Shown: one piece after another, positions 1 to 64,000 of the stretch
How positions within the stretch are numbered: the stretch's first letter is position 1
Layout of the letters: each line of letters begins with the position of its first letter
Source of the DNA: Takakia lepidozioides
Taxonomy: Eukaryota; Plantae; Bryophyta
Assembly (NCBI GenBank): GCA_030704615.1
Contig: CM060733.1
Coordinates: 53,444,001 to 53,508,000 of the forward strand
Length of the DNA stretch: 64,000 nt
Direction of reading: 5' to 3'
Translations under genes and position numbers: made by a program
The notes under the pieces: generated by a model
What the model was told of the DNA's origin: nothing
Seen by the model: the letters and a program-made list of their open reading frames with translations, nothing else
Databases searched by the model: none

Positions 1-122
1 CGTTTGGGAATATCGGAGAAGGTGGGTGCCATTAGAACATCCAGGGTTTGAATTTTGATGCCACCAAATTGCTGTGTGTAGTTTGGGTTATTCTAAATGT
101 GCATAAGTTTTGGTGGTGTCAG

Positions 123-559
123 GGCTATGCGCATTTGAAAGGCAAAGTCACAGAGGTGGAGGTGTGGGGACTGGGTGGCGCTGCAGCTGACAAGGGACAG
201 GCTGTGTACCAGCACCGCGAAAACTTGTTCACTGAGCAGAGGCGAAAGGTTTACAACTTTGCATCTAACTCTTTGATGGACTGTTTTATTTGCTGCTGTT
301 GATGTATCATATGTTCCTTTTATCACGAAGCTCAGCGTGTTGCAATGGAGGGAGGAGAGTGGACCAAGCCTTACTGCGTATACGATTGACCCAATGTTCA
401 AAGCATTTCTTTGGAGCTTTTAAATATCTTAATAGTTACCTCTTTTTCCTGCCCTGACAGGTGGATTTGAAGAATTTTGGAAACTGGTCAGACTCCCCTG
501 AAAAGCTGATGTTGGATATGGTGTCGGACCCTGCCAAAGCTCCACGTGAGGAACGCTGA
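123..559 (+). CDS. Last two exons (123-248, 461-559) of a plant TLDc-domain protein; 5' part lies upstream of the window
   Basis: AG|GGC acceptor at 121-122, AAG|GT donor at 248/249, CAG|GTG acceptor at 460. The spliced peptide ...EVEVWGLGGAAADKGQAVYQHRENLFTEQRRK|VDLKNFGNWSDSPEKLMLDMVSDPAKAPREER* matches the recalled C-terminus of plant TLD-domain proteins. Confidence 0.8.
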
Positions 560-3490
560 TGGTACCCTTTTAGACATGTTCAAGACTGCCAGTGGCAAAT
601 GTGGCTTCCCTCTCCACTGTGCACCAATCCCTTTCTCCGCAGCAGCCAGACTGAGGGGACCCTTCTACAAGGGTAGCGGCTTCCACCCTCCCATATTCCC
701 TTTATATGGTACAAGTGCTGGATCTATGGCGACAAGGCTACCCCAAAAAGCATATTATAAGGTACTAGGCGAGTGTTTGTATCATAGTCTACTTAGGTTT
801 TCAGGTCCCAAAAGGGTTTAGAGTCCAGTTTGCTTCATGATGCTTGTTTGTGATTTCCTTGCATGCGATAGATTGTTTCCCTGCTGAACTAGTGTAACCA
901 TATTCTCACCCTTTGGTGAACCCGCATAACATGTAACTTCTAGCCCTTGGTGGGAACCATTGGGAAGCTAGCAGGCTACCAGATAGTACCTGCAGCAGGA
1001 GGTCCGTGTCTACTGCCAACATAGCAGTAGTAGATTTTAGTTGTACAAATGCAAAGAATAATGTGGCAGTACACATTTATTCTGTCATGCAAGTCATGCA
1101 CTAATATAACATCATGACATTCTGTTTAATCCTCTCATAGTGAGCTGTTAGTGTCTCTCCTCACTAAACAAATTTTCATTTTTTCTAACAAGTGGTGCTG
1201 ACATTGTCTTTCCATATCCTTTGTTTGGAAGGTTTTTGGTTGCTGTTATAGAAGCGGAATTTAACTGACACACACTGTTGAGGGAAGACCTTGGTAATGG
1301 ATGTCCCTATAAACTCGATCTCAGTAGGTTGAACCATGGAAATGCAAATGGACTCTGCAATTGAATCCTCAATTTAGCAAGTAAACCATGTCCACATGCC
1401 TTTCTCGAACTCAGTTTAACCTTCCAGCAAATTATCTTGAGAACATGATGCTACATATGGCTTAAAGCATGAACTATCTGGAATGCCCCCAAACTGTATC
1501 GATCAATCAGTAAATATCTGGACCACTTTCATGTCGCACTAACCTAAACAGATTCATTAGGAATACACGAGAAGTAGGAGAGTCGAGCGAACTGCCTTCT
1601 TGTCATCTCCGCTCCTCACACTCGATATCGTCCTGATAAAACCATGATATCCCCTACCAAATTCCAACCACCTCGTTCTTCAGCTGTGCTGGAAAGATAT
1701 TATTAAGCTCCTACAACAAAAGACGACCAAGCTGCCAAGTGATCTTCTGGATCTTTGGGCCAGTCCTGCACACCATATAATCTCAGGCACATCTTTTGAC
1801 ATCCCTGATTCAGCAGAGCCTGGAAGTCCATGACAGCATCTGCCAAGCAGAAAGCATAAAAGCGAGTTGTTCAACTGTCATAAATGTATAGGAATCCTGA
1901 TTGCAAGCTTCACGTGCACAGAGGACCAGACAGACCTGCCTGCCTCTCACAGCTTGACAGAAGTCATCCGGATCCAAAACGGATGGATGATATTCGTTTA
2001 ACGAACTACTAACCTGGGTGAAATAAGTCTCCCGACAAGATGAACTAACAGTGGATGGATGAGGTTACTTTATCATCCAGGGGCGAGCGGAGGAAACGGG
2101 TTGCCGCGCTTCTGTCACTCTTTCTGGCCAGATATTTCCGGCAACTGCGGGCCCGGCTATTACGTATCTGTGGGCCGCCTTTGCTCCGGACATGCAGCCT
2201 TCTCCTCCTCACATTGAGCCACAGATTGTGGAGCTTCAATTCACCGACCTCGAGCTCAGCGGTTGCGAGAAGGAGAGGATGGAGATGATGACAGCATCGG
2301 ATGAACGTGCACTTGATTTGTAAGCCCCTTGTAGAAATCGAATCATGTACTCGGTGTTATTACTATTTGCAGGCTTCAGAGTGCATGTAGGTCCTTGTAT
2401 AACGGTCGAGTTCGTAGTGGAAACACCTTTGGTGAGCTCAAGCGATTGCGGTACATTACATACCAGCGCTTACTAGACGGAGCATGAAGAGTCGCGGTAT
2501 TATATAGGTACTTTCGAAGAAGGCGTGTGTCGGGTGTCGAGTGTCGACAGATGGTGACCAAGAGAAGTAATTGGTATGCAAAACTTACTATGGTCCGGCT
2601 CTTGAGGGCCGTTGCTTTTCATTCGAGAAAATCTTCACTGCGAAAAAAATCGCCAAGTCAGACAAATCTGTCCACAAAACGACGATTCAGCTGGCAGAAA
2701 CTCTCACCCATGCTCAGACATCCAAGTAAATTTTGGCATATTGGGCTATATTTGGGTCTACTTGAGATCGTTCGATGTTGGGGAGTTTCACCACCGAACC
2801 ACGCGTGCGGCCTCATTACGACGAGGCCACACAAAATTCTGAGGCGGAGGAGCTACCTCTTTAGGAACTGTCACTACCTCTAATTCGATTCTTCATTGCC
2901 TCATGTAAATCTGCACATCTTGTAGTTACAGCATCATGCAGGCATCAGCCTGCCGATCTCAAATTGCAGAAATTTCGGAGACAGTTCATTGCTGCATTTG
3001 CCTACTCAGCTCTTCCAACTGCCAGAAATTATGAATTTCCACGGAAAGCAGTTTCAGTTTCGGCAATTTCGCTTGCTCCAACTTTCAACTCTAGACAACG
3101 GCTATAATAAGCTGTTGTGACCGAATTACCCTCCTTAGGTCAGTGGGCCCGAGGCTTTGAGATTCAAGGTATACTACAAATTCCGACTTATTATCCAGTT
3201 GACTCACCAATGTGGGCCCTTTGCGCCATGTTGCTCCTTTTTCTCAGAGGGCGATCGACGTCCATTTGTCTATCGGAATAACCAACCCATAGCCTCGCTC
3301 TCTTCCACTCAGCCAGCACGTGCACACCTGGCTCCCAGTTCTCAAATCTTCACTTGATTGCTGAAGCAAGCATCTCCCATTGGTGCTCCTGACCTTTCCA
3401 TGTCAGCAATCGTGTCCCCACAACCCTTGTCTTTCTTTTCTCACTCCTCAACTTGTCTCTCCAGCTACAGTCACCACTGCCCCCCACCAA

Positions 3491-3836
3491 ATCTTTCAAC
3501 TTTTACAGGGTAGCTAGCATGGAGGTTGCAATTCTTCACTACAGAACAAACCGGGAAGAAGAAGACGCACACTGGCAATCCGAAAGCTCCCATACATGAT
3601 GCGTGCATTGGACTCTCACAGTGAAACCTCATCAGAGAAGAAAACATAATCCCCCTTCATCATATCTTTCAACTTTTACAGGGTAGCTAGCATGGAGGTT
3701 GCAATTCTTCACTACAGAACAAACCGGGAAGAAGAAGACGCACACTGGCAATCCGAAAGCTCCCATACACGATGCGTGCATTGGACTCTCACAGTGAAAC
3801 CTCATCAGAGAAGAAAACATAACCCACCCCCATCAT
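3491..3836. repeat. Near-identical tandem duplication, 2 x 173 bp
   Basis: Unit starting ATCTTTCAACTTTTACAGGGTAGCTAGC occurs at 3491 and again at 3664. Confidence 0.95.
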
Positions 3837-4886
3837 ATACTCACTTCAAAGCCCCACAGAAACATTCATACATCAAATCCACTCCAAGAAACTTTCTGCT
3901 CCGATCAAAGCTCGATCAAAGCCAAAACAAGAGCGAGAAAAAAAGTTAGTAGATTGTGCGTCATCATGGGTTGTGAGTTTTCTTTTCTCCATCCTCCACT
4001 TTCTTGCAATCTCAGACTGTCTCTGCATGTAGGTATCTATTTGTTGGGGGCCCACAGGGTGAAGAAGCTTGCTTGGTTCGATGCAGCCTCTCACCACCAC
4101 TTTCAAGTTGCTACAACAAGTTGCAGATATGTGGTGGAAGGAACATCCGTGGTTTGTGTGGGAGAGGGCCCAGTGGCCCACCCTCCAATCATCTCTGCTG
4201 CACGGATCCCTGTGTCACCCTTGTGTGTGTGCTCCTCTTTGCTTATTATTTCTGCTGCCATTTCCCCTCAGACTCCGGAGTCAACTGAGTGTCCACACCA
4301 CTGTGTTGACATCCTTTCTTTCCCTTTCCTTTGCTTTCCTATTTTTATGTTGACATCACTGATTTTTGAAGAACTGATCCTCTTGAACTTGGGCCTCTTT
4401 TTCCATGATCTCCTAATATGATTTAAAAAGGGCCTTCTCTCTGTTAAAAAAAGAAACAAGGAAAGAAAAAGGGCCGCAAAAGCCAGCAATGTTTTGGACT
4501 AGTGTCATGTCCATGTGGAAAAAGCGGAATAATTTCATGTCCGGTTGCGACGGGCATTCTACAACAAACATTCGACATCTCTATGCGTGTAAAGTGGTGC
4601 TAAATGACTGACGTTGGAGCTACGGCAAATTGAATAAGGGGTCATTGGGCACTTGTGTGATCATAGGGCGAAAACTCGTTTGCTACTAGAAGAAGAAGCC
4701 TCCGCCCAAAGCCCCTAACTAAGAGCCACCCTTGCCGGCTAGTGCCCCCCTTTCGAGGTGGGCCCTATAAGATTTGCTACTAAGTTTATTGGAGCACATT
4801 GTGCATTACTGAGGTGATCTTAGGTTCGATCCTTCACCATGTGATCCACAAGATTGAGGAGGTGTCGAGAACTGAGCAATAGAGAT

Positions 4887-4990
4887 GAAGGGCTACTTTG
4901 GAAGGTGGACCCTGGACAACTTTGTGACACCAATTGGTGGGTTGAACCCACAACCACTTCCAAGGTGGTATATGCCTATTACCACTGGCA
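4887..4990 (-). repeat. tRNA-derived SINE-like fragment, related to the copy at 55785-55886
   Basis: Reverse complement aligns with 55788-55886, which carries A-box-like and B-box-like (GGTTCAAACC) motifs. Confidence 0.5.
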
Positions 4991-5564
4991 TTATATCTAC
5001 ATGGAGTACTGCTTGGGGATGTCTATGAATTTGTGAGCATCCCAACTTCTCGCCCGCACATTTGGTGCCGTAAGCCAAGCATCATTCAACGAAAAATAGT
5101 GAGTGAAATGAGTACGGGAGTGGTAGTGAGTGTTCGTAACAAGAGTCCCGTGCTAGATTTAGATTTAGACCCGGATTTGAGGAGTGCGGCGCCACGTTCC
5201 TGGGCCCACACCAGAATGTTCAATCCCCCAAGGACTCTTGTAAACCCGTCACATCTTCTGCTTCTTCAATCCCCAAACACAATCTCCGGGCCCTCGGGAT
5301 GGTCCTCCGAGGTAGCGTGCACCACGCAAAGATAGCAAACAAGCTTATTAGTGCTAAACGCATCCCATCGTCACCCATCCGACTATAACAAGCGGGTAAA
5401 CCAGATTCACACACTATGTAGCTTTACCGACATGGTCAGCATCAAGTTTGTTTCAAAGGGACCCATGGTCATGCGGGATTCATGCTACTACAGGCCTTAA
5501 TAATAATAATAATAAGCGTGTGATCGGACGGTATGGTTCCACGCCAAATTCTTGGGCCGAAATA

Positions 5565-5925
5565 CCCAAGAAAATTCATGTAACATGGTGCAACCCAAAA
5601 TTCAACATCAAACCATACCGCACGTGATTTTGTGATGGAATATTTATTTATAACATGTGACGCTGTAAGTCTGGGTGCGCTGGCCGTGCCTCTTCAATAA
5701 ACTTGGTGGGAGGTATGCTATGGTAGCGGATACTCACTGGATTCTCTCGAGCCGAAATATCCACAAAAATTCATGTAAGATGGTGCCGCCCACATGTAAG
5801 AAAATTCAACAACAACCGACACGACACTGCACATGATTGTTGATTAGTGCATAAGAACATGCGACGCTATAACTTAAGTGTGGGTGCACTGGCCGTGCCT
5901 CTTAAATAAACTTGGTAGGAGGTTC
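5565..5925. repeat. Degenerate tandem repeat, ~2 x 200 bp
   Basis: AAAATTCATGTAA...TGGCCGTGCCTCTT.AATAAACTTGGT.GGAGG occurs twice. Confidence 0.7.
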
Positions 5926-6953
5926 CTTCCGATCCCTTTTTCCGAAAAATATGCACAATACGTATTCAACAACAACCTTATCCCACAAATACATTCCACA
6001 CCCAGATGCCTCCCATGCAAATAGATGCAGGGTCTACAAAAGTAAAGTGGGGGACCACAGGGACCACAGAGAGAAAGAGTGTGTGTGGCAGGGATGGTCC
6101 TCTGCTGGGCCTGCGGGACCACTGCCATGAATGACATGGCGCTACAGTGGGGCAGGGCAGGCGTTTGAGTGGGCGGGATGATGAGTCCATGGCTTCATCG
6201 TCTGCCCAGGCTCTGCCAAGTAGATTCAGACTTTGACTAGTGCCAGGGATGCCACGCTTGCTGAGCTCGGATTGCGAGCACAAAGCAGGCATTGGGTGGA
6301 GAAGATGGAGGCTTGAGCACCATTGGGTGGCTTGGAAGACGGAGAGAGGTCAAGCAGAGGTGGCATGGTGGTGATTGGGCTTTTGGGTACCTTTGGGGAG
6401 GGGGGAATATTTGTGGGGAAACTGTAGTAAGCTTAGAAGTAGCCTGCCCCCCCTCCCTCGGACCTGTTTAGTCTCGGCCTCCAGGCTTGCTTTTCATACC
6501 TCTTCTTTCCCATTCCTTGGTCATGGAGGAGTGAAGGGAGCACCTTGGCCTGCTTCCTCCTCTTCTCTCTCTTCCCTCCCCTCTATCCTCCCCCGTCCCT
6601 TCTTGCCCTTCTCTCTGTCCCTTCCCCTCTCTTTTGGGGACAACCCAATTGCTTGCCAGCAAGGTTGTGGAGACATTTCGTTTCGGACAAGTTCTTCCTT
6701 CCCTTCCAGTTCTTAACTTGCTTGCCTCTCTTTCTCCCTTCCTCTTCTGAGAGAGATGCTTGATTTGAGTCTCCTACAGAGAACACCGTAGAATTGTCTT
6801 GCTCTCCTTTCTACTCTCCTTGTGGCAACTATCACTGTACTGAATTGCCCTCCTCTGCACTTTCGTGCAATTCTTATCCCTCCTCCCTTCAAACGTTTTC
6901 CGAATATTGGCAGTTATAGGGAGCCAGAGACATAGGGAGAGAGAATTCCGGCA

Positions 6954-8992
6954 ATGGCCATAGCCGCTGTGGCGTTGTCAGGGCTATGGCGGAAGCCAAC
7001 TTTTTCCGAGGGTGTTCTCTCTCCCGCTCAAGCTCCTGGAGGCTTTGAAGGCAGGCTACACCAGAATACCCACGCACAGCATACTGATTGTCCAGTCCAG
7101 CAGAATCCGCGCCGACCTGCTGGACAGATAGCTTCGGGGGATGCAGCGTCCCCCTGGCTAAAGCGACGAGGGAGGCGTCGAAGGGGTCCTAGGAAATGGC
7201 ATGAAAAGCGAGTGGACTCGGAATTCGATATGGTGATAGTGCCATCGGATGGCATCTCCATGTCAGGGTCAGATTCAGAGGACTCTGACTGGTCGGTGGG
7301 ATGGTTTGAGCCTCATCACTCGGATTTCACAGAGAATGAGCTGGAGGATAGTTTTGCGGTTCTTGTTCCATGCTATGGTTCTCCCTCCCCTCCGATTGCA
7401 GGGGCGCCACAGCGCTTCCCCTTCCAATCGGAGGAGCCCAAGGCACCTGTATGGGCGAACGTTCTTGCCAATCTCTCGAGGCAAACAAGTGAAGGTGTGA
7501 CGTTCTGTCCAGTTCCAGTGTTCACTCTCCATGGTGTATGCTTTCTTGCGTCTTACTCAAGTTCTCCTAGTTGTTCTTAGTTTAGTTGTAGCATCCGCTT
7601 GCTGTCCAATTTCCGTTCTTTCGACTGACTCAATTTTTCTGTGGCTGAGCTTGCAAGCGGCAGTAGAATTGTGCAATACTGCTAAATGTCTTATGCCTCT
7701 ATGGTGCCTCCTAGTCACAGTTGATCTCGTGCCAGAGAAAATACCGTGGTATGCTTTGAAGCTCCGAATAGTTTCAAACACAGTAGGCCTAAATCTTGTT
7801 GGAGGTGCAGTCTTGAGTTTAGGAAGGGGCGTATGCAAACTGGAAGGGTTTTCGTTCGTGAGGACGTCTGATGCATATAGAAGCATCTCCCTGCCGCCGT
7901 CGTTTGGTATGAATGTGGGTAGAAGTCCTGCAGTGAGCGTTGGTAGCTAGACAACATTCTTGAACTATGGGTCCTCACGCGCTACATTTGTGGTGTGGGA
8001 GCCATATGTATTCCGCCGGACCTATTGGCCCAATCTCTGCTGGGGGACAATCAGTACAAATTTGAAATGTTGCAAAGGAAGGCAAATGCCTGATATGCTT
8101 GTAAACTACTGATCTCTGTTCATTACTGCACTTGCTCATAGACATGACCTACAGTCAGGAAACAAAAGCTCGGACCCTAGACAGACATACTATTGTGATT
8201 CTTGTTATGTTTTTTGTGTTTTGACAAGGTTGAGATTACGGCTGCATGTGGTTTACACAATGAAAAGTTCGAGTGACAGAGCAAAGTTTTACCAGAACCT
8301 GGTTTTGCAATTCCAATAGAATCCTTCCAATCATGATTGTAGGACACAAGATGTGTGCTTTGTTGGCACACTTTCAGTTGTCCAAAGGAATGCAAGGTGT
8401 TAGGGGAACAATGTCACAGGTTGGCTCTTTCCTCAAGTGGATAGCCCACAGGGCCCTACACCAGTGGGTTCTACTTTTGTGCTACACTTCCCTTTCTGAG
8501 TAATTGAGCTAGCATTCAGCTCTTAGATCAGCTGTTTGTATGCCATTCAGTTCGTAAAAGGTTGTAAGAGTAGGGATTGTTGTGGATGGACATGCTCAGC
8601 TGTCCATCCAGCACCCCAGAAGTGTATAGGTTGTGGGCTATTGGCTGCTCTTAGTGTCACATTGTAGGTGGTGTTGTTTCCTACGACTTTCTGGGTAGCT
8701 TGCAGGAAAATTCTTTACTTCCTTCTGGTCGTCTGAATGGTTGCTGAATCAATTGGAAAGTTGACTGCTTTTCCACCCACTTTTTGATCTCTCACTCCTT
8801 TTTTTAGCTCGTTCCTCGTTCCTTTGCTTCTCCCATGGTGCAAACAGTTATAATGATTGTTCTTTCAAATCTGCGTCTTTCACGCAACTAACGACATGAT
8901 TTATGCTGAAGACCTGACTGACCTCTGAAATTTTGTTTTCCCTCTTCTCAGAGCACCAGCAGCATTTGGAACGGTGGCTGGCAGGTCTATGA
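6954..8992 (+). CDS. Conserved uncharacterised plant protein, two exons (6954-7494, 8952-8992)
   Basis: Family-like motif SDSEDSDWSVGWFEPH...FAVLVPCYG. Phase-1 donor G|GTGTGA at 7494/7495 and acceptor TTCTCAG at 8951 give the C-terminus EHQQHLERWLAGL*. Confidence 0.8.
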
Positions 8993-11375
8993 GGCTGGAG
9001 CTTGACTTGGACAACATATCTGGGAGCTGCTCAATGATGAAGAAAGAGGGAGGTGGGGGGGGGCCTGAGCTGAGCAGTCCCTTGAATCAATGTGAGGCCC
9101 TCCATTGTACATTGGCACCTGGACAGAAACAAAGTCCACTGAAAGAGGCAGAAGAGGTGAAGGAAGAGAAAGGGCAGAGTCACCATTAGGGGTTGTAGCT
9201 GGCCCTTTCTAGATGATAATTTTAAGTTGCAGGCTTTGGGGGGGGATTACAGAATTGCAGATTCAAGGCCCCATTGGCTTCGTCTGTGTAGACACGAAAT
9301 TGTAACTAGTTGAGTTATTAGTGAGCACAATGACCTGTGGCGCTAGCTTGTCAGCACGCACAGTTAGTGCTCAACTAGTCACTAATCTACTAACTATTGA
9401 CAGCTAGAGTCTGCTAAGTGACAGTGGAGTGTTTGGTATATAGAGGTTAACCATTCAGTTATAGACAGGCCCAAGGTGGTAGAAAATTGCCCCAGCTTCA
9501 TACCGAGTTGCCTTGATTTTAACATTGAGGTTTCTACACAGTAACTGCTTCAAGGTATCTTTCCTCTGGTGGCATGATTCGCTGCAAGAGAAAAGTGGGA
9601 AGACTGTTACTGTGTGCAGTTCAATGTGCAAATCAGAAGGGTCGATGCACTCGATTAGTGTGTTTGCTGATTCAGACTAGTTTTTTCCATTGAGTCTCAA
9701 TTTCAATGAATTTGCAGACTTGTGGTTCCATGGTGGGCAAGCTTGTGTGGGTTTTTAGTGTGGGTTGCTAGTGCACTTTCCACCGAAGATTGAAAACTGT
9801 ATATTATGACTTGCCATCTGTTTGGCACCAGAATCAAGTGTGTATATTACGAGCCACAAGTTGTGTCTTTGGTGTATCCTCTCTTCAACTTCTTGTGCAT
9901 TTGACTATTCTTGTCCACGACATCCGATATCTGCTGGTAGAAGTTGATTGGTCGATCCTTTGGTGCACTTTCTGGGTTCCACGAGGTTGTTAGATGCTAT
10001 CTCTGTTTTCCCGTCACTTGAACTTTGTTCTGGGGGTTCTCTAACTTGAAAAGACTAAGTTTCATTGGTGGCTCACTATATCAAATAAGCCAAGGCCAGA
10101 TTGCTGTCAGCTGTTTTGCAAGTAATCATGTTTACGGGTCTAGACTGACAACCTACAACCTGGTCTGGGAGGCTAGCGCCCATCAAGTACGCCCTGAAGC
10201 ATATATCATAACCATTGTTTGCAGGGAAAACAATGGTCCATAGGTACAATATCCGTATGACCCTCCCCCGAAACTCCTGTCACCCTCAGGATATATCATA
10301 TCCATTATTTGCATGGAATGGTCCATAGGTGAATATCTGTGTGCCTCTCCTTTGAAACTCCTGTCACCCTCACGCCTGCAACCCTCCATCTGTTTACTGG
10401 ATGGAACTCCAGTGCACTGGCCTCAGACTCATTTGACATGGGAAGAGAGGGTCTTCCATCACTTAGTCTTCAATGCAAATTGACATTCAGCACGGTTGCA
10501 ACTCTATCAGTAGTGCTCCAGTGTCTGCACTGGCCTTTGTTGGATGCCTTAGCTGTGTCAGCTCTTATATAAAAGGGCACAATTCGACATCCAATATAGA
10601 ATCCCTCTTCAGAACAGGGTCTATGAAATTGAATGGCTTTGGAGTCTGAAGTGTTTGCTTAGAGTCTCCAACCTTCAGTCGAACTAGAATATAGAGGGAG
10701 GGCTTAAAAGTTTCAGGCTTACTTTGGTGGGCTCTACCTACATGCAGCCCCCAAATTGGAATTATAACCATGAGTATGTAAGTTAACCCTTAATTTTTGG
10801 AAAACCGCAAAAACCTACAGCCGCAGAAAGGTGAATAATGTCTTTGAAATTCAGATCCATGAAATAGTGACTGTATTAAAGGTAGCTCACCTTGGTAATC
10901 TGCCACCTCAAAAAATAACAGAAGTTTGAACCAGCCGAGTTGAGATATTATAACAATTGATCAGTGGAGGACAAGTAAAGTTCTCTACAGTTTTTGGGGT
11001 CAGAACTTCTGATGGTCTTATCAATTTTCCTGAAGTACAAAGTCTTAACCCTTAAAGGACGAGCTATTTTTTGGTCGGCCCACTAAAAAAGGGTGCATGA
11101 TAGATAATTTTGAAAAATGGGGCCTTGGGATCATTGACCCTGCTTCGCAGATAACCGCCTTGTTCAGCCCTCCTTGAGGTGGATTGTGCAGGGCAAAGGC
11201 CACTCGACTCCAGTAGGGTCTAGGCCTTGGAGATCAAGTTGGAATGCGTGTAACCTTCTTAGGCCATCCCTCACGTAGAAGATGTCGTCCAGCTTTGAAG
11301 AAGCTATATGCCAGCCCATCTTTGGCAACTATAACATTGATTCAAATCTGTTGTTGCCCCTGGTCCTTAAATGGG

Positions 11376-11460
11376 CAGCATAGCTATGGCGTGAGCCTAG
11401 CCCCGTGAGCCTGTGAGCTGGGCTCACGCTTTGCCCACTAAGCGTGAGCACAGGGTGGTG
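11376..11460 (+). repeat. Orphan terminus of the GTGAGC-type TIR family
   Basis: CAGCATAGCTATGGCGTGAGC followed by clustered GTGAGC. Same length and layout as the termini at 25046, 27239 and 34134. Confidence 0.5.
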
Positions 11461-12159
11461 AAGCAGGAGACGGAGACCCTATAGCCGAAGGAAAGATAAG
11501 GAGGGCCTATTATCGTGAGAAAATGACTAGTAGGAGCATAAACAAATACAAAAAAACCATGTAATGTGCATATGTAGACTGCCTTTCCAATTCGGATCCC
11601 CCGATCTGGTCATTAATTCATTTGTATCAGAACCCTTCCCTCCGACCCGTCACCTAAGAAAATTGCGATATCTTATCTGCTATATCGCACAATGTCGTCG
11701 GTGATAGCAACATACAAGTCACGACCTGATTTCTTAGATTGTTGGAACCATGCATTGTGAACTGTTTTTGTCAAAATTTCATAATGACATATCTACAACG
11801 TCCTCAAGGAACATGTCCTGCAACACAAAGACGGCACAAAGACGATCATGACATTATTCTGTGTTGTAGACAACATCACACTATCATAAAAGGTAGGGAA
11901 AATATCATGATCGTTAACGATCGTGACATTTGCCTCCATCTCGAGCCTATATATATATATGTGAATGTTCGATATGTGAATGTCATGAGCGTTGACGATA
12001 ACTAGCTATATACAATAAGCAGCTCCGCCACGAGAGGCTCTATCCTAAAATTGTGTCTTATGTAAAATCTTACAAAAAAAAAGTGTGTGAAATCCTACAA
12101 AGAAAAAGAGTAGTCGTCATTGTTAAGATTGATCATGTCTAGATAAATAAAGATGTTAA

Positions 12160-12850
12160 CGGTTCAATGATATATATCGGAAGTGTGTTTGGTAGTTTGA
12201 ATGCAATATAAATTGGTTTGTGGAAATCTGGCCAATATGTTTCTGTCACATCAGATTCACATTCATTTCCAGGGACATTTGCCTATATATGGTCTAGTTG
12301 AGATCCGACTTTTGTGGTGCTTCCACTAAAGTGCGACTTTAATTTGAATTTATCCATGAAATCCAACAGTTGTTGTTTGTTTTTTGCATGGTTATTGTCT
12401 TCTAAAATGTCAACATTAAAATCCCCCAAAATGATAATTGGACAATATTTGGGCAAATTTTGTATTAGAGCTTCAAGTTTGTTTAGGAACGTAGAAACTG
12501 TGCATGAATGAGCTCTATAAACACATACAATATGTTTTGCTTTTCGTGTATTGGTATTGAATGTGGCTGCTATGAATTCTGAGCCATTACTAGTTGTTGT
12601 ATTGAAAAAGTTTAAGTTCATATGTATGTCATACATCATCATTAACCCATGACCGTCATGGATTGAAACATATGAATACTTGGATGAATCTATGAATTTG
12701 TGCACATCGGTTGAGGAGTGGTGTATTCTTGTTTCCATAAGACATAAGATGTGAGACATTTGGAGGTTATGATCATTGGTTAATGTCTTCATAATGTTGT
12801 CGTAAAGAAGTTGTATCTAAGGCTTGTATAATTACAGGAGAATGATGCAA
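12160..12850 (-). pseudogene. EEP (APE-like) endonuclease domain of the Helentron polyprotein
   Basis: ILCLMETRI, IVCVYR, IIILGDFNVDIL, TTKVGSQLDHI, DFHKPIY motifs; stop codons present. Confidence 0.8.
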
Positions 12851-13190
12851 AGTTTTTAATTGAGGAATATATGGTTTCCAAGTTGCAGTTGTTTTTAATC
12901 TTTTCATTTCTGTATGTACCATTGGATCCACATAGAAGTTTTCATGTTGGAGAGGAGCCAACAAAAACAGTTTTTCTTTTGTTCGAATGCGAGATAAAGT
13001 TGTATATGTTAGACCATGTTTTCTGACATTGGTAGGATCAAAGACTAGTTCATCCAGTGACAATCCTTGCGAGCGATGGATTGTTCTTGCTGCTGCAAGT
13101 TGAATTGGAAACTGTATTCTTATAATGGTATGTGATTGCGTTTTACCGACTATTATATCTTTGATAATAGATTCAATTGGTACCCAGCCT
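12850..13190 (-). pseudogene. PIF1-type SF1 helicase C-terminal part
   Basis: IQFPIQLAAARTIHRSQGLSLD and HGLTYTTLSRIR correspond to helicase motifs V and VI. Confidence 0.85.
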
Positions 13191-13546
13191 TAACCTAGAC
13201 CTTCTGGATTGAAACTTTAGCGGCTTTGAAGTTTGCAAAAAAAGTTTGAAATATTGGTCGAAAAATCACCGGATTTGTGGAGCAACTCCCATTGTGCTAT
13301 TTGTTGATATAAAAAACTTCCAGAAATTAGTCGAGGATGGCCATAAAATAATGTTGGAAACTTTAGTTCTTCCGAGTGCTTGTCTTTAAATAAACCTAAG
13401 GGATGAAAATTTTGACTTGGAGCAACAGAATATACATCATTTTTGGAGCGTCTAAAAAATTATGTATCATGAAGTCGGTTGGTGTACAATTTCTTCATCG
13501 TTGTCAGAATCGGAATTATCAGATGTTGAACTATGAGTTTGAGATT

Positions 13547-14198
13547 TGTCACGGACATAGCCCAGAAGAACTTACCAAGAGTAAATACCAGAAGTTACCA
13601 AGTTACCACGTTATCCGAAGTTACCATGACTTACTGTGATTTATCATGATCTACCATGATTTACCATTATTTATTAAGTTACCGGGAGTTTATCAAATTA
13701 CCAAGAGTAACTTGGAAAACTACTCAGGAAGCTTCCTTTTGATGAAACTTCTCCATCAAGATACCTCCTTTGCTTAAGGAAGCTTCTCCATCAAGAAACC
13801 TTTGTTTAATCTTGGAAACTTCTCCAGCAAGAAACCTCCATAGGGGAAGCTTCTTGGGGAAGCTTCTTAGTAGCCAGTATATATAGGAGGCGAGACTGGA
13901 CACTCTTCAGTCTTGCCAACACCAGTTCAAGCTACTCTTGTTTCCAGTTCCCAGTACTTCAGTCCAGTTCCCAGTACTCTAGCCCAGTTTCCAGTATCTG
14001 GTACTCCAGTCCAGTTTCCAGCATTCCAATATTCAAGTCGTGTTCCAATATCTTGTACTTTTGTTCATTGTTATAAAGATCGTCTTGATTCATATTTACT
14101 CATCGTGCATTCGGCCACGCCGACCTTGACTTCTTGTCTAGCCTTGTACCTCTAGTCTTATCTCTTGTTTGTGTTCAGTCATGTTCTCGTCCTTGATA
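13547..14198 (+). repeat. 5' LTR
   Basis: TGTCACGG...CCTTGATA; TATA at ~13878; about 30 mismatches to the 3' LTR by manual count (~95% identity). Confidence 0.95.
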
Positions 14199-14236
14199 GT
14201 TTGACGAGACTGCAGTTTGTTCCTTAGCTAGTTAAG

Positions 14237-15276
14237 ATGGAAGGCACATTTGCGGAAATGGTCGCCACATTGCAGAGTCTTCAGCTCCAGATGCAAGAAC
14301 TTCGTACATCTACCACCCAATTGCAAGCTGATCAGTCTTAAGATCTTGGCAACGCTCTCCACAATTTGCAACAACAAATTTCAGAGTTAAAAAAGTCGAA
14401 CAATGGATCTTCAACCATACGAGTCTCTACTGCAACAGCTCATACTGCAACGGTTCATCTTCAACATATTACGAGAGAACCAAAGATCAACATGCCCGAG
14501 AAATTTGATGGGACGAGATCAAGATTTCGCGGTTTTGTTCAACAAGTACGACTGTTCCTACGACTACATCCACAACGCTACCCCGATGAAGGTATTCAAG
14601 TGGGATTCGTGGGCACCCTTCTATCAGGCACTGCCGTATCTTGGTTTGCACCGCTATTAGAAGAAAATTCATATTTACTATATAATTTTGAAGCATTCAT
14701 GTCCGAGTTCACTGCAACGTTTGGAGAGAATGATAGAGAGAGAGTTACAGAAACAAAGATTCGAAATCTTCGACAAGGAACATGTCATGCTTCCGTTTAT
14801 ACTGCCGAATTTCGACAACTTGCGTGCGACCTCGACTGGATTGAGAAGAGCCTCATTAGTCAGTTTTGATGTGGACTAAAAGATGATGTAAAAGATTTGT
14901 TGCTGACAATGCCAAATGTAAGCACACTGAGTTAATTCATCACCCAAGTCATTGCATGTGATAATCGTTTATTCAAAAGACGTCAAGAGAAGCGTCTGGA
15001 TGGTCGACGACGCATCATGTCACTGCTATTACGACACCAAACACAACGATTCATCAGACATCTAGTAGTGATCATATGCAGATTGATGCTGTTCGATTCA
15101 AGTCATTGATGCCACAAGAAAAACAAAGACGACGCTCGAATAAATTATGCCTCTATTGCGGAAAAGAAGATCACATAGCATTAAACTGCCCCAACAAGAG
15201 AAGATTCAAAGCTCGGAGCACAGTTCAAGTGTTCGATACGAGGAGGTCGGAAAACGAAGATGTCCAGTCACAGTAG
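14237..15276 (+). pseudogene. gag, with stops and frameshift
   Basis: PEKFDGTRSRFRGF, LRQG...YTAEFRQLA, MQID, and zinc knuckle CLYCGKEDHIALNC. Confidence 0.9.
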
Positions 15277-15329
15277 GGACCATGCGGCTGGACACCACAA
15301 AATCCTTACAAAAAAAAATTCTTTTTCTA

Positions 15330-18300
15330 CCTCCAGACCCTGCACCCTGCTTCACAGTTCCGGTAAAAATCAGAGTGCAAAATCGAGATATCGATGTAGA
15401 AGCACTTTTGGACTCATGAAATTCAACTTATTTTATAGACAAAAACTTTGCGAAACAACACAATTTAACGCTCGTAAAGAAGAAACTCTCGGCCCCCGTT
15501 GAAGTCATCGATGGACGACCGTTAGCATTAGGAAATGTGGACCATGAAACTCGACCACTTGAAGTGAAGCTTAAAGATCAAGCATCACATATTGTTTTCA
15601 ATGTCATCCAATCTCCAACGAATCATGTGATACTTGGACTTCCCTGGTTTGTACTTCACAATCCCGACATCGACTGGTGATCGCGAAAAAAATTTGCAAG
15701 ACAAAAATGTAGAAATATCAAAGGTATTCAATCCATATTCCTTGGAGGTAGAGCTTTCATGAGAGCTACTAAAAAAGAGGCGGCATTTGCACTTTATGCG
15801 ACTCCGATCAAGACCACAACAGATAAATGTACTTCAACATTATCCGCTCAATATCAAGATTTCAAATATGTCTTTGAGAAGAAAAATGCAGATATATTGC
15901 CAGAATATCGACCTTATGACTGTGCAATTGAGTTACAATAATGAGCCCAACCACCATTCGGCCCAATATATAACTTATCCCAGACAGAGTTGGCTGCATT
16001 ACGTGAATACGTGGCTGAAAATTTGTCGAAGCACTTCATCCGACATTCAAAATCACCCGCGGGGACGCCTATCTTGTTTGTGAAAAAGAATGACGGATCA
16101 TTACGCATGTGTCGATTATCGCGGTCTCAACAAAATCACAATCAAGAATCGTTATCTGTTGCCGCTGATTTATGGGCTTCTCGACCAGCTGGAACGAGCA
16201 AAGATTTTCACCAAAATCAACTTGAGAGGAGCTTATAACCTTGTACAGATAAAATAAGGAGACGAATAGAAAACAACTTTTCGAACAAGGTATGGACATT
16301 TTGAATATAGTGTTATGCCTTTCGGTCTTACAAATGCTCCAGCAATTTTCCAACATATGATGAATGACATCTTTCGATAATTTTTAGATGACTTTGTAGT
16401 CATCTATTTGGACAACATTTTGATATTTTCACATAATGAAGAAGAACATGGCCGCCATGTACGCCTTGTCCTTGATAAATTAAGATAAAGATGACTATAT
16501 GTCAAGTTGGAAAAATATCTTTTCCATCAATCTGAGATCGAATTTCTGGGCTACATTATTTCCGACAAATGCGTCTTTATGGATCAAAAGAAAATACAAA
16601 CCATCATCGAGTGGATTAAACCAACTTCGGTCTGAGATGTACAATGTTTTCTGGGCTTTGCAAATTTCTATCGAATCTTCATCAATGACTACTCCAAAAT
16701 TGTTGCACCATTGACACGACTCACAGGGAGGGACAAATTTGTAAAGGACGAGAAGGCTGACCAGGCATTTGAAAGACTAAAGCAGGCATTTACAACGGCT
16801 CCAACACTGGTACATCCAGACCCATCTAAGCCATTCTTCTTAGAAGCAGATGCATCGGACTTTGCACTTCGCGCGGTACTCTCTCAATACGGTACAGATG
16901 GCCGACTCCACCCTGTTGGTTTTCGTTCTCGCGAATTTTCTGCTGCGGAGATCAATTATGAAATCCATGACAAAGAACTTCTAGCGATTATCGATGTTTT
17001 TGAGGAGTGACGGCATCTATTGGAGGGAGCTAAACATCATGTCACTATCTATACCGATCACAAAAACCTCGAATATTTTATGAGTGCTCGTGCTTTGAAT
17101 CGACGTCAAGCGAGATGGAGTATGTCACCAGCAAAGTTTGATTTTGTTATTACCTACCGTCCCGGACATCTTCAAGGAAAACCAGATGCTATTTCTCGAC
17201 GATTGTATCTTGCGCCAAAAGAAGGGGATGCAGCTTTTGACCAACAAAAATCCATCATCTTGAAACCAGCAAATCTCCAATTGAATATGCTATCCATATC
17301 CACCTATGACGATGCAGAGATCATAAAGAAGATTCAAGAAGCACTGAAGAGCGACCATTTTGCTACGACACTACGAAGTCAACTAAATCAACCTCGAGAC
17401 AACCCACATGTTACAAACGACTTCGAATTCAAAGATGACTTACTTTACTTCAAGGGACTTCTCTATGTACCTCTAGGACCTACACGACTTCGAATTCTTC
17501 AAACATGTCATGATCTTCCGACTGTAGGACATTTCGGCTTCAACAAAACATTGAAGTTGATATTCAGGGACTATTTGTCGCACCCCCTTGCCTTGAGAGC
17601 AGGGGGGTCGGGACACATGAGGGGCTGCCCCTGTGGTGGGGGCAGCGGCAGCGATAGGTATGGGGGGCTGAAGCACCCTTGAGTGCCCAAGGCACTCAAG
17701 GAGGCGGAGGCGCTCACTAGGTGGAGCCCCGCACACCGGGTTGCGGTGGGGATGGCTCCACAAGGGGTGGTGGTAGCTTAGCGGGACTTAGTGGGGGTGG
17801 CATAGGACTTACCATGGGGGCGGAGACCTCGTGGTGGGAGTCGTGGGGAGTCTTGGGACTCATCACGGTCCATAGGGGCCGTGGTGAGTGGGCCAAGACT
17901 CACCGCGACTCATCACCGGGAGTCGAGGGTTTTCGTGGTGGTTCACCATAAAATGGCATGGCTGGTTGTGAAACCCCCGCGGACAACTACAGAAGTATAT
18001 ATAGGGAGTAGTAACCCCGAGAACGGTGCAAGCCCGTTGGTGACCAAAAACTAGTGAGTAAGCGAGCGAGCCGGAAAGCGACCAAAGAGTGGGGAGCTGT
18101 TCCGGACTGCCATCTACCAAAGGGAATTCCACTAGGCCCAAATAGGTGGAGGGTTTAGTGGGGGAGCGAAGGGGGACCGTTATGTCCCGGTGAGCAGCCG
18201 AAGCTCCAAGTTGGCCCGGCGGCCAGGTTGGGAGTCAGGCGCGCGCATCAAAGCGAGTAACTATGACTTGAAGGGGAGTTTACCGAAGTGAGGTGCGCGA

Positions 18301-19506
18301 CACTATTGGTGGCCGCAGATGTGGAAACTCGTGAAATAATTTATAAAATCTTGCGACACGTGTGCTAAAGCGAAGGGTCCACGACATCGACCTTACGGCC
18401 TTCTTCAACTATTACCCATTCCCAAGGGTCCATGGTCGTCCGTGTCTATGGACTTTATTACGGATCTTCCAATTTCCAAGACCACCGATTCAATCATTGT
18501 TATTGTAGATCGTTTTCCGAAGATGACACATTTCATTCCATGTAATAAGATGGTTACCGGCGAGAAAACTGCAAGACTCTTCCTCAATAATATCTACCGC
18601 ATTCATGGACTCCCGAAGGACATCGTATCTGATCAAAGACCACAGTTCATATCAAATTCCTGGAGGGGATTATTTCACATATTGGATACTAAGATCAACC
18701 TCTCTACAGCTAATCATCCACAGACTAATGGTCAAACCGAACGTGTAAACCAGATTTTGGAGCAGTATCTTCGTTGTACGATCAATTATCACCAAGATAA
18801 TTGGACGGACCTTCTGTTATTGGCTGAGTTTGCCTACAACAACACTATACATTCTTCGATCAAGCAAACTCCATTTTTCTCCAATTATGGTCATCATCCT
18901 CGAGCAAACCCTCTCTACATGAAAACTGTTGGAAGCCCTGCTGCAGAAAACCTTGCTACTCATCTTGCTACGATTCACAAGGAGCTTGCATCCCACCTCG
19001 CAGAAGCTCAAAAACAATACAAGGAGTATGCAGATCAACATCGCTAACTCTAACCCCAGTTCAAGATCAGAGATCGTGTGTGGTTTCTTCGACGGGACAT
19101 ACAAACCTCCCGACCATCAAGGAAGTTGGATTATCAACGCCTGGAACCATTCAAAATTATTCGACAAATAAATCCGGTCAGTTTTCGGCTTGAACTCCTA
19201 CGAAGTATGCGCATCCATCCAGTCTTTCATGTTTCATTATTGGAGTTGTATCATCCATCGAATATTCCAAGGAGAGTTTCCGTACCACATCCACCAATCG
19301 AAGTCAAACAGGAAATTGAGTATGAAGTCGACGAAGTCCTAAACTCTCGCATCAAATATAAACGTCTTGAGTATTTCGTACATTGGAAAGGCTACGACAT
19401 CAGCGAACGAACGTGGGAACCTTCATCCAACCTCGCCAATGCCTCTGACAAAGTCCAAGAGTTTCATCAACAATATCCAGCTAAGCCTCGAGCTACACGT
19501 CAATGA
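15330..19506 (+). pseudogene. pol: protease, RT, RNase H, integrase, chromodomain; interrupted by a solo LTR
   Basis: ALLDS; [13 protein letters not shown]; YLDNILIFS; LEADASDFAL; YEIHDKELLAI; SMDFITDLP; QTERVNQILEQYLR; EYEVDEVLNSR...YFVHWKGY...TWEP. Confidence 0.92.
17576..18302 (+). mobile_element. Solo LTR (727 bp, GC-rich) of another retrotransposon family
   Basis: TGTCGCACC...GGTGCGCGACA termini; TSD CTATT (17571-17575 and 18303-18307); splits the host integrase at RDY|WWPQMW; TATA at ~17996. Confidence 0.9.
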
Positions 19507-20072
19507 GACGTCACAACGATGATGTCAATCAAGTTAGCTTCAAGAAGAAGACTTCATATTCAATGTACCTGATACACGCTAAAGAGGGAGGAACACCACA
19601 CATCAGTATATATAACTACACTTCCAGCACTCTTGCATCTTGTATTGGCAGCATGGAGTCATAAGAACCAGATACATTGGAGTTGTCGCTTACCCAACTA
19701 CCAGATCAGCCGTTCCGACTCTCACGACCTTCAACATCACGTCGACGCTCTCGAGACGATGGGCCACCAATGCGACGCGTACTTTCTCGTCTGGACCCCG
19801 TACGACGGCAAGTGGAGCCGACTCGAAGTCTGATAATTTTGTTAGAGGTTGAGGTTTCCGACCCAGAGGGCAACGAAATCATGTTTGAAGTTAGCTTCGA
19901 AAATCAGAATGCTAAAATCACTGCGTGGTCCCAAGTTCAAGGTGTTGGACACTATCGATGGTTGTATGGACCTATAAATCATTTGAATCAAGAACGAAGA
20001 GCCGAATATTTGGCAAGTACCGTCCAAGATTTTACCGCTCCTCGAGGAACTCGGCGCCAAAGGATGGGGTGA

Positions 20073-20724
20073 TGTCACGGACATAGCCCAGAGGAACTTA
20101 CCAGGAGTAAATACAAGAATTTATCAAGTTACCATGTTACCCGAAGTTATCATGATTTATCGTGATTTATCATGATCTACCATGATTTACCATTATTTAT
20201 CAAGTTACCGGGAGTTTATCAAATTACCAAGAGTAACTTGGAAAACTATTCAGGAAGCTTTCTTTGGATGAAACTTCTCCATCAAGATACCTCATTTGTT
20301 TAAGGAAGCTTCTCCATCAAGAAACCTTTGTTTAATCTTGGAAACTTCTCCAGCAAGAAACCTCCATAGGGGAAGCTTCTTGGGGAAGCTTCTTAGTATC
20401 CAGTATATATATGAGGCGAGACTGGACACTCTTTAGTCTCGCCAACACCAGTTCAAGCTACTCTTGTTTCCAGTTCCCAGTACTTCAGTCCAGTTCCCAG
20501 TACTCTAGCCCAGTTTCCAGTATCTGGTACTCCAGTCCAGTTTCCAACATTCCAGTATTCAAGTCGTGTTCCAATATCTTGTACTCTTGTTCATTGTTAT
20601 AAAGATCGTCTTGATTCCTATTTACTCATCGTGCATTCAGCCATGCCGACCTTGACTTCTTGTCTAGCCTTGTACCTCTAGTCTTCTCTCTTGTTTGTGT
20701 TCAGTCATGTTCTTGTCCTTGACA
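20073..20724 (+). repeat. 3' LTR
   Basis: TGTCACGG...CCTTGACA, followed by TSD AGATT. Confidence 0.95.
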
Positions 20725-21300
20725 AGATTCTGAGTGTATATGCAAGGCAAACAAACTTTCCCATTGATGGTGAATAGTAACATTCAAATTTTTGTACAAT
20801 GGCGTTTCAATTAAATCTCGTAGAGCGAGCATAACCAAGTTTAGACGAATATTCCCCGACATATAAGGTGATTTGTATTCAAGACATCGCTTGAGGAATA
20901 GACCTATTGTTGCTTCATCATATGGTAGACGTGGTAATATAGATTGAGTATGATCCATATTTGCAGGAACATTGATAACATTGTCATGCATTTTATATTG
21001 TCTATAACCATGAAGTTTATAAATTTGAGCAAAAGCAAGACGCGGCGAAATAAGACGTTCTTCTAATTGTGTTAGTTTTTGGACTGATGGAATGATTTTA
21101 TTTCTAGAAATTTTATTTGGTACTTGATACAAAGGCGGTTTATCTTCATTAATGTTACGTAAACAACTTGTGCATATGCATAATGTAGGGTCTAGACTCT
21201 ATTTGAATTTGAAAGTATACGGAAAGTTTTTTTGACAATTTTTTTGAAAGAAATTTTAGTTGTTTTAAAAAGCACAACCTTTCACAACAAACAGAGAATT
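20725..21300 (-). pseudogene. DUF6570-like region of the Helitron polyprotein
   Basis: LTQLEERLISPRLAF...NVINVP...SILPR...ALRDLIETPLYK. Continues across the gypsy TSD into APSQNFHPLGLFKDKHSEELKFPTLF. Confidence 0.7.
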
Positions 21301-21479
21301 ATAGGAACATCTTGAATTTGTTCATTATAGATATCAATGTATATTGATTTATGTGCATATTCATTTGTTTCAGTATGCTGTTGCACATGAGGTGGTTGTT
21401 TGATCTCATCCGAAGTGCATTCAATATATGGTAATTGAACTTTATTGTTTGTGACAAATTTATGCGAATTTTTAATATA

Positions 21480-22100
21480 TATATATATTTCATGTGATGA
21501 ATAATTTGTGATATTGTTCGTTTAATATTTGGAAACATGTTAATGAATTTGGATGCTTTTGTAGAATAAGGTAGATTTGGATATGTTTGTAATAAGTCAA
21601 AAAATTTGTTGTCATAAAGTGCCCAATCAAAATATTCTCTTTTTCTTTTTTGTGTGAGGTTGGAAATAATGGGTGGAGAGGAGTTTGACAATTGCATACT
21701 AGGGATTTGTTGACTTGTTGGAATGGAAATTAAAATGGGTGGAGACGAAACCTGAGGAACACTGGTATTTGTGACAAATTTACTTGAATTTATAATATAT
21801 AAATATTTTATGTGATTAATAATTGTGACATTGTTCTTTTAATATTTGGAAACATGTTAATGAATTTGGATGCTTTTGTAGAATAAAGTAGATTTGGACA
21901 AGTTTGTAATAATTCAAAACTTTTGTTGTCATAAAGTGTCTAATCGTTTTTTTTTTTTTTTTTTTTTTTTTTCCCTTGTGTGGGATTGGAAGTAATGGTT
22001 GGAGAGGAGTGTGACAATTGCATATTAGGAATTTTTTGACTTGTTGGAATGGAAATTATAATGGGTGGAGATGAAACCTGAGGGACACTGGTATTTGCAA
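21480..22100. repeat. Internal tandem duplication (~2 x 320 bp) in the Helentron, with a poly-T run at ~21947-21972
   Basis: TTTGGAAACATGTTAATGAATTTGGATGCTTTTGTAGAATAA and GAAACCTGAGG.ACACTGGTATTTG each occur twice. Confidence 0.85.
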
Positions 22101-22111
22101 CCTGTTTCATA

Positions 22112-22860
22112 TTATTTTTTAATGTATTGAATACGGTTTTTAACTTGTTTTTGGATAATACTTGTATTGCAAAAAATGTTGAATAGTGAGGCAATATAAT
22201 CCAATTGTGAAGTAGAATTATTTTTCAAAAGGTCCATCAATGTAGAGTCTAATTTTTCATTCCAATTGAAACGTAAATTTGTTTGTGGAGATTGACTAGA
22301 TGGTCTTTGTATTGTTGATTCTGAGAATGATGGAAATTCATCCAAATTTATGATTACTTGAGGATCATTTGTTTGAGAAAAAAGTAGAGACGTAGGTGCA
22401 TCATTGGCATACTCAATTGGTTCAAAATGAGCATTGTGAGCTATATGTAAGGGGCTAGATTGAAAATCCATTCCACATCGAGACATTATACGTTTTGATA
22501 CTTTTTTCCAAATGTAAATTGGCCTTTGTAAATATTCTGCTATCCAGAAAATTGCAGTGAAATATCCCCACAGACCTCCAATTGTAGCACTTTGTGACAT
22601 TTTTGTCACATATTCATGTTCATTTAAGACTGCACCTTGATGTAAATCAAACAAAAAATCTGGATTCAATTCTCGAATGCGACATTGTTGGGCTTTCTTT
22701 GTATTTAATAATAAACATTGACTTAAATATGTCATACTGTTTTGCCTCAATTGAAGAGACAACAATTCATTATGTAATAGATAAGAAATAGAATCAAATA
22801 GACAATTGTCTACTTTATATTTATATGTTGAAACCAGACGAAGTCTGGATGAATGTAAGA
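22112..22860 (-). pseudogene. OTU-like cysteine protease domain of the Helentron
   Basis: EYVTKMS...GGLWGYFTAIFWIAEYLQRPIYIW...LHIAHNAHFEP resembles the OTU WG motif and His box. Confidence 0.6.
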
Positions 22861-25045
22861 CATGGTCAAATGAAGAATGAAGTAGAAGATCCGGTGTAAT
22901 TGTGCCTATTATTATGAATCTTAATTAAAATAGATGTAAGAACTAGATTTAAATTTACGAACTAGATTTGAAAACTGGATACTAGACTGAGAACTGAAAT
23001 ATTGCCCGGTCATCAATTAAAAAATGAATGTAAATATGAACTGTATTTTGTCAATAAAGATTGGGTTTGAATAAGTTTGACCATTTAATAGAAACCGCTT
23101 ACATAGAAACCGCTTTGTGTATATAACCGCTTAGAATATCATTTGAATTGTTGAAAACTAATCACATATGATGATGTGAAAACCACCATGTACAAAGAAC
23201 TGATTTACGAATGAAAACTATATGTAATACGAAACCTTTCTTTGTACCTTGAAAACAACAATGGGAAAAATACTATAATAAGGGTTACAAAATTGTAATA
23301 TAAAAGTTTTTCACATCACAAGCTTTATCTCAGAAAGAAGAGAACAGCAAGGATGATGCACTAAATACTATTTTCAAAAACCCCAAGTGTTTAGGAGGTT
23401 TTCTGATTGGAAACTGATTTCAGATCATCAAAGTGAAGTTTGCGTTTCACACCGTGTTGCACATCATCAAATAGTCCTAATTTCGATGGACCAGGACGAG
23501 CTGCCAAAGGGGTTACATCCAAATCCACAGGAAATTCCGTTTTAGGGATTGATTGTTGAATGTCCTCTTGAAAACCAACAAGGGCAGATGTGGGGCTCAA
23601 CTGAAATTTATCACGAATGCGAATTGTGTTGAGGAGCTAAACCTGTTTTGGACGAGGAAAATTGAGGAACTCGGATTCTACCATATGCACGATTGCCTCG
23701 AGTCATTTGCCCTCAATGGTCAACAACACAGGTTCAGTGTCGTTGCAACGGAGGCACGGAGAAAATCTGACTTGTGAACCTTTGTTTTCAAACGACAGCC
23801 GTTACAATGAACATCGCCGGTCGGCGAGATGGTGATATCTGATACACGACAATGCTCACATACTTTCTGAAATGGAGGGGCAGCATGGCTGAGTATGGAC
23901 AGCACCCCGATTACTTGGGAAAATCCGGGATTACATTATTTTAGAATAAGTTACAGATTAACTAGAATTGATAGCAAAAAATTCAATACAAACAAAGGAA
24001 GATATAATGGCTTACCTCTCTTACTGTGGGCTGAGTACTGGTAAATTTGTTGTGCAAATGAAGAAGACGAACTCGAACGCTTTCATCAACAACCCTGCTG
24101 AAAATTGTGTGGGGTTGTGCTCTCAAATGCCGATCTCATTTGGACGTTGTTGCAACATTCTTAATTAAGACCATAACACATTGGCCAGCATTGTATGCTT
24201 CCACGATTTGATCATATTTTGTTTTGAAATTCCTCCCCATAGCAAGAACATCCTGGTCAAATTCTCCCTCTCCATCTGCAATCATTAGTTGATTTTCACC
24301 CTTCGTATCTTGTCTTCCCCCCCCCCTTGCTGCAATAACAATGACAGCAAGGGTGGCACAGGCCCAACTCTGAAGAGAGGCTTGGAACTCTCTTTATGGA
24401 ATCCGTGTGGAAAAACATGGGAACCAACTCAAGTTCAAAGGCAAGAATTGAAATTGCAGTGTCGGATATATGGGTGCCGAGGAAGCCATCCTTGCACCAG
24501 GCGTCATCAAAGCTCTGGAGAAGCTGCAACTTGCGTCATTCTGAAGCTCGGGGAGGAGCTGCACACAAGGCCAACCAGGCTTTTTCCCCCTCAATCATCA
24601 GGTCAATGTACACTTGAAACAGTATTGATCTGAGACTGGGGGGTTTGCCCCGATAGATCCATGTACATCTGGATTTCCACACTGCCCATAGGGAGTGAGT
24701 ATATAAACAACCCCACAGTGGGCAATGAAGCATAGGTCTGTACTGCCTATAATTGAGAAGAATGAGAGAGGAAGGGGGGGAAGGGAGAAGGGATTCCCAA
24801 TTTGAGTAGAAGTTGAAGACCAAGGACCAGACTTTCTTTGCCCAAGGACATGTAACCAAGCGGTGTTCCAGAGTCTCCTGGATTCCTGAGCACATATCAC
24901 AATCCAGATTGTCAGATTTCATAAACACTTTGACTGACATGATATGATGAACATTTTTCCAGAGAAATGCTGAAACCTTAGAGGCACGGTCCTTGCGCCA
25001 TATTTCTTTCCAAATCTGAGCCCAATCGACCTCCCACTATGAAGT

Positions 25046-27239
25046 CAGGGACGCTAAACCGTGAGCGGTGAGCGGTGAGCTGGAAATCGTGAGCCTATAA
25101 AATAAATTATATATGATTATGAGCATCGATGGGTCGTCAAAACATTAAGAAAAAAGACGGTATTTCCGCAGATTACTGTATAGCGACCCTATATCCGAGG
25201 AAGCAAAAAAATGACAATTCAACAATGACAAGAAGTATAGTTCAAACTATACCAAAAGACTGGAATATGAGATGTACAAATGGAACACATCGAGATCAAT
25301 GAGCACATTTGGTTGACATTCATGTAAAGACAACAAATTACACATGCCATATCATCATTCTGACTTTGATGATTAAAATCCAAATAGAAACTCATACCCA
25401 TATTTTGCAAAATCAGACAGTGGACCAGAAAGACTAAATATTTATTTTATTTAGTTTTCAAATGTCATTTTATCTCATTTCGATAAAAATTTATCTAGGA
25501 TATTTAAACTGATATGAAGGTAAGGATATATATACCAAAATATCAAAATATATATTCAGATTCAAAACTGATCTCACTATATATTATTTCAAAAAAAGTT
25601 TTTTGCCTTAAGTGAACAGGGACATAGGGCCTGGATTAATTTATTTTTATTATTAGTTTATGAAAACAAATTATGGAATAGTACTTTATTTATAAAATAA
25701 AATTCGGATTCCAGATTTGGCCCAAGAGAAATTATGGAATTTTATTTTAGTTTTATTTTATGAAGACTGGTATGTGCCGCGCATACGAAATATGAGGGTC
25801 CCTCTCCCCTGTTTTGTAAGTAATTTTAAAAAACAAAACTGAAATCCGAATTTTATTTTATTTTATGAAAACGGGAATGTGCCGGCGCATATGAAATCTG
25901 AGGGCCACTGTCCCTGTTTTAAGGAAAAAAAACAAAAACAAAATCTGAAAATCCGAATTTTATTTTATTCTATGAAAACGGGTATGCGCCGGCACATACG
26001 AAATCTGAGGCCACTGTCCCCTGTTTCATAAATTTTTAAAAACAAAAATGGAAAAAATGAAAAAACTGAAAATCCGAATTTTACTTTATTTTATGAAAAC
26101 GGGTATGTGCCGGCGCATACGAAATCTGAGGGCCATTGTCCCCTGTTTCGTTATTTAAAAAAAAAAATAAAAAATAAAACCTGAAAATCTGAATTTTATT
26201 TTATTTTATGAAAACGGGTATGCGTCGGCGCATACAAAATCTGAGGGCCACTGTTCCCTGTTTTGTAATAATAATAATAATAATAATAAACTGAAATCCA
26301 AATTTTATTTTATTTTATGAAAATGGATATGCGCCGGCGCATACGTAAATCTGAGGGCCACTGTCCCCTGTTTTGTATTTAAGAAAATAAATAAACATAG
26401 AAAAAAAAAACCGTGTTGTCTGAGATACATTTCGCCATGGAAACCTGTACACGACTTCTTATGCCCACAATGAACACACTGAGGGCATTGTTGTCTGAGA
26501 TTCATGTTGTCATGAAAACCTGTATGCGTCTGCTTATACCCGAAATGAATACACTCAGGGCATGATGACACTGTTGTCTGAGATATATTTGGCCATGAAA
26601 ACTGGATGCGCCTGCTTATACCCGAAATGAACACATTGATATCTGAGACTAGAGCTTCCCTAAAACTGTATGCGCCTATGCATACTCTAGATGACGACAT
26701 TTCAAACTGTATGCGCCTGTGCACTAAATGTGCAAACCCCAATTTTCTTTAACATGTTCATCTTAAACCCTATGCGCCTGTTCCACAACTTGCAGTGGCT
26801 GCACCTGATGGTCCTACTCAGGCTTTGGGACAGATGACCATTTTGCCTCAGCCACCTGCTGGTGTTAAGTCAACAGCACATCCTTTCGGGGCAATATCGT
26901 TTCCATCTCGTATACTAGGCCCCTATCGCATGAAGAATGTTCCAACTCATTTCATTGAGATGGTCATGGCCTCCTCCATTGAGCAACATCCTGCCTTTGT
27001 AGGAATTATCTGCAATCATCTCAAGGTGCACGGTTGTAGTTAGACCTCTTATGTCACTCAAAAAATATCCACGAGAATAGGGGGTTCTTATGTCGTAAGG
27101 CTACACGGTTACAGGTCTTCCGGTGTTCAATATGTAATCCACAGGAATAGGGGGTTTTCCCATTCGTGATCATATGCTCACGAATACAAGCTCACAGCTC
27201 TCAAGCTCACACATCTAGGCTCACGGAATAGCATTCTTG
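25046..27239. mobile_element. Non-autonomous TIR DNA transposon (Mutator-like by TSD length)
   Basis: TIRs CAGGGACGCTAAACCGTGAGC and (reverse complement) CAAGAATGCTATTCCGTGAGC match at 16/21. GTGAGC subterminal repeats. Flanks CTATGAAGT and CTAAGAAGC match at 7/9. Interrupts the LINE. Confidence 0.7.
25700..26380. repeat. Minisatellite, ~6 copies of a ~110-125 bp unit
   Basis: Unit AAATCCGAATTTTATTTTATTTTATGAAAACGGGTATG.GCCGGCGCATACGAAATCTGAGGGCCACTGTCCCCTGTTT. Confidence 0.9.
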
Positions 27240-29355
27240 CTAAGAAGCGAACTCCATTTTTTCTCCCACTTAATAGAGAAGGATTGAGCAGGTGAGAGAA
27301 GGGAGTTAAAAAAAAGAGTGGGCTCTGTCCATCCACGACCACTAATCACCGGGATCAAATTGCAATCCTGCAAGAGGCAGAGATAAGAACCAATTGAAAT
27401 GAGAATGCTGGGCCCAGTGGCTTTCTGTTTCCATTGGAGGCAGGAGATTGGCTGTCCCTGATGTACAGTCAAGGATCCTTACCCGGTAGAGGTCGGTTTT
27501 GGGAACACTTCTCTCCCCTATGAGGACCAGCCCCCCGCCTTGAGCACTTTGAAGCTTATGCCTACAGCTCTACTTCCGTTAAATATCCAGGAAAGAGCCA
27601 GAAGAATATTCCTAGGGCTCTCCCCAGTGCTACCAAACTAGGCACGCGGGATCCATTCCGTTTGATCTCCCTGCAGTAAGAATCGAATGTATAGAGGTAT
27701 CTGAGAGGTAATGTAAGGCCAAGAAACAGTGGAACGGCGAGTGCCAAGAGCTGAAGCAATGAGAGGGGTAGGAATGAAATCTCCCTGTTCCCAAATATTG
27801 GTCATGTGCACGAATCCTTCTTTCTCCCAGGATGCCCATTTAGGGGGAATGCTAGGTCGTGAGCCCAGCCCCGAGAGCCCACCCACGTAGCATGAAAGTG
27901 GTCTAAGTATGCAGGCCTATTACTACGGAAGGTCACCCATTCCCGCGGAAATATGCCTATTACAAACCGTAAGTGCAAACCCTAAATCCCATACCCAAAC
28001 CTTAAACCGTGAAACCTAACCCTAAACCCTAAACCCCAACCGGAGTGAATGAAACTGTCCAGTGAAATCCATGCAATGTATTTAGAACAATTACAAGTCA
28101 ACGACATTGTCAAAAGAAAAAAAACAATCCATACAGTCCCAATGTTTGAATAGTGTTTTTTTGCGAAAATTTTCCCTAACATTGCATTCATACATTTTTT
28201 CTTCTTCCAATCCATTTGTTTTTTAAAGCCCTCTAAGTTCCGTGGGAGACTAGAGTGTCCCCCCACAGTTGTACAATTTTGAGGTACATGAATGTCAATG
28301 AGATGAAGACTGAGAAGAGAATTTTGAGTGTCTTCGTTCGGAAGACAACAACAAAGTGTCATGGCTTGTAGGCCCATGCACTCATACACTTGACTACTGT
28401 ACCATATGTACATAAGGATGAAATCCGTCCGTTTCAACATGTGTACTGAATTTGTAAACCAAATTGCAAGCATGGGAACACCAATTTTAAGTACAAGAAC
28501 CACAAAATTAAACAGACGACCACTTTACAAGCGGGTGCCCTCCTACATTATATGAAATTCAAGAGGGTTCAGTGTCACGGTTGTCAGCTGGGAGTGACAG
28601 GCGTGTAAGTGTGTTTTCCACGTCATTCCAGAAAACAAAAATTGCGGCCGAAGTCAGGGTCAAAATTCACTACTGCTAACGTTTTCGTTGAAACACTCAT
28701 GTCATGATCGTCAACGATCATGACATTTGCATATTGAACCAGGAAAAAAAAACAAAAACAAAAACAATTTTTTTCCTTTAACAAGTTCGAGATTGAGGCA
28801 AATATTTCCGACCCCTCTATATAGTGTGGTGTTGATAGTAGTGTATTGTTGGCTTGTCCCAATTTACTTGGGATAGAGGCATTGTGGGGACTCCTTATGA
28901 GCGGTATGGGTGCGATAATGGAGGTAAGCTGAATGGATAAGCCTCCAGAATAATACCTTCACTAGGTGGTGAGTGGTTGATCTCCCCTTCCCTAGTTATT
29001 ACATATATTATTAGCTTTAAGGAAGATTAATATATATTCCATTTGAATCATTTATAAGCTTTTCGACATTGAGAGTAGATGACAGAAGACACGTGTGAAA
29101 AGATAATGATAGGTAATTACAGCGTAGAGCGTACACTTTTAATATATGAGCATCTATATCTATCTATATACATTGTAGTTTGGCACATTATCAACGTATC
29201 AGGTGTAGCTTGGTGGTGAGAAGGTTGGAATACTTGCCAGTAGGTGTTGAGTTCAAACTTTACATGCCACGTAGAATATATATTTTTGAAGAGGCCAGGA
29301 ACCTGGATGGAAAGGTTCATTCATTGTAAGCTTTTTTTGACATTGAGAACAGATG

Positions 29356-29517
29356 ACGACCGAAGGTCGAGAGCTAGTTTAGCATAGAGCAGGAATAGGG
29401 TGCCATAATGCCACGTCATCGTCGCCACGTTTCGTCGCCACCTGTCGTAGCCACCTGTCGTCGCCACGTTTCGTACGTCGTCAATTTCTTTCTATCTGCC
29501 CGGATTGCCCGAAAAAT
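29356..29517 (+). repeat. Left arm terminus of a long inverted repeat (pairs with 62041-62155)
   Basis: ACGACCGAAGGTCGAGAGCTAGTTTAGC.TAGAG.AGGAATAGGGTGCCATA.TGCCACGTCATCGTCG... is near-identical to the reverse complement of 62041-62155. Confidence 0.9.
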
Positions 29518-29589
29518 CCGAAAATAACTTCTTGAACGGTACTTCGTCGAGACTGACCTTTTTCCTCTCTGCTTCTGTTTGATGTTCAA

Positions 29590-29591
<2 letters not shown>

Positions 29592-29623
<32 letters not shown>
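29592..29623. repeat. (GA)n microsatellite
   Basis: Direct reading. Confidence 0.95.
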
Positions 29624-29628
<5 letters not shown>

Positions 29629-30037
29629 ATGGCTACATAGGTTGTTAAGGCCTGGCATTTAGAACAGGTTTAGCTAGGTTTGGCTTGCCAAGGCGATCTA
29701 TAATATACAGCCATGAAGTGTCAAGAAGGGTTAGAAAGAGCTCGACTGTGCGGAGGGCATTTCTTTAAACGGCGCATCCAGGAGAGCGTTCTCCAGAGGA
29801 AAAAAGGTGAGCATATTTATCCTTCACAATGGTGGGACAACCTACATAGCAAGGTGTGGGCTTTCTTCTTACATGATGTAAAGAAGGTTTTCTGTTCTGC
29901 AAAAGTGGTTGTCTCTGTCTGTATCATAGATTGTTGTTCCTAAAAAGGCCATGAAATTGCATTGCGCAAGGGTTTTTCTTGGTGTTTACAAGGTACTTGG
30001 GAGGGTCTTCTTGGTTTTGGGAGGCCGTCTTGAAACT

Positions 30038-31165
30038 ATGGCTGCCCTGGAAAAGGGCAAAGATGTGCATGGTTGTATTGCCAAAGCTGGAATTGTACCA
30101 GATGTGATTCTGAACAATACCCTCGTTGACATGTATGCCAAATGTGGGGGCATTGAGGATGTGGAGGGAGTGTTCAACAATATGGCTGAACGAGATTTGG
30201 TGTCATGGAACGCCATGCTTGTAGGATATGCACAACAGGGGTGCGGGATGGAGGCCTGGGGGAAGGGGTGAAGCCCGACCACATCACGTTTGTGTGCGTT
30301 TGCAATGTGTGTGCAAGCTTGGTAGCCCTGGAAAAGGGCAAAGAGGTGCATGGTGACAACTTGTACCAAATGTCATTCTGGACACTGCCCTGGTTCACTT
30401 GTATGCGAAATGTGAGTGCAATGAGGATGCAAAGGGAGTATTTGACAATATGGCTGAATGAAATGTGGTATCGTGGAATGCGATGATCGCAGGATATGCT
30501 CAGCATGGTTGTCATAGGGAGGTCCTGCAACTATTTGAAGGAATGCAAAAGAAATGCTTGAAGCCGGACAGTATCACCTTTATATGTGTTCTCTCTGCAT
30601 GCAGCCACACTGACCTACTGAATGAAGGAAGATGCTACTTCGATTCCCTGAGTCAAGATCATTGTATCAATCTGACAGTAAAGCACTTTGGCTGCATGGT
30701 GGACCTTCTTGGACGTGCGGGACAACTGGATGAGGCAGTGGACCTGATTAATAAAATGCCAATCAATTCAGATGTTGTGGTGTGGAAGGCCTTGCTTGGT
30801 GCCTGCAGAATCCATGGCAATGTGGAGATGGCTGAATGTGTGGCAACATCTATCTTCAAGTGGGATGAACAGGATGCCGCGACTTATGTGTTGCTATATC
30901 AAACATCTATGTTGCAGCTGGCAGGTGGGATGATACTGCAAAGGTGAGAAGAATGATGAACGTTAGATGGGTTAGAAAGGAACCAGATGACAAGTTGCAT
31001 CCCAGAATTAAGGAAATTCATGCTGAGCTCAGAAGATTGTTTGGGCAGATGAAGGAGGCGGGGTATGTGCCTGACACACGCTTTTTATTGCATGATGTGG
31101 AGAACAGGAATTTTCTCTTTGCCACCACAGTGAGAAGCTGGCCATTGGTTTTGGGCTGATCAACC
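30038..31165 (+). pseudogene. PLS-E-DYW PPR pseudogene (RNA-editing-factor-like), frameshifted, DYW truncated
   Basis: LVDMYAKCG, VSWNAM, ITFICVLSACSH, HFGCMVDLLGRAGQLDEA, WKALLGACRIHGN, MKEAGYVPDT, HSEKLAIGFGLI. Confidence 0.9.
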
Positions 31166-31799
31166 ATATCATCCCCATATCATGCGTATAAGCCCTGCTG
31201 AATGTACTCACCATGAATTTGGTCCCCCCTTGGTCGTTGGAAGCCCTGGCCCACTTACTTAGTGACTTCTGGCCGACCAGATTTCGCCTTCCGTTTCTTC
31301 CCTGTTCTGGATAGCTTTTACTTCCCCCTTAGCTGCACGGTTCTCCTCCCTCCCCCGCATCGTCACCCGTATTTTTTGCGCACGCTTCGGCTCCCCCTCA
31401 TCCTTCGGGGGTCTTTGCTTCCCCTTGCCGATCCCCTCTCCGGTCTGCTCCCCCTTGCCCTTCATGTGTTCCTTCTCCTTCCCCTTATCCTTTGTTTCTT
31501 TTTGATCCACCTGCTCCATGCCCTGCAGGTTCACTTGGCGTCCCGAAGTTTTTGCAGCAACCCTATGCCGTGTTCGACCTGCTACTGGGCCAGATGATGG
31601 TTTGCCGGAGGTCAAACCCACGTGTAGGGGGGTTGGAGCAGAAACCATAGGCGCAAGCACCGTCAGACCCGTGGTGAATGTGGAGCCAGGGGTGACCCCC
31701 AATTCAAAAACACCCTTAACAGTTAATTGCCTGCCTGTGTGACTTCGTGAACTTGTGTACAATGCAGAAACCAAAATAGACTAAGGGAAAAGCTCCCAG

Positions 31800-32695
31800 A
31801 GGACAAGGGCTGCCTTGTTTTCTTCAAAGGCACTCCACATGAGTCCATTCTGGGTTCATGGGATTATCTACGGTTGTCAAAATTGTATGGGGAAGCGGGG
31901 GATGGAGGGGTGTTTTTGTATGCCAATATTTTGCAGCTATCCCTGGAGGAGAGTAATCGTTGCTGGTGGGCTGTGATGGACACACTGATATGGACGGCTT
32001 TGGAGGCATCATCCAAGGACGACCTTCGCAGGATTTCCAAAGGGCTTGTAAATGATTGGGTAACTGAGAAGTGCCTAGGGAAGGATCCAGATAAGGTTTA
32101 GACATGGTTCGTCCCCTTATGCTCAGCGTACGTCCCTCAATCCTCCTATTTTGCAGCTTTGACCAACTTTGATTTGATTTGGAGAATGGAAAGCATTAGT
32201 GGTGTCTGGCCTCAAACACATGTGCATTCTGCAGGGGCCATTGGAGTTTGATGGTTTTTGATAAGTCCAAGTTTGTTCATCTGAATTCCATGAAATCATT
32301 CAAATCCCATAGCCGACTTGCCTTTGAAACGCGTCTTCGCACTTTCAGAGCATACCTACACAAAGCCGAACCGGACTCATTACTTTGGAATGAAATAATG
32401 GCATGGGAGTGGCTGGAACCTGAGGTGCCAAAAACCAAGCGGCTGGGAGTGTGGCTACTTTGTAATGATTTTCATACAGAAATACTTGGAGACCAAAATC
32501 ACAAAAAAATGGGGGGCAACTTTTACAGCAGATTGGTTTACATGTGAGTACACAGTATCAAAGCAAGATTTTCTTTCTGGATGGATAGTGGATAATTGGG
32601 ATGATGCAGATTTGCAGCGTAGACTATCGCATGTGCATGCCTCGGATGCCTCAGATGTAGCTATTGTATCTCCATTCCCCACGAAAAAAAAATGA
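31800..32695 (+). pseudogene. Ulp1/peptidase C48-like SUMO protease remnant
   Basis: GHWSLMVFD...LNSM (His; the catalytic Asp position reads Asn) and frameshifted VPK-PSGWECGYFVM (Cys); probable intron at ~32095-32234. Confidence 0.6.
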
Positions 32696-32749
32696 AGCTT
32701 GTCCTCCTCTTTGTAATCCCTTTGTGCCTTCTTTGGCGTCCACTGTGCT

Positions 32750-34030
32750 GTGAAGGGGATGAAGGGGTGAGGGGGTGAGAGGATCCTTGAGGTGGATCAG
32801 ACAACCAGGGATGAGGGGGGCCAGGGGGGCTCAGGGGGCTCAGGTCAGGCGGTCGGGGATGAGGGGATGAAGAAGACAAGGGATTGTATAAGGGGTTAGC
32901 GGGGATCGGGGAAGCATGGGAACGAGGGGAGTGGCCGGGCAAATGAGGGGATCAGGGAACCAAGGGAATGGGTGGGGAGAACAGGGGAATGGTTGGGGAG
33001 ATCAGGGGATTAGGGAAGCAGGGGAACCGGCCGGGAGAAGAGGGGATCAGGGAACCAGAAACAGGCCGGGAGATGAGGGGATCATGGAGGGAATGTCGGG
33101 AGCTGGACGGGGGATAAGGGGATGAGGGGTCCACGGGGTGAGGGGATGAGGGAATGTAGGTTTCGAATCGGGGGATCGGGGGATTACTGGTGAAAAGTCG
33201 CGTGTGAAGGGGCAAGTTGTGAAAGGTCATGTCCGTGTTTTGCACTATGAAAGGTCACGTCCCTTGCATGTACGAATGGTGCATAAGCATGCAACAAAAA
33301 CTGAAAATAAGCCCCAAAGCAAAATCTGAAATTTGCCCAACAATGGCGGAGACCCCAGAGTCGGAAGATGACCCAGAGCCCACAAACTTTCGCTTTAGTC
33401 CAGACAGTGTCATTTGCTCTCTGAAAGGGACGATCATACTGAAGCATCGGTTTTATGGTGCACTTCCTTGCAATTGCAATGGTATCATCCTTTTCAAATG
33501 GAGAACTTTGAACTGGTGGCTTCACGTTGGAAGCGAATGTATAATGGTTATGAGACAAAATGGCTTTCCAAACCACATATACGGTGTCCGATATGTTATA
33601 TACACTATGGGAATCCAAATGGTTCCCACCGAGGTCACCACAAATGTCTCTCATACCACTGTGAATCGCACAAAACATCATGGGTCACTGAACACAAGGC
33701 GCTGGCTTCAATAATTGCCCCGCCGGATGACAGCCGCACTGCCTTGTTGAATGAACTCTTTGGGTGATACATGGGGGAGCAATGCACGGTGAAGGGGACC
33801 GGGCATATAAGTCCATTGCGAAGCCGCAGGGGATGGGGGGAATGAGGGGGAGTAGTGAATGGGAAGGGGATCACGGGGAGTTGAGCACAACATCGGGAAG
33901 CAGCGGTGTGAGGGGGCCAGCTGTGATGAGAAGGGGGATGAAGGGGATCAGGGAACCTCTGTCATTTCAGGGGAGCAGAGGCCGAAGCACTACACGAAGA
34001 GGGGGATGATGGGAGGAGGGGAGCAGTGTG
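32750..34030 (+). repeat. Two G-rich, purine-skewed low-complexity tracts (32750-33190 and 33770-34030)
   Basis: Dense GGGGA and GAGGGG runs on the + strand. Confidence 0.7.
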
Positions 34031-34133
34031 CTTGCAATGCAAAAAAGGTGGCAGGGAACGCACTAGAGACTGGTGGCAACCGTTTTTCAGTATTGGAATT
34101 CAGGATTGTTAATTTAAAGGCTAAACATAAAAG

Positions 34134-34340
34134 CAACGACGCAATGGCGTGAGCGTTGCACGTGAGCGCGCGAGCGTACGCTCACGCAGGAGGACGTGGC
34201 GTGAGCGTACGCTCACGCCAGCTGACGTGGCGTGAGCCTGCACACACGCTGACGTGGCGTGAGCGTCATGTCAGCATGCTGATGTGGCGGTAAATGATGA
34301 CGTGGCACTGTCCGTCAACTGCCACGTCAGCATTAACATG
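34134..34340 (+). repeat. Candidate terminus and subterminal repeats of the autonomous Mutator-like element
   Basis: CAACGACGCAATGGCGTGAGC followed by repeated GCGTGAGC, GCTCACGC and CTGACGTGGC. Confidence 0.6.
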
Positions 34341-34782
34341 CGCCGCCTATAACCGTGGATGGTCCTATTACCGTGGAATTAATGCAGGGAATCTTGCCTA
34401 AATAGAATCAAGACGAGCGTTGAGGCCTACAATTGCAGCATCCAACATTGTGCAATTACAAATGCTTGTTTCACTTTTACAATTACGAAGACGACAAAAT
34501 ATCCTCACAAAGTGTGCGCCATAAAGGCTGCCACGAGAAGACTTCCTCCCTCCTCAAATAACAATGAGAGTTATGATCATCTTCAAAAGATGATTGTAGT
34601 GCATAGCGACAGCAAGACATGTAGACTTCGAACGGTGCAATGACAAATGTGCACTACCTAAAAGTTGTCACTCAGACCTCACTCCGTATAGTTGGAGGCC
34701 ATATCATTGCACAGCCGACGAATTGATGTGAATTACACATTTCAAATCATGGTCATCCACATACCACATTACATAGTTCATG

Positions 34783-37700
34783 CTACCCATGTGTTGTATC
34801 CCGCTGCAAAAGAGTATCGACCTCGTTGAAACTCATAGTGGCCTGGTGAATGAAGTTGTCACGTTTGGGATCGCAAACCATCCTCCTCAAAAATATGAAA
34901 TACAAATGTTTGCAGGGTATGAATTTACCTCTCTTGCCCAAACTGGTTGATAGCATATTCACAAAATCAGGACATGTGCAATTGGGGAAATTGGAAACCG
35001 TGATGTCGTAGGTCCTGTCATGAACAGCAGATGTGGAAGTGATGATTGTGAATACCCGACCATATCCTGGATCGGGTACTTCCGTGGTGCTTCCGACACG
35101 AGCTTGGAGCATTCTTGCGGACTCCACTTTGCCAAAGTGTTCAGCGGTTGGAGGGAAACGCCGAACGAGCTTTCCATCTCGTTTGGTTGGCCACAAGTCA
35201 GGATTTGCCGGGGGGACCCGGGAGGACGCAGGAGTAGTAGCACATGCATGGAGTTGGGGTTGTCTCGCAAGGGAAAAACCTGCCTCCTCCAGCATTTCAA
35301 TCTCCTGAAAGCTGAGATGTGTTCCCACCTTCACGGGCCAAACGGTTGGAGGAGATGGCTTCATCACTACGGAAGGACGCACAGTTCCATGCACACATCT
35401 GGCACAATCATCTGCGCAGAACCAGAACTTGTGGTTCTTGGCTTCTGGTTGACCGTATGGACGCATCAAGCCCGTGAAAGTCGGAGCAGGAGTTCGGGCA
35501 CCACCTCTGGATATAGATGAAGTGCACTTCTCAAATTAGTTGCCCTGATCGCTGTACATTTCACACGAGACCCGACACTTGTGCGTTCTATGTGCCAAAC
35601 GTGGTCGGGGCATGCGGACTCAAGCACATCAAGGGGGTTGTTTCTCTCCTGCACCATTTCAGTGGCACGGTTTGATGCTGGAGCTTGCCGTCGTGTTGGA
35701 GGTTCCTCCACAATGGAGGTTCCGGACATGGAGCTGTCATGCAGGGGAACACGAGGCTTCGAGAAGTTATCACGGTCTGCCCTGTGGGAATCTGAATCCG
35801 AACCAGGTGGAGTGTTCAATTTCCTCTTACAGGAGCCGAATCTCTCCTCCCCTTCAAGATGTGGAACTCTAGAAACAAGTGGCGTTCCCTGGGCATACAT
35901 GCTCACCGCCCGTGCTATCTTGATTGGATCCCCAGATCTGTTTGCAGCACGCAACATCAACTCCCATTTGTCCGGACCCTTGCCACCAACCCCACCTCGT
36001 AAGAAATCACGGTATCGGGTTTGTTGTTGCAAGGCACGTATCAAATCATCTGTTGTTGCCACATACAAATCCCGACCTCGTTTCCCAGACTGCTGCAACC
36101 ATGCATTGTGCACAGTTTCTGCCAAATTGCAAGATGGCATGTCCGCCATTTCCTCAATGGACATGTTCTGCAAAGAGGATAACCACACTTCAGAATAGTG
36201 CACAGGAAACAACATAAAGAAAGCAATGAGTCAAAAATATGGAAAGCAAATGTATGAATAAAGCATGAAATAGAAGCCTCGTACCATTGTCATGGCTGCT
36301 CCCCACTGTCTATACCGGAAGTGCCAAAACGCCAGCCAATCTTCCAATGCTCTCATACTCTCAAGTGATGCAGCTCCAGAAGAGAACCACCAGGCACGAA
36401 TTGTCTGGAACAAAGTGTCCGCCTCCTTCATTGTTCTAGCATCTTTGTACTCTTTGCACAATTTACGGTGCTGAGTCTGCATCTCTGGTTTGATGTCCGA
36501 CTTTGTATGTTTTTCCAGAGATTGTGTCCAATGGAATAGACATGTACGCTCTCTTCCTGGCATAGGCACTTTTGGGTCGCCCGATCCGAAGACAATACGA
36601 ATAGCATTGAAATTTGCTTGAGCACTATCCGCCATGAAACCTGCGAAATTTGGAGATGGCAGCCCATGGCAGCCCATGACACGTATCAGGGAATTCCACA
36701 TGAGCTTCTGGGATTCCGTATCCTCGGATTGCATGTCACAAACTGCAATTGTCATAACTCGTTGGTACACTGGATCGTAGACATGACAAGCCATTGTCGT
36801 CCAATCCTTCACTCGTTTCACATGATCAAACATAAGAAAACAGTTCTGCAAGTCCCCAGTCTTCTGCATCCGCTTCACGAGGCTAACCCCACTGCCCTCC
36901 CCAACAGTCGACATTTTGAAAAGAAAAACTTTGATGGCACCTTGACCTGGGAATACATTGTCCTGGATGTAATCGTACTTGCTCAGTCGTTTCAATTCCA
37001 AAATATTGTCTATGTAGCCTCTGATCCCAGAGCCCATTCTCAATGCATTGATCTGATGCCGAATGTTAGGTGAACTTAAAGTGGAGAAATGATCCATGAC
37101 CAGGTCCAATGCTGCACCGTCAAGTTTAGTCCCCACAGAATCTCCTTCACTCAAAATATGGCTTTCCAAGAAGGACTTGCTTGCGCCAAGAGCAATTGCA
37201 GATGTTGTTGCGGATGGGTTTCTCCCGAACTCCTGTTTGATCAACCTCGATACTGTCTCAACACTCTCCCTGTAATCCCCCTTCGAGACAGGATGGTTAT
37301 GGAATCCAAAATGCACACAAGCTCTCGTCATTGTATTCAAACGGTGGACAACATAGTACATTCTTGCTCCGCAGAGCGCCAAGCAGGATGGCACAAGTTT
37401 GCAGAATTTGCAGACGAAAGTGTTTGCCGGTGGAGGGGCAGTCCCAGGCTGAAATGGATTCTCCGCCAGACCCTCCCATTCGCTTTGATTATGAACACCA
37501 GACTGAAGAAAGTGTCTGCAATTCAAATTATCACACCTAAGGTGTCCATTGCAAACTGTCCTCCTGAAAACAAGCTTGTCATCATTCTGAATATTGGATG
37601 TTTTTGTTCTGCACCACGGGTGCCCGTCGTGTTTCTTGTCCATTCCATGCATCATGATTGTTACACCTCCAACTCGCGGAGGAGGAGGCAGCTCGAATAG

Positions 37701-38296
37701 GATATCGCCATCAAAAGTCTCCGGCAAGAACTTCACAGGCACCTGCTTCAAAGATTCCCAATCAATTCCCCGCAACTCACTTTTGAATCCAGCCATTCCT
37801 CCCATCGCCCGCAATTTTGGAATGACACTACAAATCTCTTCTTCATCAGCTTCTGCAACCCAGTAGGAAGGACTGGATTTGGAATTTCACTTATGTCATC
37901 ATCGGAAGAATCCGAAAGCTCAACGATTGGAGTGGAGGAAGTCTGTTCTTTTTTCACCACCACCTCCCTCTTGTCTTCAACGACCGAAGCAGCAGTCCCG
38001 GGCGTCACATATGACCCAAGGGACTTTCGCCGAGGCTCTCCAAGTACTCTGTATCGACCAGGACGCACTCTCCACTGGCTGATATGAGCCGTCTCATCAC
38101 GGTTTTGGAAAGAATATTTCACCAACTTCCCTTTCAGATCGTAAACCTCTTTCTCCAAAAAGATGGAGCCATTCTGCAGCTGAAAACGGGTAGCCAAGAC
38201 ATGTTCCAGAACAATTGCAAATCCATTGTCAAGGACTTCCTGGGAGAACGGCACTGGTTTGTCGTCTGAGAAGAACTCCGCTTCAGAGGAAGCCAT
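34783..38296 (-). pseudogene. Mutator-like DDE transposase with an N-terminal GCM/WRKY-like zinc domain and a C-terminal SWIM finger; two apparent frameshifts and one short intron
   Basis: PWCRTKTSN...RRTVCNGHLRC...CKFC...GFHNHP (GCM-like); FLMFDHVK (D1); FMADSAQA (D2); RTCLFHW (CxxH); CNLAETVHNAW (E); CTCPDF...PCKHLYFIF (SWIM). Confidence 0.8.
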
Positions 38297-39159
38297 CTTC
38301 CTTCCTCGAGTATGTTTGTACCTTGCTTGCTATCGCAGATCTAGTGTAAATCGGTTTACTTACTGCTGTCTCCAGAACACAGTTGAAGAATGAGCAGAGC
38401 ATATGGCGGAGGAAGCTCAGATAACGACTGTGCATATTCTGTTATTCATTCCAGATATGCAGCCGTCCATTTTAATTACTTTTCTTGTGGGCCCAGTGGT
38501 CAGAGAATCCCTAGGGGCAGTGTCGGCAACTGTTAAACCGTTAATCAGAACCTCATCAATAAACCCAATAACAAAGCCGACTTCCTGGAAGCATGCCACA
38601 GGATCTGAGAATGGGATTGCAGATTAAGTAAATGTATCTATATACTACTACCAATGATCATGCGCACCTGGAAAGTTCCAAATGTGAACGAATGTGGGGT
38701 TTGGATAACAAGGATGACCGTGTATGATATTCCAAAATTTGTCATCAAACTCTCGTTCATTTATATTTATTTTGTTTAAGACTGCGCATCAATTTCTGGG
38801 ATTCGCTGTTCTTTTTAAATATTGAACCCGTTATAATAAAGAACACGCCGTTTTTTTTGGGCGGCACACGTCAGACATCCATAACTGAATACGAACAGCT
38901 GTACACCAATTGCTGGCATGTGCACTAATAAGGAAACGACTATGTGTAACGGTCACGCGGAGGGAATCCGATGCTTCTAGAGACACGCAAGAACACAGGC
39001 AATCCCGCAGAAATCGGGAGTCACTGGTTTTTCTACTTTTCGCGCTTAGCTTAGAGGGAGAGTGGTAGTCAAGCTGGAGAGGGTTCCTTCTAGAATACGA
39101 AAGAGAAGAAAGTCTCTTTATTTTACTTCCCTTAGAGAGAGACGCAGAGCAAGAGAGAA

Positions 39160-42100
39160 AATGACGAGGCGTCGTTTGTTGGAGAACACAGGGCCAAGGC
39201 AGCAGGTGAACGCGGAGACTGATTCACAAGAGCAGACGGAGACTGAGGCAGCGGCTGCGACACAGTCGGCGATAAGAGTGCGCCAGCCTGTGGAGGCAGA
39301 GATGAATCGCAGGGACACTGAAGAAGGTGGAAGCACGTGGAACGCCGAACCTGCAGAAGGTCAAGAAACCCTTGCGCAGACAGAAACTCCAGCAGATGTG
39401 AGAGGGAAGAGGAAAGCTGCAGAAGGGGATCAAATTTCAAAACCTAAGAAGGTGCCAGTAAGTTTTATCATATAGTCTGTCTGATTGCCTTTCAAGGAGT
39501 CCTTCTCTTCCCTTCTTTAGCAGAAACTACTGAATCGCGAGCGTCGTTAACCGCCATTCGATTCTCCTCATGAGATTTATGTACCTATGTGTTTGAAGAG
39601 AGAGTCTGCACTTACTATTCTCCCTAAACTACACTGAATGTCGTTGCCGCCAATCAGTTGCACATATATGTCATTACACAACCCGATCCGGCAGGTTGTT
39701 ATTCTTTTGTGATTGTCGTTAACGCCGTTCGCTATCGCTCTCGCTTTTGTTTTGAATACGGCAGTCTCTCGGCTTTGCATGTGTAGATTGTGCTGAATTC
39801 TTTCACACCATTCATGGTGAGTTTCCTTGATACAGTGATTGTCGTTTACCCGCCATTCACTATTTGCAAATCACTTAGTCAGAACTGAATGGCATCGTGC
39901 AGAAAACTGTGAGGTCGAAGCCTACAGATCAGAGGGGAAAGGATCTGGAGATGGGGACGAGTCCGCAAAAGCTCAGAGAATACAGATGAAGCAGATGAAT
40001 CCGAAGTGCACTACCTTGACAAGGTGAAAGAACTCATGTCATTCCAGAAGGTAAACTCTCAGGAGGTTATAAGGGACATGCTCGTATCTGGAGGGCGTCT
40101 GGACATACCTCTGTGCCGGATGATATCAATGCCTGTTGTGCGTCCACCTCTTTCCCATGACATAACAAAATTGGAGAGTGATTTTGTGCATGGATATAGA
40201 CTTGGTGCACAAGTTTTTTTTATGTGTCACTGACGGATATAAATGGGAAAAGCACATTAGTTCTCCAGAGATCAGTGATAACTGGGATGAGTGCTGGAAA
40301 GATGCCAATGAGGAGTTCGAGCTGGGCCTCATGATGGGAAAGAACACCCAGCAATTCTGCAACCACATGTTCTACTACTGTCTGGGACGGCAACCACCGA
40401 TTGCTGGCATGGATGGGATACATTCAGAAACACCATTCGAAAGACAAAGACAAGCATGTTGCTGTGGAGGCAATGGTTTTGGATCCAGGAAACGACATCG
40501 CTAGGCTTCTTCTTACAGCTATGCACGACGTGAACAAGTAAGTCATCCAGGAGATTTCATTCCCTCTGTAGTGTCTTGTTATCCTCAAAAAACAGTGTTA
40601 AGGAATGCAATGTTTCCAATGTTTTTGCAGATCGACAGAGAAATCGCATGTGACAACAAGCTTGGTTCACACACTATTCCGAATTCAGAGGATTGGTCTG
40701 ATGAAGCTGGATGATTTTCGGACAGTACTACCACCCAATATCATCAAGAAGTGCGAAACAGGAAGAGCTGCAGCACTTGGTATTCTTTGACACGAGGCGT
40801 TTCTGGAGTACATGTATGCGGTAAGCCCGAGTCTGTAATCTGTTTACTTTTCGAATACATGTTTAGAGTCCCTTCGGAGCTAATCACTACTTGAATGAAT
40901 GCAGCAAGAACTGGCAGAGGCAGCTGAGAAGGGAAAATCCGAATATTACCTTACGCACTACACTACACCAGAGGAACTAAGGACATCAAAGGGGTGGAAG
41001 CTGCAATAAAGAAGGAGTTTGAGATGCGAAGAACCAAATGATGTCAGCCTTCGGAAGCAGCTTAGAATAGTAGATCCTGGACTTGGTCCTGAGTTCCTTC
41101 AGCAGATCAAAACACACTATGACAAGCATGTGCATCCGGAGATGCGCAGGAGAAATTGTCAAAAGCCGCTGGCCATATCGATGGTCGACCCACAAACAAA
41201 AATAAGGTGGCTGGAGATATGGAACTCAGATCAAACAGTAAAGGACTTGAATCAGTTCCCAAGAGCACCATACAGCCTGGCACAAAGGTGGAAGGAATCA
41301 ATTGATTTGGTGTTTGATAACTGGCTCCACAAGGCTACATTTTGGAGTCAGGTGTGTATTCGAACATGCTGTTTCTTCTCTTCAAGTATGTGATGTGTAT
41401 CTTTTTTGCAATTCTGACAAATATACTATTTGCAGCTCGAAAAGCGCGCCGTCATTGTGCTGGATCAGACTTTGAAGGACCTGAACATTGCGATTGTTTC
41501 CCCTCCCCAAATGTCATTTGAGGCATACATAAGGAAGTGGAGAGTCTCACCTGGAGATACTGTTTTTTCCGGGAGTTCTCCAAAGATGGTAACATTTTAC
41601 GGTCCAACGACTTTGACAGTCAGGTTGGAGGAGAGTGGCCATGATGCAGTTGTTTTGTACAGGTGCAATGTCATACTTGAAACTCTAACTACTGTTTTTT
41701 TGGGAAAAATGTGGCTTCATATGGATTGCAATCTTAGATCCAGATTGAATGTCGTTGACGACATTCACTTCTTTGTCTAAGTCATTCTTAGCGAGTATAT
41801 GAATTCACCTGTTCGGATCTAAGGGTGCAATTATATTGTCCCTGATTAGAATTGATAATGTCCTTGAATGGCGTTGACGACATTCACATTCGGAGTTGTT
41901 GAGAGGTCCTCAGGTTATTTAAATTTTTGTAATGTCCATAGAGGTTACAGTGAGGGTTCCTCACTTCATTTTGCTGAATGTCAATGCAGACATTCAGTTG
42001 TTCTGCATTGTTTTTTTTTCCTCTTGCGATGAATGTGGAGGCTTGATAAGCTCTGTTTTAAGAATCCAAAGTGAAATGTCGTTGACGACATTCCGCTGTG

Positions 42101-42769
42101 TCTGTATTATTCACATCGACAAATTCAATTTATATGATTGGGGAGCTAAGTAATTGGTTTCTTTTTTGTATTTTTGTGAATGGCGTTGACGCCATTCACA
42201 TACAGTGATGTTGTGAGGTCCTCAGTGATAGGTTCGTTATGAATGTGCATTGAGTTTTCCTGGATGGTTCCTTACTCAATTTTTTTATTTCCATCCTGTG
42301 ATTTGCTTCATTTAAGTAATAATTTGGCTTCATTCCTTGAATGTCGTTGACGACATTCACTTCTATGTCTGTGGTCATTTCTAATCGATTATTTGCATTC
42401 ACCTGGATTAGATGTATTTACAAGTGTCATGGAATGGAATGTTCTGAATGGGCGTTGACGACATTCATATCTGGAGCAGTAGTGTGTCCTGAAAGGTCCT
42501 TGGAGCAGTTTGTCAGAGCCATTTCAATCTCATGTTTATTCTTTCTGTTCTACTTGCAATCTTACTCACTGAGCGCTTTGTGGGTTTTGGGATTTATCTC
42601 CTTTTTTTCAGGTACACGAAATATGTGCTTATGGAAGGAAATCACCTGAGCGGAATTCCCGACTATCTTGACATGTGGTCAACCCTGCAAATGATCCCAA
42701 CCATGTATACTGCAGGGATAGTGAATGGACTGGATTCTTCTCCTTCAGAGACAGTGGTGTACCTTGACT
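39160..42769 (+). pseudogene. Multi-exon gene with a ParB/Sulfiredoxin-like WDGNHR motif, divergent from the transposase; runs into the gap
   Basis: IPLCRMISMPVVRPPLSHDITKLESDFVHGY...VWDGNHRLLAW...LLTAMHDVN. GT-AG introns at ~39455-39881, 40538-40630, 40821-40904, 41352-41434 and 41663-42611. Frameshifts in homopolymer runs. Confidence 0.6.
41746..42467. repeat. Array of 7 interspaced 22-bp palindromes, TGAATGTCGT-TG-ACGACATTCA
   Basis: Copies at 41746, 41865, 41975 (degenerate), 42073, 42177, 42338 and 42445. Confidence 0.9.
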
Positions 42770-43269
42770 NNNNNNNNNNNNNNNNNNNNNNNNNNNNNNN
42801 NNNNNNNNNNNNNNNNNNNNNNNNNNNNNNNNNNNNNNNNNNNNNNNNNNNNNNNNNNNNNNNNNNNNNNNNNNNNNNNNNNNNNNNNNNNNNNNNNNNN
42901 NNNNNNNNNNNNNNNNNNNNNNNNNNNNNNNNNNNNNNNNNNNNNNNNNNNNNNNNNNNNNNNNNNNNNNNNNNNNNNNNNNNNNNNNNNNNNNNNNNNN
43001 NNNNNNNNNNNNNNNNNNNNNNNNNNNNNNNNNNNNNNNNNNNNNNNNNNNNNNNNNNNNNNNNNNNNNNNNNNNNNNNNNNNNNNNNNNNNNNNNNNNN
43101 NNNNNNNNNNNNNNNNNNNNNNNNNNNNNNNNNNNNNNNNNNNNNNNNNNNNNNNNNNNNNNNNNNNNNNNNNNNNNNNNNNNNNNNNNNNNNNNNNNNN
43201 NNNNNNNNNNNNNNNNNNNNNNNNNNNNNNNNNNNNNNNNNNNNNNNNNNNNNNNNNNNNNNNNNNNNN
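42770..43269. other. Assembly gap (500 N)
   Basis: N run. Confidence 1.
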
Positions 43270-44249
43270 CAGGAAGTAACCTATGATGTGAAGCGCACCC
43301 AATAATCTGCCCTTCATCTTCCTTGGATCATTTTCGAGGGATGGAGCTTCTCAATGCTGGTTCGGGTCGCTCTTGCGACCCATATGTTACACCGATGGCT
43401 TTGCTGATAACCCCGGCTGTTTTCTACAAGCCCTGGCGTCCTACTCCAAGCACAACATTCTTCCCATGGCTAGCTCGCTCGACGACGAGGTTCTCCTGCC
43501 ACCATCGCTATACGTGGACCGACTCCGCTCTCCGTCCCCTCGCCGCCATCTGTACTCTCCCTCCAAGGTCTGCAGTACAACCCTATGGCATTCCACTCCA
43601 GAATCTTCAATGTTGGCCACCAAACTCGCTCACAACCAGCCTGTTCATTCTGTGCTTCTGTAAGTTCTCAATGCTCCTGTGGTTGTTTTTATGGTTTTCT
43701 AGTGTCGAGTCCTCGTACGCGAGTTGCGCCCATGTGTGGACTCAGCACTGCTACTTGCTTTTACCCTCTTGCATAATGTCAAAGCCACTGCGATATTCTG
43801 GAGGGCGCTGGTCTCTGGATGCCCGATCTGTTGTGCAATTGGGCTACCCCAAGCACTGCATTGGTCCTTTCTGTCATCGTGAGTTTCTCGTCGTTCACAT
43901 GTCATGCCTCACCGCGCACCACGCGAGCAACCGCCCAGCCTGCTGGCCCACTCTACTTTTGTTAATACGAACTCCAGCACTCCCACCCAAGATCTTGGCC
44001 TGCTTAAGCTCGAGCGGGCGACTGGAGGCCACAGGATAGCGAAGTCGAGATGGCCAACGTTTATCTCCGTCAGACTGCTGCGAAGACTGCGGTACGACCA
44101 GCGGATGGCTCGCCCGAATCTGCCCCAGCCTGCAAGTATCTCTCCCTCGCCAATTGCACCGCGATGGGCCTGACCCTGCCCCCACTTCCTTCGCCACAAC
44201 TGCAGCACACAACAAAGCCCAATCAGATTGACGCTCCAATGTACATCAC

Positions 44250-45215
44250 AACCCTGAATTTCGAAGTTCTAGCTGATATCATCAAAGCTGGAATCCCATC
44301 ATATATGAATCTGGAATATACCCTTGTTGATCTATATGCCAAATGCGGGGGCATGAAGGAAGCGCGGGCCTCTGTCAACAATATGAATCAGCGAGATGTG
44401 TTCCCATGGAGCTCCGCTGACTGCAGGATATGCCCAGCATGGTTGTGAGGGAAGCTTTTGAATGTATGTACAAATCAATGCGAAGGGTGCAAGCCCGACA
44501 GTTTAACATTCATTTAATTCTCAGTATGTGTACCACTCTTCCAGCCCTGGGAAATGACAAATTTGTCCCATTCTGACATAATCAAAAGCTGGAATCTCAC
44601 CTGATATCAATCTGAAGACTGCCCTTGCTGATATGTATGCCAGTGCTCACCAGCTCCACCTGTCTCAACCTCTTGTCATTGATTCTCATTATGCTTATGG
44701 CCCTCTAAGCAAAGATCTTCTAGCTCTCTAGCGATTTATCCCTGCCCGGCCGCACCAGAAGCGGCAGGCCAGGTTGAATGCCATGTCAAGCTGTAATTGT
44801 TGTGGAGACCTATGATCAAATGATGGGGGAAGGGGTGAAGCCCAACCACATCACGTGTGTGTGCATTTGCCATGCTTGTGCAAGCCCTGGCAGCCCTAGA
44901 GAAGCGCAAAGATGTCATGTTGACATCATCAGAGCTGGAGTGGTACCAAATGTTGTCTCCAGCCTCAAACTTGCAAATAAGCTGCCAGGTATGCACACGT
45001 TCCCTGAATTATCAGGCATGGAGTTTCATGTTGTTATCATCAAAGCTGGCATTATGCAAATTCAATCTGAAGACTGCCCTTTCTTAACATGTATGCCAAA
45101 TGCGGGAGCTTAATGGATGCAAGCCATGTGTTTTTGATGACACCTTAAACGAGCTGGGTTTTCTCATTGGAGTACCATGATAGCTTGATATGCTGAAAAT
45201 GGATGCGGTACAGTG
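44250..45215 (+). pseudogene. PPR (PLS-type) fragments
   Basis: ADIIKAGI...LVDLYAKCGGMKEA; ETYDQMMGEGVKPNHIT; heavily frameshifted. Confidence 0.8.
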
Positions 45216-46019
45216 GCTTTCTTGAACTCACGTCATTGGATGCCCCTTGATAGAATTTTTCTTACAACTTATGAGCTCGATCACAGGAAGCTGATGAGCA
45301 GCGCTACTTGATCATGGTGTTATATTGAAGATATGGCAGGAACTCAGTTCTACTGTCTCCCTCCTATTCCATTATGTCCCCCTCCCCAGGTTCTCATTAT
45401 GCTTATGGCCTCTTGCTATGCATACCTGCTGCCTATACAATACAACCTCCCCCTCCTCTGTATTCTGCCCCAGAGACCTATGCCCTGAATGCTGGCAATG
45501 AGGCCATTTTAAATGCACATAGCCAGGATTATGAACAGCCAACCACATTACGCAGCCATACAAGCCCTTACTGGGATATGACTCGACCAGTCTTGTACGA
45601 GCACATGCTTGCTGAGGTAGGCTCCTGGCGAAATGAACCTGGACAGGTCATGGTTGCATGCCATGCTAGTGCAAAAGACTGTGATATGAGTGGGGTTTGT
45701 GTCATCAAAATCTGCCTCCACATTCGAGACACCATCTCCAGCATTTGTCAAGACCTACCTAAACCCAAGGCTGCGAAAAGGTGGCCCAGCTTACTAAAGA
45801 AGGCCGGGGCCTGCACTGATCGGCCTTTGTCCGTGATGAGAGCAAGGATTCAAGCAATGAAGCAGCAGCATAAAGATCAAATATGCCACAGATCCGGACT
45901 GGGAGAGGTAGTTTGGAGAAGTGGGAGGGTAATTGCCCTGATCACGGTGCCGGCCATTTATGCCCCTATGTGCTGGATATATCAGTCAACACGTGACTAC
46001 TTACATGTAACTCTCCATC

Positions 46020-46510
46020 ATGCACCAACACCGCAAGTCAGACCATCCAGGGAAGTCACCTTATACGCTCTGTGTGATGCCAACTTTACCACCCACTCCT
46101 ATTGTCGAATGCCGTGCTTGGTACTTATAACATGAAATCTCAAACTCCACATTTATATGTTCCAGGAGCCTATACCTCCAATGCTGCCATTATCCTGTCG
46201 ACATCTGATACTACAACTATTGTTGTTTATGCGTCTGTGCAACCGACCACTTCTGCCAACAAGTGCTGCAAATATCCGCCAACAATCACCAATATGCCTT
46301 CAACTCTCCAGCCTGCACCAACACCACAAGACATGCCATCCAGGGAAGTGACCTTACATGCTCCGGTTGCTCCCTACACTGCCTCTAACTATAGATGTCA
46401 ACTGTTGTTATTCGTACTTAATACTGGTCCCATGAAATCTCACACTACACATCTCTATGTCCCACGAACTTACACCCTCAATGCTGCCATCATCTTGTCA
46501 ACTACTGGCT
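46020..46510. repeat. Degenerate direct repeat, ~2 x 190 bp
   Basis: GCACCAACACC.CAAG...CCATCCAGGGAAGT.ACCTTA...ATGAAATCTCA.ACT.CACAT occurs twice. Confidence 0.7.
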
Positions 46511-47099
46511 CCCTTTTCCTTCGCCTGAGAGAAAGCTACAACACTGCCATCTACCCTAATTTCTGGTGCATTGTAAGGATGTCTATACTGCAGCCCGCAT
46601 GTGAATCACAAACCCCGCCAACAATCAATTTCTGCTGCAAGCTGCTAGCCCCCTTCGATTTTGCCTATTGGAGTCCCTGCCTACCACCTTGCTCGTGTAC
46701 TTCCCCGACTCGCTGTGCTCCCTCACATGTGCCAACCTACAGCAAAGCACCGCGGCTCAATTTTGCTGCACTGACCACCTATCAGATCATAGGCTTGTTA
46801 GATATTGAGTTGTTGTTACCACTAGCTTATGTTGTAATTCCTGAACACCCCCTCTGCTCACACTTATTCTTTCAATATGCCACAGCAAAGTCTTGGCCTC
46901 TCATAATATCACAACGCTATACCCTTATTGGTTTCACTCACAAATCTCCATCTCTCATCCTCCACAACTTTAGACTCATCTTGTACTATATTTTTGCCCA
47001 AATAAGCACCCCCAACAAGCTTCTCCATCTCGTCACAAAACGCCCTGTCGTGCGCATACATATCGCTACACAACTACATCGCTATCCAGAACCACACAA

Positions 47100-48150
47100 C
47101 ATATGTGCACACCAAACACTAGTCTATCACTAGTGCACCACTAGTGCACCACTAGGCTGTCACTAGACAGCCACTAGTCCACCACTAGGCTGCCACTAGC
47201 CCATCACAATCGCCCCCCTAGCTGGCGCTTAGGTCCTTCTAAGTCGAGGTAGCCACAAGATGTGATAGTGGCCATAGCCTCACTAGGTCCTCCACCATTG
47301 TCTCTACTACACTCAAACTCAATAGATCAAGAGGCCGGGTACAAGAGTTGCCCCATCGTTAGTCGCCGTCTTGCAACCTGTGAACTTGAGCCTGAGATCT
47401 TGGGTATTGACTCATATGAGCTTGGCCTCCCATGTCTTGTGAGCTGTCACTAGTCATATCCACTGCCACCATCCCAAGCAGTGTGGACATAACCAATCTC
47501 CATCAAGAACCCTCTCAAGAGGTGGTGTCAAGCATCCCATGTGCCAACCTCTTGAGCATCGATCACACACCAGCATAGTGGCGGCACCACGAGCATGCAA
47601 CGCAACCCTGCAGGTACCACTGCAAGGGTGGGATCTATCATCCCATCCACATGTGGAAGGTGACATGGCGCACAATTACGCACATGGTCCTTCCATACCA
47701 TGCCATCTCGACCCTCCAGAATCAACACTCCTGAAGACAACACCTTCCTGACCCTTAGAATCACACGTCCCGCTATGACATCCAAGGTCGTGGGTGCTGT
47801 CTGCTGCAGATACACATAGTCCCCAGGGTGAAAACGCCAAACACCTGGCCGATATCCCCTTCCACGTATAGTGGCATATCTCAATGTGTCTCGGTGTTGG
47901 GCAATAGCAAGATTCTCAAAAGCCATAGGCATGACTCTCTTGAACAACTCTGCCCGCTGGGCACATGCTTGTGTCCACACATTCGGATCATCAAGATTGA
48001 GGACTACTGCAGCCTCCCTGCGAATAGACGCAGGCAAATCTGGCTCTCGGCCAAAGAGAAGGAAGTATGGTGAGAAGGAGGCAAGTGATGCTTGCTTGCT
48101 AAACCTGTAGTCCATGGCTAGCCAAGGTACCTGAAGATCCCAATCTCCTA
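47100..48150 (-). mobile_element. 3' fragment of a Ty3/gypsy element whose integrase ends in a PHD finger, with PPT and LTR start
   Basis: FSPYFLLFGREP...FHPGDYVYL; MLVCDRCSRGWHMGCLTPPL...GDWLCPHC (PHD); PPT GGGGGGCGAT then TGTGATG at 47208 on the minus strand. Confidence 0.8.
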
Positions 48151-48555
48151 TGTATAAGTCGTATTTGAACCCAAAGTCGATCGGTATATTCCTTCCAAAA
48201 TATAAAGCGCTCGTCGACCCATACAAAGACAAGTTTCTTCTGGATGAACTCAAACCGCACCTGGAAGAGTTGCGGTTATCCGGAAAAGACGCTGATATAG
48301 TCAACGTGGAAAAACCTATAGGATGTCCACCATATAATGACCCAAGGTCAAATGCCTCTTACTATAGGATTTGCAGTGTCAGGTTTATCTTAGAAAACAA
48401 AAAAATTCTAACGCTTTCTTGGAACAGATTGAAATGTAGATGGCTGCTCTAGATTTTCCTGAACCTCGACTGTCCAGTGGACGTTGCTCCAAATGTCAAT
48501 CATGTCATTGGTTTATCTTGATTACCACCTGAGTGGCTGTATGAATTTCTCACAG

Positions 48556-49287
48556 ATTGCAGCACCAGTTTCTCTAGTTGGGAAAGGATTGCGCTTGATA
48601 ATATTTGACCTGAATGGAGTTTTATGCAAAGTCTTGAAGCACCAGAAGAGCTACAGTGTCCCCTGAATGTCCGAGACAGACTACAGGATACCAGCTCTTG
48701 TTGGATTTCGACTTGTCTATAGGCGGGAAAAATATCGTGAGATGTGGACAGAGTTGAACAAACATTTCCATCTAGGTATATGGAGCTGCATGATGTACAA
48801 GAACTTGCAGCCTATCCTGGACTTTATGCTTCGGAGTCTTCCTCAGCCGGAATCTGTTATGTCTCGGGAAGATTGTATCTCCTGTCCTACTTCTGTCCAC
48901 CCTCAATTTATATCAGGATACGACCCGCCGAGTCTGTTCTTGAAGCCATTGATGACGGTCTGGCAAAGATTTGGTGGTCAGTACAATAGGAGTAACACTC
49001 TACTCATTGACGATTCTGCTATTAAGTGTGTGTTGAACCCGCCTGAATCCTGTCTGATTCGAAAATCGTTTGAATCCGTTGAGACGGACTCTTGCTATCT
49101 CCAGAAGGTTCTTCAGAAATATTTACTTGAAATGAAGAAATCTCGCACCGTTTCCAGTTATCTCAAGGAAAAGATGATAGGACTTAAGCCTTGTCAGAAT
49201 GTTTCCACCGATCCCAAGTTTAAGCCTCTCCTGGATTATGTTGATGATTCTAATTATGGGAATCTCCGATATGATGCTTCAAAATAA
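48556..49287 (+). pseudogene. FCP1/NIF-like HAD phosphatase homologue 1; in-frame stop at 48664-48666
   Basis: LIIFDLNGVLC, FHLGIWSC, FLKPL...W, NTLLIDDSAIKCVLNP. Confidence 0.75.
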
Positions 49288-50893
49288 AGATTTTATTGAT
49301 CAACCACGTCTGTGATTCAATGTTTATTTTTGATTGGTTTTTTTAAAGGTTGTATTGTTTTTCTATAAAAACTGTTGTGTACTGTGATTTCCTTTTCAAT
49401 CTGAATTGACATGGAATTGTTTGCTATTTCCTAGTCTCATCCATGCGTTTCTCCACCCTATACCATCCCGATCCTTTGAGATACAGGCCTTCTCCGAAAT
49501 TTGTCTCGGGGGCTTCTTCAAATCCGACAACCTCCCGTTTCTATACATTGACCTTGTAAGTTCGTTTCTGTAGGTTCATGGCGATGCTGCTGATGCCAAC
49601 TTTTTGTCGGGACCTCCATTGGAATCCTCCATATCAGAAATTCATCCACAGAGGGACAACAATCACACTACTGTTGAGATTTCTGTCATCGACGGTGAAG
49701 CATCATCCAGGCACTTGGCTTCCCTTCAATTGCACGTCCCTCTTCTTCAGTCCATTCCTGAAAAGGATGTTCTGTCGCATGATCGTTTAGGATTGAATGT
49801 CGAAGATGGAAGCCAACTTGACAAATGTGCAGGGGATTTCGTGGACCTCGCTCTACAATCCTCACCCTCCATGTTAAATGTCAAGGGTCTGAAATCTACC
49901 TCGAGAATGTCATCTATTGAGGATGCGGCTCCGCAGCACACTGTTGTCTCTCTTCCCTCCTTCTCTCCCCAGCACGAAGGTTGGACAGCCCAAATCAGAA
50001 GGAGTCAGGTAAAATTACTTATATCTGAATTCTAACTCGTCATTTTGTTTTCCTTAGTACTGGGTCTGATGTTCTTGTTTTACTCCAGGCCAGAAAATCT
50101 GCAGATTGTGACCTTCCTGTCAAACGACGTCTTCATTGGAAATCTATTCCGAGGTAATCCCTTCGTTACGTGTGAATTCCATTTAGGATGTGGAGTGCTC
50201 AAGGGACAATTTCCATTCCGTTCCCCTTCTCCGCAACCCTTTCGACGAGGACAAGGACGAGACTTCAATTGCAACTTCTTGGTTTCCCGGCCCTGCAATG
50301 TTGGCGCAATGTTCTGCATCGAGGAAGCGGAATAGGGCCCCCAAACCATTTCCATCTTTTCTACAAATCGGTTCCACCGGAGAAAAGTCCTTCGTCAGAG
50401 ACAAAACAGACTCGAGGAAGAAGAGGAATACCTCGGACATACCGGGGTCTCGTCAAAATACGTCCGTTCGGATGTCAAGCTCGCCAGCGAGACTTTCCAA
50501 TAAGGCGACATCGGTATTATTCGATATCATTTCTCCACTTTCTTCTCTTTTTTGTTCGTTTGGTTATGCACTAATTGCCTCCATCTTTTCTCAACAGGCA
50601 GGGATGCAACACGATACCTTCATCAATTTCCCTCCGTACAAGGTACTTTCCTGAACCTCCACTTGGCAGTCGACGTTCCTCTTCTTAGCAATAATAACCC
50701 TCCTCTTCAAACATTCCAAGCCCACAACATTGTGCAGTATTTTGCCATTTTCTGCACAATCGTGTTGATGTTCCATACACTCAATCATTCTGGGTCGTGT
50801 ATATTTTTCATTGCAGAAACGCTAATGTCAGTGTGTGATTAACCTGCTCATGATAACTTTGTCTCTCATTCTTTACATGCAACAGCGGGGAAG

Positions 50894-51721
50894 ATGAAAC
50901 GGATGTTGTTAATTTTGAGTGTCAACGGACTCCTCTGCTACCGGCCACCCCCAACCGGCGGTGAACTGTTTAAGGAGAAATTTCATTTCAGGAATGTGAC
51001 ACTTCAAGTTCCTGACAGACCGTTTGTGGTGCCTTGGCCTGGAGTCTTGGAGTTTCTGGACCTTGCATTGAAGCATTTTCATGTGGCCATTTGGTCATGT
51101 GCTGATAGAGGTGTTCTTTGTAGGATGTTGGAGAGCTTCGTCCCCACGAAAATAGCGAAGAAGTTTTGCTTCATATGGTCTGCTGAGGATTGTAAGGATA
51201 CCACCGGTTATATGAGGCTCGGGATTAAATATCTCGTGAAGGATATTCGAAGTGTTATTGTCAGGTACCCTGGTAGACCATTTGCTACGAAGGGGCAAAT
51301 ACTTCTTGTAGATGATGAGCCATCAAAAGGCCTGCGAAACCCACAAAATACTGGATTTTTCCCTTTCTCATTCAAGTCTTCACCAAACGGATTGCATGAC
51401 CGGGATGATATGACAAAAGCAGTGTGGCCATATATATCGGAGATGGCTGGAGCTTCAACAGTCATTGATTACATTAGCGAGAACCGGGCAAAGTGTTCTC
51501 ATAAGCCTATTGGTCGAGACCATGCCTGCTGGGTCTGGTATGGAAGATATCTTGATCCTCGTATTTGGATCCCACGACAAAAGGAACCTGATTACCTTGG
51601 TAGGCACGTGGATCCCACTGTTCTGTTGTTTGTTCATAATTTGATTTTCCAATTTTTTTGCAGCTGCATTTGCACTCTTACCTCAATATATCCATATGCA
51701 AAACTTCCACTTTGGGCCTAA
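50894..51721 (+). CDS. FCP1/NIF-like HAD phosphatase homologue 2, lacking the nucleophile Asp
   Basis: LLILSVNGLLC, PGVLEFL, FHVAIWSC, LVKDI, ILLVDDEPSKGLRNP; open 275-aa frame. Confidence 0.7.
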   Translation: MKRMLLILSVNGLLCYRPPPTGGELFKEKFHFRNVTLQVPDRPFVVPWPGVLEFLDLALKHFHVAIWSCADRGVLCRMLESFVPTKIAKKFCFIWSAEDCKDTTGYMRLGIKYLVKDIRSVIVRYPGRPFATKGQILLVDDEPSKGLRNPQNTGFFPFSFKSSPNGLHDRDDMTKAVWPYISEMAGASTVIDYISENRAKCSHKPIGRDHACWVWYGRYLDPRIWIPRQKEPDYLGRHVDPTVLLFVHNLIFQFFCSCICTLTSIYPYAKLPLWA

Positions 51722-54389
51722 CATTTGTCATTTCCATCGCTTGTCCCCAGTTACATTCAAGGAACGAATTCTAAAAGAGGAACAAAAGCTGCGTGATTGG
51801 GAAGAATGGCGGGCGTGTCGGGAGGCTTCAAGGGCATCAAGTAGAGTTGGCAGTAACATTTCAGATGACAATGTCAGCCGGTTTCACCTTCCTGAAAGTA
51901 TCTCCGTGTCCTCTGGAGCGGAGACCGTTGCAAGTGACTGTGGTAACCGAAGGCGTCTTCGGACACATACCTTGACTGCGAGCCGTTTGGGAGGAGGCTC
52001 AGTAATATTAATGAGTTAGTATAAGCCGTAATTGTTCTATGGCTTCAGAATCTATGGCTTGTATGGCATTTAGTCCATGAACGGATGGACAGTTGACGTT
52101 CATTTTTCTGTTGGTCCATCGCCTTGAATGATATAATCTCAAATAAAATATGAATGTTTCATATCATCAATCAGATCCCGACAGACTCATTTTTCCATGT
52201 TGTCCTGTTCATCACATGCCATCATTGTTTAATATTTGGTTCTGCCATTATTCCAAGTTTGTTTGTGTATGTCATTTTGGATATCGGAGCTCTCATCATT
52301 GTTTGATTCATTGCATCCTCCCATTCCTTTTAATGAACGTCAACTTGGCAGTGGATGTTCATCTAAGACCACAATACATACTTGTATTTTTGCGTAGAAT
52401 GTGTGGAGGATTACATAATTTGTTGTTATATAGTGCACAAATAGTCAAATAATTATAGATATATCTCTTTATTTCTATTATAGATTATAATTATTCATAT
52501 CTTGTATTATTTCTGGACCAAACAAAAGTCCAGAATTAGTTAAATAGAGTTATATCTCTTATTCAAAATACAGCTCCTATATCAGATTCCCACTCGGAAA
52601 AACTTCTCAACCGCTCCCTCTCCCTAGGGAATGCCAGCCTACTGTCAGTCCAAGGATCAAAATGCCAAGCTTGGGACTCGGCTGTCAAACAGATTTTGGA
52701 CTCCCCGCCTGCCAAGAAGAGGAATGAACAGTTGGACCCTATGATCCTTGAAGCGACCTCTGGGTCTTCTGACCAAATTACCAAAAAACAAAGGGATAGT
52801 CAATTGGGAGATCAAAGTGGCAACCATCTGAGCAACCTCCACCTCCTGCCCCCCTGCCAATCCCTCGGATAATTAGTTAGTTGGAAGCAGCGAAGACTAA
52901 AAGAAAGGCTAACAACAACATTCTAAAGAAGCACCCGGTGGAACAGACTCCTAGACCAATTCCACTCCCTTCTCCCATTGCGCACAACCCGGTCATTGCA
53001 AGAATCTGTGCTAAGCTATGTACTTTCCCTACACTTGCACTCAGAGGCTGCATGCAGCTCAATTCCAGAGGAGACCCGGTGGCCACTTGTCTCACTCCAA
53101 TGATCTGTCGCAGGAAACCTAGCCCTGCATTCATCGTCACAGCTCGGATAACATGAACTTCGACTCAATCTGGATTTCAGTGCAGGATGTTCAATCTTAT
53201 GCAACAAAATCCAGGCCTACTTTCCATCTAACCTCCCACTCTACTCTCTTCTCTCCCACTCTGCTGTTACTTGGGGGTCTTACGCTGAGGCCTTCCTCGG
53301 ATTGCGCCAGGGCCTTACCCCCAACACTAACGTCATCCTAGATCTTATGGACGAAGCAGTGCTCGTCAGCAACACCAGTTCTCTTAATCCAGGGGTTTGG
53401 GCAGAGCCAGAGCACTTCGACGAGCCATGCACCCCAAGCAAGGCATTGACCAGAATAAGAGACAACGTTCACAATGCCTTTACTGTGCTCCGCACAATCC
53501 TCGAAACAGAATTGGACGAGCAGAATGAACAAATCAACCTACGACCTAATTGGCTCCATATCCACCTCCAGCTCCTCCGACCTGCAAATCTCTCAGTTCC
53601 TGTCTCAGCAGGCGCCGCCCTCCTCCCAGCAGCCCTTGAGGTCCATTAGGCCTCCACTCTCTATGCAGTCCCCGCTGCCCTCACCAACACCTGCGCCAAT
53701 CACATCATCCCCTATTCCTAAGTCGCCAAGAAACCAGAGCGTCATCCCTCCCTTCTCCATGCCTTCCGAGCAACATGGGGCAAGCATGGGATCATTTGTA
53801 GCTGCGCTCATGATCTCACCTATATATGGGCGGACAGAATCCCCTCCTGCTGGCATGGACACATAGGTCACCTTTTTGGCTTCCCCACAATTTGAGAGAT
53901 CCGAAGTCAATTGGAAGCACGTCAAGCCTTCCTTAGCAGCCAGACTCCACTTCCATAGATAAATCTCTCGGTCCTTTATATTCCTCCTCCTCGTAGCTTC
54001 ACTCCCCTTCTTCCCCTCTAGGCCTCTCTCCCCTTCACCCCCTCTCGCTCCTACCACAGTTCCTGCTACCCTCCGCCTCTCTCTCAAGGGTTCATAGTCA
54101 CTCCGTTCTGTCCTCAGCTTTTGCTAGGGCATTCGTTCGTTCGGCCTCTTCTTCTCTGCCCACTAATGGTTATCGCATGGTCTCCATGCCCAAGTATTGC
54201 AACATTCCGTTATGGTAACACTGCGTTCTGACGAGACTGTTGGCCTCCTAGTCCTCATGGTGTCGATTTTTAAGGTCATTTTTAAAAGTCCATGGTGTCC
54301 TCGTTCTTCGCTATTGTTCGAGAGTTCTCCAACAACTCTCCAACACGGCATACCGTGAGAATAAGCCTTATGGCAGCCTATGGGCAATC

Positions 54390-55431
54390 AAGGGTTTAAT
54401 TTTTTTCCCTTTAATAATCTTTCAATACATCTAGGGCCTCTGTCCCCTGTTCCCTTTCAAAAAAAACATTTATATATCTTAAATATATACATATATATAA
54501 ATTATAAATTAAAGTACTTTAGAATTAACCATCACAGTATATATATATTTTTAAGGGAATCGCCTGGGAGCGACTTCTCACAAATCAGGCCCCTTGATAG
54601 AGAGAGGAGAAAATAACCTCTCGGTAACCTCGCCGTAAGGCTTTTAGATGCGACACCGCGCAGGGAAGGGGGAGAAGACCGTACCAAACTCGTCAAGTAG
54701 CAGGATTTGACCCTGGGGTCATCCGGATGGCACTTAGTGCACTTTACCAACTGAGCTACTGACTATTTCATTCTTTTGTACATCAAGTATGTATATGTCT
54801 ATTGTATACTAGGGCTTCTTGTTGCTCCGCACTACTAGCGACGACTTCTAAGAACAACATCCATATAGATGGGCTATATTCAAGTTTTATGAACAGATGA
54901 ACATTTATTGGCTTGTAGAGAGAGACAACCTTACATGTCAAGCCTCGGATTGGTGTGTTGTGCTGATCCTTTCTTCTTATATTTTGCCGAAACAAGAGAG
55001 CCCATTGCAATTTAGGTTCCTTCATATTGTTAATCGTTACTCGTTAATCGATTGATGATCTGTTCATTTTATGTTTGATGTTTACAAAATCATCCGATGT
55101 TGTGCTTATCTCTACCATCGTACCTGAGCATATGCTTGAGTTTTTTTGTGACGAAGAGTTTTGCACTCATCTAGGTTCACAACGGTGTTAGGTTGCTAAC
55201 AAAAGAAAAACCTTGCCAACAAATTGAAAGTGGCAAAGAATGATTTCTCAAGTACTTCAGCTCAAAGCCCAAAATTTATTTCATTTGATATCAATTCGAC
55301 CGGTGTAATAATGACTGTGGCTCATTTTGATACAACAAGTTAGTAGATTTGGATTTTTTTTTTCGTTTTGTTTTTTGGAAAAGGGGACGATGGCCCTGGA
55401 AATTTATTAAAAGTGAAAAAATTAAACCCTT
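54390..55431. mobile_element. MITE-like element with imperfect TIRs, containing a SINE
   Basis: AAGGGTTTAATTTTTT...GGGCC.CTGTCCCCT matches the inverted AGGGGACGATGGCCC...AAAAAATTAAACCCTT. The GGGCC.CTGTCCCCTGTT motif is shared with the 25.7-26.4 kb minisatellite. No clear TSD. Confidence 0.55.
54560..54765 (-). mobile_element. tRNA-derived SINE
   Basis: Minus strand shows TAGCTCAGTTGG (A box, 54747-54758) and GGTCAAATCC (B box, 54703-54712), followed by a non-tRNA body. Confidence 0.65.
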
Positions 55432-55784
55432 ACCTAATGCATTTGGATTATGAATGTTGTTTATATGATATCTTTTTCATTTTTATTTTCAATTGGTTTA
55501 GATTTCAAATCATTTGGATTTTCATTTAATGTCACAGTTCCATGAAAAAGCTTTGTTGTTTTCTAGTTAATGCATATTTGTTCCAACGTTCATCATGTAT
55601 TTTGTCTTTAATTAAAAGACAAAATATTAATTTGCATTAATATTTTGTTTTTCCATATTATTTGAAGTTATACACATGCTCAAGTTATTTTGATAAAAAT
55701 CTTTGTCTTGATATATGGATATTTTGTTCTGCCACTTTTTGATACCATCTCTCTATCATTTTCACTCGTGCGACAACCAGCATG

Positions 55785-55886
55785 TAACCCAGTGGTAATG
55801 GGCACATACCACGTTGGATGTGGTTGTGGGTTCAAACCACGATTTAGTGTGCCATGAAGGTGTCCTTAGGAAGGTAGTAGCCCTTC
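55785..55886 (+). repeat. tRNA-derived SINE-like fragment
   Basis: TAACCCAGTGG and GGTTCAAACC boxes; homologous to 4887-4990. Confidence 0.5.
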
Positions 55887-56179
55887 GGGGTGAAGTGACT
55901 CCATAAGTTACGCTTCCTTCGGGAGGTGTCATACTTTTTTCACTCGAGCTGTGCAAAATTGGATGCCATCCTTGGGGCTGGTATATGTCCAAAAGAAGTC
56001 TATGAGATTTGTAAGTATGTCAGTCTGAATATTACAAAACAGTCTCCTCTAATATGGGCACTTGGTTGTATGTGGTAGGCACTGTGTCTTGAATCTTGGG
56101 CCATGCAGCTTTACTATATGTTTTAATTAAGGGACCATTAAAATTGTTAGTATTGCCAGCCTCATGTACACCTACTCAA

Positions 56180-58330
56180 AAGATACCAGCACATCTAAGG
56201 TGGTTATCCTGTTGGAATACATATCCAACAGGGTATTTTCGAGAATGCTATCTTGCACAATTCCACCTTTCAGGATGTCAGCACTGAGCATGCACCAGTC
56301 TGACCTTCTCCAGGGCTGCCAGGCTGGCACAAGCATGGATAACACAAATGAATGTGACCTGGTCAGGTTACTCTTCTTCCTGTATCATTTGCTCGGAAAT
56401 CTCCAAACCCTCCCTACCACATCAATGCTGGGCATATCCTGCAATCATGGCATTCCATGAGATCGCACTTCTTTGACCCATGTTGTCAAACACTCGACGT
56501 GCATCAGTTATGCTCCAGCATTTGGCATACATGTCCACCAGGGCAGTGTCCAGAATGATATCTGGCTCTATTCCGGCTTTCATGATGTCAGCATGGACCT
56601 CTTTGCCCTTCTCTAGGGCTGCGAGGCTGGGGGAAGCCTTCAGCACACAAACAAACATGACTTGATTGGGTGTCACCCTTTCCTGTATATTTGCTCGTAG
56701 ATCTCCAAAGCCTCCCTACCACACGAATGCTGGGCATATCCTGAAATTATTGCGTTCCATGAGACCACACTGCGTTGGGCTATCTTGTCAAACACTTGAC
56801 GGGCCTCCTCAATGTTCCCGCATTTGGCATACATGTCAAGCAAGGCAGGTTCTATCTGGCACAATTCCAGCCTTTTGAATGTCAGCAAGGACCTCCTTGC
56901 CCATCTCCCAGGCTGCGAGGCTGGCACAGACATTGGCAACACAGACATGTGACCTTGTCATGGGTCACCCCTTGCTGAATCATTTGCTCATAGGTCTCCA
57001 AAGCCTCCCTACCACACCCATGCTGGGCATATCCTGTGATCATTGTCTTCCATGCGACCACACTGCGTTGAGCCATATTGTCAAACACATGACGGGCATC
57101 CTGTATGTCGCCGCATTTGGCATACATGTCAACTAGGGCAGTATCTAGAACAATATCTGTCACAATTTTAGCTTTCATGATGTCAGCATGGACAACTTTG
57201 CCCTTCTCTAGGGCTGCCAGGCTTGCACAGTCATTGACAATGCAGATGAACATGACCTGGTCCGGTGTCACCACTTCTTGTATCATTTTCTTCTCCAAAG
57301 CCTCCTTACCAAACCCATGCTGGGCAAATCCTGCAATCATTGCACTCCATGACACCACATTTCGTGTATCCATTTTTTCAAACACTCTGTTTGCATCATA
57401 TATACTGCCACATTTGCAATAAATGTCGATGAGGGCAGGTCGAGTATGGTATCTGGCACAATTTCGGATTTCGTGATATCAGCATGGACCCCTTTGCCCT
57501 TCTCCAGCACTGCCAGGCTGGCACAACCACCAAGAACGCAAATGAATGTAACTTGGTTCGGTGTCACCTTTTCCTGTATCATTTGCTCATCGGTCGCCAA
57601 AGCCTCCCTAAGACTCACTCTTGTCCATCATCCCCCATGGAAAGAAAAACATATCAGTTCTGCCAGAATCCCTGTCCTCTACTGAAAAGAAGTAGGCCCA
57701 GATACCAAGTTAATTTCAGCAGAAGTTTAGATATTTGGTACCGATGCAGTGAGAAAGAATGGCACAAGGCCAGCTGCAACATCAGCCCATATAGCTTTTG
57801 CAAGCACTGCTGGTGACAAGGTAGTTTGTAGAGGCATCTGTTTGTAGTGGTAAAAAATTGTTCATGTTGATGCCAGTTATCTGTATACGATCACAAAGAA
57901 AGTTAGACAACGGGTACGTAAGGTCCAACCAGAAAGAAGAATAAAATACAGGAGAGGAAGCAGGGAGGGGTAGTAAGAGCCTGGGGAGGATCTGTTGATT
58001 CTTGTGCGAGATGTCTACATGGCAGGCCTTTTGCACACATGAATGGCCTTGATCCGAAGTGCATGACAAGCTTACCCAGCGCTTCAGCCTCAGATATGCC
58101 ATATGCTGGCACATGCATTGAGGATGCAAATGAATGTGACCCCGTTGGGAGTCATTCCTTCCTGTTGCATTAGCTCATACATCTTGAAAGCCTCCCTACC
58201 ATACACTATGCTTGGCATATCCTGCTATCATTATATTTCATGAAGACATATCTCGGTCAGGCATTCTTTCAAACACTTGTTTCCAGTCTATGACATGGAT
58301 GAGCAATCATGGATAACCTCAAGGATTTAC
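56180..58330 (-). pseudogene. PLS PPR motif array, pseudogenised
   Basis: Repeated VSWNAMIAGYAQHG, VTPNQVTFICVL, LEKGKEVHADI, ALVDMYAKCG; frameshifts and an internal insertion at ~57615-58010. Confidence 0.9.
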
Positions 58331-58649
58331 CCACTCTCTATGTTCACCAACTTTCATGCCCTCGAGGCTGAGCCTAAAGCTTCCCCAGCCCCGTTGGGGT
58401 CTCATAGCTGGCAGCTCACACACAACATCTTCATTTGTATATTAAGGAGAAGTGGCAGACTGACATGATGCTACACACTACTAGTGCTAAAATTGCTCGT
58501 GCAGAAAGATGTTAATCAGGACATGAGATAAGAGAAAAAGATCAAGGTTCACCTTGTAAAAGATTGCGGCCACGGCCACCTCAATTGTAGAAGCCACCAC
58601 TGCTAGACCTTCCTCTCATGTCTGATAACTCCTTGTTTGGTCAACCCTA

Positions 58650-61600
58650 CAAAACCAATTTCTCATCACTAATCACATACCTTGAACTGCCTGTGAACGA
58701 ACCAAAGCTTCTCCTCATCTCTGTTTTTGTCAAAGTCAATCCAAACCACCACAGATCCACCCAACGAGCTAACTTACAAAATTCAATATGCATCTCAGGG
58801 CCGAGTCTGATGAGAGGGAAAAACAGGCTGAAATAGGTCGAAAAGCTTGTGTCTGTAGTCAGGTAATGGTGGATTGGTCTGTGAGAACCACCACGGTGCA
58901 GCAGAGCAGGCAGAGATTGAAAACCATGCACCTCTTTGCCCTTTTCCAGGGCTGCCAGGCTTGCACATGCATTGCAAATGCACACAAACGTGATGTGGTT
59001 GGGCTTCACCCCTTCCCCCATCATTTGATCATAGGTCTCCAAAGCCACCAACCCATGTCCCTGCTGTGCATACCCTGCAAGCATCGCGTGCCAGGACACA
59101 ACATCTTGTTCAGCCATAGTGTTGAAAACTCCCTTCGCATCCTTGGCGTGAATCCACTTTGGATAATGTGAATGTGCACCTGCTTTCTAGCTTCCAGACC
59201 TTTGATCTTGATGCACTTAAGCAAGAGACAGACAAACGTATCTAAATCTGCTGAAATGCCTCCCACATTTGGCAGACATGTCCACGAGCGTATTGTTCAG
59301 AATGACATCTGGTACAATTTTTCCAGGGCTGCCAGACTTGCAAACGCACAGATGTGATGTGGTCGGGCTTCACCCCTTCCACCATCATTTGTTCATAGGT
59401 CTCCAAAGCCTCCATCCCGCACCCCTGCTGTGCATACCCTGCAAGCATCGCGTTCCACGACACCACATTTCATTCAGCCATATTGTTGAACACTACCTTC
59501 GCATCCTCGATGCTCCCACATTTGGCATACATGTCCACGAGGGCATTGTTCAGAATGACATCAGGTACAATTCCAGCCCTGACAATGTCGCCATGGGCCT
59601 CTTTGCCATTTTCCAGAGCTGCCAGGCTTGCACATGCATTGCAAACGCACACAAAAGTGATGTGGTTGGGCTTCACCCCTTCCCCCATCATTTGCTCATA
59701 GGTCTCCAAAGCCTCCACCCCACGTCCCTGCTGTGCATACCCTGCAAGCAGCGCGCTCCACGACACCACATCTCATTTAGCCTGCATATTGTTGTTCAAA
59801 ACTGCCTTTGCATCCTTAATGCACCCACATTTGGCATACATGTCCACCAAGGCAGTATTCAGAATGACATCTGGTACAATTCCAGCTTTGACGATGCAAC
59901 CATGGACCTCTTTGCCCTTTTCCAGGGCTGCCAGGCTTGCACATGCATTGCAATCACACACAAACATGATGTGTTTGGGCCACCCCTTCCCCATCATTTG
60001 ATCATAGGTCTCCAAAGCCACCATCCCACGTCCCTGCTGTGCATACCCTGCAAGCATCGCGTGCCACGACACAAAACTCCCTTCGCATCTGGTACAATTG
60101 CAGCTTTCGCGATGCAACCATGGGCCTCTTTGCCCTTTTCCAGGGCTGCCAGGCTTGCACACGCATTGCAAACGCAAACAAACGTGATGTGGTTGGGCTC
60201 CACCCCTTCCCACATCATTTGATCATAGGTCTCCGAGCCACCATCCCACGTCCCTGCAAGCATCGCGTGCCACGACACCACATCTTGTTCAGCCATAGCG
60301 TTGAAAACTCCCTTCGCATCCTCAATGCACCCACATTTGGCATACATGTCCACCAGGGCAGTGTTCAGAATGCTTTGACGATGTCACCATGGACCTCTTT
60401 TCCCCTTTTCCAGAGCTCCCAGGCTTGCACACGCATTGCAATCACAAACAGATGTGATGTGGTTGGGCTTCACCCCTTCGTGCAGCATTTGCTCATAGGT
60501 CTCCAAAGCATTTCTACCACACCCATGCTTGGTAAATCCTGCCAACATTATATTCCACGTGATCAAAGATCGATCGTTGAGGCATTCGGTTGAACACTTG
60601 GTGAGCATCCATGATGCTCCCGCACTTAACACATACATGTTGACAAGGGTGTTAAGGAGAAAAACACTTGGCGTGAATCCACTTTGGATAATGTGAGTGT
60701 GCACCTGCTTTCCAGCTTCCAGACCTTTCATCTTGATGCACTTAAGCAAGAGACAGACAAACGTATCTGAATCTGTTGGAATGCCTCCGACATTTGGCAT
60801 ACATGTCCATGAGGGTATTGTTCAGAATGACATCTGGTACAATTCCAGCTTTCCCAATGCAACCATGCACCTCTTTGCCCTTTTCCAGGGCTGCCAGGCT
60901 TGCACATGCAAACAAACGTTATGTGGTTGGGCACGGGCGTCGCGTACACCACACCTTTTCCAGAGATCCCAGGCTTGCACACGCATTGCAGACACAAACA
61001 AATGTTGAGCTTTTTTCTCCTCATCTCTGCTATCTGTTTTTGTCAAAGTCATTCCAAACTACCACAGATCCACCCAACGAGCTAACTTACAGAATTCAAT
61101 ATGCATCTCAGGCCGAATCTGATGAGAGGGAAAAACAGGCTGAAATAGGTCGAAGAAGAAGGTGCCTTCACCACATTGTCCTTGACAATTCAGTATGCAT
61201 CTCAGGGCAGAGTCTGATGAGAGGGCAAAACAGGCTGAAATAGGTCGAAGAAGAAGGTGCCCTCACCACATTGGCCTTGACCTATGCGAATTGCGTCTGC
61301 TACTCTCTGTCATCTAACAGGCATTCAACTTTTTGCCTCGGTTGTCCCACCATTGACTGGGGTCAGAATTCAACATGGAAATTTAGGGCTGATCATGAAT
61401 ATATCCTCAGCCTTGCTGCTAGCAGCTGACACTGACGTCGTGAAATTCTTCCAACAAACACCCCAACCCTACTTATTACAGTAGCACCCAACGAGCTAAC
61501 TTACAGAATTCGATATGCATCTCAGGGCCGAGTCTGATGAGAGGGCAAAACAGGCTGAAATAGGTCGAAGAAGCATGTGCCCTCACCACATTGTCCTTGA

Positions 61601-61760
61601 CATTGTGCCATGACCCATGGAGGATTTGACCGACCATCAACCCAAAAGGACCTCTTGTGTGTGCTGCTTCCGGTAATGTCGGATTGTTATGTGAGAACCA
61701 CCACGGTGCAGCTGAGCAGGCAGTGATTGAAACACGGCCTGCTAAGACCAAGCTGACTAT
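58650..61760 (-). pseudogene. Scrambled PLS PPR pseudogene array with a duplicated N-terminal segment
   Basis: Several ~300-bp P-L-S triplets of high nucleotide similarity. CLLLKCIK.KGLEA.KQVH occurs twice. The leader segment repeats at ~58760, 61075, 61195 and 61490. Confidence 0.9.
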
Positions 61761-62040
61761 CCCAAGAACCTTGTAAACATCAGGAAGAATACCAAATCAT
61801 GGTACTAACAGGAGCCGCCGAGAGACCACATTTGCAGGATGGACAAACTCTTCACATCGTACATTAAGCAAAAGCCACACCTTGCGATTGCGGTTGTCCC
61901 ACCATTGTGCAAATTCCTGTGAGAGCTCCTGCGATGTACTCATAATCTGCAAATGGAAATGTCTCCATCTGCGATCGGACGAGGGGGCATCATCCTCCCT
62001 TCCCCGCGCACATTTCTCCCGGGTTTTTTTTTTTCCCGTT

Positions 62041-62155
62041 ATTTTTGGGCAGTCCGGGTAGATAGACGACGTACGAAACGTGGCGACGACGATGACGTGG
62101 CACTATGGCACCCTATTCCTACTCTACGCTAAACTAGCTCTCGACCTTCGGTCGT
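62041..62155 (-). repeat. Right arm terminus of the long inverted repeat (pairs with 29356-29517)
   Basis: ...CCCTATTCCTACTCTACGCTAAACTAGCTCTCGACCTTCGGTCGT. Confidence 0.9.
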
Positions 62156-64000
62156 AGTTAGAATTTCATTATATCTCACAAATGCACAATCAATATGGAT
62201 TAGAATCCACCCATCTTTACATTGCCGATAAGCTCTTTTTTTTTTTTTTTTTTTTAAAAACCAGAACAGATAAGCTTTTGATAGAGATATTATAGAAAGA
62301 TTACACATGTATGTCTTTATCTTATCTTCAAGTTACATTTGTACGACTGCAAAGTTTGTGTTGTATAATTTTGTTAAGTTCTACATGAATAAATGTTAAT
62401 AGCCCCAGTAAACGCCATGTGGAAATAATCTATTTGACAGTTGGTGGTTAGTTTACATATTTGTCAATTTCAACTCCTTGTTTGTTGACTTTCAACTACC
62501 TTCGTGTTTTTTTTCAAATCATGCACCGCCGTGTGTAGGAGACAATGATTCATTCGGTTGCAGTGTGAGAGTATGGACTCTAAAGAGTAGGGTCACAACT
62601 TATAGCCATGGAGCTACCAGCCTTCACCTTTTGTCATCCACCGGTACAATATCCCATTTTTTCTTATTGTGTTTCAACCTATATGTACCTCTACAAGTTG
62701 TAATTAAGTAATGAAGTCAGATAACATCTGAACGAAGTGAGTACATATGTGACAACATCTAGTTTTAGATCTAGATTATAATGATACAAGAAGCGTTTGG
62801 TACAAAACCTTATTACGTGCCAACAACACTATTTCTCATACAATATTATTTTGATTGATGGTTGTGTGTGGCAGGAGCAACCACGCCGCAAATCCCAATC
62901 TTTAAATTTCTCAGAAGATGGGTATCCCCAGGTGCGAACCATGGGAAGGATGAAAGAGGTGCTAGTCAATGATACCCAAGAAAATTACGAGAATGCTGGC
63001 GCATGCTATGCATGTGTAAAACAATCTAGCGGACCCCAACCCACTTGGTTGAAATACGACCGTCAGGCAAACTCCGACTCCTGCATGCTTATATATAGAA
63101 AAGAGGCAGTGATACATCAATTGTGTTTTCAACTTTTGCAGATTGGGGGTCTTACAAATTCATTAAGAGAAAAATAAAAAATGTGATGGGTTCCTATCAG
63201 ATATGTGTGAGAGAGAAACATGTATGCATTGATGAGAAAAACTGGACATCCACACAAGTATGATGATATCACACTCATAAAAAGGATATGGATAGTATGC
63301 AACAAAATATATATATGCATATGAAATTAAAGATTCCAGCAGAAGTAATATTTTGAATACAACCTACCATTAGGTCTACATTTTCCATTCAAATTAAGTT
63401 CAATCAATGAAATTTTATGTCCATATAGTTTTGAAATTGGTTGAAATTTCACAATTGAAAACATTTGTGGGTATATAGGTCTTGCGATTCTTCGGCTATT
63501 TTAAAGAGCAAGTTGATGAACGGATGGAGGAGAACTATCGCATTCGGAAATGTACATTGTATTACTATCTTGCCGATGGCATGATTCACATTGGGGTACT
63601 AGACTACACTATCAATATTATGCAATGAGAGATCACCACCTCCAAAGTGTATTTGCCGAAGTATAAAAAATGGTTCAATATACTATGGCAATATAACCTC
63701 AAAATATTTTCTCAACGATGAAGTGTACATCATGGATCCCTACTTAGTGATGGTATTACACGTCTAAAACCACCGATAAGGATTATCATTATTATTACTT
63801 TTATTACTTTTGAAATAATTCTTGGGGTCTCACTACTTGAAGACAGAGTAATCTTTGGTGTGATGTTGAAATGAGGTTGTCATGAGATAAAAATCATTGG
63901 TCTTACGTGTAATTGGAACCCATGCCAACTTGAAAGTTGATAATGACTGGATATATAATATTGAGCATAAAAAGAAATTGGTCTAAAATTAAGCTACGTA

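Follow-up and report, generated by a model that had tools for sequence, protein, structure and literature searches.

Helitron-type ends and the Takakia locus

Canonical Helitrons (Helitron1) show the order interior, hairpin, 10 to 12 nt, CTRR, and flank, begin with a 5′ TC, and insert between A and T. Elements of the Helitron2/Helentron (HLE2) type produce no target-site duplication and insert at T-rich sites, with a T preceding the 5′ end. In Helitron2, the 5′ repeat, 0 to 2 bp from the end, forms a 5′ hairpin by pairing with nucleotides downstream of it, and the 3′ end carries an asymmetric inverted repeat, an 8- to 15-bp copy of the 5′ repeat that is located ∼20 to 50 bp from the end, beside a 3′ hairpin; one-ended transposition has been reported for these elements, and a Selaginella member is listed (Bao and Jurka 2013, PMC3627910). 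FoHeli1/2 of Fusarium begin with TCAGCC-GAA-GGCTG-AC (PMC5148889), land plants have HLE2 elements, such as HelenSM92 of Sphagnum (PMC11417382), and microsatellites or tandem repeats are found in non-autonomous Helentron relatives (PMC4067079).

The window analyzed here, a 64,000-nt stretch of the Takakia lepidozioides genome, contains two inverted, hairpin-ended arms that face each other. We interpret each arm, with a probability of about 0.55, as the 5′ end (“head”) of a separate copy of a non-autonomous family of the HLE2 type, the two copies being convergent and tail-less. Each copy would consist of a head of ∼115 to 170 nt (with the C-GAA-G hairpin, a small hairpin, and 13-nt subterminal repeats), a diverged leader, and captured PLS-PPR fragments whose orientation matches that of the head. 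The earlier note had suggested two opposed copies of a non-autonomous rolling-circle element, and this is the best-supported reading, although the part of the reasoning that relied on the position of the CTAG fails.

Similarly to the Helitron2 5′ hairpin, the terminal hairpin is formed from the first nucleotides, 1 nt from the end, and its C-GAA-G loop is shared with FoHeli1/2. The hairpin near CTAG, proposed to mark a rolling-circle end, agrees with a Helitron2 5′ end (PMC3627910, PMC5148889) but not with the 3′ end of a canonical Helitron. The lack of a target-site duplication and the cargo of gene fragments also resemble Helitron2/HLE2, and copies that retain the 5′ end only fit one-ended transposition or end bypass. 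However, a 3′ asymmetric inverted repeat, a 3′ hairpin, and a Rep/helicase partner were not seen here, the flanking 5′ T is found in just one copy, and the cargo here is PLS-PPR. With the DINE-1/HINE elements (PMC4067079), the locus shares non-coding ends in which palindromes, subterminal repeats, a microsatellite, and tandem repeats occur; the published 13-bp pair of subterminal inverted repeats was not found, nor were the 3′ stem-loop and the boundary T strings, and those elements are small, whereas the copies described here carry kilobases of gene fragments. Canonical Helitrons resemble the locus in the end-proximal hairpin, the nearby CTAG, the lack of a target-site duplication, and gene capture, but the order here is flank, hairpin, AGAG, CTAG, and interior, and both the 5′ TC and the A/T insertion site are absent. 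With CTAG lying inward of the hairpin, a canonical Helitron 3′ end does not fit.

Heads, leaders, and PPR cargo

Table 1. Coordinates of the features in the window
Feature	Position	Strand	Comment
Left head	29356-29527	+	Terminal hairpin, second small hairpin, 13-nt subterminal repeats, short conserved stretch
Terminal hairpin, left head	29357-29369	+	CGACC-GAA-GGTCG; 1 nt inside similarity boundary
Second hairpin, left head	29373-29383	+	GCTA-GTT-TAGC; after terminal hairpin
13-nt tandem repeat, left head	29410-29474	+	4.9 copies, 65 nt, ACGT-core motif; fewer copies in right head
(GA)16 microsatellite	29592-29624	+	Left copy only
Left leader	29821-30036	+	Two blocks common to right copy, 77 to 80% identity
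Left cargo, PLS-PPR pseudogene fragment	30039-31165	+	5′-truncated; E1/E2/E+, then DYW start
MULE-like ORF set	34783-38296		Weak SWIM match, under the Pfam cut-off
Assembly gap, 500 N	42770-43269		Between the two arms
Third PPR fragment	44050-45113	+	Same lineage: 96% over 84 nt to right array; not preceded by head or leader
Right cargo, scrambled ∼5-kb PLS-PPR array	56170-60915	-	Many frameshifts; ∼300-nt units
Extra non-PPR pieces	61071-61732	-	Between right leader and PPR array; themselves repeated
Right leader blocks	61727-61913	-	Counterpart of left leader
Right head	62030-62155	-	Copy of left head, inverted
Terminal hairpin, right head	62142-62154	-	CGACC-GAA-GGTCG; starts 1 nt inside similarity boundary

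The outermost parts of the two arms (29356-29435 on the left and 62155-62073 on the right) are inverted copies with 92.8% identity over 83 columns; the 69-nt head core is 96% complementary between the arms, and the terminal 28 nt are the same in both heads, a sequence found twice in the window with 0 occurrences expected from 100 shuffles. Near-identity had been claimed for the longer segments 29356-29517 and 62041-62155, but it holds for the first ∼80 nt only, and the expanded 13-nt repeats and (GA)16 are confined to the left arm. Along the arms, the 93% identity of the first 83 nt gives way to indels, a stretch of ∼78%, and ∼300 nt without similarity. The weaker homology reported further inward is borne out by two leader blocks (29825-29909 versus 61909-61825, 76.7% identity, and 29973-30031 versus 61789-61731, 79.7%). 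There are 6 differences in the terminal 83 nt versus 32 in the 145 nt of the leader blocks (Fisher p = 0.003).

The abrupt stop at the outer hairpin, with CTAG nearby, was noted correctly: in both copies, the similarity boundary is sharp, the outer flanks are unrelated to each other, and the hairpin is followed on its inner side by AGAG and then CTAG. The outer end of the heads reads ACGACC, preceded by G in the left copy and by T in the right one. Perfect hairpins with a stem of at least 5 and a loop of 3 to 5 number 301 in the 64 kb, and just 5 of these, including both head hairpins, have a GAA/TTC loop. A two-stem fold is predicted for the head, with a modest calculated stability (-6 kcal/mol; z = -3.4 for the left and -1.5 for the right head). 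As was also stated earlier, no target-site duplication is evident: at offsets of up to 5 nt, no direct repeat flanks the head pair, the best match being 5 of 7 nt at offsets of 5 and 2 nt, with none adjoining the ends. In the window, nhmmer searches with profiles built from the head and the two leader blocks matched only the two known copies, and a BLAST search with the outer flanks, intended as an empty-site test, found no second copy of either. An exact metagenome scan for the 21-nt motif of hairpin plus CTAG returned zero matches. Interpretation of the left flank as a SINE-like sequence was dropped, as tRNA and Rfam scans gave nothing, that flank included.

Behind the leaders, the PPR DNA of the two arms matches at 85 to 94% over 98 to 225 nt and points inward, as had been described, but the presumed genes are frameshifted fragments, and only the left one includes E/DYW sequence. 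The left cargo contains ∼3 PPR motifs and E motifs and breaks off inside the DYW domain, of which the first ∼45 residues remain; its reading frames (2>1>0>2) change three times in 1.1 kb, and the leader joins it midway through a PPR motif. In the right array, the units show 87% identity at 59338-60072, E/DYW sequence is absent, and the accompanying non-PPR pieces include a 95-nt tandem repeat at 61093-61281 with a further copy at 58758-58922. Both cargoes are fused to the same leader but are not colinear, and their lengths differ five-fold. PPR matches to Pfam in the ORFs of the window reach E = 2e-20, and a protein word search with the ORF that spans leader and PPR sequence retrieved only PPR proteins of 41 to 43% identity, from other plants, with no self-match, in a collection that does not cover this genome. 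A continuous ORF with a PLS array, E1/E2, and a complete DYW deaminase domain was found in neither copy; both cargoes are dead gene fragments, and the captured PPR-DYW gene that had been postulated is not intact in either of them.

Leaving aside the partner copy, neither an inverted copy of the hairpin (with up to 2 mismatches) nor a reverse-complement 10-mer taken from the first 80 nt of the head occurs downstream of either head, so the defining 3′ partner repeat and the tail hairpin are missing; perfect hairpins with a GAA/TTC loop were not found downstream of either head. BLAST comparison of 31160-33900 and 52900-56200 with the window detected no tail sequence common to the two copies, and a non-exhaustive scan of 20 ORFs of the window against Pfam detected no Rep/helicase. 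As the window shows neither the 3′ partner repeat nor the tail hairpin, nor a Rep/helicase gene, the two copies are only candidate members of Helitron2/HLE2. Both are dead, having no recognizable tail and a frameshifted cargo. By analogy with the HLE2 family, a Rep/helicase encoded elsewhere would nick at the head and peel off one strand; transfer would normally stop where a 3′ subterminal repeat, beside the 3′ hairpin, pairs with the 5′ repeat, and if this stop were missed, downstream host DNA would be taken along. Such a missed stop would account both for the cargo and for copies that are alike only in the head.

Alternative origins of the inverted arms

An unlikely alternative is that a PPR gene was locally duplicated in inverted orientation along with its promoter and 5′ region and that both copies then decayed, the “head” being promoter DNA. 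Under such a duplication, the ACGT-core motifs (CCACGTCA-like), several of which are repeated in the head, would serve as transcription-factor sites. Only two head copies are visible in the window, no tail or transposase of the matching type was found there, and PPR fragments of the same lineage that lack a head occur as well (44050-45113), all of which would be compatible with a duplication. However, similarity stops exactly at the terminal hairpin, beyond which the flanks of the two copies are unrelated, and since perfect hairpins of this kind are scarce in the window, a random duplication breakpoint would rarely fall there. Further, conservation is significantly higher in the terminal 83 nt than in the DNA that follows, which is expected of a cis-acting end but not of a single neutral duplication, and the lack of colinearity and the unequal lengths of the cargoes also argue against this origin. 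If a hairpin had primed a fold-back duplication, it would lie at the center of the inverted repeat rather than at its outer ends.

Mutator-like elements and Pack-MULEs have an 8- to 11-bp target-site duplication and long terminal inverted repeats (TIRs) that are similar along their whole length, and foldback elements have long arms of tandem subrepeats plus a target-site duplication. It is quite improbable that the heads are the TIRs of one large cut-and-paste element (a composite resembling Mutator or Pack-MULE, or a foldback element) with PPR sequences near its ends and a transposase inside. Such an element would explain the inverted ends of 115 to 170 nt with their identical terminal 28 nt, and the gene fragments beside ends of 100 to 200 nt and the MULE-like ORF set between the heads recall Pack-MULEs; besides, no other inverted repeat of at least 25 nt that could provide the TIRs of the interior MULE-like transposase exists within 31100-56200. 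However, the SWIM match of this ORF set stays under the Pfam cut-off, the 527-aa ORF has no Pfam match, no duplication of 8 to 11 bp or any other length was detected at offsets of up to 5 nt, the extreme end is a hairpin, and the very unequal arms part sharply in structure after ∼80 nt. The interior is an unrelated mosaic that includes another PPR fragment and NIF-phosphatase genes. The foldback option, raised in the earlier note as one giant element, conflicts with the same lack of a target-site duplication, the unequal arms, the mosaic interior, and the assembly gap between the arms, and the only run of 13-nt repeats covers 65 nt of one arm.

The arms are located 32.8 kb apart on different contigs, and the sequences on either side of the 500-N gap share no overlap, so both the inverted orientation and the distance rest on scaffolding. 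As the contigs differ, the interior is unrelated, and the structures of the arms diverge greatly, the 32.8-kb block that had been treated as a unit is not a demonstrated one, and the DNA between the arms is most likely not part of one element. It is very unlikely that the heads are real but owe their inverted layout and spacing to a contig misplaced or misoriented at the gap, a scenario that would suit the fixed gap size, the missing overlap, and the lack of any feature demonstrably crossing the gap, but that has no positive sign of a mis-join in its favor (GC content is similar on the two sides, 0.470 and 0.463) and bears on the arrangement only, not on the nature of the heads.

Implications for PPR gene families

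The main value of this locus is one of caution, in that an inverted pair of ends that spans an assembly gap should not be taken for one giant element. With the two copies interpreted as HLE2-type heads, the locus adds two dead, tail-less copies, with no intact gene and no complete element. The large PLS-DYW families of seed-free plants are currently attributed mainly to dispersed duplication by retroposition, the model put forward for Takakia, hornworts, and lycophytes (PMC13386178). A transposon-driven route to the large PLS-DYW expansions was envisaged earlier; nothing at this locus shows a route to working editing factors, and it appears highly improbable that a rolling-circle family amplified PLS-PPR/DYW modules as DNA across the Takakia genome and that some of the copies became working editing factors. 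If this were true, it would constitute a second route beside retroposition (PMC13386178). A DNA transposon that carries PPR fragments would be a further source from which PPR sequence and chimeric genes could arise.

Terminal sequences of the two arms

The heads, i.e., the outer ends of two arms that bound a 32.8-kb block, are real inverted copies, as the earlier note had claimed: positions 29356-29435 match 62155-62073 with 92.8% identity over 83 columns (BLAST), and a repeat search delineated a core of 69 nt that matches at 96%. Within the window, the opening 28 nt of the arm are present in exactly two copies, one per strand, against a chance expectation of none. In the pairwise alignment, both copies are unrelated up to the base preceding ACGACC, and identity begins there. 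The terminal elements follow in the order CGACC-GAA-GGTCG, AGAG, and GCTA-GTT-TAGC, the last of which holds the previously reported CTAG; folding of the single strand predicts the two small stems (-6 kcal/mol; left head z = -3.4, right head z = -1.5). The 13-nt repeats are fewer in the right head than in the left, and (GA)n is absent there. After a dissimilar stretch of ~300 nt on the left and ~120 nt on the right come the two blocks of the leader, with 77% and 80% identity. The absence of a target-site duplication is borne out, as no direct repeat flanks the pair with offsets of up to 5 nt allowed.

The similarity boundary is 1 nt from a perfect hairpin, where a random breakpoint would rarely fall, which argues for a mobile-element end; the window contains 301 perfect hairpins, 5 of them with a GAA/TTC loop. 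The terminal 83 nt carry 6 differences, compared to 32 in 145 nt of the leader (Fisher p = 0.003), and the cargoes that follow these shared parts are unequal in size and differently ordered. Together with the hairpin boundary, these features favor a mobile-element end over a plain duplication. An exact-motif scan of metagenomes returned no matches.

A second perfect GAA-loop hairpin, CCAGAC-GAA-GTCTGG, is found in AT-rich DNA at 22834-22848 (+); it may represent the head of a further Helitron2-like family or have arisen by chance. A T7 run 17 nt ahead of the left head is preceded by the small stem CCAGG-AA-CCTGG; this segment (29295-29338, +) resembles the hairpin-plus-T-run tail of a neighboring element, with no second copy in the window and no Rfam or tRNA match.

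Features of the arms, the block interior, and the left outer flank
Feature	Coordinates	Strand	Remarks
Left head	29356-29527	+	
13-nt repeat	29410-29474		4.9 copies; left head
(GA)16 run	29592-29624		left copy
Left leader	29821-30036		
Left cargo ORFs	29951-30271, 30205-30486, 30465-30947, 30944-31159	+	frames 2, 1, 0, 2
Right head	62030-62155	-	
Right leader	61727-61913		
Non-PPR pieces behind right leader	61485-61732		repeated at 61071-61281 and 58758-58922
Third PPR fragment	44050-45113	+	96% to right array over 84 nt
MULE-like ORF set	34783-38296	-	SWIM match, sub-threshold
Two NIF/FCP1-type phosphatase-domain ORFs	48667-49284, 50894-51718	+	Pfam E = 1.7e-09, 2.7e-08
LINE-type endonuclease fragment	12286-12792	-	left outer flank
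Ty3-type gag, RNase H, and integrase ORFs	14366-19044		left outer flank

PPR cargo and surrounding sequence

Both arms were previously described as carrying a PPR gene. PLS-PPR sequence is indeed present in each, but it is frameshifted, and the start of a DYW domain is found on the left only. The left cargo begins partway through a PPR motif at 30039, immediately behind the leader, and consists of four overlapping ORFs with three frame changes in 1.1 kb. Pfam recognizes its PPR repeats (E = 2.7e-20) and, weakly, an E+ motif; the reading stops at ~31165, inside the conserved DYW start and ahead of any catalytic motif. The right cargo, read on the minus strand, comprises ~5 kb of PLS sequence that reaches ~56170, with many short ORFs in all frames and neither E nor DYW sequence; the E/DYW part of the left copy has no second match within the window by blastn or tblastn. 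Units of the right array are ~300 nt long and some are 87% alike (59338-60072), a sequence likeness that points to recent tandem duplication within the array. The third PPR fragment, which lies 0.8 kb away from the assembly gap, lacks both head and leader, so that PPR sequence of the same lineage occurs outside the head context as well. Just past the inner end of the right array lies one copy (55789-55865) of an inverted 77-nt repeat, 83% identical to that at 4914-4988; tRNA-like box motifs are discernible by eye, and the repeat is probably of the short interspersed type.

The region as a whole is a mosaic rich in transposons. In addition to the MULE-like ORF set and the NIF/FCP1-type pair (2 kb apart), the block contains the gap, the third PPR fragment, and other ORFs whose family is unknown. 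The 527-aa ORF of the MULE-like set has no Pfam match, no inverted repeat of at least 25 nt usable as transposase ends was found inside 31100-56200, and the proposed ends at 34134 and 52450 have no similarity to each other. A 31-nt tandem repeat (2.3 copies, 34168-34237) is built around the palindrome GCGTGAGCGTACGCTCACGC, and head-like ACGT-core motifs are located nearby, at 34288-34352. Direct repeats at ~13 kb and ~20 kb in the left outer flank are possible LTRs. None of the 20 ORFs scanned in the window encodes a Rep/helicase.

Likeness to Helitron2 ends and readings of the pair

The geometry of the heads does not fit the 3' end of canonical Helitrons, which carry the CTAG-type motif at the terminus; here CTAG is not terminal but lies on the inner side of the outermost hairpin. 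The heads match instead the 5' end of Helitron2, where a 5' hairpin arises by pairing between a short repeat, situated 0-2 bp from the end, and the nucleotides next to it (PMC3627910), and their hairpin is of the same C-GAA-G type as that of FoHeli1/2 from Fusarium, which start with TCAGCC-GAA-GGCTG-AC (PMC5148889). Such Helitron2/Helentron-type (HLE2) rolling-circle transposons are known from land plants, with Sphagnum (PMC11417382) and a Selaginella entry (PMC3627910) among the examples, and their non-autonomous relatives bear microsatellites and tandem repeats (PMC4067079). Judged by its sequence, the head looks like an HLE2 5' end and, by analogy, probably works like one. Helitron2 is further defined by two features of its 3' end, a partner repeat and a hairpin (PMC3627910). 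Downstream of either head, no other hairpin copy with up to 2 mismatches was found, no reverse-complement 10-mer of the head exists besides the partner copy, and the copies share no inner end; the T that should precede the 5' end is seen in the right copy only. The claim is therefore limited to 5'-end likeness and does not extend to HLE2 membership. The tail-less copies might have arisen by transposition of one end or by read-through past the 3' stop, as described for Helitron2 elements (PMC3627910); later truncation fits them equally well.

Local duplication, in inverted orientation, of a PPR gene together with its promoter would account for the low copy number in the window and for the ACGT-core repeats but leaves unexplained both the hairpin-exact boundary and the uneven conservation, and is unlikely. 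Still less probable is one large TIR element, even though no strong inverted termini other than the heads surround the MULE-like transposase: the defining target-site duplication is absent and the arms are very unequal. With a gap also separating the arms, the single 32.8-kb element is unsupported.

That gap, a run of 500 N at 42770-43269, has no overlap between the 1-kb sequences on either side (longest chance match, 15 nt) and no inverted or direct repeat linking them, which places the arms on different contigs; one ORF enters it from the left in a single frame, with no sign of continuation on the right. The inverted orientation and 32.8-kb spacing thus depend on scaffolding, and a scaffolding artefact, improbable in itself, would touch this arrangement only, leaving the identity of the heads unaffected. 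The opposed copies of a rolling-circle-type element put forward earlier hold up best, given the hairpin-exact boundary and an end better conserved than the leader: the pair most likely represents a Helitron2-type carrier of gene fragments in two decayed copies that face each other.
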